34,750 nt of DNA from an uncultured virus (IMG/VR IMGVR_UViG_3300022833_000006) (taxonomy: Duplodnaviria; Heunggongvirae; Uroviricota; Caudoviricetes; Crassvirales), in the IMG/VR virus record IMGVR_UViG_3300022833_000006; one strand, written 5' to 3'. A program made the translations under genes and the position numbers. How positions within the stretch are numbered: the first letter of the stretch is position 1; each line of letters opens with the position of its first letter. The notes beneath the pieces were generated by a model. It saw only the letters and a list, made by a program, of their open reading frames with translations. It ran no database searches and had not been told where the DNA came from. This document shows, in pieces, positions 1 through 34,750 of this stretch.

Positions 1-599
1 TTCATAGAATTCATCCACGCATCCGTGACCGTGACTCCAAATTGAAGATTCTGAATTGGATTTCCTTCGTCACCAATTCTAAGGAACTCCATTATGTCTT
101 CATGCTCTACTGGTAGGTATAAAGCACAAGCTCCTCTTCTTGATTCACCTTGTTTACATTTATCTATAATTGTATCATAGATTTTTGCATAGTGAACAGG
201 TCCATCCGCATTCCCACCACCTGAGATTGACGAACCGCGTTTTCTAATGTTACCTAAGTACATGGATGTTCCACCACCGTATTTAGACATCATACCTATT
301 TCTCTTGCTCCATTTAGAATACTATCCATCGTATCATCAATGTCAGATCCGTAACAACTTATAGGTAAAGTTTTTTCATATCCAAAATTACACCATACAG
401 GAGTTGACAAACTATAATAACCTAAAGCCATATAGTTTTCAAATTTTTCAGCTCAGCCTTTTACTCCTAGTATTCTTTCTGCGTGATTTGCTATGTCTTT
501 AATTCTTTGCTCTGGAGATACCCCTTCTCTTAAGTATCCACGAGAAAGAAATTTTCTTGACTCTTCGTTAAGCCAATAATATCTATCTGTTTTATTCAT
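1..599 (-). CDS. nrdA: Ribonucleotide reductase class Ia alpha subunit, 5' part (runs off window); one in-frame TGA read as Trp
   Basis: Manual translation from ATG 599: MNKTDRYYWLNEESRKFLSRGYL...GVKG*AEKFENYMALGYYSLSTPVW...PISCYG...KYGGGTS...KQGESRRGACALYLPVEHEDIMEFL. TGA at 455-453 (codon 49). Lies directly downstream of nrdB. Confidence 0.93.
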
Positions 600-652
600 T
601 TAATTTTTATATAACATTAATGACTATATTAACATAACCATTAATAGTTTTG

Positions 653-1627
653 TTAGAACAAGTCGTCCTCTGTTATACTTTCTGATTTTTTGTTATAATC
701 AATACTTTTTTTATAAAAGAAATCACTTTCTTTGGTTGATTTAATTTCAACGTCAAACCACATTGTACTTTCTAACTTTTGAGTTTGGACCTCAAAAGCT
801 TTACTCATTCCAATGCTTTCTAAACTGTTATTAAACCTGTTTTTAATAAATTCAGTAATTGTTTCCTTTGATAAGAAATCTAGTTCACCTTTTTCAAAAA
901 TCCAATCCAAAACTTTACACTCGGCTTCAAGAGCCTTAACGCATGCAGATTTAATTATTTCTTCAAATTCTTTATCAAACCATTCAGGGTTTTCTTTTTT
1001 AATAATATTAATTAATTCAATACCAAAATTACCATGTACATCTTCTTCCTTGCTGGTTGCTTCTACTATATTTGACACTCCTTTAAATAAATTTAATTCT
1101 TTATTAAATGACATCATTATCAGAAACTGGCTAAATAAAGAAACGTGTTCTATAAATAGACTAAATAAAAGGATAGATTTTGTATACATCTTATCACTTT
1201 TACTTCTAGTTCCATCAAGGTATTTACTAAGATAAGAAATCCTATCTTTAATAGCTGGTACATCGGTAATTGTTTCAAATTCACTTTCTAAGCCAAGAAC
1301 TTCAAGTAAGTGTTTATAAGCATCAAAGTGCCTAGCTTCACTCTCACTAAATGTAGCTCCTACTGATTGAATTTCATATTTTGGTAGACGTTTATACAGA
1401 TCACCCCAAAACGCTTTCACGTTAACTTCTATCTGAGCAATTGCAAGCATGGATCGCTTGATTGCTTCACGTTGACTGTCTGTAACTTTAGTCATAAAAT
1501 CAGAAATGTCTTCTGTAATATTAAACTCAGTATGAATTCAGTATGAATGCCTTATTGCATTTTTATATTTAAGTAATTCGGGATACTCATAAGGTAACAC
1601 GTTTTTTCTTTTTTTAAATATATTCAT
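653..1627 (-). CDS. nrdB: Ribonucleotide reductase class Ia beta subunit; true start 1627, one in-frame TGA=Trp
   Basis: Diiron motifs EARH and EEDVH; C-terminal DFFY. Upstream extension MNIFKKRKNVLPYEYPELLKYKNAIRHSY*IHTEF places TGA (1540-1538) on the conserved W of the NrdB W-x-x-x-E motif. ATG overlaps the previous stop (TAATG). Confidence 0.95.
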
Positions 1628-1839
1628 TAAATTAGATTTTTAATAAAGTTATTTCTTCTTGTTACTGCTTCTTGTAGAGTTTTTCCTATACCTACATAAA
1701 AGCTTGTTGCTTTAGAATTATCTTTTACATTGACTCTAATTTCAAAATTACCAGTGTTTGTTCTTTTAGTAATTCCTTTAAATCCAGTGTTTGTTTTAAT
1801 TTTATTCATTTTTCTATCTTTTACCGTTTTGTTAAGCAT
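1627..1839 (-). CDS. Small AP2-like DNA-binding domain protein
   Basis: NTGFKGITK...FEIRV...YVG...TLQEAV..RN resembles the AP2 domain of phage HNH-AP2 endonucleases; no HNH motif present. Confidence 0.55.
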   Translation of the reverse strand: MLNKTVKDRKMNKIKTNTGFKGITKRTNTGNFEIRVNVKDNSKATSFYVGIGKTLQEAVTRRNNFIKNLI

Positions 1840-2134
1840 CTTTTACAAATACTCCATTTTGCATTTTACCAGTTCTTTTACTTATAATATTATAAGCACC
1901 TTCAAGGCAATCTGTTAAATTTACATTTTGTAATTCTGCTTGTAAAATGATTGTTACCAAAATATCACCAAGGGCGTCATTGATTTCTTCTTTATCATTT
2001 TTGTTTATTGCATCAAGAAGTTCATTAACTTCCTCTAATGTTTTGATAGCCTGAGCCATAGGTGTTGCTTTTTCAAGAATACCTTTGTCTGCTCCTCATT
2101 TTACTACTAACGGTTGTAATTTACTATATTCCAT
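1832..2134 (-). CDS. MazG-like nucleotide pyrophosphohydrolase; true start 2134, one in-frame TGA=Trp
   Basis: EEVNEL...DALGDILVT...AYNIISKRTGKM motifs. Extension MEYSKLQPLVVK*GADKGIL places TGA (2098-2096) at the W typical of the W-A-x-D-K/R-G motif in this phage family. Confidence 0.9.
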
Positions 2135-2162
2135 ATCTTTATTAGAATTAAGTTTTTGTTTT

Positions 2163-2738
2163 TTAGAATATATCAGAAATATTTTCTAAATTTATTTGTT
2201 TATTGTTTTGAAACTCATAAGTTTCATTGTTAATATTTAACAATTGACCAAGTTCACTATTTTTAGATAATTTGACATTTAAATCTTTTTCCATTTTTTC
2301 TCTTAACTTGTCATTTTTGTTAAATATATCATCAAATCTTTTAATAGTTGAATTTACAAAACCTGGTATTTTACCATATAATTCTATTCAGTATTTCTTA
2401 ATTTGCATTTTGTAATCATCTGAAAGTTTAGAATAATTACCTTTTATCAATTTAAGTATATCTTCATGATATTCTTCTGGTATTTTATATTCATAAATAA
2501 CATTAGCATTAACAGAATAAGATTTTACATATACATCATTGTCAGTAAGTATATTTTCTTTTTCTGTAAATTTAACATCTCTGTAATTAAAATTACATTC
2601 AATATAAAACTTACCTATTTTAGAATCTAAATTAGAAAATAAATAAGTGTTTATTATATGAGATTGTATATTTGAATTTATATCAACTCATTGTGTTATT
2701 ATAGGTAAAACATAACCATGACTAATATTTTTTTTCAT
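2163..2738 (-). CDS. Hypothetical protein, 191 aa, visible only with TGA=Trp
   Basis: Fills the apparent gap between MazG and the nuclease. ATG 2738, TAA 2165-2163, in-frame TGA at 2690-2688 and 2390-2388 (MKKNISHGYVLPIITQ*V...IPEEYHEDILKLIKGNYSKLSDDYKMQIKKY*IELY). Confidence 0.85.
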
Positions 2739-2739
2739 A

Positions 2740-4083
2740 TTATTTAGAATTTATATTATTTAAATCTTCATAATATTTTTGTATAAAATTATCATTTTCT
2801 TTTGGAGCTGAATTAACAATTTCGTTATTTGATTGTTTACTTAATAGATCCAAAAAAGCTGCATCTAAACCTTGAATAGATTTTTCTTCAATAACTTTTT
2901 CTTTAGTAACTTTTTTTGCAGTATCTTTTTTATTATAATATGATACTTTTTCTTTACTATTAGATAATTTTTTATATTTTTTTACATATTCTTCAAATCC
3001 AGGAGCTGTTTCAACTTCTTCATTTATTAAATTATCAAAATTCCTATTATTAGTAAATCTCCTAATAAAATTAAAACCGTTACCACTTTTTCTGTTATTT
3101 CCTAATGATTCATATCCTTTTTTATAATAATCGTAACTATATTCAAAAAGTTTATTATCTATGTGATATTTAATTTTAGTTATAGTTTCACGAATACCTT
3201 CAATATAAACACCTAAATCTGTGTGAAAACCATAATATGCCCCATAAACATTTTCATTATTTATTTTAAATAATAAAGGTTCTTCAAAATCATTAACAGC
3301 AACTATACAAGGTTCTAAAACATTATATTTACTTATTGATAAATTATCATCTTTATATTGATTAATAGCAAGAGTGTAAATACAAGCTTGTATATCATAT
3401 CTATATTTGTAATAACTATTTTTAAAATCATTCATTTTAAATGAAGTAAATTTTAAATCTATTTCTTGAATTGTTTTATTTTTATGATCAATATGAATAG
3501 TATCAATATAACATTTAAATTTATTACCTTCATATTCAAATTCAATTAAAATTTGATTTAAATTCTGAAAATCACTTGAATTAGTATTATTAAAAAATTT
3601 ACTTGTATATTTATTTTTTTTAATTTTATTGTTCATATTAGTAACACTAATATAATCTTCAGATGTAATTACAATTCTATTACCAGCTTCTAATGTATCA
3701 ATTAAAGAATCTTTTATTTTATCTATTCTTTCATATATTTTAGCAGGAGTTTTAATATCACTTTTAAATAAACCATTTTCTATACATAACTCCATGCATA
3801 TATCTTTAAAATCATCACTATTAAGAGATTCTTCGTTTATAGTACCTTCTAACTCTTTAGTAACCATATCTAAAAAAGCATTTTCCATTGATGTAAGCTT
3901 TATTGGATTTTCACTTACATAATATAAATCATCAAAATTTTCATAAATATAATTATCTAACATTTTACCTTTTGATAAACCTTTAGTACTCTTTTTTCTT
4001 TCTGTTATAAGAGAAGAAGGTCCTTCTTGTTTAAAATTTAAGATAGAACTATATGAATGATAATCTTTATCTTTGTTTAACAT
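2740..4083 (-). CDS. PD-(D/E)XK exonuclease (RecE/ExoVIII-like) with long C-terminal extension
   Basis: KCYID...IDLKFT...YRYDIQACIY motif arrangement. Confidence 0.75.
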   Translation of the reverse strand: MLNKDKDYHSYSSILNFKQEGPSSLITERKKSTKGLSKGKMLDNYIYENFDDLYYVSENPIKLTSMENAFLDMVTKELEGTINEESLNSDDFKDICMELCIENGLFKSDIKTPAKIYERIDKIKDSLIDTLEAGNRIVITSEDYISVTNMNNKIKKNKYTSKFFNNTNSSDFQNLNQILIEFEYEGNKFKCYIDTIHIDHKNKTIQEIDLKFTSFKMNDFKNSYYKYRYDIQACIYTLAINQYKDDNLSISKYNVLEPCIVAVNDFEEPLLFKINNENVYGAYYGFHTDLGVYIEGIRETITKIKYHIDNKLFEYSYDYYKKGYESLGNNRKSGNGFNFIRRFTNNRNFDNLINEEVETAPGFEEYVKKYKKLSNSKEKVSYYNKKDTAKKVTKEKVIEEKSIQGLDAAFLDLLSKQSNNEIVNSAPKENDNFIQKYYEDLNNINSK

Positions 4084-4461
4084 TTAATATACTTTTAAAT
4101 AAAAACCAGGTTTTTCTTTATTATACCCAGTGTATTTTCCTTTAATTTTAAAAGGAAAGGGAACCATTTCTGTAATGTTGTCATCATCTATCCATCCAGC
4201 ATGAGTCATCTCATCTTGAATTGTTTGAATAGGATTTACCCAATCATATTTATGATGAGTACCTCTTATGAAATGTACCCCTATTTTATAAGGTTTTTCT
4301 TTACCTTCTATCATCTGGTGGAAAGCATCTTTATTATCTTTCCACCATTCTGCAGTGTTTGTTTTTCATTTTTTAGTAGCTTTAGAAGCTATAAAATGTC
4401 TACCAGTTCATCTGCGTCCATTTTTACTTGATGGCACTGAGCCATCGCAAAATAACATCAT
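4084..4461 (-). CDS. Putative RusA-like Holliday junction resolvase; true start 4461, two in-frame TGA=Trp
   Basis: MMLFCDGSVPSSKNGRR*TGRHFIASKATKK*KTN...YDWVNPIQTIQDEMTHAGWIDDDN; D-x-x-N...D...DD pattern of RusA. TGA at 4410-4408 and 4368-4366. Confidence 0.75.
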
Positions 4462-4473
4462 ATTATTTCATTT

Positions 4474-4614
4474 TTATTTTTGTTTAGTTAGAAATATTTT
4501 CATAGTTCTATTATTATCTTGTAATTGTATTTCATCAATACTACAATTCATATTTACATAACTTCTACCATTATGATCTATTATTTCTACTCTAGTTACT
4601 TTTGTTGTTTTCAT
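4474..4614 (-). CDS. Small hypothetical phage protein (46 aa)
   Basis: MKTTKVTRVEIIDHNGRSYV...LQDNNRTMKIFLTKQK; fills the gap in operon orientation. Confidence 0.65.
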   Translation of the reverse strand: MKTTKVTRVEIIDHNGRSYVNMNCSIDEIQLQDNNRTMKIFLTKQK

Positions 4615-4945
4615 TATACCATTTAATAAATTTAATTACTGCTTTATACATTGTTTTAATATCTGTATAAATAAATTTACATATAACTCTATCCAATTGT
4701 TTATTGAAATCCTTATCTTTATCTAGTGTATCTAACCTTTCAATTTTTTGAATTATAGGCATTAACCAATCCCATGATTCATGAAATTTAAAATCATCTA
4801 GTCTAGCTTTATTTGTTTCATACATGTTACTATCTACAGCTAAATAAGGTCTATTGTGAGGAGTAGTATAAACTAATCCTTTTTTTTCCCAACCCATAAA
4901 TTCAGCAATTAACTTATTACCATTTAATACAAAATTCTTTTCCAT
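4592..4945 (-). CDS. Hypothetical phage protein (NKLIAEFMG...SWDWLMP type)
   Basis: ORF track; overlaps neighbours in operon fashion. Confidence 0.75.
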   Translation of the reverse strand: MEKNFVLNGNKLIAEFMGWEKKGLVYTTPHNRPYLAVDSNMYETNKARLDDFKFHESWDWLMPIIQKIERLDTLDKDKDFNKQLDRVICKFIYTDIKTMYKAVIKFIKWYNENNKSN

Positions 4946-5621
4946 TGTTTTCTTTTATTAATTCGTTAATTTGTTTAAAATGATTACAATTCCATTCTTC
5001 ATTTCGTTTTGCAGCAAGTTCAGGATGTATACATTTTAAAGCATAACAAAATTTTAATTTGTTTTCTGGAACAACTTTGTGAAAAGTTCTCATAACATCG
5101 TTTCCCCATAAACAAAATATTACACCTGGATTATTATCTATAATAGTATTAATAGTAACTTTAATAAATTCATCCCAAATATGCTTGTGTGGATTTACCA
5201 TACCTGCTTGAATAGTTAATGATGTATTTAACAATAAAACATTTTGTAAAGCCCAATTTTGCAAAGTTACATCAAAATCAACAATTAAAGTATTAGTAGT
5301 TTTTTCTATACATTCTCTTATTTTAAATAAAGAAGGTGACACCCTAAGTGTATCAACTGTATTTGCTACAGCAAAGCCGTTTGCTGATTCATTAGGGTAA
5401 GGAGAATCTCCTAATATCACCACTTTAATATTATTATAAGGGACATATCTAAAAACTTTAAATATATCTTTTTTTAAAGGAAATATTTGTCTTTTATTAT
5501 AAACTTGGTTTAAAAAAACAATAAGTTTTCTAAAATAATCTGATTTAATTATATATAGAAAACTTTCATCATTAACCCAGTTACCAAAAGTTTTTTTAAA
5601 ATTAATAATATCCTTATTCAT
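4917..5621 (-). CDS. ung: Uracil-DNA glycosylase family 1-like protein (variant active-site motif)
   Basis: KVVILGDSPYP, PSL, WALQNVLLLNTSLT, LWG, HP, CNHF motifs. Confidence 0.85.
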   Translation of the reverse strand: MNKDIINFKKTFGNWVNDESFLYIIKSDYFRKLIVFLNQVYNKRQIFPLKKDIFKVFRYVPYNNIKVVILGDSPYPNESANGFAVANTVDTLRVSPSLFKIRECIEKTTNTLIVDFDVTLQNWALQNVLLLNTSLTIQAGMVNPHKHIWDEFIKVTINTIIDNNPGVIFCLWGNDVMRTFHKVVPENKLKFCYALKCIHPELAAKRNEEWNCNHFKQINELIKENNGKEFCIKW

Positions 5622-7128
5622 CTACAGTATTTGTAAAATCATCATAAAATTTATGTTCATTAAGACCTTTAGGGTCATTAATATTCATTTTTTTCATAAC
5701 TTTAACTCTTTCTTTAAAATATTTTATATTATTTTCACAAAGAGAATCTGTAAGTTCTGGGAATTCACTTTTAGTAAGTTTTACTAATGTTTCATATTTA
5801 CTATTTAATTTACTAAAAGATTTTAAAAATTTAGGATTATTAAATTTATCTTCTAATTTGTTAGCTGCCATAACCATTATTGCTGAACTTAACATAAAAT
5901 TGTAAATTTTAAAAAAGTCAAAAGTATTATTATGTTGTCTAAATTCTACAGTTTGTTTGTTAGTAAATATAATAGGAATCATGTTAAACCATACGTAACG
6001 ACTTCTAATGTTCCATTTAGATGTACCATTAGGGTCTTTAGGATGATTTTGTATTTTTTCTAAATCATTACCAAAATCTGAAAATGAATATCCACCAGAT
6101 AAATGCTTAAATAAACTATCAAAAGCTAATTTTTTAAGTTTAGGTAAAGGTTTATCTGTGTCAGACATCATAATACTTAAAGGAGTACAATTCATTGGAC
6201 CACTGTAATTTTTATTTTTACCGTAATCAGTAGAAATTTTTTTAGACAATGGTTGTAAAGAATACATATCTTCTTCTAGCATATTTGCTATATTATTTAT
6301 AGATAAAATATTGTCAACATCTCTTTTAAGACCTCCTAAATGTAAATGTAAAGCACATGTAAAATCATAATCAGTTCTTTTTTTTAATAATTTACATATT
6401 TCCATTACATTATATAAACCTTTTCTACCATCTAAAGGAACTGTAACATATTCTAAACCTGATATACTACCATCTCTTAATGCTACTATACCGTGTTTAT
6501 AACACAATCTATCAGGTAAATAACCTTTTGAAGTTTCAAATTCAAGACCAAAAGTTATTTTATTTTTTTCTAATAAAATACCTAATTCTTCTACCATTTG
6601 ATTTTTAACACTAGGAACTTTGTAATACTGATTATATGATTTTTCAATCATTTTAGTTACAAATCTACTATCGTAGTTTAACGAATTTTTATCTACAGGT
6701 GCTTTTCCTATTTTATTAAAAGAAGATTTTGACATTTCATCTTTTTTATAAAAATTACCTGTATTTAAATGTTCAGAATACTTACTACCTAATGTTTCTT
6801 CATCTATACAATTAGTTACATTAAAATTGTCTACAACAACTTTTATGTTTTTAGTAGGATTAGGTGAAAAAAATCCTAATATAAAAGAATCATCTTTATT
6901 TATACTTACTATACCCCTTGTTAAAAGTTGTTTATTTACTAAAACGTAAGATTTATTTTCATGATCAAATTCAATAAGACCATTATTAAATCTATGATAT
7001 CTACCGTTTACTTTGTAACATCCACCACTTCCTTCTATGTTGTTATCACCTATTTCGTAATAATCATTTTGTATTTTACGACATTTACTTTTTTCTAAAT
7101 TCTTACCTTTGTAAGTTTTAACTATCAT
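5614..7128 (-). CDS. Putative amidoligase (COOH-NH2 ligase fold)
   Basis: TFGLEFET, DGSI..LEYVT.PL, CALHLHLG, RY.WFN, TVEFRQH motifs. Confidence 0.85.
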   Translation of the reverse strand: MIVKTYKGKNLEKSKCRKIQNDYYEIGDNNIEGSGGCYKVNGRYHRFNNGLIEFDHENKSYVLVNKQLLTRGIVSINKDDSFILGFFSPNPTKNIKVVVDNFNVTNCIDEETLGSKYSEHLNTGNFYKKDEMSKSSFNKIGKAPVDKNSLNYDSRFVTKMIEKSYNQYYKVPSVKNQMVEELGILLEKNKITFGLEFETSKGYLPDRLCYKHGIVALRDGSISGLEYVTVPLDGRKGLYNVMEICKLLKKRTDYDFTCALHLHLGGLKRDVDNILSINNIANMLEEDMYSLQPLSKKISTDYGKNKNYSGPMNCTPLSIMMSDTDKPLPKLKKLAFDSLFKHLSGGYSFSDFGNDLEKIQNHPKDPNGTSKWNIRSRYVWFNMIPIIFTNKQTVEFRQHNNTFDFFKIYNFMLSSAIMVMAANKLEDKFNNPKFLKSFSKLNSKYETLVKLTKSEFPELTDSLCENNIKYFKERVKVMKKMNINDPKGLNEHKFYDDFTNTVDE

Positions 7129-7154
7129 TTCATTTTATTTTTTTAATGTTAACT

Positions 7155-9275
7155 CTATTGGTTAAATTTGTTGTTTCTATTAATAAATTCCATTTCATCT
7201 TCATCAAAATATTCATCATCATCATTTTTTATTTCTTTTGAATTTAAAATATTATCAATCCATTTACTTAACGGATTATAAACACCTTCTAAATTTTCGC
7301 AAAAATTAAAAACATTAGTTGCTAATTCATTGTTATCAGAATATTTACTAACAAAATCTATTCCTAAATCTAAAGATTCTTTTATTGAAGTGTTAAAATC
7401 ATCTAATGCAACTTTCATGTCGTCATTTTCGTCTTCAAATTCGTCAACATTTGAATAATCTATACCTGATTCATAATCTTGAAAATCTTCTTCAAATTTA
7501 TTATTTTTATTAACAAGTTTATTTATATTTTTTTCAAAACTTTTGTCTTCAAAATAAGCATTGTCAATAACTTTTTTATTACTTAAAATTATTTTATTAT
7601 TTTTTATACTATTAAAAATATGATTATAAAAACTAGCAACACAAATACCTTTTCTTATACTATAAATATAAGTAGAACCTATTGCTTGTACAGATTCACT
7701 TTGTACTACTTTTCCTTTTCTTAAAATTTTATTTTTAAATAAATGAGCATTAAATTCTAATAAATCTTCTTTTTTATTTTTTAAAAATGAATTTTCATAA
7801 TAAGAAGTTATAGGATAAACACTCATGTGCGAATATTCTTCAAGAGTAAAGTTTTCTGATCCTTTATAATTAATAGTTTCATAATCTAATTCAGTAAGTA
7901 ACATAATACCATTAACTATGTAAAACAAAGTTAAATCAACTTTTCCTAAAACAATATTTTTAGAATTAACTTTATCAAAAAATGAAAAATTATTAATTAA
8001 ATTTTTAGCTTCATGTATTAAATTACTAACATATATAAAACCATTATTTTCACTATAAACATAAATACCATCTTTAACAAGCTCGTTGTTTTGTTTATAT
8101 CTAAAATTTTCAAAAATAACTTTATTATAATTAACCATTTCTTTGCTCCTAATTATTTTCTCATAAAAAATACTTTTTCCAATTTTACTTTCTAAAGGTG
8201 AAATAACATTTTGAATATCATTTGGTATTTTATTTGCACTAATAAATAATTTAGAATTAACAGGTGGTTGTTTTGATTTATAAACAACTAAATTTTTTAC
8301 TGATTTATTGTTATTTTTAGTTTTATCAACATTTTTTCTGTTTTTTTCTTCTTTTTTACGATTAAATTCATACATTGAATCGTATTTTTCATTTTTAGTT
8401 CTATCAATATTAAACAAAGCTTCAATTACACCATTTTTTATTTTATAAAGTATATTTGTTTCAAAAGTATATATATTAGAATCTTTTTCAGTATGTCTTT
8501 TACCTGATATAAGCTCTAAAGGAGCTACTGTAGAAGAATAATATATACTATTTTTAGATTCTTGCCAATAATGCAATGGTCTTTCTTCTTCAGCAACACT
8601 AGTATTATATTCCCATTTTTTAGATTTACCTCTAAATACAAAAACAGTTTCTTTTTCTTTTTGTGAATGTAAAACCAATGCAGCAGCACCTTTGTAATCT
8701 TGTAAAACTTTTATATAATCAGGTTTTTTTACATTAGCTTTAGATATTATTTCTAATAAAATTTCACTATCTACTTTTTCTCTATGTTTATCATCTTTAA
8801 GATTTACTTCATATTTTTCAGCTAAAAATTTGTGATTATCTAAAGTTCCGTTATGAGCACCTATAAAATTAAAACCATCACCAATATCAAACATAAAAGG
8901 ATGTGTATTATTTACACTTTTAATACCTCCTCTTGATGCATTTCTAGTGTGACCTATAATTACGTTACCTACTTTTTTTTTGTACTTTTGGATACTTTCA
9001 TTAATAAATAAATTTCTAAATAAAGCTTCATTGTTTGTACCAATACTGTCACCTTTATGTAATTTTTCATTTATATATAAACCACAAGAATTAGTACCTC
9101 TTTCTTCATTTAAAACACCTAATATTTTAAGTTTATCCATATCAAATGAAGATGGATTTTCACCAGTCCATCCAAATAATCCACAACTAAAAACATCTTT
9201 TTTTTGTGTTTTACTAAAAATGTTTAATAGCATTTGCATAATTAACATTATAATTACTATATTAAATATTAACAT
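7155..9275 (-). CDS. Class II glutamine amidotransferase (Ntn hydrolase) with leader and long C-terminal region
   Basis: CGLFG, RG.NSCG, IGHTRNAS, NTHPF, AHNGTL, VDSE, ERPL motifs. Confidence 0.88.
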   Translation of the reverse strand: MLIFNIVIIMLIMQMLLNIFSKTQKKDVFSCGLFGWTGENPSSFDMDKLKILGVLNEERGTNSCGLYINEKLHKGDSIGTNNEALFRNLFINESIQKYKKKVGNVIIGHTRNASRGGIKSVNNTHPFMFDIGDGFNFIGAHNGTLDNHKFLAEKYEVNLKDDKHREKVDSEILLEIISKANVKKPDYIKVLQDYKGAAALVLHSQKEKETVFVFRGKSKKWEYNTSVAEEERPLHYWQESKNSIYYSSTVAPLELISGKRHTEKDSNIYTFETNILYKIKNGVIEALFNIDRTKNEKYDSMYEFNRKKEEKNRKNVDKTKNNNKSVKNLVVYKSKQPPVNSKLFISANKIPNDIQNVISPLESKIGKSIFYEKIIRSKEMVNYNKVIFENFRYKQNNELVKDGIYVYSENNGFIYVSNLIHEAKNLINNFSFFDKVNSKNIVLGKVDLTLFYIVNGIMLLTELDYETINYKGSENFTLEEYSHMSVYPITSYYENSFLKNKKEDLLEFNAHLFKNKILRKGKVVQSESVQAIGSTYIYSIRKGICVASFYNHIFNSIKNNKIILSNKKVIDNAYFEDKSFEKNINKLVNKNNKFEEDFQDYESGIDYSNVDEFEDENDDMKVALDDFNTSIKESLDLGIDFVSKYSDNNELATNVFNFCENLEGVYNPLSKWIDNILNSKEIKNDDDEYFDEDEMEFINRNNKFNQ

Positions 9276-10089
9276 ATTCTTTTATTTTGTATTTTTCAAT
9301 TAATTCATTTACGTTTTCAATTTCTAAATCTGATTCAGGATTAATATAATTTAATATATCTTTTCTTAAATCTTCATTAGAAATTTCAAGTTCTTCTGCC
9401 ATTTTGACAGCCATAACGGAACGATCCCATACGTTTAATATACTATCATCACTTTTTAAAAAGTAACCACCTAAAGACCTACATTCTATTCCGTAATCTT
9501 TATCTCTACAATCCCCGATTTTACCATATAATGATCTGCGATTATGATCATCATTATCTTCTAATATTAAAGGTAATGATACAGCTAATTCAAACATCAT
9601 ACATAATCTATCTCTTTCATCTTCTGTTGGGTTGTCCCACCCATAATGAATGTGAAAACCAGAAGATCTCATAGTTAATTCTGATGTGTCTTCTTCTGCA
9701 ATATCTGAAGAACATTCAGTTATTGCGTTATAAGAAGGTGAACATCCAAAAACATGAGCTTTAGGATCAAGAAGTAATTCTTCAGTAGCAATTTCACTAC
9801 TTGAATAATGAAGTTCCATACCTAAAGGTGCTACAAACATTTCAATGTAAGATTTAGCATAATTTATTGAATTTAAAAATTCTTCTCTTGTTTTACAAGG
9901 TGGAATATTAAATTCAGCAAGTATATTATCTTCTTGAACAAAACAACCTGTTCCTATATCAAGAGGATCGTTTTTACCTGCATTAAAAACTCCAATAATA
10001 GAAGCTAATTCTTTAGTTTCAAAATCTCTAACAAATACTTCTGGATCAGATCCAATAGTAAGATTATTGTAATTATATTTATTATTCAT
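9262..10089 (-). CDS. phiEco32-like COOH-NH2 ligase type 2
   Basis: TIGSDPEVF, QEDNILAEFNIPP, FGCSPSYNA, RSSGFHIHYG, RRSLYGK.G..R.K.YGIECRSL. Confidence 0.9.
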   Translation of the reverse strand: MNNKYNYNNLTIGSDPEVFVRDFETKELASIIGVFNAGKNDPLDIGTGCFVQEDNILAEFNIPPCKTREEFLNSINYAKSYIEMFVAPLGMELHYSSSEIATEELLLDPKAHVFGCSPSYNAITECSSDIAEEDTSELTMRSSGFHIHYGWDNPTEDERDRLCMMFELAVSLPLILEDNDDHNRRSLYGKIGDCRDKDYGIECRSLGGYFLKSDDSILNVWDRSVMAVKMAEELEISNEDLRKDILNYINPESDLEIENVNELIEKYKIKEYVNI

Positions 10090-10090
10090 A

Positions 10091-10738
10091 TTATAGTAAT
10101 TTGTCTATTAAATTATAACAATAGTTTTTAAATTCTAATGTTGAATGATTAAACTCTGGATGTCCTTGTATAGCAAGGCTATTTGTATTTTTATAATACA
10201 CTATTTCACACTCTTTAAAATTTTTATCTAATAAAATTTCTTGATCATTACCATTAAGATATTTTTCAGATAAAATATCTTGAGAAATTCCTATTATATC
10301 ATAATTATCTTTATTAAGATTAAATGGATACATCATTTGATGATGGGTAGAAGTTACTTCAAAAATATTATTTTCAATATCAACAACATTGTGACTTCTA
10401 CTGTGACCAGTAATATGTTGTATTAATTTACCACCACTCATTACAGTTAAAAACTGTGAACCTCTACATATACCAACTTTTAATACATGAGGAGCTAAAG
10501 AATTAAATGCTTCTTCTTCTAACGTATCTCTTTTAGCGTTAATATAAGTATTAGAACCTAATTGTTCATCATAATAAATAGGGTTAACATCTTCTCCACC
10601 AGTAAATAAAGCAATGCTTATATCTTCTTCAGAAGAATCTTCTGTTATTACAATTTCATATTTATTACTAAAAAATTCTAAATATTGATTAGTAAGATAT
10701 GCATATAATGTAAATATTTTAATTTTTTCTTTTTTCAT
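10091..10738 (-). CDS. Class I glutamine amidotransferase-like / peptidase C26 family
   Basis: FTGGEDVNP..Y, RD..E, GICRGSQ, STHHQMM, QGHPE. Confidence 0.9.
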   Translation of the reverse strand: MKKEKIKIFTLYAYLTNQYLEFFSNKYEIVITEDSSEEDISIALFTGGEDVNPIYYDEQLGSNTYINAKRDTLEEEAFNSLAPHVLKVGICRGSQFLTVMSGGKLIQHITGHSRSHNVVDIENNIFEVTSTHHQMMYPFNLNKDNYDIIGISQDILSEKYLNGNDQEILLDKNFKECEIVYYKNTNSLAIQGHPEFNHSTLEFKNYCYNLIDKLL

Positions 10739-11489
10739 TTTCTATTCTATTTAATAATGTGTTAATAATTCCAATTGCAACAAATGGGTTAAATCTTTCT
10801 TCTGGGTGAGATTGTTCTGCAGCAATAGGTAATTCTTTGTGAATCATAAATTCTATATTTTTATGTTTGACATCATAAGCTAATGGTAAAAAATCATTAG
10901 ATAAATTGTCTATAAAAATAGCTTGATGATGTATAGAATTTGTTTTAAATTTTCGTGGAACATTATTTACATAATTTAATCTATCTTTTTTAGAAGAAAT
11001 AAGTATTTCACCTAAATAATCTTTTGGAAAATTATCAATAACTGTTTCTAAATCATCTACTAATTCACCTCTCCAAGTAGTAGATCTATCATTGTGAACA
11101 TGTTGATTTAAACTTCCACCAAAGTGGACATTTAAATTTTGAAAACCTGCACAAATACCATAAATTGCTGTTTTATTTTGTTTAGCACGTTCAATATACC
11201 CATTAATAGCACCAAGATTTACATCATAAAATGATTCATATTCCATATCAGGATTATCAGTCATATAATGTGGTTTTTGACCATATCGTAAAGGATTAAC
11301 GTCACGTCCACCTGGTAATATTAATAAATCTACTGGTAATATAGTTTCATTTGCAGCATCTATTATAACTACATCTGCATCAAAACTTCTTGCAAAGTGT
11401 ACGTAAGCTGCATTTTGACCATAACCTGGTTGATATTTACCAGTATGATTATGACCTAATATTCCAATTAACGTTTTTGTTTTTGACAT
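10719..11489 (-). CDS. Class I glutamine amidotransferase-like / peptidase C26 family (second copy)
   Basis: LPGGRDVNPLRYG, GICAGFQ.LNV.FGG, NSIHHQA, QSHPE. Confidence 0.9.
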   Translation of the reverse strand: MSKTKTLIGILGHNHTGKYQPGYGQNAAYVHFARSFDADVVIIDAANETILPVDLLILPGGRDVNPLRYGQKPHYMTDNPDMEYESFYDVNLGAINGYIERAKQNKTAIYGICAGFQNLNVHFGGSLNQHVHNDRSTTWRGELVDDLETVIDNFPKDYLGEILISSKKDRLNYVNNVPRKFKTNSIHHQAIFIDNLSNDFLPLAYDVKHKNIEFMIHKELPIAAEQSHPEERFNPFVAIGIINTLLNRIENEKRKN

Positions 11490-11491
11490 TT

Positions 11492-12376
11492 TTATTTATT
11501 TAAAGTTTTATATTTATTTTTAAGCATTACTGGTATATGTTTAATATAAGTTTCTTCTGTTATATCTCCAAATGATGGAGCAGAATTAATTTCTACAATA
11601 ATAAAATCTGGATTTTCATTAATATTACCATTTCTATCTGTAGAACTTTGTATTCTAAGATCAATTGCACCAAAATCTAAACCTGTTGAATTAAGAGCTT
11701 TTACGCATTCATCAATTATAGATTGCCAATTACTAGGCTTATCAAAAGCTTCGTTATTTTCAAGAATCCATACACAATTATCATCATTTCTATACCACTT
11801 ATTTTCTTCAGGAGTATCTCTTTTCATCATTTTACGACAAGTATAAAAACATCCATTTGCATCAACGTGAAGTCTATATTCTCTTGAGTAATTATAATAA
11901 CGTTCAAAAATGCGATTTTCTAAATTGACACCTGAACGTAAATAATTTCTAATTTCATCAATAGTTTTAAGTAAAGTATTACCTTGACCTCTACTACCAT
12001 ATAATGATTTAGCAACTAATGGTAATGGCATATCTTCTAAAGAAACTGTTATTATTTCAGCTTTTGTTTGCAATAAAAAATTATTATTATCATTACTACA
12101 TCTATACCAATCTGCTGATTTAACACTTGGTTGTGCGTTTTGAAAACAATTTTTCATGCGAAGTTTACTACTACTATTACGAATTGCATCAACAGTATTT
12201 AATTCTAATCTATCACCTCCATTTGCAATAGTGTCTTTACATTCAGTACTAGAACCTAATCTTACTACTGAACGAAATGGTAATAATTCAATTGTCTTAT
12301 TATTTCTTCTAAGATTAGTGTGAGAAGGATGCCTACTGTATATTACAGGACGAAATTTTGTATATTTATTTTTCAT
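11492..12376 (-). CDS. ATP-grasp ligase (RimK/YheC-like)
   Basis: PLVAK...GSRGQG, REYRLHV, GLDFGAID, IVEINSAPS. Confidence 0.9.
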   Translation of the reverse strand: MKNKYTKFRPVIYSRHPSHTNLRRNNKTIELLPFRSVVRLGSSTECKDTIANGGDRLELNTVDAIRNSSSKLRMKNCFQNAQPSVKSADWYRCSNDNNNFLLQTKAEIITVSLEDMPLPLVAKSLYGSRGQGNTLLKTIDEIRNYLRSGVNLENRIFERYYNYSREYRLHVDANGCFYTCRKMMKRDTPEENKWYRNDDNCVWILENNEAFDKPSNWQSIIDECVKALNSTGLDFGAIDLRIQSSTDRNGNINENPDFIIVEINSAPSFGDITEETYIKHIPVMLKNKYKTLNK

Positions 12377-12842
12377 TATATTTTTTATAATATTTGTTTA
12401 AATTTTCTAAATTTGCAAATTTGTGTTTAAAACCAGTTTGTTCAATTCTTTCCGCTGAATGCCATGATGTACTACCTATTCTTTTTAAAAAAGGAAAATT
12501 TTCATCTTTATCTGTTGACACACTACTATTAAAAACTATACCTGATACATGAAAACAATACCATAAATTAATAGCTGTTTCTTCACAATCAACTAAACTA
12601 AAAACTATACTTAAATAACGTTTCCAAGTTAAAGATGTATATTCAGTTTTAAGAATACAATAAACTTCATAAATAGTTCTATATTTACTTCTGCGACATT
12701 GAATTTCTGTAAATTTTTTATCGTTATAAGTATTAGGTCTATTTTTTAAAAGATCAATTATATAAGATTTAGCAGATTTTCTTCTTTTAGAACGAGAATA
12801 TATTAATTTAGTTTCTATAATCGGCATAATCTCCAGATTCAA
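12366..12842 (-). CDS. Hypothetical protein
   Basis: ORF track; overlaps both neighbours in the operon. Confidence 0.65.
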   Translation of the reverse strand: MNLEIMPIIETKLIYSRSKRRKSAKSYIIDLLKNRPNTYNDKKFTEIQCRRSKYRTIYEVYCILKTEYTSLTWKRYLSIVFSLVDCEETAINLWYCFHVSGIVFNSSVSTDKDENFPFLKRIGSTSWHSAERIEQTGFKHKFANLENLNKYYKKYNEK

Positions 12843-13194
12843 TTAATGTTTTACCTTCGTTTTCACCAAAGTAAATAGAAGCTTTTACATCTTCTCCTGT
12901 ATCAAGAGTTATTTCAATAGGTGTTCTTTTATACCAAGAACCTTCATGATCTCTAGGATCATAACCTTCTAATCTATCTACTGTAGGTAATTGATCAGGT
13001 GTAACTGAATAAACTTCTACTCTAATTTTACTAACTTGCTCGTTAGGATTAACAAAAGGAATACCATTTGCTGTCAATTTATATTTATTTTTAGTCCATC
13101 CAGCACCAATTAATTTTGAATTACCCAATACTCTGTGATTTCCATAACCAGTTCTTAATGTTCCGTAAACACTAATGTTTATATTTTTACTCAT
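12808..13194 (-). CDS. Gamma-glutamylcyclotransferase (AIG2-like)
   Basis: VYGTLRTGYGNH, EVY.V, DRLEGY, Y.R, SGDY. Confidence 0.92.
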   Translation of the reverse strand: MSKNINISVYGTLRTGYGNHRVLGNSKLIGAGWTKNKYKLTANGIPFVNPNEQVSKIRVEVYSVTPDQLPTVDRLEGYDPRDHEGSWYKRTPIEITLDTGEDVKASIYFGENEGKTLIESGDYADYRN

Positions 13195-14224
13195 CTTTTT
13201 TATTTATTTTAGAATTTAATATTTCTTTTGCTAAATCTTTACCATGATTATTAACTAAATCAGAAAAATCCTTAGATTTATATTCTTTATTTATTACTAT
13301 ATTAGTAATCATATGATTTCTAGATATTTCTTTGGCGTTTATTTGACCCCAGTTTTCTTTTTTATCATAATCATTATCAAATAATATAAAAATTTTAGTA
13401 AATCTACCTTTTAATTGTTCAATTATATTATCTTTTGGTTTAGCTTTTTCATTTTGTAAAGCTATTGCATCATAACCTGTTGTACTTTTTATAGACATTA
13501 CATCTTTAAGTGATTTTGTTATGATTAAAATGTTACCATTTAAAGAAAGTTGTTCCCAACCTTGCCATACTGAATTATCATTGTCTGTTATCCATTTAAA
13601 TTTACTATAAGGTTGATATATCTTATGTGTTATTAAACCATCTTTACTTTCTATATAAACATATGCATTTTTATCTGCTGCTATAGGTTTATTATTTATA
13701 AAAATATATTTTAATGGAAAAACTCTGTATTTTATTAACATAACTTTATTTATGTTAAATTTATTCCAATAATTTAAATCGTGAACTTCCCAAATTCTTT
13801 TGTTTACTGATATTTTACATTTCTTTTTTTTAAGTATTTGTATGTTAGCGTCATACTTTACTTTATTTTTATTTTCATTGTTTAATAAATTATTACTACA
13901 TTTGTACTTTTTATCTAAATTAAAATCAATTGCAATTTGACTGTAAACATCATACCATTGTGAATATGCAAAAAATTCTTTTACGAATTTATAACAATCA
14001 CCACCTCCATTTACAAAATCATTATATATAATATTACCTCTTTTATTTAAAAAAAAACCAAACGATGGTGTTGGATCTTCTCTTAGAGGTGAACTCATAG
14101 CTGAATTTAAGTTAATACTATCAGTATTCATGTAAAAACAATATATTTCACTGTCTTTTAATTCTATATCTAATACCGCTTTAGTTACTAATGGTTTAGA
14201 TACGTGTTTATTTAAATCTACCAT
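13187..14224 (-). CDS. dnaG: DNA primase (TOPRIM, crAss-like type)
   Basis: SPLREDPTPSF N-terminal region, KIYQP, ITKSLKDVM, FDND, KDFSD. Confidence 0.85.
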   Translation of the reverse strand: MVDLNKHVSKPLVTKAVLDIELKDSEIYCFYMNTDSINLNSAMSSPLREDPTPSFGFFLNKRGNIIYNDFVNGGGDCYKFVKEFFAYSQWYDVYSQIAIDFNLDKKYKCSNNLLNNENKNKVKYDANIQILKKKKCKISVNKRIWEVHDLNYWNKFNINKVMLIKYRVFPLKYIFINNKPIAADKNAYVYIESKDGLITHKIYQPYSKFKWITDNDNSVWQGWEQLSLNGNILIITKSLKDVMSIKSTTGYDAIALQNEKAKPKDNIIEQLKGRFTKIFILFDNDYDKKENWGQINAKEISRNHMITNIVINKEYKSKDFSDLVNNHGKDLAKEILNSKINKKDE

Positions 14225-14237
14225 TTTTGTTTTTAAT

Positions 14238-14260
14238 AAAAAAGAGGGGTTTCCCCCTCT
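14238..14260 (-). terminator. Rho-independent terminator after the SSB-like gene
   Basis: Minus strand AGAGGGG-GAAA-CCCCTCT followed by a T run. Confidence 0.88.
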
Positions 14261-14274
14261 ATATTTATGACCTA

Positions 14275-14886
14275 CTAGAAAAAATCATTACTAGCTTCGT
14301 CTTTAGAGTCAGTAGACTCTGTGTCAAAAGCATCGTCATCATTATCTGGCTGAGGTCTAGACATTAAGTCATTATACATTAACTTATTTGCGTCTGTGCT
14401 TTTAGCTGGTTTTAATCTAGTTGTATTTTCATCTTTGTTAAAAGGTTCTACAAAATTAATTTTTCTAACAGTTAAAAAACTCTTAGGATAACCTTGTGTT
14501 CCATAATTAACAAATACATTTACTTTATGTCCTTTTTTACCTGCTTCGTTAATTTTCTTCATTAGAAAATCTACAGCTGCTGGGTAATTAGGAAGAGTTG
14601 GTAAAGCTACACCTATAGATTCTGCATCTACAGCGTGTAACGTTGTAACAAGCCTTTGTAATACAAAAGCTGGGTTGTTATCTGAATCTTGAGGGTAATA
14701 AATACCATCGTTTACATCAGAACCATTTTCTTGTGTGTAATGTATTTTATAATCAGGTGCATTGGCATTGTCTTCTGCACTTTTTTTCTTAACAGAAATT
14801 GCTACATTATTTACTTTACCTGCATTACCTTCGTTAAAAATTACTACATCAGAACCATTGTCTGAAAAACTATTTAAATCAATCAT
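14275..14886 (-). CDS. Putative single-stranded DNA-binding protein
   Basis: Acidic tail ending NDFF; position between Sak4-like ATPase and primase. Confidence 0.6.
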   Translation of the reverse strand: MIDLNSFSDNGSDVVIFNEGNAGKVNNVAISVKKKSAEDNANAPDYKIHYTQENGSDVNDGIYYPQDSDNNPAFVLQRLVTTLHAVDAESIGVALPTLPNYPAAVDFLMKKINEAGKKGHKVNVFVNYGTQGYPKSFLTVRKINFVEPFNKDENTTRLKPAKSTDANKLMYNDLMSRPQPDNDDDAFDTESTDSKDEASNDFF

Positions 14887-14904
14887 TATTTTTATATATA
14901 TAAA

Positions 14905-14927
14905 TTAAGTTGACATTGTTGACTTAT
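14905..14927 (-). promoter_or_regulatory. 23-nt repeated leader motif, copy 1
   Basis: Plus strand TTAAGTTGACATTGTTGACTTAT; 22/23 identical to 15636-15658 and at nearly the same distance from the ATG. Confidence 0.65.
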
Positions 14928-14943
14928 ACATACAAACTAATAA

Positions 14944-15618
14944 TTACTCATAATAGTCTCTAATTACTTTATTTACTTCTACAAGATCATTTTCAACATG
15001 TTCTTCTTGAAACATATCCATTGGTGTCTTGCAAGTATCTGTAGCATCGTTTTGTGTTCTAAACAAATATCTAGCTGGTTTTCCTGGCTCTTTTTTTACA
15101 TCTGTAAATAACACCATACTACTAAAGCTTTCAGGGCTTAATTTAGCTAATTGCTTACCTTGAACTGCAATTCTTTGATTTAAGGTTCCCATATCATCAT
15201 ATATTTTTTCTGGATGACAAAAAAAATAAACAATAATGTCGTCACGCATGGTATCATTAACAAAATTAATCAATTTGTATTGATTTCTTGCCATGTTAGC
15301 CCATGCTTGCATACCATTCTTAGCATTGTTAAATTCATTGCTCATGACAGAATCTGTCATAATACGAGACCATGTATCTACAATTACAGTTTTAATGCTT
15401 TCATTAGCGTTAGCTTCAGAAAGTGATTTAACCACATCTTTTATATTACTAGACTGCATATAATTTCCTTTTTCTTGATTATAAACGTCTTTGTACTTTC
15501 TAAAAGGTAGTGCTTTTTGATCCGTATTAATGATTACGGTTTCATCAGGATTTAATTTCCTGAGACTTGTTGATTTACCAGTACCTGATTCACCAACTAT
15601 AAATACTAAATGTGCCAT
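14944..15618 (-). CDS. AAA_24 / Sak4-like P-loop ATPase (recombination)
   Basis: Walker A GESGTGKSTS, KALPF, Walker B VIVD, TCKTPMDMF, ENDL. Confidence 0.85.
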   Translation of the reverse strand: MAHLVFIVGESGTGKSTSLRKLNPDETVIINTDQKALPFRKYKDVYNQEKGNYMQSSNIKDVVKSLSEANANESIKTVIVDTWSRIMTDSVMSNEFNNAKNGMQAWANMARNQYKLINFVNDTMRDDIIVYFFCHPEKIYDDMGTLNQRIAVQGKQLAKLSPESFSSMVLFTDVKKEPGKPARYLFRTQNDATDTCKTPMDMFQEEHVENDLVEVNKVIRDYYE

Positions 15619-15635
15619 ATATTTAAATTAATAAG

Positions 15636-15658
15636 TTAAGTTGACACTGTTGACTTAT
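15636..15658 (-). promoter_or_regulatory. 23-nt repeated leader motif, copy 2
   Basis: Plus strand TTAAGTTGACACTGTTGACTTAT upstream of the ATPase ATG. Confidence 0.65.
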
Positions 15659-15662
15659 TTAA

Positions 15663-15797
15663 TTAAATAGTTCTAAATCTACGTTTAGCATTCCAAAATA
15701 CTCTTTTACTGTTTCCAACAATAGAATATTTACTTACTTTTTCATTTAAAGTATCTCTTACAGTGTTTAATTGACTGCTATTTTTATTTTGATTCAT
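15663..15797 (-). CDS. Small hypothetical protein (44 aa)
   Basis: MNQNKNSSQLNTVRDTLNEKVSKYSIVGNSKRVFWNAKRRFRTI; manual translation only. Confidence 0.45.
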   Translation of the reverse strand: MNQNKNSSQLNTVRDTLNEKVSKYSIVGNSKRVFWNAKRRFRTI

Positions 15798-15815
15798 TAT
15801 TCTAAAATTAATTTA

Positions 15816-15823
15816 CAAATATA
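15816..15823 (-). promoter_or_regulatory. Possible Bacteroidota -7 promoter element
   Basis: Minus strand TATATTTG matches TAnnTTTG; no clear TTG at -33. Confidence 0.35.
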
Positions 15824-15914
15824 AAAAGAAACTGTTAAAGATGTTAAAAACATTATAATAAGAATACTACTTAAAAGTATAATTTCTAAAAATGTTAATC
15901 TATTTTTTTTCATA

Positions 15915-16994
15915 TTATTTGTTATAAGCTAGCATTTCTGCTTTTATAGATGGGTATGATTCGTAATCTAATAACATAAGATCTTTAATTTCTATATTAT
16001 TATTATTAATATATTTTAATCCATCTATTAATTCAGCTTGTGCTTTAGTACTAATAGTTAAATCACAATTATTATATTTATTAACATCTCTAGATAACTG
16101 TTCTTTAACAGCATCTATATGTGCTTCATAAATATGTACATTAGACAAATCTCCAATAATACCTTTAGGTATCATATTAGTCATTTTACCAATTAGCTTT
16201 GCTAATAATGCATAACTTGCAATATTAAAAGGTAAACCTAAGAATGTATCAACTGAACGTTGATGCCATTTTAAAGTAAATTGGTATTTAGGTGTATCTA
16301 AAGAATTATAATATTCCATATCTAATTCTTTACTACATTTGCCATTTTTAATAGCTTTTACATTTAATTTTTGTTTAATATGATCAGAAGGTTTAACTAA
16401 ACCAGTTCTTTCAAACCAATTTAAAGGTTCAACTAATATTTCAAAACTCCAATGACAAGGTGGTAAAGCCATATCATCTAACTCAGCAGGATTCCAAGCT
16501 GTAACTATGTGCTTTGTACCCATAGGTGTTTCTTTTAATCCTTTTATAAGATTGGATATTTGATCTAAACCTCCTGGATTATTATCTGAAATAAACCAAT
16601 TTCTCCATTGAGCACCATATACTCTACCTAAATCTAAATTCCAACTGTCTGGGTTTTTAAATATTTCTTTAATAGTTGGAGTTTCCCCTTCAGATATAGA
16701 ATAATTTTTAATTAACCAGTTATAAGCATCTTTATTCCAAATATTAATACCATTATCTACAAGATATTTAATATTAGTATCACCACGTAAAAACCATAAT
16801 AATTCTCCAACAACTCCTTTCCAATATAACTTTTTAGTAGTTATTGCGGGAAAACCATCATCAAAATTGTGTACCAACGTGTAACTTGGTATCTGATACC
16901 TAAATACATTCTTGCGATTAGGATCTTCATATCTGAAACCTTCATTTCTTATTTTTTGCAATAATTTGTGATATTCAATATCTATTTTTGCCAT
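15915..16994 (-). CDS. thyA: Thymidylate synthase
   Basis: FPAITTKK, ELLWFLRG, LGRVYGAQWR, AWNP, LPPCH, QRSVDTFLGLPFNIASY, HIY. Confidence 0.97.
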   Translation of the reverse strand: MAKIDIEYHKLLQKIRNEGFRYEDPNRKNVFRYQIPSYTLVHNFDDGFPAITTKKLYWKGVVGELLWFLRGDTNIKYLVDNGINIWNKDAYNWLIKNYSISEGETPTIKEIFKNPDSWNLDLGRVYGAQWRNWFISDNNPGGLDQISNLIKGLKETPMGTKHIVTAWNPAELDDMALPPCHWSFEILVEPLNWFERTGLVKPSDHIKQKLNVKAIKNGKCSKELDMEYYNSLDTPKYQFTLKWHQRSVDTFLGLPFNIASYALLAKLIGKMTNMIPKGIIGDLSNVHIYEAHIDAVKEQLSRDVNKYNNCDLTISTKAQAELIDGLKYINNNNIEIKDLMLLDYESYPSIKAEMLAYNK

Positions 16995-17000
16995 TTGTTT

Positions 17001-17393
17001 TTATTTTAATAATTCTTCTAGTTTTTCAAGTTCAACTTTCATTCCTTGACATATTTCATAACTTTCTTTTTCAGAATAATGTCTAATTTGTCTTTTTAAA
17101 TAATTTACTCTTGATAATATATTCATATCACCAACAATCATTTTTTTTCTTTCATTAAAAACACTTGAAGCAACTGTTACTTGTTCTTTGTAATTAAGAC
17201 TACCATCAAAAGCACTGTATTCTCTAGTTATTATAGTAACTGGAATGTCGTCGTCATCATTTTCTGTAATAGTATGTCTTATACTACCTTTTTCAAGTAT
17301 ATTATCATTATTTTGAAAAAAACTTTCAGTTGTTTTTTCATTTTCAATACTAGTTGTATTAAACACTTTTCCTAATAATTCTTTTGTAAACAT
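17001..17393 (-). CDS. Hypothetical protein with UVR (UvrB/C)-like C-terminal motif
   Basis: LKRQIRHYSEKESYEICQGMKVELEKL resembles the UVR coiled-coil. Confidence 0.55.
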   Translation of the reverse strand: MFTKELLGKVFNTTSIENEKTTESFFQNNDNILEKGSIRHTITENDDDDIPVTIITREYSAFDGSLNYKEQVTVASSVFNERKKMIVGDMNILSRVNYLKRQIRHYSEKESYEICQGMKVELEKLEELLK

Positions 17394-17458
17394 ATCAATC
17401 TCTAGTTGTTATAGTTGAAATTATTTTTAATAATCTTCATAATTCCATTCTTTATTAT

Positions 17459-18589
17459 TTATTCTCTAATTTTGTTAAGCATATTATATACTGATTTTAT
17501 TCCTTTTTCATCATTAGTTAAAGGTAATTCTTTAAAAAAATCAACTGCACCATCAAAATACAAAGGGCAAACAGTGTTACCACCACCATCTCTACATGCT
17601 AAAATTTCTAAAAATCTTATATTGTCTTTGAATTTTTCAATGTTATAGCCGTCTTTTTCAGGATATTTTCTTATACCATGTCTGTAAGGACTAAATAAAC
17701 CTAATGCTAAATCTACATCTCTACTAGTTAACTTATTATCAGCTATATCTACTAAACTAGGTTTTAACCTGTTAGCTTTCATATTATCAAGAGATTCTGA
17801 AGCTGCGGATTGTTGCTGCACAATAACTGGACTATAATTATATCTATTTCTAAGTTGTATAAAATATTTAGAAGAAAGATCTGATATTTCTTGATGTAAA
17901 GTACTACCTTTTTTTGGATATAAAAGAGATATGTGATCAACTATTATAATAACATACTCGTCAGGTCTATCTGCTTTGTAATAATCAAATACTTCATGAT
18001 CTTTAGATTCACCTGTTTTATTATCTTTAAAAGTAACTGTTTTATAATAAGTAGTACCATTAGCCTTAGCGTAATCATCCATATACCTCATTATACCGTA
18101 AGCATGTTTAATGTTGTCTATAAATGTTACAGTTTTATTAAAAAATTCAAAATATTCATTTTGTTTTTCTATTTCTAACAGTATTTCTTCACTAACAGCA
18201 CCACGAGTAGATTGTAATTTAACAGGATCTATTCTTATATTACCTTTTGATGTAGTAAAAAGCCTATTACAAGCAGCCTGTGTCATTTTTTGACGTTCAG
18301 ACATTTCTAATGTAAAATACACTATTTTTAATGTAATAGGACTTTCAGGATTTTGTAACTTTCATTTAATAGGATTATACATATACAAATTATCTGTAAC
18401 TTTTGTTTTACCAACTTTAGTACTAGCTGTAACAAGAGTCATTTTACCTTGTTGTATACCAGGAACCACTTCTTCAAAACGAGGTAGTCCAAAGGGTATA
18501 CAATTTGCTTTTCCAGATATTATATTTTCTCTTCTATTTCATAAATGTTTTTTTAATCTACCATAATTGTCTAATTCTTCTTTTTGCAT
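17459..18589 (-). CDS. dnaB: Replicative DnaB-like helicase; true start 18589, two in-frame TGA=Trp
   Basis: Extension MQKEELDNYGRLKKHL*NRRENIISGKANCIPFGLPRF...TASTKVGKT...NPIK*KLQ supplies Walker A; YFTLEMS, IIVDHISLL, VQQQ follow. TGA at 18541-18539 and 18364-18362. Confidence 0.92.
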
Positions 18590-18619
18590 TTAAATTAATT
18601 GTTAATTAAGTTTTTAAAA

Positions 18620-19321
18620 TTATTCAAGTACATCTTCAAAATCATCATTTTCTTCAACCATATCAAAATCTTCTTCATCTTCTTCATCTAAATCTTGTTC
18701 TAAATTAAAAACATAAACAATGATTTCATTACCACTATTAGGATTATCCATTCTAGAAGAGCTAACATTAAAAGTTGATATAATTTCATCCATATTTTCA
18801 AAACCTTGACAATTAGTATTTGTAGATGCTATTGCACCACCTACAGTAATAGTGTCTAAAAATTCAGTTAACATTAATAAATATAATCTATTAGTTAAAG
18901 CAATTTTTTCAGCTTGAGTTAACTCTAAAACACCAACATTGTCAGAAATTCCTCTATATATATTTGTAATTCCACTAAATGAAGTTAAACCGCAACTTAT
19001 ATCACAAGCATGTGTATTAAATATACCTTTATGAATATTAGCAGTTTGACCTTGAAAAATTTCAACAACAAAAGAACCATTAACATTATTAATATTATGT
19101 AAAATATGTTCAATTGTATTTTTAACAGGTGCAGGCGGTGCTACTGGAATCACTTCTTCTATTACATCTTCAAATATGTTTGTACCATATCTACCTACAA
19201 TATTACGATCATTTATTAAATTATAACGGTTTCCGTTATTAACATCAACTGTTGCTTCGTATTCTTTGTTTAATGTAAGATTATAATTGTTTTCTCTTAC
19301 GCATTTTACTAATTTTGACAT
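18620..19321 (-). CDS. Hypothetical protein with acidic tail
   Basis: ORF track, 233 aa; ISCG and NPNSGNEI motifs; D/E-rich C-terminus. Confidence 0.75.
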   Translation of the reverse strand: MSKLVKCVRENNYNLTLNKEYEATVDVNNGNRYNLINDRNIVGRYGTNIFEDVIEEVIPVAPPAPVKNTIEHILHNINNVNGSFVVEIFQGQTANIHKGIFNTHACDISCGLTSFSGITNIYRGISDNVGVLELTQAEKIALTNRLYLLMLTEFLDTITVGGAIASTNTNCQGFENMDEIISTFNVSSSRMDNPNSGNEIIVYVFNLEQDLDEEDEEDFDMVEENDDFEDVLE

Positions 19322-19325
19322 TTTT

Positions 19326-20168
19326 TTAATTTTTAAGTTTTATTGATTCTTTTCTATCTTTTTGATATATTTTTTCAAAAGCTGCAATATCATACTTTTT
19401 AATTTCCCAAAATTCTTTATTAAGAGCAAAAAAAATTGAATTATTTTTTTGTGCTACTTCATATTCTAATAATGAAAAATGAGAAATACTATTTTTAGTA
19501 TCTACATGATATATATTTGTATTAACAGATAAAATTTTTAAAATTTCTTTTTTAGTATTACCTCTGTAAAACCAAATTCTTGATAACTTAAGAACTTTTG
19601 ATTTAATATTATAATACGTTTCATACCCTCTTGAATCAGGAAAAAAAGATCTAGAATGAACTTTACCATTAATTAACAATTCAGGTCTACACATATTTAA
19701 TATTGAATTATACCTGCTTATAAAAAACAAACAATATATGAAATTTTTTCTTTTTGAACTACTATAATCCATAGCATCTTGAATAAATTTTCTACCAGTA
19801 GCTCCATATAAACATCTTATTGTTCTTAAAACTAATATTCTTTGAGCTATAGTTTTAGTTGTAATTTCAATAAAACCATCTTCATCTACTGTTTTAGAAT
19901 AAGAACATATATCTTTTAAACGATCAAGTAAATTTTTTAATATTACAAAATCTTCTAAATTATAATTAACTTGTCCATTTATTAATTTAATGTAACATGA
20001 ATAAGAATTTAAATTTTTATCTTGTGATCTAAAAAATAAACCATCCCAGCAAACAGAATTTCTTAATTTGTCTTTTTCTGTTATAATAACAGGATAAGTA
20101 ATACTATGTTTAAAAGTTCGACAATTAATTTGTTCTGGTAATTCTTTAATTTGTTTTTTAGTTTGCAT
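19326..20168 (-). CDS. Hypothetical protein
   Basis: ORF track, 280 aa, operon orientation. Confidence 0.7.
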   Translation of the reverse strand: MQTKKQIKELPEQINCRTFKHSITYPVIITEKDKLRNSVCWDGLFFRSQDKNLNSYSCYIKLINGQVNYNLEDFVILKNLLDRLKDICSYSKTVDEDGFIEITTKTIAQRILVLRTIRCLYGATGRKFIQDAMDYSSSKRKNFIYCLFFISRYNSILNMCRPELLINGKVHSRSFFPDSRGYETYYNIKSKVLKLSRIWFYRGNTKKEILKILSVNTNIYHVDTKNSISHFSLLEYEVAQKNNSIFFALNKEFWEIKKYDIAAFEKIYQKDRKESIKLKN

Positions 20169-20174
20169 TTTATG

Positions 20175-20348
20175 CTATTTTATTTTATTAATAATGTATA
20201 TTTCTGGTCTTACCAATGTTTTTTTATTAATGTTCATTTTTTTATGAACTTTTTTTCTAATATCAATAAATTGATCTTTTTCATTAATTTCTTCTGAACC
20301 AATTGTATTTAATTCTCCGTTAATTGAAACTTTCCATTTTGTACTCAT
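20175..20348 (-). CDS. Small hypothetical protein (57 aa)
   Basis: MSTKWKVSINGELNTIGSEE...; fills the gap. Confidence 0.6.
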   Translation of the reverse strand: MSTKWKVSINGELNTIGSEEINEKDQFIDIRKKVHKKMNINKKTLVRPEIYIINKIK

Positions 20349-20358
20349 TTTTTTGTAA

Positions 20359-20946
20359 TTATTTTAATTCTGTTGTCCAATCTGAATTTTCTGGTTCTTT
20401 TTTAGATTGCTCTACCCATATTTCCAAATTAGAAGTTTCTTCTCCTTTGTAATTCTGTTTGTATATAAAATAATCTGCTCTTTGTATGAATTTAAAATTA
20501 CCATTGAAATTTTCAATATACATTTCAGTTGCATTTATTAATTCATCAAAAGTTACGTCTGGATTTGAATCCATAAACCTTTGTAATTTTTTTCTAGTAG
20601 AAAGACCTGAACCCATTGAACCAACTTTTATATCTTTAAATAAAGATCTATATGTTTTTAATTGATTATCTAATTCTTCTTCTTTTCTACTATCTTCTTT
20701 TATTTTGACAAATACTTTAATAACTTTCTTACCTTTATCTCTAAGATACAATCCTTTTGAATCAGATATTAAATACTGTTTTTCAATAAGGTCATTAATG
20801 TAAGCTTTGTTCATGTCATAATCAAAATAAATTTTATTTGAGCTTAAATATATTTTTATAATACACATTAATTGATTAATATTTATATCAAGTAACTTAA
20901 TGTCTTTAAAATTAAATGATAAATTTTCTATATCTCATAATTTCAT
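20359..20946 (-). CDS. Hypothetical replication-module protein (possible initiator/loader); probable start 20946 with TGA=Trp at codon 4
   Basis: In-frame extension MKL*DIENLSFNFKDIKLLDININQL to the track ORF; TGA at 20937-20935. Function inferred from position only. Confidence 0.65.
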
Positions 20947-20975
20947 TTTAATATTTTCATTAATTTTGTTTAGAT

Positions 20976-21128
20976 TTAATAATCCATATCTGTTTTGTCT
21001 ATAAACAAATTGTTATCTATTAAACCTTCATCATCACAAATATTACAATTAATATGTACAAAACCACCTTTGTTAGCTTTTTCTTTCATATATTGTTTTT
21101 CTCCTAAGCATATATTACATAGTTCCAT
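20976..21128 (-). CDS. Small zinc-finger protein (50 aa)
   Basis: MELCNICLGEK...INCNICDDEG; two CxxC motifs. Confidence 0.7.
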   Translation of the reverse strand: MELCNICLGEKQYMKEKANKGGFVHINCNICDDEGLIDNNLFIDKTDMDY

Positions 21129-21612
21129 AATTGTTTTTTTTTATGAATTTTTTAAATCCGTTTGTTGTGTGGTAAGTTTTGTCAGCTTTACCTGCTTTAA
21201 AAGTTTCCATTAAAATTTTAGTATTAACGTCTAGCATAGAGTTAAGAGAAGATTTAGCACCTTCTCTTATAAATCTTTGTTTATAAGTTTCATCATAAGT
21301 GTTTCTAATGTGAACATGATATTGTTTACCAATATTATATCCAATAGGTAATTCTAAAACAGATATTATTTCAAAATCTTTTTTAAGTTTTTCTACTAAT
21401 GATTTTTGATTAACATGAGCCATTAAAACTCTCATTGATTTTTCTGTTTTTAATACAGTATCAACAAGGTTTTTTAAATCTCTACTTGCACAATTTAAAT
21501 TTTCTAATGTTCCAAATTTACAATTATCTGTAGATTTATTTAAAGTCAAAAATTGACCTTTATTATTTGAAAATTTTATGTTTTGTTTATTTATATTTAC
21601 TGATTTAATCAT
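21115..21612 (-). CDS. Hypothetical protein
   Basis: ORF track, 165 aa. Confidence 0.7.
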   Translation of the reverse strand: MIKSVNINKQNIKFSNNKGQFLTLNKSTDNCKFGTLENLNCASRDLKNLVDTVLKTEKSMRVLMAHVNQKSLVEKLKKDFEIISVLELPIGYNIGKQYHVHIRNTYDETYKQRFIREGAKSSLNSMLDVNTKILMETFKAGKADKTYHTTNGFKKFIKKNNYGTM

Positions 21613-21627
21613 TTTTTTTTATTATTT

Positions 21628-23556
21628 TTAATTTTTAATTACGTTAATAATTTTATTAACTTCTCTTAAATAATAGTTATAATCTATATTATAATTATCA
21701 TTGTTGTAATACTGATTAAAAACTGTTGTTTTATAACCAGCTTCAATACTTGATTCTCTATCACCCATATCTATCTCACCAAATATGTTTATTTGTAATG
21801 TAGGTATTTTATCAGGCAATGGTGGTAACTTTTTAACAAGCATTTCACCATCGTTAGAAACGAAATATCTAGTTACCTTACCTAATTCATGATCTTCTGG
21901 CTCATAGTCTTTTACAATCCTTTCAACGAGTTTATTATCACCTGTCATCTTTACACCTAAGCAAAAATCGTGAATACCGTAGTTTTCACAAAAAGTATAA
22001 TTCTCTGATGTTGAATGATTTGACAAATGATTATAAATAGTATCTTCAGGACTAACATTGTTTGCAAAATAATTAGCTAAAGCAATAGCTACAATTCTTT
22101 TACTATGATTTTTGTTATAATCCCTATCCATTTCAAAAGCACCTTTGTATTTAGTATAACCTGTATCAGTAATACTCATGTAATTATTAACATCTCGTAT
22201 TATCATTTTGTCATAAACAGCATATTCCATTACAAGATTAGTTTTATTTTCCCAGGATGTAACTATCTTTTTCATGTAATCTACATCAGTTCTCTTTATA
22301 ATAAAAGTAAAACCGTCAGTGTTTGATTGCAAAAATGTAATATCATTAACATGTTTAAATATTTTCTCCATAAGCATAGCTAAAAGTAATTGACCATTAA
22401 GAGTAATACTTAACAGACATTTGGGATCATACAAAAAACTATACATATCATTCATTTTACCAAATGAACCATTGAGCATTAATTTACAAGCTGCATTACG
22501 TGGATCTGATTTAGGAAATGTCTTTCTTAATTCATATATACTTTTATAAATTTTACTAAAAGCTTCTCCTAAGTGTTTTGGTCTAAATTCATTGTTAATA
22601 GCTAAGTTAGGATAGTAACTTGCTACGTCAATGTCTATGATTACATGAGTTTTATCACTTACATACACTCCAGGTTTAGTACAACCATGTATACCACCTT
22701 GACCAAAATCATTAATAATGTTACCTATCTTACCACTAAATTTAAATTCACCTTTAGTATCTTTTGATACATATGATTTAAAATTAAAAAGAACTTTTTG
22801 CATTTCTTTTGAATCAAACTTAATATAGTCAAGTATTATATCATTAAATATAACTGATTTTCTATAAGTTCTTTTCTCTGATAATTCTTTCTTTTTAATA
22901 TTCATTTCTTTAGATAATAAATCTAAGAATATTTCACTACCAATTTTAGGGTCATTAGCATTTATTAAATTTAAACCATATTCCTCAGATAACTGAAGCC
23001 TTAGCTCAATTTCTTTTTGACATTTGTTATAAAATAAATGTGTAGCATTTACATCATGGTCACAATAAGATATTATTTCAGACATCATGTCTTTTGTAAG
23101 ATCACTGTCTGGTGGATAAGGAAGATCACGTATATTATCCATTCTCATGGCATATTCAAGCCATTTAAGAGACGTTCTACGTGCTTTGTTATCGTAATGT
23201 TTAATCCTAAAAAGATCTACTTGAGATATCTTAACTTGATTATCCCATATTGCAGAATAATCAGCTTGTATTACATTTTGTGCTTCATTGTATATCTCTT
23301 CAGATGTTCATTTTCTTTTAACTTTAAGTATAGTGTTATGTAAGACTGGGTAGTCAAAATTAACATTATTATAACCTATTAAAGTCATGTTTCTTTGATT
23401 AAGAAACTCGTAAAGTTTTACTATGTCTGTTTTGTATTTGTTAATTTCAAATCTTCAAAACTCATTAGTTTCTATATTCTTAAACACAGCAAGAAATAAA
23501 TCTTTATATGTTTCTAAATCGTATATGTAAGTTTTGTTACTTCATTGTTTTTTCAT
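21628..23556 (-). CDS. polB: Family B DNA polymerase; true start 23556 (642 aa), three in-frame TGA=Trp
   Basis: Extension holds Exo I YDLET and Exo II GYNNVNFD; then YCDHDV, DVASYYPN, KLMLNGSFGK, NTDG. TGA at 23544-23542, 23457-23455 and 23310-23308. Confidence 0.95.
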
Positions 23557-23594
23557 ATTTTTTATTTTTATAAAGTCTAACAAAAAGTTCGTGA

Positions 23595-23921
23595 TTAAAC
23601 ACGAACTCCTAAGTCATAATGTATTACAATTTCAATTTCATCTTTTTTATTAATTGTATTAGAAGTATATACATTAGTATAATTAAGATCTAACAAAGAT
23701 GTTGCCATATTAGAAAATGAATTAGCTAATATTAAATTTTCACTATTTTTATCAGCTTTTATTTCTATACTTAAATATCTATAATCATCACTATTGTCAT
23801 AATCTATTTCAATATCAAAACCTATTAATAAATTAAAAATAGGTTTTATGTTGTTTAGAAATCCAAGTATAGGTATTTCTAATTTTAATTCTTTATTTGA
23901 TTTTTTAAAGGTATCCACCAT
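23595..23921 (-). CDS. Hypothetical protein
   Basis: ORF track. Confidence 0.65.
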   Translation of the reverse strand: MVDTFKKSNKELKLEIPILGFLNNIKPIFNLLIGFDIEIDYDNSDDYRYLSIEIKADKNSENLILANSFSNMATSLLDLNYTNVYTSNTINKKDEIEIVIHYDLGVRV

Positions 23922-24181
23922 GAGTATAATTCTTTTTTAATTTTTTTGTTTTCTACTAAACTTAAAGCTGTTTCTGTTGCATAATTTCTAGCTACATCAG
24001 TAACATCTTGATCTTTTGAAAATTTTTTAACAGTTGCTTGAGAAACAACTTTACCTTTTATATCTTTTATAAAACAAGTAGTTTCTTTTATTTGTTTTCC
24101 TTTATTACCAATATTAACCATTCCTGATGAATATCTTACTGTTAAAGAACCTATTTGAGTTCCTGATTTTAATAATCCCAT
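23885..24181 (-). CDS. Hypothetical protein
   Basis: ORF track. Confidence 0.7.
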   Translation of the reverse strand: MGLLKSGTQIGSLTVRYSSGMVNIGNKGKQIKETTCFIKDIKGKVVSQATVKKFSKDQDVTDVARNYATETALSLVENKKIKKELYSWWIPLKNQIKN

Positions 24182-24210
24182 AATTTAATTATTTAAGTTA
24201 ATTTTAAAAT

Positions 24211-24429
24211 TTATATATAAACGCTTTGAAAAAGATTACATACATTATAAGGTTGTACTATTTCACCGTCTATACCACACGTTGTAAATGGAAATGTTAA
24301 ATTAATACATGCATCACAACATTTATCATCTAAATTAGTATTTTCTGTTATTGTTTTTTTTTCTTTTTTAACAGTTTCTATTTTAGGACCATCAAATTTT
24401 GTTTTTAAACAAGCTTTTATTAAATCCAT
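24211..24429 (-). CDS. Small Cys-rich protein (CxxC...C...C)
   Basis: CCDAC...TCGI...VCNLF. Confidence 0.65.
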   Translation of the reverse strand: MDLIKACLKTKFDGPKIETVKKEKKTITENTNLDDKCCDACINLTFPFTTCGIDGEIVQPYNVCNLFQSVYI

Positions 24430-24430
24430 A

Positions 24431-24724
24431 TTACGTATTTATTATTATTTCAATAAAATTTCTACCTTCTTCGTTACTTTTAGTTATTGTAATACCATCT
24501 ATTTTATTTCTTTTAATAAAAGAATTAATAATAAATTTATCATAAACTATTTGAGCATTATTAGCCATATTTAAATAGGTAATAGTAATTGAAAACATAA
24601 CTATTGTACTGTCAGTAAATATTCTAATTGTTTCATAAAATATAAAATCAATATTTTCTGATAATTCATTTAATACTGGTTTAACAATATTAATTTTATT
24701 TAATATTTCTATTTCATTTTTCAT
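24431..24724 (-). CDS. Hypothetical protein (start moved to ATG 24724)
   Basis: Track ORF 24431..24754; internal ATG with A-rich leader avoids the upstream stem-loop. Confidence 0.6.
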   Translation of the reverse strand: MKNEIEILNKINIVKPVLNELSENIDFIFYETIRIFTDSTIVMFSITITYLNMANNAQIVYDKFIINSFIKRNKIDGITITKSNEEGRNFIEIIINT

Positions 24725-24752
24725 GTTTTTAATTTTAATTATTAACAATATC

Positions 24753-24829
24753 AAACTATAACACCTTTCAAGTATGAACTTGATTTAAAGAAGTGGGATA
24801 GATAGATAGAAATCCCGATGTTATAGTTT
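24753..24829 (-). ncRNA. Putative three-way-junction structured element
   Basis: Closing stem AAACTATAACA/TGTTATAGTTT enclosing GGGAT/ATCCC and TCAAG/CTTGA hairpins. Confidence 0.5.
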
Positions 24830-24853
24830 TTATATTGTTATTAAAAATAGAAT

Positions 24854-25051
24854 TTAAATTGTTTCAAACAAAGAAATATCTGAAATAGTTTCTGCTCTCA
24901 TTCTGTTATTTATTCTATTCCATCTTACATTACTAGCTATTACTCTTACTGATTTGCAAGTAGGTCTAGTTCCTATGTAAGTCATTTTAGCTACTTTAGC
25001 TAATCTTTCTCTTCTTTTTTCTGCCATTACAGCTATTGTTGATTGATTCAT
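24854..25051 (-). CDS. Small basic hypothetical protein (start moved to ATG 25051)
   Basis: MNQSTIAVMAEKRRERL...; the longer track start overlaps the tRNA-like RNA. Confidence 0.6.
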   Translation of the reverse strand: MNQSTIAVMAEKRRERLAKVAKMTYIGTRPTCKSVRVIASNVRWNRINNRMRAETISDISLFETI

Positions 25052-25081
25052 GGTTAAATTGTTTAAGTTAATTGTTAAAAA

Positions 25082-25233
25082 ATATTCATACTGGATTTGA
25101 ACCAGTGTCTTCTTGTGATTCACTATTATCTATAATAAATTAAATCTAGCAACTTTAAATAAAAAAGTTCCTTATAGTAATCATTGGTAGCGTTATTTGA
25201 TACAAGTACTCTACCTGACTGAGCTAATGAATA
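25082..25233 (-). tRNA. tRNA-like RNA with an 85-nt insert replacing the anticodon loop; identity undetermined
   Basis: Acceptor TATTCAT/ATGAATA, D arm GCTC-AGTCAGGTA-GAGT, anticodon stem CTTGT/ACAAG, variable loop AAGAC, T arm ACTGG-TTCAAAT-CCAGT, all canonically spaced. Confidence 0.75.
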
Positions 25234-25411
25234 TTTATTTTATTTTTTATTTAGATAAAAGCTCACATAATATATGCAAGCCTTATCAATTGCAATGTAC
25301 TACACTTTTGATACATAACCTTTCCCAAATCTATAAAAGTGTTAAAAACTTTGGATGATGTTATATTTGCCAGATATCCTGCTGGCGCAGCTTTTTAGAC
25401 GGCGAAGTCTG

Positions 25412-25855
25412 TGGAGCTGAGGGGAGTCGAACCCCTGTCCCAACAATTTGATTATTAATAAATTATACAGTTTTTCAATTTATAGTTTTCTTCTACACTA
25501 GTTACTCATACTAAATTAACTTATCATACAGCTTCACTATACTAATGTACTTCGGGTCTATCTGGACATACCAGAATATCAAGCATCCTGTGATAAGTTA
25601 CTACATAATGGTTACTACGATGCTTTTTTCACCATTGGCATTATGCTGCCATTGCTAACTTAACTGTTGCAACTGGTGCAACTAGATCGTCAGATCCGTT
25701 AAGAATGTTGTGAACAACACTCATGTTAGCTACTTCCTGTGCAGTTTCCTGCGTACTCATTGTATTTCCGTTTAGAAATTTCACCTACGATATTTAAAGT
25801 GATCACTCACTACTGTTTATTAATATTTACACTGCGGTCAAAACCAGTCAGCCCC
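25412..25855 (-). ncRNA. ssrA: tmRNA
   Basis: 5' GGGGCTGACTGGTTTTGAC, 3' GGACAGGGGTTCGACTCCCCTCAGCTCCA; acceptor with G3-U70 and discriminator A; internal tag frame ending LAMAA*. Confidence 0.95.
25641..25769 (-). other. tmRNA tag reading frame, 42 aa
   Basis: TAAAC|GGA resume context; GNTMSTQETAQEVANMSVVHNILNGSDDLVAPVATVKLAMAA-TAA. Confidence 0.75.
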
Positions 25856-25862
25856 GTTAATG

Positions 25863-26663
25863 TTAATATTTTGTTAATCTATCTTTTACTAACTCTATTA
25901 AACCTTTACTATTTTTAGATAAATTATTAGAAGCACTTGTGTAAAAATTACTAACATCATTAATAGATAAACATTTTTTATTTAATAATATAAATTCATC
26001 AGCTTTTTCTTTATTTGAAAAATAAATGCAATACTTATTTACAGGTTTTTCTCTGTAAAAATCTTTTTTTCTACTTTCAGCTATTTCTTTATTAGGCACA
26101 AGTAAATCCCATGTATTATAAAATTCATCACCTTCAAAGACATCAACACCATCTTCTGTTGTAAATAAAGGTTTTTTAATATGTTTAATATAATTTATTT
26201 CCATATCTCCACAAGCTATTCTATTTCCTTCAGAAATATGAAAAGTTTTAATAGTAAAAGATACACTATTATTAAAAATTACTTCATCACCAACAGTAAA
26301 CACTTCACCATCATTTAATCTTTTTACTGAATGTATATAATACATTTCTGTTCTTTCTAACATTGTAAAAGTAGATTGAGGTGTAGTGTCTATACCATTT
26401 CTTTGCCACCCACCTTTATTACCTATAATCCATAAATCATCAATTAAAGATTTTTGTTTAAAAGACAATATTTCATAATCTTTTTCAATTATTTCTTCCC
26501 AATATTCAGAATAATTTTCTATAATATTAGTATCAATAATAAAACCTTTTGTAAAATAACAATTTTTAGGACAAAAAAAATGATTATTGTCAGTAATTTT
26601 TTCAATAATAGTATTTATATCAGGGCTACCAGAATATTCTTTAATTAATTTGTATTTTTTCAT
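25863..26663 (-). CDS. Hypothetical phage protein
   Basis: ORF track; MKKYKLIKEY, IHSVKRL.DGEVFTVGD, PLFTTEDGVDVFEGD. Confidence 0.8.
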   Translation of the reverse strand: MKKYKLIKEYSGSPDINTIIEKITDNNHFFCPKNCYFTKGFIIDTNIIENYSEYWEEIIEKDYEILSFKQKSLIDDLWIIGNKGGWQRNGIDTTPQSTFTMLERTEMYYIHSVKRLNDGEVFTVGDEVIFNNSVSFTIKTFHISEGNRIACGDMEINYIKHIKKPLFTTEDGVDVFEGDEFYNTWDLLVPNKEIAESRKKDFYREKPVNKYCIYFSNKEKADEFILLNKKCLSINDVSNFYTSASNNLSKNSKGLIELVKDRLTKY

Positions 26664-26665
26664 AA

Positions 26666-27052
26666 TTATAATATTATACTATTAAATAATTCTACTGTCC
26701 AATATACATCAAAACAAAGATAACTAAGTAAGAAAGCTGCTAAAATAAAAGTGTGATACCATACTCTATCTTCATATGGAGTATGAGAATATTCTCTATA
26801 TTGACCTTTTCTTTCTTTAATACCTATTATTAATCTTTCAAAATTATAAAGCATTAATAAACTTAAACTTACGTTGTATATAAGCTTAGTAAGCGTTACG
26901 TTTGCTAGTAATATATTTTTATCTAATGTATGTCCAGTTAATTGTGCTAAGTTGTTAAAGAGCTCTATTAACAATATACTAATAGGTAATCTAAATGGTA
27001 CTAATAATAAAAATGATATTATTAATATTATTAATTTTTGTTTGTGTTTCAT
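26666..27052 (-). CDS. Hypothetical membrane protein
   Basis: About three hydrophobic segments. Confidence 0.7.
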   Translation of the reverse strand: MKHKQKLIILIISFLLLVPFRLPISILLIELFNNLAQLTGHTLDKNILLANVTLTKLIYNVSLSLLMLYNFERLIIGIKERKGQYREYSHTPYEDRVWYHTFILAAFLLSYLCFDVYWTVELFNSIIL

Positions 27053-27259
27053 TGTATTTTATTTAAATTGATTATATTATTTAAAAATATACTGTTATAT
27101 TATTTAACAGTATACTATATTATTATAAGATATATTAATCTCTATTGCTACACGCAAAAATAATAAATCCTAATATTACTATGAACCAATAAGCTTCCAT
27201 GTTGTTGTGTTTTAATTGTTTATGTTTATATAATATATTATATTATATTTTCATTTATG

Positions 27260-27403
27260 TTACTCTTTTAAAAAAATATAATGTATACTTTTATTATAAG
27301 TAACACTATTAATTATTAAATAGTTATTTTTAATAAGATTTTGTACAACAACATCATCAGCATTTGAGCCAATATATGTCATTGAAATTACTTTTTCATC
27401 CAT
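27260..27403 (-). CDS. Small hypothetical protein (47 aa)
   Basis: MDEKVISMTYIGSNADDVVVQNLIKNNYL...; manual translation. Confidence 0.5.
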   Translation of the reverse strand: MDEKVISMTYIGSNADDVVVQNLIKNNYLIINSVTYNKSIHYIFLKE

Positions 27404-27461
27404 TCTATTATTATTTAGTATAGTTAATTTTTAATTAAATATAAAGTATATGCTTAAAAAC

Positions 27462-27492
27462 TTGCATATGTCATTTATTTCTTGTAACTTTG
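27462..27492 (+). promoter_or_regulatory. Bacteroidota housekeeping-sigma promoter, antisense to flanking genes
   Basis: TTG (27462)-N20-TAACTTTG (27485-27492); same layout as the promoter at 34070. Confidence 0.65.
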
Positions 27493-27577
27493 TGTATTGT
27501 TAAGTTACAATGAATTGACATCCTCTACATTCGTCTTTGTTAATAGGATAATATTTGAAGGGTAACGGGTATTTATA

Positions 27578-27618
27578 AAAGGGTTAGGGAAACTTTGTAG
27601 TCTCCTCTAACCCTTTCT
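27578..27618. terminator. Terminator-like hairpin, possibly bidirectional
   Basis: AAAGGGTTAG...CTAACCCTTT inverted repeat with A run before and T/C run after. Confidence 0.6.
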
Positions 27619-27639
27619 CAGTTTAACCACTAACCAATA

Positions 27640-27873
27640 TTATCTCTTCATATTATAATCTTCTATGTTTGGATACTTAAACGTATACCAATTAAGCTTA
27701 CTAGGTTTCATCATTGTAGAATGTGAATGTACAAAACGTTTAAGACTTCTATTATTAATCCATTTATGTATTATTCTATCTATTTTACAACTTCTTTCAA
27801 GTTGATATATGAAATAACCTGTTATTAATAATATTACAACGAATATTATTGTTATTAATTGAAAATTGTTCAT
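27640..27873 (-). CDS. Small membrane-anchored hypothetical protein
   Basis: N-terminal hydrophobic helix. Confidence 0.65.
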   Translation of the reverse strand: MNNFQLITIIFVVILLITGYFIYQLERSCKIDRIIHKWINNRSLKRFVHSHSTMMKPSKLNWYTFKYPNIEDYNMKR

Positions 27874-27896
27874 ATTTTTGTTTTTTTGTATTAATA

Positions 27897-27947
27897 ATTT
27901 ACACTCTGCATTTACAGGCTTGTGACTGTCTTTGGCTGCATTAAAAT
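27897..27947 (-). ncRNA. Twister self-cleaving ribozyme (type P1)
   Basis: ATTT-TAA-TGCA-GC-CAAAG-ACAG-TCACAAGC-CTGT-AAA-TGCA-GA-GTG-T-AAAT: P1, P2, P4, pseudoknots CAC/GTG and GC/GC, conserved UAA and GA. Confidence 0.88.
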
Positions 27948-28084
27948 CCTTTATATTTAAAACATAAAGGATTTTTATATTTATAATTATTTTATTATAT
28001 CTTATTTAGTCTGGGCTATATCAGACTACGCCTTTTAATTTATCTCCTAACATTTTTTATTGTAATTTAACTCTATAACTTTAC

Positions 28085-28155
28085 AGCCACTAGGATTTGC
28101 ACCTACAATTTTGGGGTAGTAACCCAACGAGTTTTACTTTTTACTACAATAAGTT
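28085..28155 (-). pseudogene. Degenerate tRNA-like remnant
   Basis: TTGGG-TTACTAC-CCCAA hairpin followed by TAGG-TGCAAAT-CCTA T arm; acceptor stem does not pair. Confidence 0.45.
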
Positions 28156-28194
28156 TAAGTTTCTTTACGATAGAAATCATCTCTAAATTAATTA

Positions 28195-28449
28195 TTATAT
28201 TACTGATTTGAAATTTTCATGAAAAGACATTGTGTCTATTTGAACATGTTTGTATTTGTAAATATTAGCCCATTTTGCAAATCTTATAAACTCACTTTTT
28301 ACATAATTAAATATATCATTGTAAGTATAATGTTTATTTGCATTAAAAATAAGATCATAAAATTTATGATAAAATACATCAATATCAATGTTCATTTTAA
28401 TAGTTTCTCTTTCTATTTTTCTACGTGTATTTCTAGTAATTTTTTTCAT
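28195..28449 (-). CDS. Hypothetical protein
   Basis: ORF track. Confidence 0.65.
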   Translation of the reverse strand: MKKITRNTRRKIERETIKMNIDIDVFYHKFYDLIFNANKHYTYNDIFNYVKSEFIRFAKWANIYKYKHVQIDTMSFHENFKSVI

Positions 28450-28628
28450 AATTTGTTTCTTTTGTTTCTTGCAGATTTAGATATATAATTATATTTATCT
28501 GCAAAAGATTCATTTTTCTTATTAAAAGAGTCAATTCTTGTTCTTACATCAAAATTTAAATTTACTATTTCTGGAAAACATCCAAATATACCATTGTATA
28601 TAAAATAAGAAACTATTATTAATTTCAT
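28446..28628 (-). CDS. Hypothetical protein ending in TGA (ATGA overlap)
   Basis: ORF track; starts just after the previous stop and its TGA overlaps the next ATG. Confidence 0.55.
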   Translation of the reverse strand: MKLIIVSYFIYNGIFGCFPEIVNLNFDVRTRIDSFNKKNESFADKYNYISKSARNKRNKL

Positions 28629-28631
28629 AAT

Positions 28632-28859
28632 TTATTCTTTTGCAGATTTACCATTAGTAAAACCTCTGTTGTAACCATCTTGATAATTATCAGATGATTC
28701 AGGTAATACAGGTATAGGAGTAACTGGTACTACTGGCTTTATACAATTTTGCACTTCAAAACAATAACCTGCTACATAACCATCTTCAAATCCTTCTTCA
28801 AACTTCGTTGTAAATATCATTGTTAACAATAATATTGATAATATTAATAATGTTTTCAT
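28632..28859 (-). CDS. Small secreted/membrane protein
   Basis: Signal-like N-terminus; GFEDGYVAGYC and YQDGYNRGF repeats; Pro-rich linker. Confidence 0.7.
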   Translation of the reverse strand: MKTLLILSILLLTMIFTTKFEEGFEDGYVAGYCFEVQNCIKPVVPVTPIPVLPESSDNYQDGYNRGFTNGKSAKE

Positions 28860-28900
28860 TTTTTTGTTTTTAAATTGTTATTTTTATTGTTTTTTTATAA

Positions 28901-29539
28901 TTACAAATTTTCTTTAATCCAATCTTTAAATTGAATTATTTTATAATCTTCATCATATCTATCATTATTAATAGATGTAATTCCTGAATTACGACCTTCT
29001 GACCAACATTTTTGCATCTCTTCTTTAGTATACATTTTTTCTTCAATCAAATGTACTATTACTTCATTGTTAGTTGTTAGTTTTATTAACAACGGTCTTG
29101 TAGTTTTATGTTTGCTATATAGTCCATCTACATATTCATACTCCAATTCAACTTCATCAATACCACCTTGTTTACAATATTCTTCTAAAAATGATTGTGG
29201 TATTTGTGGCAACGAAACTATTATTTTTTGACCTATTATTTTAGTAGATTTTTTACATTTTACTTTAAGCTTAGTATCTGTTGTTGCTACGATTTTTATA
29301 GCACCTTGTCCTTTTTCTAAATTAATATTTTTAAATGGTTTATCAGGATATTTTTCATTTATACACCAATCACCTTTTTTAATATTTTCATTTGATATTA
29401 AATATAAATGTTGAGAAGTTACATCCCACCATTTTTTCATATTTAAATTATTATTAATTAAAAAATCATCATCTTTTAAAAATAAAGCAGGTGTTAAATC
29501 TTCTGTTGATAACATTACCACTTTTATTGTATTTTCCAT
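28901..29539 (-). CDS. Hypothetical phage protein
   Basis: QHLYLIS.E.IK.GDW, KIVATTD..L, LPQIPQSF.EEY. Confidence 0.8.
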   Translation of the reverse strand: MENTIKVVMLSTEDLTPALFLKDDDFLINNNLNMKKWWDVTSQHLYLISNENIKKGDWCINEKYPDKPFKNINLEKGQGAIKIVATTDTKLKVKCKKSTKIIGQKIIVSLPQIPQSFLEEYCKQGGIDEVELEYEYVDGLYSKHKTTRPLLIKLTTNNEVIVHLIEEKMYTKEEMQKCWSEGRNSGITSINNDRYDEDYKIIQFKDWIKENL

Positions 29540-29966
29540 AATTTTTGTTTTAAGTTAATAATGTATTAGCACCATCTGTAATAACTATTGTATCAACACA
29601 ATAATTAAGTCATTATATTAGACATTATTATAAATGGTCACAAAATAATTCAACACTTAGTTGATTTTCAATTATTTTTTGCTGTAAACTCCTAAGTGTA
29701 ATGTAAAGTGATGTGACGCACTAGTGTCTCTTTATACACAACCAACATATTACAATACAGTTGGTACACTTGATAGATTTGTATGTAGCTGGAATCTAAC
29801 CAGTCAAGGGTCTTGCCTTTTAGCATCCTTACAATTTATATTCTATCTTTATTTAGTGATTAAACTTTCTTTTGCCTACCTGTTTTAAAAACTAAAGCTC
29901 ATTACAAGTGCCTATGTATTAGGTATAATCACAACGTCATAGGTTTAACGTTTATTGTTTTAAATT

Positions 29967-30097
29967 ATAAACTCTCACAAGGTTGCACTTTGAGTACTTT
30001 ATAGCATCTCTAAGCCCTGTGTGTAGTCAATCTAACTACTTGCTAAATTTCTAAAGATTTTTTAATTATTGTCCACTGCAATTGGATAAGAGTTTAT
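29967..30097 (-). ncRNA. Unknown structured RNA motif, copy B
   Basis: Closing stem ATAAACTCTTAT/GTGAGAGTTTAT with G-U pairs valid only on the minus strand; shares 22/24 nt with copy A. Confidence 0.6.
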
Positions 30098-30108
30098 TAT
30101 ATTATTAT

Positions 30109-30207
30109 TTAAAGCATTATTATTCTTATAACACAAAATACTGCAGCTGTTACTACCATTATTATTAATCCTATAAAGAAAATTTCCTCTGATTGTTCTT
30201 TTTTCAT
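30109..30207 (-). CDS. Small membrane peptide (32 aa)
   Basis: MKKEQSEEIFFIGLIIMVVTAAVFCVIRIIML with A-rich leader. Confidence 0.5.
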   Translation of the reverse strand: MKKEQSEEIFFIGLIIMVVTAAVFCVIRIIML

Positions 30208-30240
30208 TGTTTTGTTTTTAATGTTAATAATTTTAAAATA

Positions 30241-30331
30241 AATAAACTATCATGTAAGTATATCCTGATTAAACTTACACTACGCGGATTTCAGGAGTAG
30301 TCCTTATTGCAATTGGATGATAGTTTATTAT
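30241..30331 (-). ncRNA. Unknown structured RNA motif, copy A
   Basis: 13-bp closing stem AATAAACTATCAT/ATGATAGTTTATT; inner TCCTGA/TCAGGA pairing. Confidence 0.6.
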
Positions 30332-30478
30332 TTACTGCTTGTTATCCTTCTACATCAGCACAATATCTTTTCTGATTGTGTCACCTATTTTACGGATGAT
30401 TTTATGTAGCTCTAGCTTTCTATTTATTTAAGGGATGTCAGCTTTCCCCACACTAGCCCAGTGGTTTTTATATAAATA

Positions 30479-30599
30479 AATAAAATGCAGTGGACTTGAA
30501 CCACTATTAATAAGTCATTATTAGCTGCCTATGGCATCATACACTAATATATATTCACGGATTGCTTATTAACCTTGCCCATTCTAAAGACATTTTATT
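30479..30599 (-). ncRNA. tRNA-like RNA (D/T-arm mimic with expanded central arm)
   Basis: Closing stem AATAAAATG/CATTTTATT, D-like hairpin with GG loop, TTAATAAG/CTTATTAA arm, T arm AGTGG-TTCAAGT-CCACT. Confidence 0.6.
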
Positions 30600-30649
30600 G
30601 TTTAATAATTGATATTTAATAGAGTTTACAATTATATCGCACTGTAATA

Positions 30650-30838
30650 TTAAATATGTAACGTTGTTTCTTTCCAATAATGAAATGAATAAGAAAACTG
30701 ACGATAATTTTTAATGTATGATATACCTCTATTTCTCATTGTAAAAAAAGAACCTGTTATAGTTAGTATTTGTCCTTTACCTATTGTACCATCTCTGTAT
30801 GTTTTAATACATTCAAAAGTTCTAGTTCTTGTTTTCAT
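30650..30838 (-). CDS. Small hypothetical protein
   Basis: ORF track. Confidence 0.6.
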   Translation of the reverse strand: MKTRTRTFECIKTYRDGTIGKGQILTITGSFFTMRNRGISYIKNYRQFSYSFHYWKETTLHI

Positions 30839-31002
30839 GATAATTTAATTAAATTACAATTAGTACAAGTTATTACACTTTTTGTGTAATCTTTATTTAT
30901 AGATTGAGTATCATTAAAGATATGTAAATTTTTTTTACATCTATCATTTTTCCAATCTCTAAAACTAGTAGATAAGTTTCTTAATGTTAATCTTGGTTTC
31001 AT
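30835..31002 (-). CDS. Small zinc-binding-like protein (55 aa) ending in TGA (ATGA overlap)
   Basis: MKPRLTLRNLSTSFRDWKNDRCKKNLH...ITCTNCNLIKLS*; C-x4-H and CxxC. Confidence 0.6.
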   Translation of the reverse strand: MKPRLTLRNLSTSFRDWKNDRCKKNLHIFNDTQSINKDYTKSVITCTNCNLIKLS

Positions 31003-31181
31003 AATGGTTAAATTTAGTTTGTTAAAAATAAAACCAACAGAGATATATATAATTCTTAAATAATGTTACACTTTATTGTGTAATACTTTTAGTTATTATT
31101 ATATCATTTTCAGATAACTGTTGGTATTTATAAATAAATCATTAAGGTACTACAAACTCTTACCTATTCTTGAGTAGATGA

Positions 31182-31565
31182 TTAATCTAGAGGTAATCTA
31201 ATAATAAATTCTAATTTTCTGTATTTTAACCATGTTGGAAATGGATTACCACTATACCCAGGAGTTGAATATTTTTGCTGTCCAAAGCAAGGATAACGTG
31301 GGAAGTCTTTAATAATTATATCAACATAGCTACCTCTAAATGATAAAGGAGAACCACTGTGTGATCCACTTACTTTAAAAAAAGATTTAGATGTTTTAAT
31401 TTTATAACCAAATTTCTTTTGATTTCCTTTATGAAAACATACAGGTTCAAATTTACCATATTTACTAAGAATAGTTATTCCTGATATTGTTAAACTTGAA
31501 ATATCTGTCAGTATAGGATTTCTTTTTTTATCTTGATATAATCTTATTGTAAATGATGTTTTCAT
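31182..31565 (-). CDS. Hypothetical protein
   Basis: ORF track. Confidence 0.6.
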   Translation of the reverse strand: MKTSFTIRLYQDKKRNPILTDISSLTISGITILSKYGKFEPVCFHKGNQKKFGYKIKTSKSFFKVSGSHSGSPLSFRGSYVDIIIKDFPRYPCFGQQKYSTPGYSGNPFPTWLKYRKLEFIIRLPLD

Positions 31566-31581
31566 AGTTGATAATATTGTG

Positions 31582-32088
31582 TTAATCTAATAAAAGTTTT
31601 ATTTGATCTATTTCTTTTTTAGATAATTCAAGTATTTGCTTTAATACCCATTGTAAATTATTGTAATCAGGTGTTGGTAATTTACCATTAATATCTCTTT
31701 TTAGATTTTTAACGTTGTTTGTAAATCCTTTTGCTGATCCTACAGTTAACACTGGATGAGTATGTTTAAGATGTTTGTAATATCTATTGTATAAAGTATA
31801 AAATGATACGTTAATTTCAAATGATAAATCTTTTAATGATTCTTTAATATTTGTTGGATTGTTTTTAATAGTTTCTAATATTAATTTATCTCTACCAGTA
31901 AGTTTTCTATTTATACTATCACGTTTTGTTAACGATGATAGTTTGTTAGATATACTTAAATCGGTTCTGTTAGTATTAAATCTTTTGTTTATTAACTCAG
32001 CAATTTCTTTTATTTTAAAGTTATCAACTCTTAATGACAATATAGTATTACATTCTAATTTTGTATATCTATGTTTTCTTAATGACAT
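31582..32088 (-). CDS. Putative tandem helix-turn-helix DNA-binding protein
   Basis: YT..E...I....IKEIAELIN...RT..SISNKL Myb/HTH-like pattern followed by a second similar unit. Confidence 0.55.
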   Translation of the reverse strand: MSLRKHRYTKLECNTILSLRVDNFKIKEIAELINKRFNTNRTDLSISNKLSSLTKRDSINRKLTGRDKLILETIKNNPTNIKESLKDLSFEINVSFYTLYNRYYKHLKHTHPVLTVGSAKGFTNNVKNLKRDINGKLPTPDYNNLQWVLKQILELSKKEIDQIKLLLD

Positions 32089-32143
32089 ATTTTGTTATTT
32101 AATTTGTTAATATTACTGTATTAATGCTATGTAATATAAATAA

Positions 32144-32280
32144 AGGGTTGACTTTACTGTTGTGTAAATTGGTTAAAACTAGGTTGTAGTTATAAGCCAA
32201 CAATGTCATGTATGTACATGAACCTCAACCCTGTGCTACCACAGGCGTCAAAGTATTACACTCGAGTAAAGTCTCACCTC
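32144..32280 (-). ncRNA. Putative multi-stem structured RNA
   Basis: Nested GACTTTACT/AGTAAAGTC and GTGTAA/TTACAC stems enclosing CCTGTG/CACAGG and TCATGT/ACATGA hairpins. Confidence 0.55.
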
Positions 32281-32300
32281 CATTAACTCTTATTAAAGAG

Positions 32301-32564
32301 TTATAATATAGTTATATCTTCTTGTTCTGTAAATTTAATGCTAATGATATCAATATCATTCTTACTAACACCTAAGTTCTTTTGATACAAATCTTTGAGT
32401 GCTCTATTAATGAGCTTTATTACTCTATCAGCTTTAGTTAGCTTCTCACTCTCCTTACTAAGAATATAAGAGAACCTGTCCTCAACTCTACTCTCCCAAG
32501 CATCATCCTCATTATAGTTATCATCTGTAACTACGTACTTAATATCAATTGTTATATTTTTCAT
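32301..32564 (-). CDS. Hypothetical protein
   Basis: ORF track. Confidence 0.7.
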   Translation of the reverse strand: MKNITIDIKYVVTDDNYNEDDAWESRVEDRFSYILSKESEKLTKADRVIKLINRALKDLYQKNLGVSKNDIDIISIKFTEQEDITIL

Positions 32565-32720
32565 TGCTTTAGTTTTATATTACTATATTTAAATAGTAAT
32601 GTATTAGTTTAAATAAGCCATGTAATAGATTAAGTAAGGCTGTGTAGTAGAACCAGTCGACCCACGAGAGTGTGAGTGTTGGGATTAGATTTGTTAGTTA
32701 CCTTACCTTTATGGAGTAAG

Positions 32721-32748
32721 AAAAGAACTACCTGTTAAGGCAGCTCTT
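32721..32748 (-). terminator. Rho-independent terminator
   Basis: Minus strand AAGAGCTGCC-TTAACA-GGTAGTTCTT-TT about 20 nt after the stop at 32769. Confidence 0.75.
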
Positions 32749-32768
32749 CATCATACTTCATAATGTTA

Positions 32769-33290
32769 CTATGCTTCTCCGATGCTAGGTGCAGATGCTA
32801 CAGGAGCCTCTTCATCTTGTGCATCATCAAAATCAGCATACAGTGCATCAAATGCATTGTTTTCAGCTGCGGTGATATTGTTATCGCCTCCGTTGCTAGG
32901 TAAATGAGATACATTACCAAGTAAGGTAAATCCACTACCATCCTTTTTGGCAACACGTCTAACCGTAGTTAGATAGTTTTCGCCAGATTCAAACATGGCA
33001 ACTGCCTCTGCTGCTTGATCTTCATTTTCCCACTCATCTGTGGATTTAAGACCTACCATACCTTTGAGGTTACCCTCATGCACTTGTAGCAAGAGTGTTT
33101 TCTCTCCAATAGTAGGAATGTTGCACTTAACGGTTGCAAGGCGATACTTCTTTTCCTTTTCATCAAAGTTGGTATAGGACAATTCCTTATTACCAACATT
33201 TCCAACAAGAAGACCAGCTCCTTGAAATTGGAGAGTTTTAGTTCCCTCATAAGAATGGATAGACGCTTTCATTTCGATAATTTTGCTCAT
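32769..33290 (-). CDS. Hypothetical protein with acidic tail (possibly nucleic-acid binding)
   Basis: ORF track, 173 aa; beta-rich core and D/E/A-rich C-terminus; own terminator. Confidence 0.8.
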   Translation of the reverse strand: MSKIIEMKASIHSYEGTKTLQFQGAGLLVGNVGNKELSYTNFDEKEKKYRLATVKCNIPTIGEKTLLLQVHEGNLKGMVGLKSTDEWENEDQAAEAVAMFESGENYLTTVRRVAKKDGSGFTLLGNVSHLPSNGGDNNITAAENNAFDALYADFDDAQDEEAPVASAPSIGEA

Positions 33291-33432
33291 AACGTTGTAA
33301 TTTAGTGTTGTGAATATCTAGCATTTTCACTAAGTGAGTGTTGTAATGCAGTAGCTAGAATCTGCATTTTTTTAGGATTATCCCTTTTATTAATAAGAAT
33401 GGGATGATTTTTTAGTTCTTTTCAAAAAGATA

Positions 33433-33579
33433 CTACCTTTTGCGTGAGCAAATAGGTAGTAAGATTAGTAATACAAATACAACGATGTACATCAGTGTCA
33501 AGTCAAGAAAATATCCTCCTAGTGCAAAGAATATTATTGTCATCAAGTTTAGTGCGAATGCACTCTTAAGCTTCATCAT
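33433..33579 (-). CDS. Small membrane protein (48 aa)
   Basis: MMKLKSAFALNLMTIIFFALGGYFLDLTLMYIVVFVLLILLPICSRKR; manual translation. Confidence 0.55.
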   Translation of the reverse strand: MMKLKSAFALNLMTIIFFALGGYFLDLTLMYIVVFVLLILLPICSRKR

Positions 33580-33609
33580 GTTGTTTGTTGTTAGTGGTTC
33601 AGAGATGCC

Positions 33610-33867
33610 TTATAGCACCTCTGTTGAATATACTACACCAAGCCACTTGAGTAGCAGTGGTGATGTCACGCTGTAGGTAGTGATCTCATCTATGCTGTCT
33701 GGCGTTAGCCAGTATGCACATGATAGGTCAGTACCCACAACGTAGTTGTTGATAGTTCCAGCAAACGGTTTGTTTGTGGTTATCTCTGACTTGATGATCG
33801 TTAGATCTTCAGTCGTTGGATATAGTACTGCTATTGCTAGCAGTAAGAATACGAGTACAGTTTTCAT
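33610..33867 (-). CDS. Small secreted/membrane hypothetical protein
   Basis: Signal-like MKTVLVFLLLAIAVL. Confidence 0.65.
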   Translation of the reverse strand: MKTVLVFLLLAIAVLYPTTEDLTIIKSEITTNKPFAGTINNYVVGTDLSCAYWLTPDSIDEITTYSVTSPLLLKWLGVVYSTEVL

Positions 33868-34069
33868 ACAGTTACAGTGTTGTAAAGTTAGGCGGGGTAT
33901 AAACCCTTTTGTTAAAAAGGATGGGGTGATATGTTAGTTACTCCTACATCTCTATCCCATAAATAATTTCCTCAATATAAAAAATAAAAAATTTTATTAC
34001 CTCTTTAACTATTAGTGCTATGTATATATAACAAATTATGTTAAAGTTTACAAATACATTCTATTTTAC

Positions 34070-34100
34070 TTGTTTATTAAAAATATTCTTCGTAACTTTG
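34070..34100 (+). promoter_or_regulatory. Bacteroidota housekeeping-sigma promoter
   Basis: TTG (34070)-N20-TAACTTTG (34093-34100), 18 nt before ATG 34119. Confidence 0.8.
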
Positions 34101-34118
34101 TAAAATAAAATAAAGAAA

Positions 34119-34433
34119 ATGAAAAATAAATACCTTGATAAAAAAGATATTGAGAGTTTAGGAGGGTTTTATGATAATAATTTAGAACCTATTCCTAGTA
34201 GAGCGGATTGGAATATACCTAAAACAAATGATCATAGTTTACCTTTAGCTTTTATATTTGATAAACAAAATACCACGGGAGAAGCTTGGATAATATATTT
34301 ATATAAAGATAATACTGTATGGATAGATTATACTAAAAATTGTGCAGGAATGGGATATATATTTAAAGGAATTATTAAAAACAAATCAGAATTAAAAATA
34401 TTATTAAAACAACTTAATATAAATGAAAAATAA
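34119..34433 (+). CDS. Hypothetical protein (KYLDK.DIESLG family)
   Basis: ORF track; C-terminal FKGIIKNKSELKILLKQL. Confidence 0.75.
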   Translation: MKNKYLDKKDIESLGGFYDNNLEPIPSRADWNIPKTNDHSLPLAFIFDKQNTTGEAWIIYLYKDNTVWIDYTKNCAGMGYIFKGIIKNKSELKILLKQLNINEK

Positions 34434-34750
34434 ATATTATATACCAAAAGTAAAAGAATTTTATCCAGGATTTGAATATGAAAGAAAAGAAACTTCTGGA
34501 AAATTATTAAAAAAAGAAGATATAGTTATAGAGTGGAAGCCTCAAGTTTTTTCAATAAAAGAGTTATTAACATATAGTTTTGAGCCAGAAGATAATTATT
34601 TTAAAACTCATTTAAAACAAAACATGTTTAGAGTTAAATACCTTGACAAAGAAGATATAGAAAGTTTAGGGTTTAAAGAATCTAAAACAGATATAAATTG
34701 GTATGATTATAAAAATGATAGATATTGGTTATATAAAGAAGATACTAAAG
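34423..34750 (+). CDS. Hypothetical protein, paralog of previous gene (runs off window)
   Basis: MKNKYYIPKVKEFYPGFEYE...RVKYLDKEDIESLGF...; open to the window end. Confidence 0.75.
   Translation, partial: MKNKYYIPKVKEFYPGFEYERKETSGKLLKKEDIVIEWKPQVFSIKELLTYSFEPEDNYFKTHLKQNMFRVKYLDKEDIESLGFKESKTDINWYDYKNDRYWLYKEDTK

Follow-up and report, generated by a model that had tools for sequence, protein, structure and literature searches.

Recoding of stop codons, TGA to tryptophan (Trp; translation table 4) and TAG to glutamine, has been described for crAss-like and other gut phages (PMC7886860; 10.1101/2021.08.26.457843; PMC12386605, the last on the Zeta crAss-like phage Lera). In the accessible portions of these reports, the recoded codons lie mainly in structural and lysis genes, replication genes being standard or "variably" recoded, and a suppressor tRNA is present in only 35% of TGA-recoded genomes (10.1101/2021.08.26.457843). 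The phage described here is like the recoded phages, as those portions portray them, in that some of its genes spell Trp with TGA, TGA has been shed as a stop codon, close relatives use the standard code, and the host is presumably a standard-code member of the Bacteroidota. It is unlike them in that its virion genes are free of TGA and only genes for replication and nucleotide metabolism are recoded. Compared with the published pattern as it appears in those sources, this reversed recoding of replication genes is a new variant of phage stop-codon recoding.

Reading of UGA by tRNA-Trp is also familiar from leaky stop codons in bacteria and RNA phages, such as the one that gives rise to the read-through protein of phage Q-beta. 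In those cases single sites near gene ends yield a minor extended product. Both there and, probably, here UGA is read as Trp against release factor RF2 in a manner that depends on the next base, but in this phage the genes of essential enzymes begin with as many as three such sites each, all of which must be read.

The DNA analyzed is a 34,750-nucleotide stretch (the window) from an uncultured virus (IMGVR_UViG_3300022833_000006). The phage is crAss-like and comes from salt-lake samples, and its GC content is 25.6%. Synteny and homology, including that of the giant virion RNA-polymerase genes, place it with the phi14:2-like Crassvirales (Steigviridae), as far as sequence comparison can assign it. 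Its closest relative in culture, Cellulophaga phage phi14:2 (Crassvirales, Steigviridae; NC_021806), infects a flavobacterium and shares gene order and homologous proteins across the whole block (identities of 46-49% for PolB, 55-58% for DnaB, 61% for RusA, 48% for the SNF2 helicase and 41% for NrdA); both phages also have a tmRNA gene, an amidoligase cluster and, on the opposite strand, giant virion RNA-polymerase genes. From this kinship, and because the phage NrdB is closest to a flavobacterial NrdB, we infer a flavobacterial or other Bacteroidota host. Unlike our phage, phi14:2 ends some ORFs with TGA (10 of 93), has TGG where our phage has TGA, and has DnaB and PolB genes that are split by insertions.

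An earlier note, made from the window alone, had reported 13 in-frame TGA codons in eight genes and proposed that the phage reads them as Trp. Recomputing all minus-strand frames recovered the same 13 codons in the same eight minus-strand genes, each of which is a single open frame under table 4, free of TAA, TAG and frameshifts. TGA terminates none of the 39 complete minus-strand ORFs of at least 80 aa, all of which use TAA or TAG (the fortieth tabulated ORF, nrdA, extends past the window edge and stands outside this tally). The bases at the TGA sites are identical in other assemblies and in contigs from individual runs: the window is identical to record G002 across 14,676 bases and, over 28,449 bases, differs from record G001 by only one 1-base indel, which falls away from the TGA sites, and contigs from four salt-lake runs, at depths up to 330, contain no alternative letter at any covered TGA. 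The run-contig comparison spanned window positions 400-20399 and thus 9 of the 13 sites. Three of the runs may themselves have supplied the window's DNA; the listed pieces of the fourth, X4, from a different sample, span six TGA sites with 0 differences.

Gene names in the TGA block were confirmed by Pfam, and all features given here lie on the minus strand. The family B DNA polymerase gene (PolB, 21628-23556) has its ATG start at 23556, from which its TGAs (23542-23544, 23455-23457 and 23308-23310) are codons 5, 34 and 83; codon 83 is TGG in phi14:2, G006, G008 and G009 and TGA in the related phages G004 and G005. In G004, two TAA codons closely precede the PolB ATG and there is no start codon from the first TGA to the Exo I motif. 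The longest table-11 PolB frame misses the first 145 residues. A gene at 20359-20946 encodes a 195-aa homologue, by sequence, of the phi14:2 "replisome organizer" g022; its TGA (20935-20937) is codon 4, which is also TGA in G004 and G005 and is at a site that cannot be aligned with standard-code relatives. The DnaB-like helicase (17459-18589, 376 aa; PF03796) has TGAs at 18539-18541 (codon 17) and 18362-18364 (codon 76). The closest full-length homologue (P0001, 76% identity) has Trp at both positions, both are TGA in G004, codon 76 is TGA in L019, and public table-11 gene calls begin at M96. Next comes a stretch with 46 TGG and 0 TGA (4592-17393), which by Pfam and the phi14:2 annotation of homologues encodes UDG, an amidoligase/GATase/COOH-NH2 ligase/GGCT cluster, a primase homologue, AAA_24 (Sak4-like) and thymidylate synthase.

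The RusA-like resolvase (4084-4461, 125 aa; a weak PF05866 match under the cut-off) has TGAs at 4408-4410 (codon 18) and 4366-4368 (codon 32), and phi14:2 g044, 61% identical, has Trp (TGG) at both; codon 90 is a third TGA in G004 and TGG in our phage. A 191-aa homologue of phi14:2 g047 (2163-2738), assigned by sequence homology and with no Pfam or PHROG family match, has TGAs at 2688-2690 (codon 17; TGA in G004 and G005, and Q, I, L or V in standard-code relatives) and 2388-2390 (codon 117; TGG in G004, G005, phi14:2, G007 and G009). The single TGA of the MazG-type NTP pyrophosphatase (1832-2134, 100 aa; PF03819) is codon 13 (2096-2098), also TGA in G004 and G005. That of nrdB (653-1627, 324 aa; PF00268) is codon 30 (1538-1540), which is TGG in phi14:2, G008 and G009 and TGA in G004 and G005. 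The 5' part of nrdA, for the large subunit of ribonucleotide reductase (3-599; PF02867/PF00317; 544 aa at full length in G001), has its TGA at codon 49 (453-455), with TGA in G005 and Leu or Phe in standard-code relatives. The SNF2 helicase gene adjoining the window has three more TGAs, each Trp in phi14:2.

Several lines of sequence evidence show that UGA is translated as Trp in this phage lineage, which has also abandoned TGA as a terminator. At 8 of the 13 window sites, at least one standard-code homologue has Trp; the remaining five comprise two with aromatic or hydrophobic residues, one variable site and two that could not be aligned. The earlier note's statement that the nrdB and MazG codons fall on conserved Trp was borne out: the former aligns to a Trp of the closest solved NrdB (6sf4) and the latter to a Trp in 119 of 119 homologues. 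Relatives also exchange TGA and TGG at the same positions, as our phage and G004 do at codon 90 of RusA and codon 117 in the 191-aa protein. Truncated products would be unworkable, since TGAs lie on both sides of the exonuclease motifs in PolB and of the Walker A in DnaB (residues 55-62, between codons 17 and 76). Re-calling genes with table 4 raised coding density (ORFs of at least 100 aa) from 0.874 to 0.919 in G001, and did not change it in five standard-code relatives. ORFs with a TGA placed like a stop number 0 of 66 in our phage, 0 of 30 in G004 and 2 of 95 in G005, versus 10 of 93 in phi14:2, 13 of 91 in G006 and 4-14% across the standard-code relatives, a verdict for ORFs of at least 80 aa. 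Other meanings of the codon, namely Gly (table 25), selenocysteine and Cys, were rejected: Gly or Cys occurs at 0 aligned sites, and there is no surplus of structure downstream of the TGAs, the coverage of SECIS elements being that of the Rfam scans.

The trait is common to two related lineages, one of them a complete 100.5-kb genome (G005), and is missing in five standard-code relatives. At ~70% nucleotide identity, G005 has TGA at 10 of the 16 sites found in G001 and TGG at the two most 3' ones, its TGAs show the same 5' polarity, and its terminase, portal, capsid and tail genes, identified by size and position, contain none. The same gene set is recoded in three lineages.

TGA is confined to nine genes for replication and nucleotide metabolism (PolB, the replisome-organizer homologue, DnaB, RusA, the 191-aa protein, MazG, NrdB, NrdA and the SNF2 helicase), where it occupies the first Trp positions, and it is excluded from virion and RNA-polymerase genes. 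Within the 66.7 kb of G001, the replication strand has 16 TGA and 103 TGG among 119 Trp codons (10,541 codons in all), whereas the virion strand has 0 TGA among 62 Trp codons in 10,508 codons (Fisher p = 0.0015). The prediction that recoded codons would concentrate in late genes thus failed in both the G001 virion strand and the G005 structural genes, and the layout is opposite to the published late-gene bias. The earlier note's proposal of code 4 in the replication module did not hold as worded: TGA is a minority even there (16 of 119), occupies the 5'-most Trp positions and is missing from a 12-kb stretch. With A for TGA and G for TGG, the order of Trp codons gene by gene is AAAGGG, AGG, AA, AAGGGG, AA, A, AGGGG, GAGGGGGGGGGG and AAAG; in PolB, for example, it reads TGA-TGA-TGA-TGG-TGG-TGG. 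The mean relative position in the gene is 0.17 for TGA and 0.53 for TGG (Mann-Whitney p = 1e-6), and the first 50 codons hold 11 TGA and 15 TGG, compared with 5 and 88 in later codons (Fisher p = 1.6e-5).

The base that follows TGA is a purine in 16 of 16 cases, versus 62 of 103 for TGG, and a purine after UGA is a context that favors nonsense suppression. TGG is retained at 40 of 41 sites in the comparison with G004, whereas G-ending Lys, Glu, Gln and Leu codons are retained at 30 of 92 (p = 1e-13). Outside the TGA positions, TGG thus withstands AT pressure. Because TGG is so much better kept than other G-ending two-fold codons, the two Trp codons are not ordinary synonyms in this lineage. 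Genome-wide use of table 4 of the Mycoplasma type was likewise rejected, TGA making up 16 of 181 Trp codons on both strands of G001 and TGG being protected. The 5'-first order of TGA, the purine context and the protection of TGG are not among the features described in the accessible portions of the recoded-phage literature searched.

The earlier note had suggested looking for a tRNA with a TCA anticodon, a release factor or a TrpRS, and none was found in the window, the 66.7 kb of G001 or the relatives G004 and G005. No conventional tRNA turned up in the window, G001 or G004; the complete G005 has no tRNA besides the insert-bearing one described below and no RF-1 or TrpRS domain; and no hairpin with a UCA anticodon and tRNA flanks was present. 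A phage-encoded suppressor tRNA(UCA), a frequent but not invariable companion of such recoding, failed to appear in any of these sequences. By the CheckV estimate for G001, ~27 kb of the phage genome, with its TerL, portal and MCP genes, lie beyond the 66.7 kb and could hold a suppressor tRNA; it is from G005 that the case against a conventional one is drawn. The only candidate decoder, as yet unproven, is a tRNA gene at 25082-25233 whose anticodon loop holds an insert of 81-85 nt (Rfam RF00005, 40.6 bits, cut-off 29), which ARAGORN does not call. Its orthologue in G005 (68082-68225, 46.6 bits) and the gene itself keep 21 of 21 cloverleaf pairs, 7 of them through compensatory change, and a search of the first 10 kb of phi14:2 gave no counterpart. 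None of the simple ways of excising the insert yields a UCA anticodon, which counts against the gene as decoder, and an anticodon cannot be assigned. The neighboring phage tmRNA gene (25409-25855; RF00023, 58.1 bits, cut-off 47; tag ATVKLAMAA by ARAGORN) is not tied to recoding, because standard-code phi14:2 has it too.

We propose, as an evenly balanced proposition drawn from the position and conservation of the codons, that conditional decoding of UGA acts as a 5' lock or throttle, with a decoder other than a conventional phage opal-suppressor tRNA. If decoding of UGA were conditional or slower than normal, and competed with termination, the TGAs would act as such a lock at the 5' ends of genes. 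Before the decoding activity appeared, ribosomes would stop after 4 to ~100 codons with nearly nothing wasted; once it was present, full-length replication proteins would be made. The virion genes, needed in bulk, would be readable under either code. The decoder might be the insert-bearing tRNA, a host factor, or a phage-induced change in host translation, such as a loss of active RF2 or a change in the host tRNA-Trp. Counting against a lock, the 5' bias is equally expected from a pure gradient of cost, 15 TGG remain in first-50-codon positions (several early ones in TGA-free genes), and three TGAs per gene need efficient decoding and fit poorly with a merely leaky stop. In the comparison with G004, TGA at 11 of 12 sites is retained no better than the remaining A-ending codons (847 of 936); AT pressure by itself could therefore maintain a TGA wherever one is tolerated.

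The last point is the core of a reading that is possible, if somewhat doubtful, in which nothing is regulated: an efficient yet imperfect decoder, perhaps a suppressor tRNA in the unsampled part of the genome, would let AT pressure turn TGG into TGA where a failed read is cheapest, at the 5' ends of modestly expressed genes, as a side effect of a reassignment that is recent or incomplete. The low GC content agrees with it, as do the dominance of A-ending two-fold codons (847 A/A versus 30 G/G pairs), the ordinary retention of TGA, and the turnover of sites implied by TGG at the two most 3' sites in G005 and by the RusA codon 90 TGA that is found only in G004. The accessible part of the Borges preprint (10.1101/2021.08.26.457843) likewise has loss of TGA stops preceding sense use. 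Drift of this kind is harder to reconcile with the same 10 sites being TGA at ~70% nucleotide identity, the same gene set being hit in three lineages, the 15 unchanged early TGGs of neighboring genes, and a complete relative that lacks a conventional suppressor. If instead the host were to read TGA as Trp, through table 4 or a suppressor of its own (a possibility raised in the accessible part of Yutin et al. 2021, PMC7886860), the phage would simply follow, and the absence of both a phage decoder and TGA stops would be accounted for. At 25.6% GC, however, TGA should then dominate all genes, yet it accounts for 16 of 181 Trp codons overall and, in virion genes, for 0 of 62; TGG would not be strongly protected, the purine bias suggests that a release factor competes for the codon, and the nearest cultured relative stops with TGA; we regard this as very improbable.

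Another reading dispenses with a dedicated decoder altogether: host tRNA-Trp would read UGA before a purine at its low natural rate, and the codons would be attenuators that keep replication proteins scarce. The purine after all 16 TGAs, the empty decoder searches and a 5' placement that minimizes waste are as it predicts. Natural read-through is on the order of percents per site, and with three TGAs each in PolB and the SNF2 helicase and two each in DnaB, RusA and the 191-aa protein, no more than about 1 in 10,000 chains of essential enzymes would be full-length; nor would attenuation require a complete purge of TGA stops, and we consider it improbable. That the codons are artefacts, marks of pseudogene decay in a defective phage, or a residue such as Gly (as in table 25), selenocysteine or Cys is recommended by nothing beyond the presence of stop codons inside genes. 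Three assemblies and the contigs of four runs, with depths reaching 330, agree on these bases, diverged lineages share the TGAs, and homologue columns are Trp or Tyr, Phe or hydrophobic, never Gly or Cys; within the reach of sequence data, these explanations are refuted.

The layout of TGA in this phage reverses the published pattern for code-changing phages. Beyond the lock itself, a bolder version, which we hold to be unlikely though far from negligible, is that the phage changes how the infected cell reads UGA with no conventional suppressor tRNA involved, by the insert-bearing tRNA after some processing step, by disabling RF2 or by altering host tRNA-Trp, and that its 5' UGAs form a timed lock on replication and nucleotide supply. 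If this were true, it would amount to a novel route to code change and would add a novel layer to the timing of phage genes, in a direction opposite to that of the late-gene model.

All 13 TGA codons that the earlier note had read as interrupting eight genes lie in frame at the positions it reported, and its observation that no gene in that block ends in TGA was borne out by the complete tabulated ORFs (0/39). The TGA bases agree among three assemblies, and contigs from four sequencing runs, one of which represents a different sample and has listed pieces spanning six TGA sites, agree at the nine sites compared. Two other virus records of the same phage extend this picture: G002 (36.6 kb) is identical to the window over 14,676 bases, and G001 (66.7 kb, estimated to be 66% complete) agrees with it along 28,449 bases apart from one indel. 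Past window position 1, G001 supplies 38 kb more, comprising the remainder of nrdA, an SNF2 helicase gene and some small genes, and then, on the opposite strand, ~32 kb that encodes virion proteins and giant RNA polymerases; the SNF2 helicase gene is a ninth TGA-containing gene, with three more TGAs. Exact-word scans of viral and metagenome contigs from the window's far end and from the G001 end returned no match. Proteins of this phage occur in public assemblies of 90-97 kb. The runs containing this DNA are labelled salt lake metagenome. The assemblies differ by one base at window position 4880 (present in the window and run X1, absent from G001 and runs X2 and X3), which alters a small ORF after UDG (117 aa versus 99 aa).

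The 34,750-base window has a GC content of 25.6%, and its minus strand carries nearly all of its genes. Pfam assignments include NrdA, NrdB, a MazG-type pyrophosphatase, UDG, thymidylate synthase, a DnaB-like helicase, a family B polymerase (PolB) and an AAA_24 ATPase, as well as a cluster of amidoligase, glutamine-amidotransferase, COOH-NH2-ligase and gamma-glutamyl-cyclotransferase genes; the match for RusA is weak. The nearest GenBank phage, Cellulophaga phage phi14:2 (Crassvirales, Steigviridae), has the same gene order and, like four ~100-kb relatives (G006-G009, about 60% protein identity), uses the standard code.

The sequence comparisons show that TGA is translated as tryptophan in this phage and that TGA stops have been lost. 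Codon 30 of NrdB is W in the closest solved NrdB, with identical local context, and codon 13 of MazG is W in 119/119 homologues among the matches listed (120, from which the phage's own truncated P0124 was left out), as the earlier note had claimed in placing both TGAs on conserved Trp. The phi14:2 alignment covers 13/16 TGA sites and has W at eight, Y at two and I, Q or L at three. No TGA aligns with Gly or Cys in any of the homologues compared. Both DnaB TGA sites are W in the closest full-length homologue, P0001 (76% identity), and the two columns are variable across 44 full-length homologues (W in 2 and 1). Where Trp is retained at these sites, standard-code relatives write TGG. G004, a related lineage that shares the reassignment (76-84% nucleotide identity), has TGA at 11/12 shared sites; codon 117 of the 191-aa protein is TGA in the window phage and TGG in G004, and codon 90 of RusA is TGG in the window phage and TGA in G004. 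G005, the complete genome of a second such lineage (100,482 bp with 92-bp terminal repeats, ~70% nucleotide identity), shares 10 of this phage's 16 TGAs and has TGG at the two most 3' sites and another residue at three, with one site unalignable, and a marine fragment (L019) has TGA at DnaB codon 76, as here. Stop-like placement of TGA was seen for 0/66 ORFs in this phage, 0/30 in G004 and 2/95 in G005, and for 10/93 in phi14:2, 13/91 in G006, 5/101 in G007, 4/99 in G008 and 4/98 in G009. Some small early ORFs may still use TGA as a stop, for example the one at 28628-28446, where the TGA overlaps the ATG that follows.

The positions of the codons bear on whether the interrupted genes can function without being read through. 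Translation of PolB begins at the ATG at 23556, its first TGA is codon 5, and between that TGA and the presumed motif Exo I there is no start codon; two TAA codons lie immediately upstream of the PolB ATG in G004. In DnaB, the presumed Walker A motif sits between both TGAs. Because PolB has no alternative start before Exo I, and because Walker A lies between the DnaB TGAs, read-through is required for PolB and DnaB function.

The earlier note had proposed code 4 for the replication module; TGA = Trp stands, but TGA is a minority codon that occupies 5' positions and is missing from a 12-kb gap, unlike plain use of table 4. In G001, TGA occurs 16 times and TGG 103 times among the 10,541 codons of the replication strand, versus 0 TGA and 62 TGG among 10,508 codons on the virion strand. 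Within genes TGA precedes TGG (mean relative position 0.17 versus 0.53, p = 1e-6), the Trp codon orders (A = TGA, G = TGG) being AAAGGG, AGG, AA, AAGGGG, AA, A, AGGGG, GAGGGGGGGGGG and AAAG. Of the Trp codons, 11 TGA and 15 TGG fall within the first 50 positions and 5 TGA and 88 TGG later; the 12 kb in mid-block has no TGA. G005 has the same polarity, with no TGA in its terminase-, portal-, capsid- or tail-sized genes. The base 3' of TGA is A in 12 cases, G in four and a pyrimidine in none, and purines follow TGG in 62/103; RNA structure downstream of TGA and TGG sites did not differ (p = 0.48). Between the window phage and G004, TGG is kept at 40/41 positions, versus 30/92 for G-ending Lys, Glu, Gln and Leu(TTR) codons (p = 1e-13), and TGA at 11/12, near the rate of other A-ending codons (847/936). 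It follows that selection acts against TGA at most Trp positions and that a few tolerate or keep it.

Three findings, namely the purine that follows TGA, the absence of TGA from virion genes and its 5' polarity, lead us to infer that the UGA decoding step is probably conditional or slow and in competition with termination. The 5' TGAs could have been selected as a lock or throttle that acts on genes for replication and nucleotide supply, a reading that we favour over drift and to which we give about an even chance. They could also, though we consider this rather unlikely, be a residue of AT pressure at positions where failure is cheap. Codon retention statistics alone fit a residue of AT pressure as well as they fit a lock; what argues against the residue, and leads us to favour a lock, is that lineages with nearly saturated synonymous sites still have the same TGA sites and the same set of affected genes.

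ARAGORN found no tRNA in the window, in G001 (at its estimated 66% completeness) or in G004, and an Rfam scan of the complete G005 found one, the insert-bearing gene described below. RF-1 and TrpRS domains are absent from the complete G005, and none of G001, G004 and G005 contains a tRNA-flanked hairpin with a UCA anticodon. At relaxed settings with introns allowed, ARAGORN made 153 calls in G005, which we judged to be noise, and genes common to this phage and G005 but missing from the five standard-code relatives yielded no decoder candidate. For a 165-aa protein (21115-21612), which is missing from the recoded G004, a low-confidence Atlas model points only weakly to a GNAT-like structure; a 280-aa protein (19326-20168) has no usable structural look-alike. 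Neither has a PHROGs family.

A T-loop motif search located an insert-bearing tRNA gene at 25082-25233 (minus strand), which scores 40.6 bits on a short stretch and is missed in whole-window scans. It is class-I-shaped with an 81-85-nt anticodon-loop insert, and its orthologue in G005 (68082-68225, minus strand) has a 76-nt insert. Both copies keep 21/21 cloverleaf pairs, seven through compensatory change; the RNA is real, conserved and tRNA-shaped. Its loop presents no readable anticodon: taking out the insert by a group I-type or a 37/38-type scheme leaves no common anticodon in both phages and never gives UCA or CCA, and at 76-85 nt the insert is too small to be a group I intron. An 89-aa ORF (24854-25123) that overlaps the 3' part of the tRNA may not be a gene. 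G004 ends short of this region. A covariance model of the insert-bearing tRNA (R1), run with filters off on phi14:2 1-10 kb, found no convincing match; with default filters it had no match in G006-G009, a blank that means little because R1 also missed its own source sequences. Standard-code relatives have tRNA matches of 96-116 nt (G006 28857-28972, G009 94435-94545 and G007 7283-7378), two of them with ARAGORN inserts of 24-32 nt, and such inserts may be widespread among the tRNA genes of this phage group. The T-loop motif has three window matches, versus 0.04 expected. The third exact match, GGTTCAAGTCC, at 30483-30583 (minus strand), lies within a 1.6-kb stretch without long ORFs; we rejected it as a tRNA, its fold being weak, with 11 bits under R1 and no Rfam match.

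Adjoining the insert-bearing tRNA is a tmRNA gene (25409-25855, minus strand; Rfam 58.1 bits; ARAGORN tag ATVKLAMAA). As the standard-code phi14:2 has one too (locus L011, 4031-4500, plus strand; ARAGORN tag GSSVQKLAMVA), the tmRNA is not specific to recoding; none was detected in G005. The phi14:2 RefSeq table lists no tmRNA feature, several small CDS having been removed there. A 29-mer from the tmRNA 3' end was uninformative as a host clue, matching at least 120 genomes of several phyla. The early non-coding regions of the window (27898-27947, minus strand) and G005 (72525-72578, minus strand) contain Twister-P1 ribozyme-like matches of 43.6 and 43.4 bits, under the cut-off of 67.2 (E about 1e-6).

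NrdB (653-1627, minus strand) matches the solved flavobacterial NrdB 6sf4 (E 9e-134) and is 74% identical to its G008/G009 counterparts and 28% to that of phi14:2, which suggests that RNR genes have been replaced within this phage group. DnaB and PolB are continuous in the window phage, whereas in phi14:2 L011 the DnaB homologue is in two pieces (12994-13152 and 15766-16674) separated by 2.6 kb that carries four annotated genes, and PolB (9636-12081) is annotated as a two-piece join. Thymidylate synthase (15915-16994, minus strand) matches Pfam PF00303 (ThyA type, 242 bits); the phi14:2 RefSeq homologue is tagged 'flavin-dependent thymidylate synthase; ThyX' yet cites PF00303, which looks like a mislabel. 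The block at 5614-13194 (minus strand), common to phi14:2 and every relative examined, holds an amidoligase, two class-I and one class-II glutamine amidotransferases, a phiEco32-type COOH-NH2 ligase, an ATP-grasp gene (RimK-like in phi14:2) and a gamma-glutamyl cyclotransferase.

The relevant passages of Yutin et al. 2021 (PMC7886860), the preprint of Borges et al. (10.1101/2021.08.26.457843) and the 2025 Zeta crAss-like paper (PMC12386605) locate most recoding in late genes, mention TGA within some genes for polymerases or helicases, and describe many recoded genomes in which no suppressor could be detected. Marine Steigviridae are listed in an Antarctic virome paper, whose relevant passages do not mention their code. 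A full-text literature search, judged by title and abstract opening, returned no replication-only, 5'-polar TGA layout. Published models have phage stop-codon recoding delay late genes and lysis; here, in contrast, the replication machinery is the recoded set, its TGA placement resembles a design for immediate translation abort, and the usual TGA decoder is missing even from the complete relative. Because only 16 codons are involved, the recoding barely registers in coding-density tests. Table-11 gene callers strip N-termini, catalytic motifs included, from PolB, DnaB, NrdB and other genes of the lineage, truncated forms of whose proteins are already in public protein sets. If the 5' TGAs do hold back replication proteins until UGA decoding is available, code switching would be a broader timing device than believed, and there would be an undiscovered route by which UGA comes to be read as Trp in a standard-code bacterium.

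Follow-up and report, generated by a model that had tools for sequence, protein, structure and literature searches.

Judged from the sequences, in-frame TGA codons specify tryptophan in the replication module of a small crAss-like phage clade of salty and marine waters, and the position of these codons near gene starts, the rule governing the base that follows them and their restriction to this module are established at the same level. The stretch of DNA analyzed here (the window; 34,750 nucleotides of the uncultured virus record IMGVR_UViG_3300022833_000006) contains the replication module of such a phage on the minus strand. This TGA recoding is a variation on the known stop codon recoding of phages, with its layout reversed. 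In the explanation that we favor, to which we give about an even chance, UGA is read as tryptophan against competition from release factor 2 (RF2) and would survive only where a failed reading aborts translation early and cheaply.

The best named match of the window's DNA polymerase is that of Cellulophaga phage phi14:2 (Crassvirales; Steigviridae), with 46% identity over 95% of its length. Both core-gene relatedness and crAss-specific virion proteins place the clade in the Crassvirales: the complete 100 kb genome of a 76%-identical relative, G002, encodes the Pfam domains CrAss_Ring_3_4 and crAss_AuxCP as well as portal, terminase and major head PHROGs of crAss type. Four lineages were compared, A (G001), B, C (G002) and D, with G003 as the syntenic standard-code outgroup. 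Open reading frames in the window were called with code 4 on the minus strand, and the in-frame coordinates were checked for 13/13 TGA codons.

The TGA positions given in the preliminary description, 13 in eight genes, all proved correct. All eight genes are on the minus strand. The N-terminal part of the ribonucleotide reductase large subunit (RNR alpha; 3..599, Pfam Ribonuc_red_lgN/lgC, the gene leaving the window) has its sense TGA at codon 49 (453..455), in a column that is Phe in the outgroup; the full-length RNR alpha of G001, 544 aa long, has one TGA and 11 TGG codons. The small subunit, RNR beta (653..1627, Pfam Ribonuc_red_sm, residues 7-281), has TGA at codon 30 (1538..1540), a column that among 80 homologous loci is TGG in 71 and TGA in three, all of them clade members, with no motif match in the other six. 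The MazG-like pyrophosphatase (1832..2134, Pfam MazG) has TGA at codon 13 (2096..2098), where the aligned outgroup column is TGG. A 191-aa protein with no assigned function (code-4 ORF 2163..2738) contains TGA at codon 17 (2688..2690), which is Leu in the outgroup, and at codon 117 (2388..2390), which is TGG in lineages B and C and in the outgroup. The RusA-like resolvase (4084..4461; a weak Pfam RusA match over residues 16-102, E 0.0017, below cut-off) has TGA at codons 18 (4408..4410) and 32 (4366..4368), both TGG in the outgroup. The DnaB-like helicase (17459..18589, Pfam DnaB_C, residues 31-109) has TGA at codon 17 (18539..18541), within an N-terminal extension of about 70 aa that is limited to lineages A and B, and at codon 76 (18362..18364), a Tyr column in lineages C and D and the outgroup. 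A 195-aa protein with a weak winged-helix match (code-4 ORF 20359..20946) has TGA at codon 4 (20935..20937), which is kept in 4/4 lineages and is followed by codons 5-26 conserved as protein; comparison with G003 gave no outgroup residue at the aligned position. Lastly, the DNA polymerase, of PHROG 1252 type (21628..23583, with a probable ATG start at 23556), has sense TGAs at 23542..23544, 23455..23457 and 23308..23310, which are codons 14, 43 and 92 from the TTG start or 5, 34 and 83 from the ATG, and whose outgroup columns are Lys, Tyr and TGG, respectively.

The meaning of these codons emerges from relatives, in which conserved genes have tryptophan at the positions of in-frame TGA. The outgroup has TGG at 13/26 of the clade's TGA sites, and TGA and TGG replace each other between lineages in the same column at codon 117 of the 191-aa protein, codon 213 of a helicase and codon 7 of the polymerase. 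Eight TGAs sit at Lys, Tyr, Leu or Phe columns of the outgroup or sister lineages. That the TGAs are real sense codons, as the preliminary description had held, is supported. The rival reading that the true starts lie past the TGAs, so that the apparent codons are upstream non-coding sequence, has in its favor that the same ORF calling, by extending frames upstream, gives rise to numerous false 5' TGAs in relatives with the standard code, and that outside homology is missing at 2/13 window sites; these are DnaB codon 17 and codon 4 of the 195-aa protein, in N-terminal stretches without outside homologs that are supported by conservation within the clade only. The false TGAs of the standard-code relatives, however, precede the start of homology, unlike those of the window, of which 11/13 lie in columns aligned to standard-code outgroup residues or inside a Pfam match, and the outgroup has no 5' TGA in the ortholog families under the same ORF calling. 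Sequence comparison thus largely refutes an annotation artifact, which we rate as the least probable of the readings considered.

It is also very unlikely that the TGAs terminate short leader ORFs and that the enzymes, N-terminally shortened, are made by re-initiation from downstream starts. Re-initiation in bacteria can rescue early nonsense codons, all the TGAs are early and long code-11 ORFs lie downstream of them. Protein conservation nevertheless extends upstream of the TGAs and includes domain cores, the Pfam match of RNR beta beginning at residue 7; between the window and lineage C, RNR beta codons 1-29 comprise 14 identical codons, 12 synonymous differences and three non-synonymous ones. 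The alignment of the polymerase to full-length homologs begins at about residue 17, in an N-terminus that we take to carry a DxE-type exonuclease motif, and the next in-frame methionine is distant, for example Met146 in the polymerase. Tryptophan at the aligned residue would moreover be needless if these codons were terminators.

The front-loading of TGA within genes is steep. In the affected genes of the window, a recount gave 16 TGG codons, 15 of them downstream of the last TGA, as had been claimed, the exception being RNR alpha codon 9, and ranking the codons within genes, for the window by itself (eight genes, 13 TGA, 16 TGG), gave an exact P=3.3e-4. Across the minus-strand genes between 453 and 24181, the first 50 codons hold 10/13 TGA codons versus 8/69 TGG codons (Fisher p=4e-6). 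The permutation test of TGA versus TGG positions that the preliminary description had proposed gave p=1.9e-4 (lineage A) and p=3.1e-4 (lineage C), and the full genome and each of the four lineages show front-loading as well, so that a uniform distribution of TGA is not seen. When tryptophan codons followed by a purine are pooled over TGA-bearing families, the TGA share falls from 22/27 (81%) at codons 1-25 through 8/12 at codons 26-50 and 12/26 (46%) at codons 51-100 to 2/28 at codons 101-200 and 1/24 (4%) beyond codon 200; these and the other pooled TGA counts are site-by-lineage counts with partly shared ancestry, the distinct sites numbering about 26. The three TGA sites beyond codon 100 are all lineage-specific, that is, younger, and every one of the 14 lineage-shared sites lies at codon 94 or earlier.

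That gene starts in general favor A-ending codons, through a codon ramp or AT-richness, was considered as a cause of the gradient and ruled out, there being no 5' shift in neutral codon pairs: the A-ending share of Lys, Glu, Gln, Leu and Arg codons is 0.907 in codons 1-50 versus 0.912 in the rest in lineage A (p=0.75), and 0.794 versus 0.821 in lineage C (p=0.16). The use of TGA in codons 1-25 (81%) is close to this neutral A-ending share (80-91%). Such a match is what tolerance of 5' TGA under AT pressure would give, and since TGA use there only equals the neutral share, it does not establish selection for TGA. The preliminary description had proposed that TGA is placed to abort translation early and cheaply; the logic of the cheap abort agrees with how steeply TGA falls off along the genes, but selection for TGA beyond tolerance does not follow. 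As a side observation, the non-tryptophan ancestral columns of eight TGAs, or the 14 conserved sites, could reflect selection for TGA and would then speak against tolerance. A separate consideration is that the loss of yield from failed readthrough is equal at any TGA position, so that a nearly neutral 5' TGA requires fairly efficient suppression.

The base following the codon (+4) obeys a strict rule. After 49 sense TGAs it is A in 35 cases, G in 13, C in one and T in none, compared with A 173, G 112, T 122 and C 44 after TGG, and this avoidance of T, which follows 27% of TGG codons, has p=7e-7. Early tryptophan codons kept as TGG often have a pyrimidine next, for example RNR alpha codon 9 (TGG|CTT). 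The +4 rule points to a competing release factor, since in the absence of that competition there should be none.

Large parts of the genome are free of TGA. In the window, the stretch 4592..17393 (minus strand), with UDG, an amidoligase/GATase/COOH-NH2 ligase cluster, GGACT, primase, a Sak4-like ATPase and ThyA, has TGG for every tryptophan, which agrees with the earlier remark that tryptophan-rich neighbors lack TGA (ThyA has 11 TGG and no TGA, and none occurs in primase, UDG or the ligase cluster). The block that begins with the 203-aa gene and primase and ends with UDG has no TGA in any lineage; lineage D alone has TGA at ThyA codon 58 and Sak4 codon 106. TGA occupies 0/93 purine-context tryptophan codons in the TGA-less families of the replication module and 0/20 early purine-context tryptophan codons in these families, from which it follows that position and context fail to explain the wholly TGA-free genes. 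As an observation apart, the division into blocks could mirror temporal classes, which a timing gate would predict. The late genes have no TGA versus 114 TGG in 32 in-family genes of G002 (lineage C) and none versus 56 TGG in 10 in-family genes of G001 (lineage A); 15 late-gene TGG codons lie inside the first 50 codons, where TGA is again absent. TGA is likewise depleted as a stop codon, which is a hallmark of recoded phages: none was found as terminator among middle or late genes, and the only cases are one or two doubtful early ORFs per genome (28446..28628 in the window; 70973..71296 and 71773..72087 in G002), compared with 8/116 stops in the outgroup and 4/32 in the phi14:2 stretch.

A host that natively reads UGA as tryptophan (code 4, RF2-less), with 5' placement arising from a rare-codon ramp or AT-rich starts, would account for the near absence of TGA stops and for the failure to find a phage suppressor. 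We regard it as highly improbable: TGA makes up 15% (17/114) of the tryptophan codons of the module and 0% of those of late genes, far from the neutral A-ending share, T is avoided after TGA, other A/G-ending pairs have no 5' shift, and the closest syntenic relative terminates with TGA.

Searches of the complete relative G002 brought up neither a canonical suppressor tRNA nor a release factor or Trp-tRNA synthetase. A tRNA scan of this genome detected no tRNA(UCA), and the window likewise has no tRNA; an Rfam scan with permissive settings, over the whole 100 kb of G002, yielded a single tRNA-like gene with a 76-nt insert, in which UCA is not conserved. It is against this background that the main alternative has to be weighed, namely that the 5' TGAs were selected to block polymerase, helicase, RNR and resolvase until suppression appears, thereby delaying replication or holding a carrier state. 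The TGA genes form two contiguous blocks around the TGA-free block from the 203-aa gene and primase to UDG, like temporal classes, two or three TGAs in several genes would make a tight lock, new TGAs have appeared at sites that were not ancestrally tryptophan, and TGA is perhaps still the stop of one to three early ORFs. In the available sections of a bioRxiv preprint (10.1101/2021.08.26.457843), recoding is proposed as a timer, but for late genes. The preliminary description's gate, opened by an arriving suppressor, is not supported, because the complete genome of G002 yielded no such suppressor and the late genes avoid TGA completely; TGA-free late genes are unlike the product of a switch that stays on. 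In addition, 5' TGA use does not exceed the neutral share, and the strict +4 rule suggests lasting RF2 competition rather than an open gate. We therefore consider a timing gate possible but distinctly less probable than competition with RF2. Alteration of the mRNA before translation, for example A-to-I editing that turns UGA into UGI read as UGG, would supply tryptophan without a suppressor tRNA, and editing enzymes typically show a sequence-context rule. It is, however, most unlikely, as no deaminase domain was found in complete G002 and editing leaves the gradient with distance from the start without a reason.

We present a hypothetical model for the favored reading, competition with RF2. 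In-frame UGA would have arisen in one small crAss-like clade, either from TGG or at variable N-terminal sites. Its decoding would compete with RF2 of the host and so be incomplete, and as a failed reading ends the protein, UGA would be kept only where the loss is cheap and harmless. The permitted niche would be the first approximately 100 codons, before a purine and never before U, in two blocks of genes for replication, recombination and nucleotide metabolism, and UGA would have been purged from the remainder of those genes, the neighboring block, the late virion genes and stop use. A throttle may result, in which the output of polymerase, two helicases, RNR, RusA and MazG is limited by the extent of UGA suppression. 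UGA could be decoded by the tRNA-Trp of the host or by an unconventional tRNA, or a phage factor could weaken RF2.

A more speculative extension, which we think improbable, is that UGA is read without a suppressor tRNA of known type, efficiently only in about the first 100 codons, and that this constitutes a replication checkpoint tied to the termination and decoding state of the host. The reading could be due to the tRNA-Trp of the host, to blunting of RF2 by a phage factor or to a clade-specific tRNA-like RNA. Were the checkpoint real, it would add a new level to the control of translation by phages, and the clade would capture a genetic code in mid-change.

According to the sections available of Yutin et al. 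2021 (PMC7886860) and Borges et al. (10.1101/2021.08.26.457843), code-4 recoded phages include crAss-like groups of the same order and likewise have in-frame TGA at tryptophan positions, depletion of TGA stops and block-wise use within one genome. Some of the genomes described there also have no detectable suppressor tRNA; the suppressor tRNA(UCA) was found in 35% of code-4 genomes (10.1101/2021.08.26.457843) and is thus frequent, not universal. In the same sections, however, it is mainly the late, structural and lysis genes that are recoded, while most replication genes keep the standard code, the reverse of this clade. The prevailing picture of phage recoding is of a late-gene device that works through a phage suppressor tRNA, whereas here only replication genes are involved. 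Neither the within-gene 5' gradient nor the +4 purine rule is mentioned in those sections, and N-terminal or beginning-of-gene placement has no mention in the Borges preprint (10.1101/2021.08.26.457843) or PMC10746230; the two quantitative rules, distance from the start and next base, were not reported in the literature searched. The "incipient code change" described for crAss-like phages in PMC7886860 starts when a suppressor tRNA is gained and TAG codons appear in TerL.

Known reading of UGA as tryptophan without a UCA anticodon also competes with RF2 and is also context-dependent, but it has its tRNA, whereas the phage here has only candidate readers. UGA readthrough can vary with the physiology of the host (PMC10570021). 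Classical UGA readthrough involves a single stop at the end of an ORF and gives a C-terminal extension, whereas here an essential gene can have as many as three UGAs, all internal and close to its start. In the ambiguous-intermediate theory of codon reassignment, a codon has two readings at the same time. The clade resembles such a stage in that the codon is avoided as a stop and in demanding genes and accrues where errors are cheapest; the literature yielded no recorded case in which a gradient with position had been measured. The two rules provide a handle on the cost of an ambiguous codon by location and so bear on how genetic codes change, and compact reporters could be made from the polymerase or RNR genes by taking their first 100 codons. 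Annotation of such phages has to be position-aware, since code-11 callers truncate these genes and code-4 callers would over-extend others. In the protein database, the code-11 calls of five close relatives of the polymerase (66-100% identical) all start at Met146, past the last TGA.

In-frame TGA codons of this replication module lie close to the starts of the genes that carry them. With TGA treated as sense on the minus strand, which carries nearly all genes of the window, we recovered every TGA position listed in the preliminary description (codons 49; 30; 13; 17 and 117; 18 and 32; 17 and 76; 4), the last three, listed as 5, 34 and 83 from an ATG, being codons 14, 43 and 92 in our ORF call. 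As had been counted there, 15 of the 16 TGG codons in the TGA-carrying genes are 3' of the last TGA; the single exception is codon 9 of RNR alpha, a TGG before a pyrimidine (TGG followed by CTT). An exact within-gene rank test on the order of TGA and TGG in the window gave P=3.3e-4, and across the module the first 50 codons hold 10 of 13 TGA compared with 8 of 69 TGG (p=4e-6).

The window is AT-rich (GC ~25%), and Pfam identifies in it the large and small RNR subunits, MazG, UDG, ThyA, DnaB_C, a Sak4-type ATPase, RusA (a weak match), an amidoligase/glutamine-amidotransferase/COOH-NH2-ligase/GGACT cluster and a polymerase with a PolB-type exonuclease signature. Among named phages, Cellulophaga phage phi14:2 (Crassvirales, Steigviridae) gives the best polymerase match, with 46% identity across 95% of the length. 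DNA runs in which the window was found carry the label "salt lake metagenome"; no RNA run was listed as containing it. Tara Oceans scaffolds are among the related contigs. The TGA pattern is found in four lineages, whose polymerases are 76-80% identical to that of the window. Lineage A comprises the window and the genome G001 (66.7 kb, 66% complete; 99.996% identity to window 1-28449), lineage B the loci L003, L040 and L119, lineage C the locus L005 and the complete genome G002 (100,482 nt with terminal repeats; polymerase 76% identical to that of the window), and lineage D the locus L120. PHROGs and Pfam detect crAss-specific virion proteins in G002. A search of viral contigs for a fifth lineage, P0005 (66% polymerase identity), returned standard-code relatives only. 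The closest syntenic standard-code genome is the outgroup G003 (101.6 kb; RNR beta 78% identical).

Several comparisons bear on the meaning of these codons. Pfam coverage starts at residue 7 of RNR beta, 10 of RNR alpha, 16 of RusA (weakly) and 31 of DnaB, and the polymerase aligns with full-length homologs from about residue 17. At aligned columns the outgroup has TGG for RusA codons 18 and 32, MazG 13, RNR beta 30 and polymerase 83, as well as for helicase columns 15, 94 and 213. Among 80 loci homologous to RNR beta, codon 30 is TGG in 71 matches and TGA in the three clade members only, six loci having no motif match. The 5' segments change between lineages in a coding-like way, RNR beta having 12 synonymous versus 3 nonsynonymous changes 5' of the first TGA. 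For DnaB codon 17 and codon 4 of the 195-aa gene there is no homolog outside the clade, and the support is conservation within it. These alignments indicate that the TGAs of the window are within coding sequence and mean Trp. Database calls made with the standard code start the polymerase at Met146, and so truncate it, in each of its five close relatives (66-100% identity); those at ≤51% identity are full length.

A permutation of TGA against TGG, genome-wide and in relatives, had been proposed as a check, and the front-loading recurs (within-gene p=1.9e-4 in lineage A and 3.1e-4 in lineage C). Homology-supported genes of the four lineages contain 26 distinct TGA sites, 17 within 50 codons of the start and 23 within 100. 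Fourteen sites are common to more than one lineage, none past codon 94; the 12 lineage-specific sites include the sole three past codon 100 (A 117, A 213 and D 106). In new cases the first Trp codon is again TGA, namely ThyA codon 58 in lineage D and, in lineage C, cases in genes for a homing endonuclease and for a 337-aa protein. Longest-ORF calling with TGA as sense lengthens ORFs 5'-ward, and standard-code phages then acquire spurious 5' TGAs. Of 11 ORFs from more distant relatives that seemed to carry 5' TGAs, seven have a family match, and in the multi-TGA cases among these seven homology starts 3' of the TGAs, which identifies them as extension artifacts. In the outgroup, the same pipeline left every ortholog family free of 5' TGAs, those present being C-terminal true stops; the few early TGAs of the outgroup belong to small orphan ORFs that start with TTG or GTG or lie on the wrong strand.

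Two rules describe where TGA is used. The first is distance. In TGA-bearing families, the TGA share of the Trp codons that precede a purine is 22/27 at codons 1-25, 8/12 at 26-50, 12/26 at 51-100, 2/28 at 101-200 and 1/24 beyond 200. The second is context. The base after sense TGA is A in 35 cases, G in 13, C in one and T in none, compared with A 173, G 112, T 122 and C 44 after TGG (T avoidance p=7e-7), and where an early Trp codon is still TGG, a pyrimidine often follows (RNR alpha 9; RusA 39, TGG followed by TGG; lineage D Sak4 83 and ThyA 67). In E. coli, U after UGA favors termination and a purine favors suppression. The context rule is the pattern expected if a decoding tRNA competes with a release factor. 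AT-rich gene starts in general, or a ramp, are excluded as the cause, since other A/G-ending codon pairs have no 5' shift (A-ending share of Lys/Glu/Gln/Leu/Arg, 5' versus rest, 0.907 versus 0.912 in lineage A and 0.794 versus 0.821 in lineage C). From this share the neutral expectation is TGA at 80-91% of Trp codons. Only codons 1-25 of TGA genes meet it, use elsewhere being about zero or zero; on these codon counts TGA is apparently tolerated at the starts of TGA genes, at no more than the neutral level, and selected against everywhere else.

The genes that carry TGA fall into two blocks, one from polymerase to DnaB, extending in lineage D to ThyA and Sak4, and another from RusA to an SF2 helicase just past the left edge of the window. 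The intervening block (a 203-aa gene, primase, the ligase cluster and UDG) is TGA-free in every lineage. Late virion genes also lack TGA, against 56 TGG in lineage A and 114 in lineage C; these TGG include 15 within the first 50 codons. As a stop, TGA ends 8 of 116 genes in the outgroup and 4 of 32 in the phi14:2 stretch; in the clade it ends none of the middle or late genes and, doubtfully, one to three early ORFs. These possible true stops are in window 28446..28628 (-) and in G002 70973..71296 and 71773..72087 (-); in each, another stop follows within a few codons of the TGA. If they are real, one genome uses TGA as stop in early genes and as Trp in replication genes.

The best-supported account, to which we would give about an even chance, is ambiguous decoding, in which RF2 would compete with the reading of UGA as Trp. 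UGA would survive only at low-cost sites: where a missed reading leaves just a short, harmless peptide, in a favorable +4 context, and in genes able to afford a lower yield. The preliminary description had instead proposed a gate on replication. Its idea of a cheap abort agrees with the steep fall of TGA share with distance. That the gate opens, with 5' TGAs holding back replication genes until a suppressing activity appears, is rather unlikely: the block-wise, all-or-none spread among genes, the several TGAs each of polymerase and helicases, gains at sites not previously Trp and the possible early-ORF stops would suit it, but late genes wholly avoid TGA, the context constraint persists and TGA use does not exceed the neutral level. 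For these three reasons the codon patterns argue for a standing throttle or a tolerated leak over a switch.

Ambiguous decoding calls attention to what reads UGA. ARAGORN on the window and the loci of lineages A-D found tmRNA only and no tRNA, and at relaxed thresholds returned only noise (33 to about 290 "genes"). The RF00005 search had no match in G002 and only two sub-threshold ones in G001, and a tRNA scan and a permissive Rfam scan of all 100 kb of G002 found no canonical tRNA. The method does detect tRNAs in this group, since it recovered ordinary ones from the outgroups (Met and Arg; Thr and Arg). Among the G002 proteins annotated with PHROGs (107) and Pfam (69), four border-spanning ORFs being skipped, there is no release factor, Trp-tRNA synthetase, tRNA-modifying enzyme or deaminase.

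The only tRNA-type gene of G002 encodes a conserved tRNA-like RNA (window 25078..25238 (-); L119 6293..6452; L120 2540..2698; G002 68082..68225 (-)), ~180 nt 3' of the tmRNA gene, which keeps acceptor, D and T arms and has a ~76-nt insert in the expected anticodon-loop position. The acceptor stem covaries in all four lineages, and compensatory changes affect 9 of the 26 pairs predicted. A covariation-supported model of this RNA matches the clade and one distant relative only. A similar element (15346..15460) adjoins tRNA-Arg(TCT) in the distant relative L142; the RNA is absent from G003, which carries tRNA-Met and tRNA-Arg instead. We do not put it forward as a split or odd suppressor, since no UCA or CCA anticodon can be reconstructed that is conserved over the four lineages, and it is a candidate UGA reader at most. 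The phage tmRNA (window 25409..25855 (-); tag ATVKLAMAA) scores 58.1 bits with the Rfam model, and lineages B and D carry one too (53.8 and 55.8 bits). It is not required for UGA reading, as lineage C has lost its T-arm, with 5' end and tag region retained, and keeps the TGA pattern, and the standard-code outgroup has a weak match too (24.5 bits). The tRNA-Trp of the host is a further candidate reader; in E. coli, UGA readthrough is described as tracking metabolic state (PMC10570021). A twister-P1-like self-cleaving ribozyme motif is found in the early region of three lineages (window 27898..27947 (-); L119 2986..3037; G002 72525..72578 (-)), at 43-49 bits against the Rfam gathering threshold of 67.

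Phage recoding of TGA to Trp is of a known kind. The published layout, as described in 10.1101/2021.08.26.457843 and PMC7886860, places recoding in late genes and leaves replication genes mostly standard; relative to that description this clade is reversed, with TGA in replication genes and absent from late genes. In the accessible parts of the literature searched, neither a position bias within genes nor a layout confined to replication genes is reported, and to that extent these two features are new.

Other differences concern gene structure. DnaB has an N-terminal extension of ~70 aa in lineages A and B (window 17459..18589 (-)), with a partial match to Pfam DnaB_C, that is absent from lineages C and D and the outgroup. 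ThyA is intact in the window (15915..16994, 359 aa), split by a homing-endonuclease ORF in lineage C (G002 55479..57855 (-)) and also split in lineage B (L003 7678..9187); the phi14:2 polymerase annotation is likewise in two pieces with an ORF in between. The cluster at window 5614..13194 (-) encodes an amidoligase, two class-I and one class-II glutamine amidotransferases, a phiEco32-type COOH-NH2 ligase, a RimK-like ATP-grasp protein and a gamma-glutamyl cyclotransferase, which we presume may act in peptide/protein or DNA-base modification. The cluster, which is wholly TGA-free, recurs in phi14:2 and the outgroup.

What the first reader, a model, noticed from the sequence alone, without database searches (positions are those of the whole stretch)
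24753..33420. Accessory region punctuated by a dense array of structured RNAs
Seen: many gaps between the small genes hold a closed stem structure: a three-way junction, two tRNA-like RNAs, tmRNA, a twister ribozyme, a tRNA remnant, a duplicated motif and several multi-stem elements. The replication block has almost no intergenic space. Inference: a long early transcript is cut into units by self-cleavage and host RNase P/Z/III, and/or releases small RNAs acting on translation or as anti-defence decoys. Co-occurrence with partial TGA recoding suggests an RNA toolkit for translational control.
Basis: partly seen in the sequence, partly recalled or inferred. Interest (0 to 1): 0.78.

Follow-up and report, generated by a model that had tools for sequence, protein, structure and literature searches.

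The report
Structured RNA cluster in crAss-like phage
The early region of this AT-rich crAss-like phage really holds several conserved RNA genes and folds between its small genes (a tmRNA, a twister self-cleaving ribozyme, an odd tRNA look-alike, a three-way junction, terminator-like hairpins), fewer than first claimed, and they most likely cut and stabilise early transcripts.

Summary
Partly confirmed. The window is an AT-rich phage related to Cellulophaga phage phi14:2 (Crassvirales). In 24725-34118, 39% of bases are intergenic, against 2.4% in the replication block once TGA is read as Trp.

Well supported on the minus strand:
- tmRNA 25409-25855 (Rfam 58.1 bits, above the cut-off).
- P3-less twister ribozyme 27898-27947. 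It is below Rfam's cut-off, but the core, both pseudoknots and the UA cleavage site are intact. The same core occurs in 9 other viral contigs with covarying P1.
- A 12-15 bp hairpin that ends exactly at the predicted cleavage site.
- A 152-nt tRNA-like RNA 25082-25233 with a 78-nt insert and no conserved anticodon. It belongs to a family with extended anticodon arms.
- A three-way junction 24754-24830 (3 compensatory pairs, none broken).
- Terminator-like hairpins and two strongly folded multi-stem elements.

Not supported: the second tRNA-like RNA, the "tRNA remnant" as an RNA gene, the 100%-conserved block 29675-29780, and three other gaps.

A mosaic relative keeps these blocks while the ORFs between them differ. 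No RNA data exist for this phage. In phi14:2 the tmRNA-bearing gap gives an abundant stable RNA. No link to TGA recoding was found: no suppressor tRNA in about 73 kb.

The parts
24754..24830 (-). Three-way junction: a 12-bp closing stem, hairpin GGGAU/AUCCC with a CUAU-repeat loop, and hairpin CAAGU/ACUUG. It ends about 25 nt before the ATG at 24724.
   Evidence: 22 pairs, 3 with both sides changed, 0 broken against G002; z -8.7; a covariance model finds it only in the window and the G002-type phage, in 1.40 Mb searched.
25082..25233 (-). tRNA-like RNA of 152 nt. It has acceptor, D and T arms. The anticodon arm carries a 78-nt insert that includes the hairpin AACUUU/AAAGUU. There is no conserved anticodon, the discriminator is U, and no CCA is encoded.
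   Evidence: Family counts are (21 sequences, 100% of 336 cells paired, 6 pairs changed on both sides, 0 of 500 shuffles reach it). There is no Rfam tRNA hit here at E up to 10.
25234..25408 (-). Spacer between the tmRNA and the tRNA-like RNA. It is more conserved than the neighbouring ORFs and holds the small hairpin GCCAG/CUGGC.
   Evidence: alignment with G002; 88% mean column identity over the whole 406 columns. Fold z -1.38, so structure is not shown.
25409..25855 (-). tmRNA. The acceptor stem has G3-U70, the discriminator is A, and it is followed by CAG rather than CCA. The tag ends in ...KLAMAA plus a stop.
   Evidence: Homologues: phi14:2 (46.0 bits, 1 bit under the cut-off) and G002 (53.8 bits).
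27577..27617 (-). Terminator-like hairpin AAAGGGUUAG...CUAACCCUUU followed by UUAUAAAU. It lies after the stop of the 77-aa ORF.
   Evidence: -28.1 kcal/mol, z -4.61, 0 of 200 shuffles. GGGUUAG/CUAACCC becomes GGGCUAG/CUAGCCC in G002, read from the alignment.
27943..27975 (-). Perfect 15-bp hairpin whose last U is the nucleotide 5' of the predicted twister cut. Its 3' strand overlaps the 5' strand of P1.
   Evidence: z -4.82, 0 of 200; 0 nt from hairpin end to cut. The stem sequence differs in G002 but still pairs.
27898..27947 (-). Type-P1 twister ribozyme without P3 (a 5-nt linker instead). The cut is predicted between 27943 and 27942. The 77-aa ORF starts at 27873.
29967..30097 (-). Closed multi-stem element, copy 1 of the duplicated opening motif AUAAACU..AUCCAAUUGCA.
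   Evidence: family D9; z -2.47, 3 of 200 shuffles fold as well. No homologue found in G002.
30236..30333 (-). Closed multi-stem element, copy 2 of the duplicated motif, with a 13-bp closing stem.
   Evidence: z -2.26, 3 of 200. Not present in G002.
29675..29780 (-). Sequence block identical in G002 and flanked by divergent DNA. It overlaps a 44-aa ORF. It is not a stable fold.
   Evidence: about 95-100% identity; z +1.01; contigs of related strains diverge just upstream, at 29774-29824.
32146..32278 (-). Closed four-branch element. Its 3' half is shared with G002.
   Evidence: -49.2 kcal/mol, z -4.85, 0 of 200; 16 shared pairs, 2 changed on both sides, 0 broken.
32632..32763 (-). Terminator-like hairpin after the 173-aa ORF, plus a second closed stem.
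   Evidence: z -4.52, 0 of 200. No G002 comparison was possible.
33340..33365 (-). Approximate position of hairpin AUGCAG/CUGCAU with loop ..UUCUAGC... G002 has a different stem (CAUUG/CAAUG) around the same loop.
   Evidence: alignment, read by eye; the whole gap 33295-33430 has z -2.07.
30488..30506 (-). T-arm-like hairpin AGUGG-UUCAAGU-CCACU followed by a U run. It is a likely terminator or a decayed tRNA end, not a supported RNA gene.
   Evidence: terminator scan; z 0.01. Not conserved in G002.

Best explanation
The region is the early or accessory arm of a crAss-like phage. Mobile small-ORF cassettes alternate with conserved RNA modules, all on the transcribed minus strand.

Shown:
- A tmRNA.
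- A complete twister core.
- A tRNA-shaped RNA that cannot decode.
- A three-way junction and several hairpins. Their pairings are kept by compensatory changes in the only diverged relative.

Inferred mechanism:
- Long leftward transcripts start near 34100.
- The twister cuts between 27943 and 27942. The upstream RNA then ends in a blunt 15-bp hairpin with a cyclic phosphate. The mRNA of the 77-aa ORF then starts with a 5'-OH and a folded ribozyme.
- Host RNase P and RNase Z cut at the tRNA-like RNA and at the CCA-less tmRNA. This releases both as stable RNAs.
- The other hairpins end or protect transcript units.

The tmRNA then works with host SmpB in ribosome rescue. The tRNA-like RNA uses its tRNA shell for processing and stability, and shows a conserved apical loop to an unknown partner.
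For: tmRNA:
-.
- Conserved in phi14:2 and in G002.

Twister:
- E 4.6e-7 in the window and 6.8e-8 in G002.
- Pseudoknot T1 reads CAC/GUG where the Rfam consensus has CCC/GGG, which is a compensated pair (read).
- In 10 sequences, 89.9% of cells pair, all 6 P1 pairs change on both sides, and the covariation score is 0.243 against 0.101 in shuffles (0 of 500 reach it).
- Layout: a hairpin 0-8 nt from the cut in 10 of 10, and an ORF 13-28 nt downstream in 8 of 10.

tRNA-like RNA.

Three-way junction.

Mosaic relative: one search shows blocks at 75-100% identity in a different order, with different ORFs between them.

Intergenic share: 39% against 2.4%.

phi14:2: two long gaps are transcribed above most genes, early and lastingly. 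One of them holds the tmRNA.

Literature: a review says that processing of polycistronic transcripts has been suggested for bacterial twisters and hammerheads, but not settled.
Against: - No RNA ends were seen, and no RNA run holds this phage.
- The window's P1 is weak (2-4 A-U pairs). Its 5' strand is locked in the upstream hairpin.
- The twister is below Rfam's cut-off.
- Pairs fixed by my search patterns (P2, T1, T2, the T arm) prove nothing. Only P1, one P4 pair, and the acceptor and D stems vary independently.
- Window-specific elements rest on two lineages only. The metagenome scan added no third: of 23 loci, only 2 were relatives, and both are G002-type.
- The fold-energy excess is modest.
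- The twister was not found in 5 related records, though that search's control rang nowhere. It is therefore not a fixed part of the group.
- Several gaps show no structure.
Confidence: 0.6

Rival explanations
1. This is ordinary early-gene architecture. Each small gene or RNA gene has its own promoter and intrinsic terminator. The tmRNA and the tRNA-like RNA are stand-alone genes. The hairpins are plain terminators. The twister is a passenger with little effect. There is no processing cascade.
For: - Hairpins at 27577-27617, 27943-27975 and 32709-32763 are followed by U-rich tails.
- Terminator-like sites number 8, against 2.1 +/- 1.4 in shuffles.
- The roughly 90-nt tRNA-like relatives are preceded by a conserved TATAAT-like stretch (read by eye).
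- The twister is absent from 5 related records.
Against: - 5 of the 8 terminator-like sites lie on the non-transcribed plus strand.
- Sigma-70-like promoter matches equal chance, 78 against 77.
- The preprint found no common motif upstream of phi14:2 early transcripts.
- The twister core is 100% conserved between window and G002 while its flanks diverge.
- The twister holds a fixed place between hairpin and start codon in 8 of 10 cases.
Confidence: 0.25
2. The conserved intergenic blocks act mainly as DNA. They would be promoters for the virion RNA polymerase, or shared sequences at which gene cassettes recombine. Their RNA folds would be incidental.
For: - The same blocks flank different ORF sets in G002, and two of them are adjacent there.
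- Block 29675-29780 is identical yet unfolded.
- Motifs around 29829-29863 and 29926-29953 are 100% identical and sit at strain-level joints.
- A similar motif ACAUAGCA(U/C)UAAUA stands before 32088 and near 34010 (read by eye).
Against: Compensatory changes with no broken pairs in the three-way junction, the acceptor stem, hairpin stems and P1 need selection on RNA pairing. G-U pairs fit the minus strand only.
Confidence: 0.1
3. The tRNA-like RNA and other stable RNAs are decoys or sponges against host defences or host translation factors. Examples would be anticodon nucleases or tmRNA/SmpB titration.
For: - The tRNA shell is kept while the anticodon is lost.
- The apical loop UGAUU..UUAAAGGUAG is conserved in 17 distinct relatives.
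- A paper notes that a TLD-only phage tmRNA may titrate SmpB (passages).
Against: No target, no defence gene context and no binding data. The apical loop is split in the window and poorly kept in G002.
Confidence: 0.08

Closest known systems
phi14:2 'long non-coding RNAs' at the g004-g005 and g005-g006 junctions (Drobysheva et al., bioRxiv 10.1101/2020.03.07.982082; passages read)
   Same: Same phage group and the same early arm. The long gaps are transcribed early and stay abundant. The g005-g006 gap holds a tmRNA homologous to the window's.
   Different: The preprint leaves their function open and does not name a tmRNA there. phi14:2 showed no twister, no tRNA, and no sequence match to the window's other gaps.
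Phage-encoded tmRNAs (mycobacteriophage Bxz1 group and Bacillus phage G, PMC4131195, passages; Cellulophaga phage Calle, PMC8776804, passages)
   Same: A tRNA-like domain with G3-U70, and a tag ending in hydrophobic residues plus AA and a stop.
   Different: No CCA is encoded. The open frame in register with the tag is long, about 42 codons from the Rfam-aligned resume site. It shares a motif ANM.VVHNILNGS with phi14:2 and related motifs with many other phage tmRNAs.
Twister ribozyme, type P1 (Rfam RF03160)
   Same: UA cleavage site, P2, P4, both pseudoknots and the conserved AAGCC loop.
   Different: P3 is replaced by 5 nt, and P1 is weak and competes with an upstream hairpin. The score is 43.6 against a cut-off of 67.2. 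That P3 is optional in natural twisters is recalled, not checked here.
Theta (HDV-like) ribozymes next to tRNAs in recoded gut phages (PMC10879173; search listing and abstract only)
   Same: A small self-cleaving ribozyme in a phage that reassigns a stop codon.
   Different: A different ribozyme class. Here the ribozyme lies before a protein ORF, not beside a tRNA, and no suppressor tRNA was found.
tRNA punctuation of mitochondrial transcripts; the T4 tRNA-cluster stable RNAs C and D; artificial tRNA scaffolds for RNA expression (all recalled; PMC3753655 seen only in a search listing)
   Same: A tRNA shape used as a processing and stability signal rather than for decoding.
   Different: Only one such element stands in this window, so 'punctuation' by tRNA shapes is not general here.
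PeSL promoter/stem-loop cassettes that flank shuffled small ORFs in T4-type phages (recalled; no paper read)
   Same: Conserved intergenic stem-loop blocks bound variable small-ORF cassettes.
   Different: Here the blocks include a ribozyme and RNA genes, and no shared repeat family spans all gaps.

Membership tests
tmRNA (RF00023) | Score at or above Rfam's gathering score, full-length match | tested here: met
   58.1 bits against 47, model positions 1-374.
tmRNA (RF00023) | tRNA-like domain: 7-bp acceptor stem with G3-U70, T arm, discriminator A | tested here: met
   GGGGCUG pairs with CAGCUCC. The T arm GGGGUUCGACUCCCC is aligned with high posterior.
tmRNA (RF00023) | Internal tag reading frame ending in a stop | tested here: met
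   ARAGORN tag ATVKLAMAA*. The resume codon is uncertain.
tmRNA (RF00023) | Pseudoknot-rich body | tested here: inconclusive
   The middle of the alignment has low posterior and many non-standard pairs.
tmRNA (RF00023) | Works with SmpB in trans-translation | not tested
   No search for smpB was run, and there are no functional data.
Twister ribozyme type P1 (RF03160) | Score at or above Rfam's gathering score | tested here: not met
   43.6 bits against 67.2. G002 scores 49.1. The loss is the deleted P3.
Twister ribozyme type P1 (RF03160) | Conserved core: UA at the cleavage site, P2, P4, loop GUC.CAAGCC | tested here: met
   alignment. P2 and 2 of 3 P4 pairs are invariant, and the third P4 pair has 3 pair types.
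Twister ribozyme type P1 (RF03160) | Pseudoknots T1 and T2 | tested here: met
   T2 is GC/GC. T1 is CAC/GUG, a compensated version of the consensus CCC/GGG. Which columns form T1 and T2 is recalled from published structures.
Twister ribozyme type P1 (RF03160) | P1 closing stem | tested here: inconclusive
   Weak in the window and G002. It covaries in the other 8 sequences (71.7% of cells paired over all 10).
Twister ribozyme type P1 (RF03160) | Self-cleavage | not testable with these tools
   Needs an in vitro transcript.
tRNA (RF00005) | Acceptor, D and T arms | tested here: met
tRNA (RF00005) | 5-bp anticodon stem with a 7-nt loop and a conserved anticodon | tested here: not met
   The window has a 78-nt insert. 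The candidate loops differ: AUCAAAU in the window and AAAAGAU in G002. ARAGORN's anticodon calls differ among near-identical relatives.
tRNA (RF00005) | Match to the Rfam model | tested here: not met
   No hit at E up to 10 in the window. A 90-nt relative in G009 scores 60.4 bits.
Group I intron in a tRNA gene | Intron long enough for a group I core (about 200 nt or more; recalled) | tested here: not met
   The insert is 78 nt. There is no Rfam intron hit.
Intrinsic terminator | G+C-rich hairpin directly followed by a U run | tested here: inconclusive
   27577-27617 and 27943-27975 end in UUUU plus A/U. Neither was picked by the consensus scan, which needs 3 G-C pairs and 5 T in 8.

The most novel reading that the evidence does not exclude
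Two things here may be undescribed kinds of phage RNA module.

(1) A family of non-decoding, tRNA-shelled RNAs.
- The anticodon arm is a covarying rod capped by a conserved loop (UGAUU..UUAAAGGUAG).
- The family occurs in many phage contigs of about 100 kb. It is often near a phage tmRNA.
- Other phage tmRNAs are likewise followed 150-320 nt downstream by aberrant tRNA shapes.
- This suggests a natural 'tRNA scaffold' that delivers a small RNA acting on host translation, ribosome rescue or defence.

(2) A mobile 'hairpin - minimal twister - start codon' cassette. It would separate phage transcript units and create 5'-OH, ribozyme-capped mRNAs.
Probability: 0.35. Interest if true: 0.75.

Novelty: new variant of a known kind. 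Interest (0 to 1): 0.6.

Why it matters
- It gives a concrete reading of the unexplained abundant early RNAs of the crAss-like model phage phi14:2. At least one of the two gaps holds a tmRNA.
- The biological role of bacterial and phage twisters is still open. A fixed place between a hairpin and a start codon gives a directly testable model of transcript cutting.
- The tRNA-like family shows that tRNA scans of phage genomes can report 'tRNAs' that cannot decode. This matters for counts of phage tRNAs and for claims about codon use and recoding.
- It also shows that early genes here avoid TGA while replication genes read it as Trp.

Tried and rejected
- RNA evidence: no RNA holder was listed for the stretch. 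Laying two DNA runs gave only contigs and strain-level joints.
- Relatives by protein:
  - The 212-aa protein gave none.
  - The 266-aa protein gave 3 loci. One is the same phage, and the other two carry no tmRNA.
  - The DNA polymerase gave one relative contig that stops before the region.
- Metagenome scan with the tmRNA 3' end: of 23 loci, 21 matched only the roughly 30-nt tmRNA end, and 2 were the G002-type phage.
- Covariance model of the three-way junction: no further member in 1.40 Mb.
- Twister family search in 5 related records: 0 hits, but the control rang nowhere, so this is weak.
- Earlier notes of this scan: none.
- The idea that the tRNA-like RNA is the TGA suppressor or an intron-bearing tRNA-Phe/Leu/Trp was rejected. 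U33 and the anticodon are not conserved, and the 'anticodon' lies in a covarying helix.
- The idea that gaps at 2295-2739 and 18323-18619 hold RNAs was rejected. They are coding once TGA is read as Trp.
- Block 29675-29780 as a structured RNA was rejected.
- The other abundant gap of phi14:2 showed no tRNA shape, no Rfam match and only one window at z<-3.

Full report
**What the window is.** Genes run on the minus strand. The DNA is very AT-rich: about 16-25% G+C in most ORFs, with bumps to 30-45% in several gaps and in 32600-33900. The only named relative by DNA is Cellulophaga phage phi14:2 (Crassvirales, Steigviridae), at 70% identity over 7% of the query. The left block encodes thymidylate synthase, ribonucleotide reductase, amidoligase/GATase proteins and a DNA polymerase. 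The DNA is held by runs labelled salt lake metagenome. These may be its own source.

**Coding density.**
- With a hand-made gene model, 3678 of 9394 bases in 24725-34118 lie in gaps of 40 nt or more.
- In 3-23583 only 556 of 23581 bases are uncovered, but only if TGA is read through.
- Reading TGA as Trp is justified:
  - The ribonucleotide reductase R2 match grows from profile positions 41-277 (155.1 bits) to 1-277 (192.3 bits).
  - A DnaB domain and a polymerase exonuclease stretch appear.
  - The apparent gaps at 18323-18619 and 2295-2739 become coding.
- The replication block has 13 in-frame TGA among 7610 codons, and none of its 29 stops is TGA.
- The 23 accessory ORFs have 0 in-frame TGA among 2247 codons, and two of them end in TGA inside ATGA overlaps.
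- So 'partial TGA recoding' is real, and the early ORFs avoid it.

**tmRNA.**
- ARAGORN and Rfam agree on 25409-25855, at 58.1 bits against a cut-off of 47.
- The acceptor stem has G3-U70. The discriminator A is followed by CAG, so CCA must be added after trimming.
- phi14:2 has a homologue in an unannotated stretch. G002 has one too.
- The preprint on phi14:2 reports that the g004-g005 and g005-g006 gaps are transcribed above most genes. They appear early and do not decline, and are called long non-coding RNAs of unknown function (passages).
- The g005-g006 gap is where the tmRNA lies.
- Phage tmRNAs as such are known.

**The one useful relative.** A 24.8-kb viral contig (G002; full-length twin L299, 99.9 kb) shares the region as a mosaic.
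- Shared blocks:

| Block | Identity |
|---|---|
| tmRNA to the 65-aa ORF | 86% |
| Three-way junction | 85% |
| Twister | 79% |
| Block 29673-29787 | 95% |
| Two short motifs | 100% |
| Parts of 30330-30429 | 75-80% |
| Parts of 32087-32221 | 75-80% |
| Parts of 33258-33481 | 75-80% |

- The ORFs between the blocks are mostly different. Two blocks that are 1.7 kb apart in the window are adjacent in G002.
- No third lineage was found.

**Twister.**
- The match is E 4.6e-7 but below the cut-off, because the P3 hairpin is replaced by CAAAG. G002 has UAUUA there.
- P2, P4, the UA site and the loop are intact. T1 reads CAC/GUG where the consensus reads CCC/GGG.
- A pattern scan found the same core in 9 viral contigs.
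- In the 10-sequence alignment, all six P1 pairs change on both sides and the outer P4 pair has three types. Overall 89.9% of cells pair, and 0 of 500 shuffles reach the covariation score.
- P2, T1 and T2 were fixed by the pattern and carry no weight.
- Context is the new point:
  - The 55 nt upstream fold into a hairpin ending 0-8 nt from the cut in 10 of 10. The fold reaches z below -3 in 4 of them.
  - An ORF of 30 or more codons begins 13-28 nt after the ribozyme in 8 of 10.
- In the window the hairpin (z -4.82) ends at the very nucleotide before the cut. It uses the P1 5' strand, so P1 is weak or absent.
- The stem sequence differs in G002 but still pairs.
- Five related records gave no twister, though the control was silent.

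**tRNA-like RNA.**
- With introns allowed, ARAGORN reports a 'tRNA-Leu(CAA)' with a 78-nt intron at 25081-25234.
- Against G002, three acceptor pairs and one anticodon-stem pair are compensated. The D and T arms are kept. The would-be anticodon loop differs: AUCAAAU against AAAAGAU.
- A scan with its T arm hit at least 117 contigs. By ARAGORN most of these are ordinary tRNAs, most often Val(UAC).
- 17 distinct elements of about 90 nt and 2 of 112 nt, mostly from contigs of about 99 kb, have a different shape:
  - the anticodon stem is extended to about 9 bp, with covariation
  - it is capped by the conserved loop UGAUU..UUAAAGGUAG
  - ARAGORN's anticodon calls differ among near-identical copies
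- The window aligns to the two halves of that loop (AAUGAUUA ... UAUAGAUAA), with an extra hairpin between them.
- Over 21 sequences the acceptor, D and T stems pair in 336 of 336 cells, with 6 pairs changed on both sides (0 of 500 shuffles).
- Two caveats apply. I located the 5' acceptor strand by complementarity, anchored by the adjacent D arm. The T arm was fixed by the pattern.
- One 90-nt member scores 60.4 bits as 'tRNA' in Rfam. The window's copy gives no hit.
- A tmRNA above Rfam's cut-off lies 1.4-2.4 kb from the element in 2 of 5 records tested.
- Separately, 10 of 38 phage tmRNA loci have a T-loop motif within 450 nt downstream. Two of the 10 are this phage itself. Those I read are aberrant tRNA shapes.

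**Other elements.**
- Three-way junction: 22 pairs, 3 compensated, 0 broken. It is lineage-specific.
- Hairpin 27577-27617: z -4.61, with one compensated pair.
- Element 32146-32278: z -4.85. Its shared half has 2 compensated pairs.
- Element 32632-32763: z -4.52.
- The hairpin near 33350 keeps its loop but changes its stem in G002.
- The duplicated motif opens two closed stems of modest z.

**Negative results.** These are the second tRNA-like RNA, the tRNA remnant, the gaps 31035-31180, 30335-30480 and 33868-33990, the spacer 25260-25408, and the identical block 29675-29780. By fold energy, the intergenic windows are enriched only in the tail.

**Reading.**
- The processing model fits the anatomy and the phi14:2 expression data, but rests on no mapped RNA end.
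- The proposed tie to recoding fails for lack of any decoding tRNA. None was found in the window or in 66.7 kb of the nearest record, and no Rfam family reached E 0.01 in a further 46.7 kb.
- About 27 kb of the genome was not seen.
- Supplements of the phi14:2 preprint (transcript tables) could not be read, and they may already define these RNA ends.

Noticed in passing
window 25635-25770 (-), L001 about 11560-11720, loci L015-L090: The frame in register with the tmRNA tag stays open for about 42 codons from the Rfam-aligned resume site (GNTMSTQETAQEVANMSVVHNILNGSDDLVAPVATVKLAMAA). phi14:2 shares ANM(S/T)VVHNILNGS with mostly synonymous differences. Many other phage tmRNAs carry 18-31-residue tags with ANM.KVFSL(L/I)-like motifs. 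This suggests a conserved long tag peptide.
   Followed up: partly
window 3-23583 (-): TGA is read as Trp in 8 replication or nucleotide-metabolism genes (13 codons, mostly near N-termini). The 23 early ORFs have none, and two of them stop at TGA. No suppressor tRNA was found in the roughly 73 kb seen.
   Followed up: partly
L030 10035-10141 (-): Directly upstream of another phage tmRNA lies a strong sub-threshold match to Rfam Atu_At1 (57.2 bits against a cut-off of 60, E 7.7e-7). This is a multi-stem RNA of unknown role.
   Followed up: no
window 32600-33900: A block of 38-45% G+C inside a genome of about 22% G+C. It holds a 173-aa ORF with an acidic tail and an 85-aa ORF with a signal-peptide-like start. 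It looks like recently acquired DNA. G002 has homologues of both ORFs.
   Followed up: no
window 27134-27199 and 30109-30207 (-): Two mini-ORFs (21 and 32 codons) encoding single hydrophobic helices sit inside 'intergenic' gaps.
   Followed up: no
L001 12246-12931 (phi14:2): The second abundant non-coding region of phi14:2 has a G+C bump (0.33-0.39) but no tRNA shape, no Rfam match and little fold-energy signal. It is still unexplained.
   Followed up: partly
G009:C1:76979-77050 and 81349-84853: A 101.8-kb phage contig carries a tmRNA with an ordinary tRNA abutting it, the 90-nt tRNA-like RNA 1.4 kb away, and a cluster of more than 20 tRNAs on the opposite strand.
   Followed up: no
window 29829-29863 and 29926-29953 (-); L149 7019-7133, 7455-7475: Two short motifs (AAGAUAGAAUAUAAAUUGUAA, and a hairpin AACGU..ACGUU) are 100% identical in G002. 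One is repeated there, and they sit at strain-level replacement joints in related contigs.
   Followed up: partly

Follow-up and report, generated by a model that had tools for sequence, protein, structure and literature searches.

A crAss-like phage tRNA gene with a proposed intron in its anticodon loop

The window analysed here, a 34,750-nt stretch of phage DNA with a GC content of 25.6%, carries on its minus strand (25233-25082) a whole tRNA cloverleaf whose anticodon stem, CTTGT/ACAAG, holds 85 nt instead of 7. Can such a gene give rise to a working tRNA, and might this tRNA be the reader of the TGA codons that interrupt genes of the same phage? The phage is also represented by G001, which is 99.996% identical over window positions 1-28449 and which, in the part that adjoins the window, encodes muzzle, cargo and tail-ring domains of the Crassvirus type. 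A related genome, G002, encodes a Crassvirus capsid protein. Among named viruses, Cellulophaga phage phi14:2 (Crassvirales, Steigviridae) is the closest, with 46% polymerase identity.

The tRNA body and its neighbourhood

The split gene consists of two tRNA halves and the stretch between them:

25202..25233, minus strand: 5′ half of the tRNA, positions 1-31 (acceptor 5′ strand, U8 A9, D arm, A26 and CTTGT); identified with ARAGORN, Rfam and the pairs kept in the orthologue
25117..25201, minus strand: 85 nt between the strands of the anticodon stem; identified with ARAGORN, introns on; no conservation, no excess structure and no BHB motif
25082..25116, minus strand: 3′ half of the tRNA (ACAAG, variable loop AAGAC, T arm, acceptor 3′ strand and discriminator T); identified with ARAGORN, Rfam and the pairs kept in the orthologue

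The acceptor stem (TATTCAT/ATGAATA) is followed by U8 A9 and the D arm (GCTC-AGTCAGGTA-GAGT) by A26; the variable loop has 5 nt, and the T arm is ACTGG-TTCAAAT-CCAGT. An eighth acceptor pair (-1:73) is possible. The nucleotides for tertiary contacts (U8, A14, G15:C48, G18 G19, G53 and the T loop UUCAAAU) can be read in the sequence and are intact. CCA is not encoded, and a run of Ts follows the 3′ half. The first-pass annotation of this locus had described a canonical body with a T discriminator and no CCA, an 85-nt loop at 25201-25117 between CTTGT and ACAAG, and a loop start ATCAAA that gives CAA in register and TCA one base off; all of this was confirmed.

Running ARAGORN with introns on, as that annotation had proposed, resulted in a call of tRNA-Leu(caa), c[25081,25234], in which an intron of 78 nt follows position 37. 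In this canonical reading the 85 nt consist of loop positions 32-37 (ATCAAA, 25201-25196), the 78-nt intron (25195-25118) and C38 (25117). Rfam RF00005 matches the gene over the full model with 40.6 bits (gathering score 29, E 7.7e-07) and an 81-nt insertion in the anticodon loop. By score the gene is a member of this family, as is its orthologue in G002 (46.6 bits); at the gene level the anticodon loop has 85 nt and not the 7 nt expected for the tRNA family. The body is that of a real tRNA. ARAGORN with default settings and the Rfam scan of the whole window at the gathering score missed it and reported only the neighbouring tmRNA. Two elements lie upstream of the tRNA:

25267..25295, minus strand: sigma-70-like promoter candidate TTGCAA-17-TATTAT with 9 of 12 matches, about 33 nt upstream of the tRNA
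25409..25855, minus strand: phage tmRNA with the tag ATVKLAMAA (ARAGORN, Rfam), 175 nt upstream of the tRNA; a tmRNA is also present in phi14:2

The promoter candidate falls in an intergenic block that can be aligned with the orthologue; sigma-70-like sites are no commoner in this AT-rich DNA than in shuffled sequences. The sequence ATTGCAATT was considered as a phage promoter motif and discarded, since it is not enriched (4 matches against 1.5 expected; 8 of 100 shuffles have at least as many).

A second, weaker tRNA-like element is located in a 1.6-kb ORF-free stretch of the window (30480-30597, minus strand). It has a perfect T arm (AGTGG-TTCAAGT-CCACT), an acceptor stem AAAATGT/GCATTTT, a 5-bp stem ATAAG/CTTAT around approximately 50 nt and a poor D arm. 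ARAGORN reports it only at 85% thresholds, no Rfam tRNA match was obtained at E<=10, and no counterpart is present in G002 or phi14:2. Close to it, a non-coding block (30325-30449, minus strand) is 79.5% identical over 127 nt to phi14:2 99828-99945 (E 9e-23) and absent from G002; judged from this similarity, it may be a conserved RNA or regulatory region. The tmRNA-like gene of G002 (L014:3383-3770) was called by neither ARAGORN nor Rfam. It keeps the acceptor strands; inspected by eye, its tag frame ends in ..LAMVA and its T arm is missing. Further along the window, a minus-strand cluster (4917-13194) comprises genes for an amidoligase, a COOH-NH2 ligase, three glutamine-amidotransferase-like proteins, an ATP-grasp protein (RimK-like) and a gamma-glutamyl cyclotransferase, which we take to be a predicted peptide or metabolite modification system.

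The orthologue and the insert

G002 is a complete relative (terminal repeats, 100,482 bp) with a polymerase that is 76% identical. Its orthologue of the split tRNA, which sits in L014, occupies the same place, after the tmRNA-like gene. All 22 cloverleaf pairs form in both orthologues. Eight of them differ on both sides (four in the acceptor stem including -1:73, three in the anticodon stem and one in the T stem), and there are no broken pairs and no one-sided changes; altogether, 16 of 16 stem substitutions are compensated. This degree of pair conservation, determined with two distinct orthologue sequences (n=2), was matched by 3 of 500 shuffles; when the register is slid, pairing is only 21-50%. 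The two genes do not differ in the D arm or the T loop. Comparison of the two genes thus indicates that the body is under clear selection.

The inserts have similar lengths (85 nt here, 77 nt in L014) and are found at the same site. They cannot be aligned with each other, as 116 of 500 shuffles score as well. Both open with A U N N A A U A, and A32 U33 NN A36 A37 are kept. The canonical anticodons differ, with CAA here and AGA in L014, as do the discriminators, U here and C in L014. The insert alone folds at -9.6 kcal/mol compared to a shuffle mean of -8.3 (z -0.54; 50 of 200 shuffles are as good), and with the anticodon stem added z becomes -0.89, which 36 of 200 shuffles equal. The L014 insert is likewise unstructured (z -0.48). 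The whole 152 nt reach z -2.44, but with a fold that breaks the cloverleaf. The internal pairings on which the insert had been annotated as structured do exist; a structure beyond chance is not seen. If the anticodon stem is enforced, both RNAs form a helix of 3 bp in which bases from loop positions 33-36 pair with the insert's 3′ end, and a 3-nt bulge at the 3′ junction. The register of this helix differs by one between the orthologues, and such small helices are expected by chance. As far as two orthologues can tell, the insert evolves like a spacer.

Searches with exact and gapped patterns in viral, metagenome and genome contigs found only this phage and L014/G002; two close polymerase relatives (L013 and L015) stop short of the tRNA locus. 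It had been proposed to look for an uninterrupted allele in relatives, which would fix the insertion point. None was found in the viral contigs searched, and phi14:2 does not have the gene. The D-arm/T-loop pattern also matched alphaproteobacterial YrlA (Y RNA-like) arrays in L045 and L054.

Several known types of insert were compared with the one found here. Group I introns also interrupt anticodon loops in bacterial-type systems, and this lineage has homing-endonuclease-associated introns in protein genes. Group I introns are approximately 250-500 nt long according to the available text of PMC10964413, and the 78-nt insert is far shorter. It has no Intron_gpI match at E<=10, and in G002 none reaches the gathering score, which agrees with the earlier view that the insert is too short for a group I intron. 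The Rfam scan of the locus yielded no family besides tRNA at E<=10.

Archaeal and eukaryal BHB introns (EndA/TSEN and RtcB) share the 37/38 site with the insert, and the predicted 3-bp anticodon-intron helix and 3-nt 3′ bulge resemble them. We excised every strict hBHBh′ candidate in silico and searched the product again with ARAGORN, introns off, a test that supersedes a raw BHB scanner, which was too permissive. Seven of eight Bathyarchaeia-type control tRNAs were restored, several at normal size. In contrast, no candidate here restores a normal tRNA: the window gave only an abnormal 95-nt call that retains part of the insert, and L014 gave none. Among the phage ORFs scanned, none showed an EndA or RtcB domain. 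BHB systems differ also in that the host here is bacterial, which follows from the phage tmRNA and from the cultured relative, which infects Cellulophaga.

YrlA/Y RNAs (RF02553) and tmRNA resemble the locus in having a tRNA-like module in a larger RNA, and a tmRNA is encoded next to it. The locus differs in that the RNA ends form the acceptor stem, the D arm is complete and G3:U70 is missing. RF02553 gave no match at E<=10; the same model detects the real arrays in L045 and L054 (82.3 bits for L054). A mini tmRNA or coding insert appears unlikely, given the missing G3:U70 and open frames that, compared by eye, lie at different relative positions in the two inserts. A guide or antisense RNA or a multi-copy element was rejected: the inserts are neither repeated in nor complementary to this phage or G002, and their best non-self matches in both genomes are only 12-17 nt long. 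Direct repeats at the borders (AUCA here, UAGA in L014; seen by eye) were not taken as splice sites, since excision there would leave a 3-nt loop.

Unusual tRNA genes were also observed in other phages. In phi14:2 (L062), an unannotated 92-nt class-II tRNA-like gene with the anticodon CAA is located at 1759-1851 after a terminator-like hairpin; it is called by ARAGORN at the 95% threshold, has a sub-cut-off Rfam tRNA-Sec score of 21.5 bits and shows two mismatches in the anticodon stem. The nearest complete outgroup, G003, which uses the standard code, encodes an unrelated tRNA body with an 18-nt anticodon loop (81647-81730; Rfam tRNA, 42 bits). Two unrelated viral contigs (L093:216-328 and L039:1491-1633) have tRNA genes with anticodon-loop inserts of 44-65 nt; in L039 no BHB restored a tRNA in the excise-and-recall test. 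In three related viral contigs (L036, L038 and L040), which are probably from archaeal viruses, ARAGORN calls tRNA-Met(cat) once two introns of the BHB type, one of 30-32 nt and one of 21 nt, have been excised. Intron-bearing tRNAs of the Bathyarchaeia type were found on contigs labelled as bacterial MAGs (L048 and L052), probably a case of mis-binning.

Protein genes split by inserts are present in both relatives, at 55479-57855 and 58395-62143 in G002 and at 9636-12081 and 12994-16674 in phi14:2. In G002, an I-TevI-like GIY-YIG gene interrupts the gene for thymidylate synthase. The gene for the DnaB-like helicase is split by about 2.7 kb in G002 and phi14:2 and contiguous in the window, and the phi14:2 polymerase is annotated as two joined pieces.

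Possible functions of the split gene

The reading that we tentatively prefer is a functional phage tRNA gene with a 78-nt AU-rich insert of the intron type, which would be removed by some route and would be akin to the introns of Lak phages. The compensated cloverleaf, the canonical site, the conserved U33 and A37 and an insert that is conserved in length only together form the pattern of an intron that is removed from a working tRNA. An intron-containing tRNA, as suggested in the first-pass annotation, is therefore the reading that the selected body, the 37/38 site and the spacer-like insert support best; from this pattern we infer splicing itself. The precursor would probably have a promoter of its own, located after the phage tmRNA. 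In this precursor the insert would follow one nucleotide 3′ of the anticodon, and it would probably be excised by proteins, namely host or unrecognised phage RNases and a ligase, and not by self-splicing or an archaeal-type endonuclease. With splice points at 37/38 the product would be a 74-nt class-I tRNA with the anticodon CAA, for which ARAGORN predicts leucine.

The available text of Devoto et al. (2019; PMC6784885) describes "enigmatic" introns of 23-141 nt at about position 37/38 in tRNAs of Lak megaphages, which have approximately 26% GC and an alternative code. The insert reported here is similarly short and AU-rich, is located at or near 37/38, has no known splicing route and is missed by bacterial tRNA finders. 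Both its length (the range is tens to about 140 nt) and its place at 37/38 in a phage tRNA that is otherwise normal agree with the Lak type, and it matches no Rfam intron family. Differences are also apparent. The Lak example in Table S6 of that paper has a T-arm-like, mini-tRNA-like element, whereas the inserts here and in L014 have none: neither contains a TTC triplet and thus, on reading the sequences, neither has a T-loop. Lak introns are described there as near-identical across Lak cohorts, unlike the two inserts compared here. Furthermore, the gene reported here is the sole clear tRNA gene of a marine crAss-like virus of about 100 kb, in which TGA and not TAG is reassigned. This kind of insert has been reported once before in phages, and the Lak introns are the only published precedent. 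Our literature search found no paper that explains how they are removed and none that pairs tRNA introns with Crassvirales.

Several observations do not fit well with an intron. No excision enzyme or motif is visible in the Rfam, BHB and domain scans. RNA ligase, RtcB, polynucleotide kinase, EndA, aaRS and release-factor domains were not found among the ORFs scanned, which were 52 ORFs of this phage against Pfam (window ORFs named by PHROGs were outside the Pfam re-scan) and 84 of the 109 G002 ORFs of at least 60 aa (the 25 omitted are giant virion ORFs and orthologues of annotated genes). The body is class I, but CAA and AGA would make it a tRNA for Leu or Ser, and bacterial tRNA-Leu and tRNA-Ser have long variable arms. 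Anticodon and discriminator differ between the orthologues, which is odd for a decoder. The codon TTG is rare (4.9 per 1000 in a crude ORF set), and codon usage in this set, which also over-counts TGA, does not decide between a CAA and a GAA reading.

These weak points also feed the main rival explanation, which we consider doubtful: the RNA of about 150 nt would work as it is, as an unspliced tRNA look-alike, via its acceptor/T/D body and a rigid anticodon stem. The floppy insert would leave such an RNA inert in decoding. It might be a decoy or competitor for a host enzyme or a defence nuclease that recognises the tRNA body, or might carry an aminoacyl group independently of an anticodon. The lack of splicing machinery and motif in our scans fits this explanation, as does an anticodon and discriminator free to vary between orthologues in an RNA for which no cognate identity fits; tRNA bodies with oversized anticodon loops are also present in related phages (the 18-nt loop of G003 and the weak second element in the window). 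However, a decoy for an anticodon nuclease would need an intact anticodon loop, and the conserved A32 U33 .. A36 A37 as well as the three compensated anticodon-stem pairs fit a true anticodon arm better. In addition, a functional insert should conserve sequence or structure, and neither is seen. The nuclease decoy or tRNA mimic that had been proposed for this locus is thus retained as the main rival; calling it a new class goes too far, since short phage tRNA introns were published in 2019 (PMC6784885, available text).

It is improbable that a once-normal phage tRNA was broken by junk DNA and is now functionless: an insert without conserved sequence or structure, in a lineage rich in mobile introns and homing endonucleases, would be expected in this case, but all stem substitutions are compensated with no pair broken, and two phages with only 76% polymerase identity keep the insert at the same site and similar in length. 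A recent, non-conserved insertion in a decaying tRNA, which had been named as the outcome that would speak against a functional gene, is likewise disfavoured, as the relative keeps the insert site and all 22 pairs, although not the insert sequence.

TGA recoding and the split tRNA

The tRNA gene is followed on the same strand by genes with in-frame TGA codons, for example:

21628..23583, minus strand: DNA polymerase with in-frame TGA at codons 14, 43 and 92, one of the downstream same-strand genes in which TGA corresponds to Trp

Read-through of TGA is required in the genes for the polymerase (three codons), the DnaB-like helicase (two), the SNF2 helicase (three), both RNR subunits, MazG and others. 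Thirteen TGA sites could be aligned to phi14:2, where 8 are TGG and the others encode Tyr (two), Ile, Gln and Leu; 8 of the 13 are also TGA in G002. Among 115 homologues, the residue aligned with polymerase codon 92 is W in 60, L in 37 and Y in 7. TGA terminates none of the table-11 ORFs of at least 150 aa in this phage (0/42) or in G002 (0/61). In the outgroups it terminates 8/61 ORFs in phi14:2 and 6/56, 11/61 and 12/54 in three more distant complete relatives. This phage has 15 TGA compared to 160 TGG codons, and the virion block (12 ORFs) has 0 compared to 60. The sense TGAs are found mostly early within genes and are confined to replication and nucleotide-metabolism genes (window 3-23583, minus strand). 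The alignment of TGA with TGG, the lack of TGA terminators and the TGAs in replication genes indicate that the code of this subclade is code-4-like, with TGA fully reassigned to Trp and the recoding located in replication genes. In gut crAss-like phages, as described in the available text of PMC7886860, recoding affects late genes; the clade studied here shows the reverse pattern.

Is the split tRNA the reader of UGA? Processing or modification that cannot be predicted from the sequence, or an indirect effect such as RF2 interference, could allow UGA to be read as Trp, an explanation that we rate as very unlikely. Its attraction comes from the context: the clade reads TGA as Trp and never as stop, the split gene heads the TGA-bearing module, and phi14:2 lacks both the tRNA gene and the recoding. 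The complete and recoded G002 has no other tRNA, even with introns of up to 3 kb or lowered thresholds, and ARAGORN called no other tRNA in the window and G001 (73 kb; about 27 kb of the phage lie outside). A search for a hidden suppressor with introns of up to 3 kb and thresholds of 70-90% gave only noise, with 34-50 calls per genome, including the non-recoded phi14:2. A G002 call of SeC(tca) at 39-135 was rejected as a suppressor, because its stems are mismatched. Yutin et al. (2021) describe recoded crAss-like phages in which no suppressor could be detected, and propose that highly divergent suppressors exist there (PMC7886860, available text). The tRNA(UCA) suppressors of TGA-to-Trp crAss-like phages described there resemble the locus in that TGA is read as Trp and the tRNA gene lies beside the recoded block; they differ from it in that no UCA can be obtained here and in that replication genes, not late genes, are recoded.

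The anticodons argue against this role. No single excision that leaves a loop of 7, 8 or 9 nt places UCA at 34-36, and L014 never gives a loop containing UCA. With 7-nt loops, GAA or CAA is available here and CUU, AUU, AGU or AGA in L014. G002 needs UGA decoding equally, so a shared decoder should share its anticodon; the orthologues never do. Bacterial TrpRS uses G73, and the discriminator is U or C here. The body has no specific likeness to tRNA-Trp. A comparison with the 29 tRNAs that ARAGORN finds in G003-G005 with introns off was uninformative (best matches 45/67 and 48/67). With no shared anticodon, no UCA, a body that is not Trp-like and a U or C discriminator, we give a UGA-decoding function little credence. 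Moreover, the co-occurrence of the split tRNA and the recoding is a single evolutionary event, and a decoder encoded by the host is equally possible. The suppressor role on which the first-pass annotation had speculated has therefore circumstantial support from the reading of TGA as Trp and from the lack of other tRNA calls, and fails on the anticodon, as no single excision yields UCA in register here or any UCA loop in L014.

With only a slim chance, the split tRNA could still be the "extremely divergent suppressor" postulated by Yutin et al., acting via non-contiguous processing, editing, anticodon modification or an action on termination. If this were true, tRNA processing would switch on the TGA-bearing replication genes. 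Full reassignment of TGA to Trp in a clade without a detectable UCA tRNA sharpens the question that phage recoding raises, namely the identity of the UGA reader.

Short phage tRNA introns were published in 2019 without a mechanism (PMC6784885, available text), and the split tRNA is a compact and unusually clean case. It is the sole clear tRNA gene in a phage of about 100 kb, and its orthologue reveals a selected body and a drifting insert. Since the lineage has a relative in culture, Cellulophaga phage phi14:2, and hosts from a tractable group, splicing could be tested directly.

What the first reader, a model, noticed from the sequence alone, without database searches (positions are those of the whole stretch)
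25412..25855. Phage tmRNA with an unusually long 42-aa tag
Seen: intact alanyl-tRNA-like domain and a tag frame GNTMSTQETAQEVANMSVVHNILNGSDDLVAPVATVKLAMAA. Known: bacterial tags are usually about 10 aa; Bacteroidota tags typically resume at Gly and end in an ALAA-like degron. Both ends are kept here with roughly 30 extra residues between them. Inference: the insert may redirect tagged proteins, bind an adaptor or protease, or be translated from its internal ATGs. The tmRNA could also clear ribosomes stalled at recoded TGA codons or on ribozyme-cleaved mRNA. No smpB is present in the window.
Basis: partly seen in the sequence, partly recalled or inferred. Interest (0 to 1): 0.8.

Follow-up and report, generated by a model that had tools for sequence, protein, structure and literature searches.

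The report
Phage tmRNA with conserved 42-residue tag
This uncultured marine phage carries its own ribosome-rescue RNA (tmRNA), whose peptide tag is about four times the length of two related bacterial tags and contains a helix shared by many related phages, so it probably does more than mark unfinished proteins for destruction.

Summary
A complete one-piece tmRNA lies on the minus strand at 25412-25855 (ARAGORN; Rfam RF00023, 58.1 bits against a cut-off of 47). ARAGORN's 9-residue tag (ATVKLAMAA) is a mis-call. It starts at a GGA in the same UAAAY|G/D-N context as two bacterial tmRNAs.

It belongs to a family found almost only in viral contigs. A scan keyed on nucleotides upstream of the tag returned 80 loci. 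All 80 had an open 24-49 codon frame and 79 carried an "ANM" core. Conserved residues use several synonymous codons. pN/pS is 0.59 in frame and 1.11 and 1.14 in the shifted frames. Length changes keep the frame. Among 185,579 bacterial and archaeal species genomes, only one 4.9-kb contig in a metagenome bin carries this type.

Cultured carriers are the Cellulophaga phages phi14:2, phi38:1, phi40:1 and Calle.

The tag has a start like the bacterial tags, a conserved amphipathic helix, a variable linker and a C-terminal xAA end. What reads the helix is unknown. I found no phage SmpB, ClpP, Lon or SspB.

My searches found no paper describing the long tag. Earlier notes of this scan report the same family on other DNA. 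It is a new variant of a known kind.

The parts
25412..25855 (-). One-piece tmRNA gene, running from the 5' G at 25855 to the discriminator A at 25412. CCA is not encoded; the following bases are CAG.
   Evidence: ARAGORN; Rfam RF00023 at 58.1 bits; sequence read; ends located.
25849..25855 (-). 5' strand of the acceptor stem, GGGGCUG. G3 pairs with U, the alanine identity pair.
   Evidence: In the family alignment the G3:U pair is kept in 25 of 25 sequences, and pairs 4-7 show compensatory changes.
25413..25436 (-). T-arm (AGGGG-UUCGACU-CCCCU, 25436-25420) followed by the 3' acceptor strand CAGCUCC (25419-25413).
   Evidence: All five T-stem pairs show compensatory changes, in 1 to 16 of 25 sequences each.
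25798..25811 (-). Hairpin AGUG-AGUGAU-CACU at the position of the first stem of pseudoknot 1.
   Evidence: Read. The matching hairpin in relatives shows compensatory changes at each of its four pairs, in 1 to 5 of 25 sequences. In that alignment the window's own row sits two columns out of register, so its four pairs are read by eye. A second pseudoknot stem was not established.
25770..25774 (-). UAAAC context immediately upstream of the resume codon.
   Evidence: The same UAAAY (or UAAUU) context precedes a G or D codon in the relatives. Two bacterial tmRNAs have similar contexts, UUAACU|GGC and AUAAAU|GAC. The Rfam alignment places the consensus resume codon on this GGA.
25644..25769 (-). 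Tag reading frame of 42 codons, GGA to GCA: GNTMSTQETAQEVANMSVVHNILNGSDDLVAPVATVKLAMAA.
   Evidence: Translation; family comparison.
25695..25739 (-). Codons for the conserved helix core, Q11 to G25 (QEVANMSVVHNILNG).
   Evidence: Q, A, N, M and V are invariant or nearly so, with synonymous codon variation. The AlphaFold2 model has a helix over residues 4-24; residues 11-20 average pLDDT 82.
25641..25643 (-). TAA stop codon of the tag.
25636..25651 (-). Hairpin UGGCA-GCAUAA-UGCCA with the stop codon in its loop, the position of helix 5 in standard tmRNAs.
   Evidence: Read. phi14:2 has UGGU...ACCA at the same place. This is my reading by eye; RNAalifold did not report it.

Best explanation
This is a working phage-encoded one-piece tmRNA. 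It lies in the replication-gene region of the window, beside the DNA polymerase gene. In phi14:2 that whole gene module is transcribed early.

It would be charged with alanine by the host, since the G3:U pair and discriminator A are kept. It would be carried by host SmpB and EF-Tu into ribosomes stalled on broken or stop-less mRNAs. Translation then resumes at GGA (25769) and runs through 42 codons to the TAA.

The tag has four parts. The first is a start like the bacterial tags (GN). The second is a conserved amphipathic helix (consensus Q-[IV]-x-A-N-M-x-x-V-[HF]-[NS]-[IL]-[LI]). The third is a variable linker. The fourth is a C-terminal hydrophobic-Ala-Ala end like the ALAA end that ClpX and ClpA recognise in studied bacteria.

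My most likely mechanism is as follows. The phage supplies extra rescue capacity while host mRNA and translation are being disrupted. It replaces the host's 9-residue mark with a two-part mark. The AA end still feeds a host AAA+ protease. The helix is a second docking site for a reader not yet identified: an adaptor, an accessory domain of a protease, or another factor. This resembles how the SspB-binding part of the E. coli tag works.

Shown: the identity of the gene, the position of the resume codon by homology, selection on the peptide, and restriction of the family to phage sequences. Inferred: actual trans-translation, degradation of tagged chains, and the docking role of the helix.

My odds: about 0.9 that the 42-residue frame is the translated tag, and about 0.35 that the helix is a docking site for a protease or adaptor. 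The confidence figure given for this explanation, 0.6, is for the whole statement taken loosely: a real tmRNA, the long tag translated, and the helix having some selected function after or during tagging.
For: Identity:
- ARAGORN and Rfam (58.1 bits, full-length match) both call a tmRNA.
- In 25 full-length relatives, RNAalifold predicts 36 pairs, 28 of them with compensatory changes. G3:U is kept in 25 of 25, and no structure is predicted across the tag.
- In 36 of the 50 motif-bearing loci where my simple finder located both ends, all 36 keep G3:U and a discriminator A.

Resume codon:
- The Rfam alignment puts the consensus resume codon on this GGA.
- The context UAAAY|G/D-N lies 10-13 nt after the conserved GGUGA in all 80 loci.
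- It resembles the context in two bacterial tmRNAs, whose tags are GNEEFALAA and DNTSYALAA.
- ARAGORN's start points fall at non-homologous positions in relatives.

Translation of the tag:
- The set was retrieved only by nucleotides upstream of the tag (at least 120 stretches, 80 fetched).
- All 80 have an open 24-49 codon frame and 79 carry ANM.
- Among 62 distinct sequences: Q 62 of 62 (CAA/CAG), A 61 of 62 (4 codons), N 61 of 62 (2 codons), V 62 of 62 (3 codons). The two L/I columns use at least 6 codons each. The last residue is A in 61 of 62 (4 codons).
- pN/pS is 0.59 in frame and 1.11 and 1.14 in the shifted frames.
- There are 8 different lengths before ANM and 13 after it, all in frame. 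54 of 59 distinct peptides end in xAA.
- The hairpin that the window's VVHNIL codons could form is lost in relatives that use GTA/CAT codons (my reading). So the conservation is on the peptide.

Phage restriction: detailed in the full report.

Retention: the tmRNA is the only tRNA-like gene ARAGORN finds in phi14:2 and in the nearest record G001.

Expression in a relative: the phi14:2 preprint reports two intergenic RNAs between g004 and g006. They are transcribed rightward, more strongly than most genes, from the earliest time point, and they do not decline (passages). The tmRNA (4031-4500, plus strand) lies between g004 (2194-2904) and g006 (4602-4901).

Helix: the AlphaFold2 model has a helix over residues 4-24.

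Background: the Himeno review describes ClpXP, ClpAP, Lon, FtsH and Tsp degrading tagged chains and SspB binding the tag (passages).
Against: - There is no direct evidence of expression, charging or tagging for this phage. The one public RNA run found held only a 189-nt contig over part of the phi14:2 gene.
- The link to the published phi14:2 RNAs rests on g005 coordinates that I could not see.
- The Rfam score is modest. The phi14:2 tmRNA did not reach the Rfam cut-off at all (0 matches).
- ARAGORN called a tmRNA in only 23 of 48 related loci.
- Only one stem of pseudoknot 1 is supported, and the 3' pseudoknots were not resolved.
- No reader of the helix was found. There is no phage SmpB, ClpP, SspB or Lon_C in 5 records. 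No protein neighbour is conserved across the five genomes. The one shared candidate family was rejected.
- pN/pS of 0.59 is only moderate over the whole tag, because the flanks and linker are variable.
- The host of this phage is unknown. Its in-frame TGA codons raise questions about translation that I did not resolve.
Confidence: 0.6

Rival explanations
1. The long tag is translated, but the helix is not a degradation signal. It might act inside the ribosome exit tunnel or on the rescue cycle itself. It might make tagged chains jam or occupy host proteases as decoys. Or it might send rescued chains to another fate, such as membrane binding, aggregation or protection.
For: Conserved residues cover more than one face of the predicted helix. 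By my helical-wheel reading of the columns, the hydrophobic positions -4, 0, +3, +4 and +7 relative to the Met fall within an arc of about 100 degrees, and the invariant Q and N flank it. No adaptor-like or protease gene was found in the phages. One 105-kb contig has two tmRNAs with the same helix but different C-terminal halves.
Against: The C-terminal xAA end is strongly kept: 54 of 59 distinct peptides. This fits continued delivery to an AAA+ protease. Nothing observed points specifically to tunnel arrest, decoy action or membrane binding.
Confidence: 0.2
2. The real resume codon lies near the 3' end, as ARAGORN reports (ATVKLAMAA). The tag is then of normal length and the upstream open frame is an accident.
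For: ARAGORN output for the window and its closest relatives.
Against: ARAGORN's start points are not homologous between relatives: ATV..., GSSV..., ENAQ..., ANMQ.... The upstream codons show amino-acid conservation with synonymous variation. The frame stays open in all 80 loci, with many in-frame length changes. The GGA sits in the same upstream context as the resume codons of two bacterial tmRNAs.
Confidence: 0.04
3. The conserved frame is a small independent gene translated from the invariant internal ATG by normal initiation, and not by trans-translation.
For: The Met codon is invariant in 62 of 62 sequences. Bacteroidota are said to initiate without strong Shine-Dalgarno sequences (recalled, not checked here).
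Against: Residues upstream of the ATG (Q, I/V, A, N) are conserved as amino acids with synonymous codon changes. So is the G/D-N/K start next to the conserved resume context. The frame lies inside a structurally complete tmRNA.
Confidence: 0.03
4. The tmRNA exists mainly to cope with this phage's TGA-to-Trp recoding or with ribozyme-cut transcripts. It would rescue ribosomes held at in-frame TGA codons or at cleaved 3' ends.
For: The window reads TGA as a sense codon. Under code 4 the DNA polymerase ORF grows to 651 aa with 3 in-frame TGAs and scores 521 bits against 415. RNR, DnaB-like and RusA-like ORFs also extend. One TGA aligns with a Trp in the phi14:2 polymerase. A twister-P1-like match lies at 27898-27947 (43.6 bits, below the cut-off of 67.2).
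Against: The same tmRNA family is in phi14:2 and Calle, whose deposited protein annotations give no sign of recoding; I did not test their code. A ribosome at a stop codon on intact mRNA is a poor tmRNA substrate (established knowledge, recalled). The twister match is below its cut-off.
Confidence: 0.05
5. The gene is a passive passenger: a captured host ssrA, or an integration-site remnant, with no role in infection.
For: Phages are known to pick up ssrA fragments at integration sites. The Buchholz and Panino papers raise this idea (passages).
Against: The gene is complete. Its scaffold shows compensatory changes. It is the only tRNA-like gene kept in two of the genomes. The tag shows purifying selection. 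No bacterial genome scanned carries this type apart from one 4.9-kb contig.
Confidence: 0.02

Closest known systems
Chromosomal one-piece tmRNA (SsrA, Rfam RF00023) of Bacteroidota
   Same: Both have a tRNA-like domain with G3:U, a long connecting helix, a resume codon for G or D in a UAAAY-type context followed by N, a tag ending in hydrophobic-Ala-Ala, and a stop codon in a hairpin loop.
   Different: The two bacterial tags seen here have 9 residues (GNEEFALAA, DNTSYALAA); the phage tag has 42. About 30 extra residues include a conserved helix found only in viral sequences. The nucleotide pattern around pseudoknot 1 is absent from 185,579 species genomes except for one 4.9-kb contig.
E. coli ssrA tag with the SspB adaptor (two-part tag: adaptor site plus ClpX site)
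   Same: The proposed logic is the same: an upstream part of the tag serves as a docking site, and the C-terminal xAA end goes to the unfoldase (Himeno review, passages).
   Different: There is no SspB gene in 5 phage records, and the SspB model did not match the Bacteroides thetaiotaomicron control genome. The phage element is a helix of about 15-20 residues, not a short extended peptide. Binding is not shown.
Mycoplasma 27-residue ssrA tag, read by Lon instead of ClpXP
   Same: It is an unusually long tag whose extra length is thought to carry recognition signals for a different protease (Burgos et al. 2021, introduction and discussion passages citing Gur and Sauer 2008).
   Different: The Mycoplasma tag ends in AFA and belongs to a cell that lacks ClpXP. 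The phage tags keep the xAA end, are longer (24-50 residues), are carried by viruses, and no protease has been tested.
Other phage-encoded tmRNAs (mycobacteriophage Bxz1 group, Bacillus phage G, two-piece tmRNAs of marine myophages such as Melnitz)
   Same: These are complete ssrA genes carried by lytic phages. [quoted passage not shown] 2014, passages; Buchholz et al. 2022, passages).
   Different: Those papers do not describe a conserved extended tag. This family is one-piece, resembles Bacteroidota tmRNAs, and is defined by the ANM helix.
tmRNAs of the Cellulophaga phages phi14:2, phi38:1, phi40:1 and Calle_1-3
   Same: They belong to the same family. phi14:2 aligns over the 5' 277 nt at 69% identity and has a 38-residue tag with the same core. 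Calle, phi38:1 and phi40:1 have a 30-residue tag with ANMEAVNAIL.
   Different: The window's tag is longer (42 residues) and its phage reads TGA as Trp. In GenBank only Calle is annotated as having a tmRNA. The others carry hypothetical-protein or removed features over the gene. Bartlau et al. 2021 only count the gene (passages).

Membership tests
tmRNA (SsrA, Rfam RF00023) | Covariance-model score above the curated cut-off over the full model | tested here: met
   58.1 bits against a cut-off of 47, model positions 1-374, E 1.9e-20. The relative phi14:2 did not reach the cut-off.
tmRNA (SsrA, Rfam RF00023) | tRNA-like domain: 7-bp acceptor stem with G3:U70, discriminator A and a T-arm | tested here: met
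   GGGGCUG/CAGCUCC, discriminator A, T-loop UUCGACU. G3:U is kept in 25 of 25 relatives, with compensatory changes in the stems.
tmRNA (SsrA, Rfam RF00023) | Internal reading frame with no start codon, beginning a fixed short distance after pseudoknot 1 and ending at a stop codon | tested here: met
   The GGA lies 11 nt after GGUGA in a UAAAC context, as in two bacterial tmRNAs. TAA lies in a hairpin loop.
tmRNA (SsrA, Rfam RF00023) | Tag ending in a hydrophobic residue followed by Ala-Ala | tested here: met
   The window's tag ends in ...LAMAA. 54 of 59 distinct family peptides end in xAA.
tmRNA (SsrA, Rfam RF00023) | Pseudoknot 1 upstream of the resume codon and further pseudoknots downstream | tested here: inconclusive
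   One hairpin at the position of the first pseudoknot-1 stem shows compensatory changes. The second stem and the 3' pseudoknots were not resolved.
tmRNA (SsrA, Rfam RF00023) | Short tag (11 and 14 residues in E. coli and B. subtilis; 27 in Mycoplasma pneumoniae is called unusually long) | tested here: not met
   The window's tag has 42 residues; the family range is 24-50. This is a typical feature and not a defining one, so membership stands.
tmRNA (SsrA, Rfam RF00023) | Works with SmpB; charged with alanine; adds the tag by trans-translation | not testable with these tools
   No SmpB was found in 5 phage records, so a host SmpB would be needed. Activity needs experiments.
SspB-type two-part degradation tag | A known adaptor (SspB) that binds the upstream part of the tag | tested here: not met
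   The SspB model PF04386 matched 0 of 5 phage records, and among the control genomes it matched only E. coli and Caulobacter. The resemblance is in logic only.
Mycoplasma-type long tag read by Lon | Tag ending in AFA, in a host lacking ClpXP | tested here: not met
   The tag ends in MAA. The host is unknown. The CLP_protease model did match the Bacteroides thetaiotaomicron control genome.

The most novel reading that the evidence does not exclude
These phages use trans-translation as a delivery system. Every chain rescued during infection receives a phage-specified helical handle, read by a dedicated but still unknown factor. In this way the phage, and not the host, decides the fate of unfinished proteins. 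Possible purposes are fast recycling of amino acids from host fragments, shutting off host quality control, or neutralising host defences that cut mRNA or tRNA and flood the cell with stalled ribosomes. The family would then be the first example of a virus redesigning the content of the ssrA tag for its own purpose.
Probability: 0.3. Interest if true: 0.85.

Novelty: new variant of a known kind. Interest (0 to 1): 0.68.

Why it matters
tmRNA tags are usually described as short, nearly interchangeable degradation marks. Here a large, phage-restricted family has tripled to quintupled the tag and holds a helix in it under selection as a peptide. That implies a function for tag content that is not part of the current picture of trans-translation.

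The family includes cultured phage-host pairs (phi14:2, phi38:1, phi40:1 and Calle on Cellulophaga), so the question can be tested directly.

It also probably names one of the two abundant "non-coding RNAs of unknown function" reported for the crAss-like model phage phi14:2.

On the practical side, standard tools mis-handle these genes. ARAGORN truncates the tag or misses the gene, Rfam can fall below its cut-off, and GenBank records carry hypothetical proteins over them.

Tried and rejected
1. Public RNA evidence. One search found a single marine-sediment RNA run holding 0.05 of the sampled words. Laying it gave one 189-nt contig over L023 785-875. It says nothing either way.

2. Self-association of the tag (two copies, complex prediction). 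The result was "no answer", score 0.01. It says nothing either way.

3. A phage-encoded reader found by gene neighbourhood. BLASTP all-against-all of ORFs from five tmRNA-bearing records plus the window found no protein neighbour of the tmRNA shared by all. The phi14:2 g004-like protein (window 28901-29539) is shared by the window, phi14:2 and Calle, with a weak N-terminal match in G009. However, only 10 of 53 related viral loci have any tmRNA signal within the fetched flanks of up to 10 kb, and 5 of those have the ANM type. I rejected it. The 266-aa ORF just upstream of the tmRNA (25863-26663) has a homologue only in phi14:2.

4. Phage-encoded SmpB, ClpP, SspB and Lon_C: 0 of 5 records each.

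5. Origin of the helix in a protein. The tag profile gave 0 hits against PDB sequences and 0 against Pfam. A search of longer proteins gave one hit, a fish complement factor H. Its only aligned segment is 11 residues (PHNILNGGIDS) inside a protein carrying Sushi domains, at hhalign probability 19%. I judged it chance.

6. A bacterial source. Two scans of species genomes found only one 4.9-kb MAG contig of this type, plus one unrelated VVHNILNG match.

7. Promoters and terminators. Sigma-70-like sites are no more frequent than in shuffled sequence (16 against 16.9), and there is no minus-strand terminator after the gene. Promoters of Bacteroidota and of phage polymerases are not covered by that scan.

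8. Similarity between phi14:2's other intergenic regions (1279-2193 and 2905-3589) and the window: only short low-scoring matches, best E 6e-4 over 39 nt.

9. The published version of the phi14:2 paper and the preprint's supplementary tables, which would give the g005 coordinates, were not available.
Full report
**What is there**

ARAGORN finds a single tRNA-like gene in the 34,750-bp window: a tmRNA at 25411-25855 on the minus strand. Rfam's tmRNA model matches 25409-25855 over its whole length at 58.1 bits against a cut-off of 47 (E 1.9e-20).

The sequence shows the following features.
- The acceptor stem is GGGGCUG/CAGCUCC, with the G3:U pair that marks alanine acceptors.
- The discriminator is A.
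- The T-loop is UUCGACU.
- There is no encoded CCA.

ARAGORN reports the tag as ATVKLAMAA. The same frame is open much further upstream. Translated from GGA at 25769, it gives GNTMSTQETAQEVANMSVVHNILNGSDDLVAPVATVKLAMAA and then TAA. The stop codon sits in the loop of a small hairpin, UGGCA-GCAUAA-UGCCA (read by eye).

**Which resume codon is right**

Three lines of evidence favour the GGA.
- The Rfam alignment places the consensus resume codon on it.
- It lies 11 nt after a conserved GGUGA, in the context UAAAC|GGA AAU. Two bacterial chromosomal tmRNAs fetched here have similar contexts and first codons. Chryseobacterium has UUAACU|GGC AAC with the tag GNEEFALAA. A Crocinitomicaceae genome has AUAAAU|GAC AAU with the tag DNTSYALAA.
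- ARAGORN's start points in relatives fall at non-homologous positions: GSSVQ..., ENAQV..., ANMQV..., APKME.... They are therefore heuristic picks.

**Relatives**

BLASTN against cultured phages found only Cellulophaga phage phi14:2, a crAss-like phage (Crassvirales, Steigviridae). The match covers the 5' 277 nt at 69% identity.
- ARAGORN calls a tmRNA there. Rfam does not reach its cut-off.
- GenBank annotates hypothetical proteins over it.
- Its frame from the same UAAAC|GGA is 38 residues long: GNDTDNTQLKANMTVVHNILNGSDALIGSSVQKLAMVA.

Scans of IMG/VR with short nucleotide patterns and with a peptide pattern (123 stretches matched, 48 confirmed) brought in many more relatives. In that set there are 37 distinct tags of 30-50 residues.

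That set was selected on the motif itself, so I made an unbiased one. I scanned for a nucleotide pattern that lies entirely upstream of the tag, ATAACTG-N(1-5)-AACTAAGGTGA.
- All 80 have an open frame of 24-49 codons, starting at a G or D codon 10-13 nt after GGTGA.
- 79 of the 80 contain ANM.
- The exception, L093, has a 49-residue tag without ANM.

The two sets together give 87 distinct tag peptides of 24-50 residues, with a median of 37.

**Is the long frame translated**

Among the 62 distinct nucleotide sequences of the unbiased set:

| Column | Residue count | Codons used |
|---|---|---|
| Q | 62 of 62 | CAA, CAG |
| A | 61 of 62 | GCT, GCA, GCC, GCG |
| N | 61 of 62 | AAC 36, AAT 25 |
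| M | 62 of 62 | ATG |
| V | 62 of 62 | GTA, GTT, GTG |
| Two L/I columns | - | at least six codons each |
| Last residue A | 61 of 62 | four codons |

- Pooled pairwise pN/pS is 0.59 in frame and 1.11 and 1.14 in the two shifted frames. In the motif-selected set the values are 0.52 against 1.09 and 1.44.
- The number of residues before ANM takes 8 different values. The number after it takes 13. Even so, 54 of 59 distinct peptides end in xAA. So length changes have kept the frame.
- The small hairpin that the window's GUGUUG-UUCA-CAACAU could form is not kept in relatives that use GTA GTA CAT (my reading of the sequences). The conservation is therefore on the peptide, not on RNA structure.
- Residues just upstream of the invariant Met are also conserved as amino acids. 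This argues against a separate small gene starting at that ATG.

**Is the RNA scaffold intact**

I aligned 25 full-length family members, including the window. RNAalifold predicts 36 pairs, 28 of them with compensatory changes. These cover:
- the acceptor stem (G3:U in 25 of 25);
- the T-arm;
- the long connecting helix;
- a closing CAGC/GCUG helix;
- a hairpin at the place of the first stem of pseudoknot 1.

No structure is predicted across the tag. In the window that hairpin reads AGUG-AGUGAU-CACU (25811-25798). I read those pairs by eye, because the alignment places the window's row two columns out of register there.

I could not establish a second pseudoknot-1 stem or the 3' pseudoknots. 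A simple end-finder located both acceptor strands and a T-arm in 36 of the 50 motif-bearing loci. All 36 keep G3:U and a discriminator A.

**Restriction to phage sequences**

- The upstream nucleotide pattern matches 22 places in one genome each of 185,579 bacterial and archaeal species.
- Only one of those encodes this kind of tag. It lies on a 4.9-kb contig in a Flavobacteriales metagenome bin. ARAGORN calls no tmRNA at any of the 22, and the other 21 show no tag-like frame.
- A peptide-pattern scan matched 42 stretches, of which one was confirmed. That one lacks ANM, and ARAGORN calls no tmRNA there.
- These are exact-pattern scans, so divergent bacterial versions could have been missed.

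Cultured carriers are phi14:2 and Calle_1-3, phi38:1 and phi40:1, all of which infect Cellulophaga. Only the Calle records annotate the gene as a tmRNA.

**Context in the window**

The window is the replication and nucleotide-metabolism part of a phage. It encodes RNR subunits, an exonuclease, a primase, a Sak4-like protein, thymidylate synthase and a DNA polymerase. The DNA polymerase is closest to that of phi14:2, at 46% identity.

The nearest held viral record is G001 (66.7 kb, estimated 66% complete). It shares 84% of the window's sampled words and has the same tmRNA.

The phage reads TGA as a sense codon.
- Under code 4 the polymerase ORF grows from 506 to 651 aa with three in-frame TGAs. 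Its PHROG score rises from 415 to 521 bits.
- RNR, DnaB-like and RusA-like ORFs also extend.
- The stretch read through the TGAs is 59% identical to the phi14:2 polymerase, and one TGA aligns with a Trp there.

Its relative phi14:2 carries the same kind of tmRNA, and its deposited protein annotation gives no sign of recoding. I did not test its code. The tmRNA therefore does not look like a special adaptation to recoding.

ARAGORN finds the tmRNA as the only tRNA-like gene in phi14:2 and in G001. It finds the tmRNA plus one tRNA-Met in G008 and G009. The gene is thus kept even where almost no tRNA genes are.

**Expression**

I have no data for this phage. For phi14:2, the Drobysheva et al. 2020 preprint (passages read) makes two relevant statements.
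- The early gene class includes the whole replicative module and is transcribed rightward.
[quoted passage not shown] In the RefSeq record g004 is 2194-2904 and g006 is 4602-4901. The tmRNA lies at 4031-4500 on the plus strand, between them. So it is very probably one of these RNAs. I could not see the coordinates of g005, because the preprint's supplements are closed and the journal version is not held. This link is therefore an inference.

**How it probably works**

No SmpB gene is present in the five phage records searched, so the RNA must use the host's SmpB, AlaRS and EF-Tu.

The tag keeps a start like the bacterial tags (GN, GK, DK or DN in 86 of 87 peptides). It also keeps a hydrophobic-Ala-Ala end. 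In studied bacteria that end is what ClpX and ClpA recognise (Himeno review, passages).

Between the two ends lies the conserved core. AlphaFold2, given an 11-sequence alignment, models residues 4-24 as a helix. Mean pLDDT is 82 over residues 11-20 and 65.8 overall.

On a helical wheel (my calculation from the columns), the conserved hydrophobic positions fall on one face. The invariant Q and N lie beside them.

The arrangement of an upstream recognition element plus a C-terminal protease signal resembles the E. coli tag, where SspB binds the upstream part. It also recalls the 27-residue Mycoplasma tag, thought to have evolved for recognition by Lon (passages).

My best reading is that the helix is a second docking site that changes the speed or route of removal of rescued chains. 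This is an inference, and I put it at about 0.35.
- There is no ClpP, SspB or Lon_C gene in the five phage records.
- No protein neighbour of the tmRNA is conserved.
- The one candidate family was rejected.
- The tag profile has no relatives in PDB sequences or Pfam.

**What is known in print**

- Hudson et al. 2014 list phage ssrA only in mycobacteriophages and Bacillus phage G (passages).
- Buchholz et al. 2022 count tmRNAs in 402 of 18,146 phage genomes. They offer general ideas about function (passages).
- Bartlau et al. 2021 note one tmRNA in phage Calle (passages).
- The Panino paper discusses a phage tmRNA as an integration-related gene (passages).
- Eight full-text searches found no paper that describes a long, conserved tag in flavobacterial or crAss-like phage tmRNAs. 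Subscription journals are mostly outside that library.

**Earlier notes of this scan**

Earlier notes report the same family on other DNA: e1-5977050, e1-6048745, e1-6053632 and e1-5342295. I reached my reading before looking at them, and my own tests agree with them.

**Verdict**

The long-tag reading is right. The window is one member of a large, phage-restricted tmRNA family, and the function of the conserved helix is open. It is a new variant of a known kind and can be tested in existing Cellulophaga phage systems.

Noticed in passing
window 3-599, 653-1627, 2163-2738, 4084-4461, 17459-18589, 20359-20946, 21628-23583 (all minus strand): This phage reads TGA as a sense codon, most likely Trp. 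Under code 4 these ORFs extend, and most of those I tested gain matches to DNA polymerase, RNR subunits, a DnaB-like helicase and a RusA-like resolvase. One TGA aligns with a Trp in the phi14:2 polymerase. ARAGORN found no suppressor tRNA in the window or in the nearest record G001, which is 66% complete. The recoded genes are replication genes, the module that is transcribed early in phi14:2, and not late genes.
   Followed up: partly
window about 25085-25232 (minus strand), about 180 nt downstream of the tmRNA: A tRNA-like gene is split by an insert of about 85 nt in or after the anticodon loop. It has a clean acceptor stem, D-arm, T-arm and a 5-bp anticodon stem whose two strands lie about 90 nt apart. 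The apparent anticodon is CAA, but the variable loop is short. Neither ARAGORN nor Rfam (E up to 1) calls it. The whole element folds with a z-score of -2.75. Its 5' half is found only in the closest relatives: 4 of 236 loci.
   Followed up: partly
window 27898-27947 (minus strand): There is a match to the twister-P1 ribozyme model at 43.6 bits, below the cut-off of 67.2 (E 2.9e-7). It lies in a stretch of about 1.1 kb without ORFs of 80 aa or more, upstream of the tmRNA.
   Followed up: no
window 5614-13194 (minus strand): A run of genes matches amidoligase, glutamine amidotransferase (three ORFs), COOH-NH2 ligase, RimK-like ribosomal protein S6 glutaminyl transferase and gamma-glutamyl cyclotransferase families. 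It looks like a cassette for peptide or amino-acid ligation and modification, sitting inside the replication module.
   Followed up: no
L016 and L018 (both on the 105,181-bp contig IMGVR_UViG_3300025853_000041): One phage contig carries two tmRNA genes of this family. They have nearly the same N-terminal half and helix but different C-terminal halves...NDFQGVSQDTMGGQVLIAA and ...ASKHLNDVVTGELQMAA.
   Followed up: partly
L001 / L237 (phi14:2, record 4031-4500): The phi14:2 tmRNA is not annotated. GenBank has hypothetical CDSs over it, and RefSeq removed them and left the region empty. It very probably corresponds to one of the two abundant early RNAs of unknown function reported in the phi14:2 preprint. 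The other such region, between g004 and the tmRNA, remains unexplained. The 2905-3589 part of it has no significant similarity to the window.
   Followed up: partly
KC821614.1 / NC_021796.1 (phi38:1) and KC821612.1 (phi40:1), record 26806-27164: These two well-studied Cellulophaga podophages carry the same tmRNA as phage Calle (99.4% identity). It is annotated there as a hypothetical protein.
   Followed up: no
L093; L240, L257, L263: Other viral tmRNAs have long or unusual tags without the ANM core. L093 has a 49-residue tag, GNIDNDAQEVVDINYTF...QVAIAA. ARAGORN also reports the tags GKVINMFGQPQLRAVA, DTKVVSIAPQPVRLAA and GKSNMISFGFAAPRVYAMAS near g004-like genes.
   Followed up: no

Follow-up and report, generated by a model that had tools for sequence, protein, structure and literature searches.

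The closest described system to the locus reported here is the type-P1 twister ribozyme (Rfam RF03160; Roth et al. 2014) in its form without auxiliary stems, which in the published accounts cited here runs from P1 through a U/A cut near the 5' end, P2, a GCC motif, P4, a loop L4 of the form GU-NNC-AAGC, an A-rich linker, the returning strand of P2 and GAG-NN to the returning strand of P1, with two pseudoknots, T1 of 3 bp and T2 of 2 bp. Twisters without auxiliary stems are treated as a recognised form in PMC5408937 and PMC11662667 alike. The catalytic A and G are given as A7 and G45 in the O. sativa twister and as A6 and G48 in the env22 twister (PMC5408937), and both catalytic residues are placed in L1 (PMC11662667). 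P1 itself is described as dispensable in vitro, with P1-less twisters cleaving at almost the wild-type rate, and the same article cites an engineered P1-less 'mini-twister' that cuts off a single nucleotide (Kosutic et al. 2015, via PMC5408937). According to PMC11662667, twisters without auxiliary stems have a mean cleaved fraction f of 0.85, those bearing the optional P0/L0 element cleave less in a high-throughput assay (mean 0.40 vs 0.85), and L1 can accommodate insertions on the downstream side of the 3-bp pseudoknot. PMC6765202 carries the proposal, unproven, that bacterial and phage twisters divide polycistronic transcripts into pieces that differ in stability or translation. A search of the literature for twisters in crAss-like or other phage genomes returned only general statements.

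The window, by which is meant the whole 34,750-nt stretch of phage DNA that was analysed (25.6% G+C), very probably holds a genuine copy of this known self-cutting RNA at 27947-27898 of the minus strand. The locus adds a new example of a known RNA class and leaves knowledge of the class unchanged; twisters near phage genes, forms lacking P3 and P0 hairpins are all in print already in the sources cited here. It shares with the described type the order of elements from P1 to the returning strand of P1, both pseudoknots and the position of the predicted cut. It departs from that type in a T1 of CAC/GUG in place of CCC/GGG, an AU-rich P4, a 3-nt linker, a weak P1 that is predicted to be displaced and a score below the Rfam cut-off. 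As in twisters with the optional P0, a stable hairpin stands immediately 5' of the ribozyme, but in the window its stem reaches the cut site, overlaps the 5' strand of P1 and bears a terminator-like run of four U. Should this hairpin win over P1, the native RNA would, like the mini-twister, also be without P1; the mini-twister, however, is an engineered RNA that parts with one nucleotide, whereas the window RNA would release a long upstream RNA with a terminal hairpin.

A natural counterpart is found in the crAss-like phage cr6_1 (NC_055894.1, 33641-33680). A blastn search with a 901-nt query against 50,697 phage records gave a single match, the 40-nt ribozyme core in cr6_1 at 92.5% identity; there was no other detectable DNA similarity between the two phages in that query, and no syntenic relative among those records. 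The cr6_1 twister likewise lacks P3 and P5; no genes occupy the stretch around it, and the small genes that follow share its strand. Its T1 is GGC/GCC, doubly compensated relative to the CAC/GUG of the window, and its P1 is longer, at 3+6 bp by eye. A hatchet ribozyme (90.8 bits, L002 4313-4431) stands about 1.8 kb downstream of the cr6_1 twister; the window has none.

Anatomy of the ribozyme core

An earlier, sequence-only reading of this DNA had placed a minimal twister of type P1 at 27897..27947, and its coordinates, strand and anatomy were borne out when RF03160, the Rfam twister-P1 model, aligned end to end (model positions 1-68 of 68) to 27947-27898 of the minus strand. The score was 43.6 bits, with an E-value of 1.2e-8 in a 301-nt search and of 1.4e-6 over both strands of the whole 34.75-kb window. 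The sequence from 27951 to 27896, read on the minus strand, is AAGGAUUUU/AAUGCAGCCAAAGACAGUCACAAGCCUGUAAAUGCAGAGUGUAAAUU, and its parts are as follows.

27898..27947, minus strand: twister core, type P1, without P3 or P5 (RF03160 alignment and custom model)
27944..27948, minus strand: P1 5' strand, GAUUU, shared with the 3' arm of P0
U27943/A27942, minus strand: predicted scissile U/A step, aligned to model U5-A6; A27942 is the putative general acid
27940-27937 with 27910-27907 (27907..27940), minus strand: P2, UGCA/UGCA, enclosing L2, P4 and L4
G27936-C27918 and C27935-G27919, minus strand: T2 pseudoknot, GC/GC (RF03160 alignment)
27929-27926 with 27917-27914 (27914..27929), minus strand: P4 stem-loop, ACAG/CUGU, with loop L4 = UCACAAGC
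C27924-G27902, A27923-U27903 and C27922-G27904, minus strand: T1 pseudoknot, CAC/GUG (RF03160 alignment)
27902..27906, minus strand: GAGUG, in which G27904, U27903 and G27902 are the 3' strand of T1 and G27906 is the putative general base
27896..27900, minus strand: candidate P1 3' strand, AAAUU; U27901 would be bulged (minimum-free-energy fold of a 66-nt stretch)

All the conserved loop nucleotides are kept, namely UAA at the cut, GCC after P2, the GU-NNC-AAGC of L4, the A-rich linker and the GAG before T1. The sole departures from the consensus are two compensated pairs: C41A with G63U in T1, where A27923-U27903 replaces C-G and gives CAC/GUG in place of CCC/GGG, and G37A with C48U in P4, where A-U replaces G-C and leaves that stem with two A-U pairs. 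P2 and P4 have four standard pairs each, and both appear in the unconstrained minimum-free-energy (MFE) fold. Of P3 nothing is left beyond C27934...G27930, which closes AAA, all 16 of its model positions being deleted in the alignment, and the linker from P4 to P2 is shortened from 5 to 3 nt (AAA), as it also is in cr6_1 and in L083. Folded alone with ViennaRNA, the 66-nt stretch is no more stable than its shuffles (z +0.66), in a test to which pseudoknots are invisible.

The cut that had been predicted between U27943 and A27942 agrees with the alignment of this step to U5-A6 of the model, and the distance of 69 nt claimed from the cut to the 27873 gene is exact, the count running from 27942 to the first base of the start codon at 27873. 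By analogy of position, A27942 is likely to act as general acid and G27906 as general base; the latter is proposed because it is the sole unpaired G in L1, where the general base lies (PMC11662667). The description of the ribozyme as minimal stands in so far as no auxiliary stems are present in the alignment, but it does not mark the locus as unusual, this being the recognised form noted above (PMC5408937; PMC11662667, as far as these sources describe it) and CAC/GUG being the commonest T1 in the viral copies listed. The earlier reading overlooked one element, a 15-bp hairpin, predicted to compete with P1, that adjoins the cut site directly.

Score, relatives and covariation

At 43.6 bits the window twister falls below the Rfam gathering cut-off of 67.2 bits for RF03160, which is a curation threshold and not a structural feature, and it is consequently absent from a default Rfam scan, in which a tmRNA was the sole report for the window. 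The same holds for its relatives. All 23 twister matches in 18 related viral loci lie below 67.2 bits, at 43.7-63.3 bits, with the window at the bottom of that range, and the cr6_1 copy does not reach an E-value of 0.01 with the Rfam model; the cut-off thus excludes this whole viral group. A custom model built from viral relatives found a single twister copy in the window, for which the score of 63.5 bits is high by construction, and its runner-up reached 10.7 bits (E 1). No second ribozyme was found in the window, either with this model run with filters off or in an Rfam scan by E-value that covered 4227 families on both strands.

The same core recurs widely. A pattern scan in which P2 and the loop motifs were fixed and P4, T1 and the linkers left free found it in at least 129 viral loci and in at least 136 bacterial or archaeal loci, the latter, among the matches listed, mostly from Clostridia, with Bacteroidota, cyanobacteria and others besides. 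This recurrence agrees with the assignment to type P1 without P3 or P5. The two free positions of T1 form Watson-Crick pairs in 107 of 110 unique viral copies among the matches listed, in eight pair combinations, of which CAC/GUG is the commonest (53/110); the earlier suggestion that CAC/GTG is a compensated pseudoknot, here through A27923-U27903, fits this pattern well.

Covariation was assessed in an alignment of the window with 86 copies without P3, drawn from the 110 unique viral copies. In it, 92.8% of the cells were paired, compared with 73.5% after shuffling and 18-41% when the partners were slid, and P1, P4 and T1 each showed changes on both sides. T1 was 99.2% paired and P4 98.3% paired, three of the four P4 pairs changing on both sides, and P1 was 75.9% paired, with covariation; P2 and T2, which the scan pattern fixes, are uninformative in this test. 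The locus gives no covariation of its own, since its only close relative, the nearest virus record (G001), is identical across it. The ribozyme is also free of variants in contigs from four sequencing runs.

The hairpin at the predicted cut site

Immediately 5' of the core stands the following element.

27943..27975, minus strand: 15-bp AU-rich hairpin with an A-tract, the stem, a UUA loop and a U-tract; it matches the optional P0 and is terminator-like

This hairpin corresponds to the known optional P0 stem of twisters. Its last pair is A27975-U27943, the stem stopping exactly at the scissile U, and its 3' arm includes the 5' strand of P1. The stem is AU-rich, with two C-G pairs; folded alone, 27975-27943 has a free energy of -13.7 kcal/mol, and it is included in the MFE fold. 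The unconstrained MFE structure of 27985-27890 combines P0, P2 and P4 at -19.0 kcal/mol, whereas P1 together with a shortened hairpin reaches only -11.0 kcal/mol, and the full P0 fold is better by 8 kcal/mol. P1 (GAUUU/AAAUU, 5 bp with U27901 bulged) is weak, and in these energy calculations it is predicted to be displaced by the upstream hairpin. A simple terminator scan of 27400-28700 returned no sites; that it missed P0 reflects its demand for at least three G-C pairs, of which P0 has two, and is not evidence against a terminator. In its form (A-tract, stem, U-tract) the hairpin is like the other sites of this phage at which a hairpin is followed by four U.

Among the viral relatives, an upstream helix is common. 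Of 123 unique viral copies among the matches listed, 92 have a stable upstream fold ending within 8 nt of the cut, against 26-43% in control windows shifted by 100-250 nt, and the mean energy of the upstream fold in the viral copies listed is -12.4 kcal/mol against -8.0 and -8.5 kcal/mol. In 99 of 120 viral copies listed, the upstream helix stops 0-6 nt short of the cut. A run of four U on the hairpin is found in only three of the 92 listed, one of them L001, the near-identical record of the window. Pairing of the last four nucleotides before the cut with upstream sequence occurs in the MFE fold of 11 of the 123 relatives listed; P1 forms in 67, and the other 45 are misfolded or mixed. The window combines two unusual traits: its P0 runs into the P1 strand, and that P0 has a terminator-like U4 run.

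Three viral contigs (L062, L077 and L080) present a related arrangement. Their P1 5' strand, UGGUUUA, has two possible partners, an upstream strand containing UAAAC, which would extend P0, or the downstream P1 3' strand UAAACCA. By sequence complementarity this looks like the same choice between alternative partners for the P1 5' strand as in the window. L062 also carries a pistol ribozyme (1015-1081, 59.9 bits) about 480 nt upstream of its twister.

Genomic context

The stretch occurs in eight listed sequencing runs, all of DNA and from salt-lake metagenomes. PHROGs matches were obtained for 20 of the 44 minus-strand ORFs of the window, among them ribonucleotide reductase small subunit, MazG-like pyrophosphatase, exonuclease, RusA-like resolvase, an amidoligase / glutamine amidotransferase cluster, primase, Sak4-like annealing protein, thymidylate synthase and DNA polymerase. 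The cluster is a gene run at 5617-13194 of the minus strand whose members match the PHROGs amidoligase, glutamine amidotransferase (several), COOH-NH2 ligase, ribosomal protein S6 glutaminyl transferase and gamma-glutamyl cyclotransferase, and which adjoins the primase and recombination genes. The ORFs neighbouring the ribozyme are all on the minus strand, and the ribozyme itself sits between an ORF of 84 aa and one of 77 aa, in a spacer of 320 nt that holds no genes.

28449-28195, minus strand: upstream ORF of 84 aa; no PHROG family match
27640..27873, minus strand: downstream ORF of 77 aa with an N-terminal hydrophobic helix; no PHROG match
27577..27617, minus strand: strong terminator-like hairpin with a U4 run, -24.4 kcal/mol, directly after the 77-aa ORF

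The 77-aa ORF, which from its translation would encode a membrane protein, is the target gene in the role considered most likely below; no relatives of the protein were found in viral contigs. Only 29 nt separate the end of T1 from its ATG, and a simple scan showed no promoter-like site on the minus strand between the hairpin and the ATG, which as a negative is weak evidence; taken together, these observations make it probable that transcripts of the 77-aa gene include the ribozyme.

The setting is typical of the relatives. For 126 unique viral copies among the matches listed, the preceding stop codon on the same strand is a median of 35 nt away (n=110) and the next same-strand ORF starting with ATG a median of 51 nt (n=105, mode 20-40 nt). 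These copies are mostly intergenic, 15 of the 126 lying within a same-strand ORF of at least 40 aa; another count places 54 of the 126 within opposite-strand ORFs of at least 40 aa, most of which we take to be spurious. The flanking ORFs of the relatives listed are small, with medians of 75 aa downstream (n=82) and 69 aa upstream (n=81), and the window is alike in this respect. No recurrent downstream gene family emerged: 16 of 75 ORFs match any PHROG, and these matches are diverse, in a check that covered 75 of the 82 downstream ORFs. Several viral contigs (L004, L011, L017, L034, L038, L074, L085, L110 and L119) carry two or three same-strand twisters 0.3-1.3 kb apart, bracketing single small genes.

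Other RNA elements lie nearby. A phage-encoded tmRNA occupies 25409-25855 of the minus strand, 2 kb downstream of the twister (RF00023, 58.1 bits against a cut-off of 47), with the tag peptide ATVKLAMAA* according to ARAGORN. About 135 nt upstream of the twister, 28082-28147 of the minus strand resembles a tRNA, aligning to the full length of the Rfam tRNA model at 17.2 bits (E 0.49 in 286 nt); an anticodon-type arm (UUGGG-UUACUAC-CCCAA) and a T-type arm (UAGG-UGCAAAU-CCUA) are intact, and the acceptor and D arms are degenerate. A functional tRNA at this place was considered and rejected, ARAGORN reporting none at its default setting or at -ps90 and only poor calls at -ps80 and -ps70, and the element is possibly a tRNA relic. 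A short contig of another organism, from one run, matches 28095-28141 with four differences. The same gene-free spacer holds a further hairpin at 28000-28025 of the minus strand (AGUCUG-AUAUAGCC-CAGACU), and the 331-nt spacer folds better than 100 of 100 shuffles (z -2.48). If the twister cuts, a structured leader of about 240 nt, bearing the P0 hairpin at its 3' end, would come free.

Activity, role and rival readings

The reading held here with high confidence is that of a genuine type-P1 twister in the spacer of a minus-strand phage operon, preceded by P0 and predicted to cut the message in two, with the effects proposed as follows. Once RNA polymerase has read through the hairpin, the 45-nt core would fold, and the 2'-OH of U27943 would attack its own 3' phosphate. 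The upstream product would then carry a 2',3'-cyclic phosphate on a blunt terminal hairpin of 15 bp. As the ribozyme lies near the 5' end of its own cut, it would stay on the downstream product, an RNA of about 366 nt with its 5'-OH buried in the pseudoknotted ribozyme, followed by the 77-aa ORF and ending at the terminator 27617-27577. The message of the 77-aa gene would in this way be uncoupled from the upstream transcript, and we infer that the two halves might differ in stability or translation. The most likely role is thus the cutting of a polycistronic phage message just before the gene for the putative membrane protein of 77 aa, in keeping with the proposal in PMC6765202. Activity is favoured by the dispensability of P1 in vitro, the high mean cleavage of twisters lacking auxiliary stems and the tolerance of L1 insertions beyond the pseudoknot; against the reading count the low Rfam score, the two A-U pairs of P4, the AAA linker and a P1 that is predicted not to form. 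Given that the hairpin is predicted to outcompete P1, the window copy probably works like the P1-less mini-twister, and the lower mean cleavage of twisters bearing P0 suggests that it may be slow or conditional.

Should the hairpin terminate transcription efficiently, few transcripts would reach the ribozyme, and this leads to the first alternative, a twister by descent that is inactive or nearly so in its native transcript, whether as a relic or as a conditional element, with the hairpin either trapping U27943 and the P1 5' strand or acting as a terminator. The advantage of 8 kcal/mol of full P0 over P1, with U27943 paired to A27975, is in keeping with this alternative, as are the resemblance of the hairpin to the other terminator-like sites of this phage, the mean f of 0.40 vs 0.85 reported for P0-bearing twisters in PMC11662667 and an Rfam score at the bottom of the range of the 18 related viral loci. 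Yet no catalytic or pseudoknot position has been lost and each departure from the consensus is compensated, which speaks for continued selection; terminal A-U pairs are prone to fraying; P1-less twisters, in the account of PMC5408937, cleave in vitro at near wild-type rate; and with 29 nt between T1 and the ATG, the 77-aa gene probably needs read-through transcripts, which necessarily carry the ribozyme. Inactivity is on balance unlikely. A chance resemblance in AT-rich intergenic DNA, with neither ribozyme ancestry nor ribozyme function, could draw on the score below the gathering cut-off and on the unremarkable, pseudoknot-blind fold of the 66-nt stretch, but is scarcely credible against an E-value of 1.4e-6 for the window, a 40-nt core shared at 92.5% identity with an unrelated crAss-like phage as the sole blastn match of the 901-nt query, the same core in hundreds of loci with T1 and P4 covarying, and a next-best match in the window of 10.7 bits.

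Implications

For the genuine, message-cutting twister preferred here, the noteworthy feature is its terminator-like P0, which extends as far as the cut and is predicted to displace P1. The layout is unusually explicit, with a terminator-like hairpin at the cut, the ribozyme, one small gene and a strong terminator in succession, and the locus is also one more unannotated twister in a large viral group that the default threshold of Rfam misses. It offers a clean test case for the purpose of P0 and for whether natural twisters manage without P1.

A bolder proposal, which we put forward tentatively and regard as possible though doubtful, is that this twister naturally dispenses with P1 and has an intrinsic-terminator hairpin in its stead, the 3' arm of the hairpin leading into the scissile U. 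If true, read-through RNAs would be cut at the same U-tract where termination would end them. Both kinds of RNA, terminated and read-through, would then have the same 3' end protected by the hairpin, and expression of the downstream gene would depend entirely on a message that is capped by the ribozyme and begins with a 5'-OH. P0 would then be both a protector of 3' ends and a surrogate for P1, at least in phages of low G+C content.
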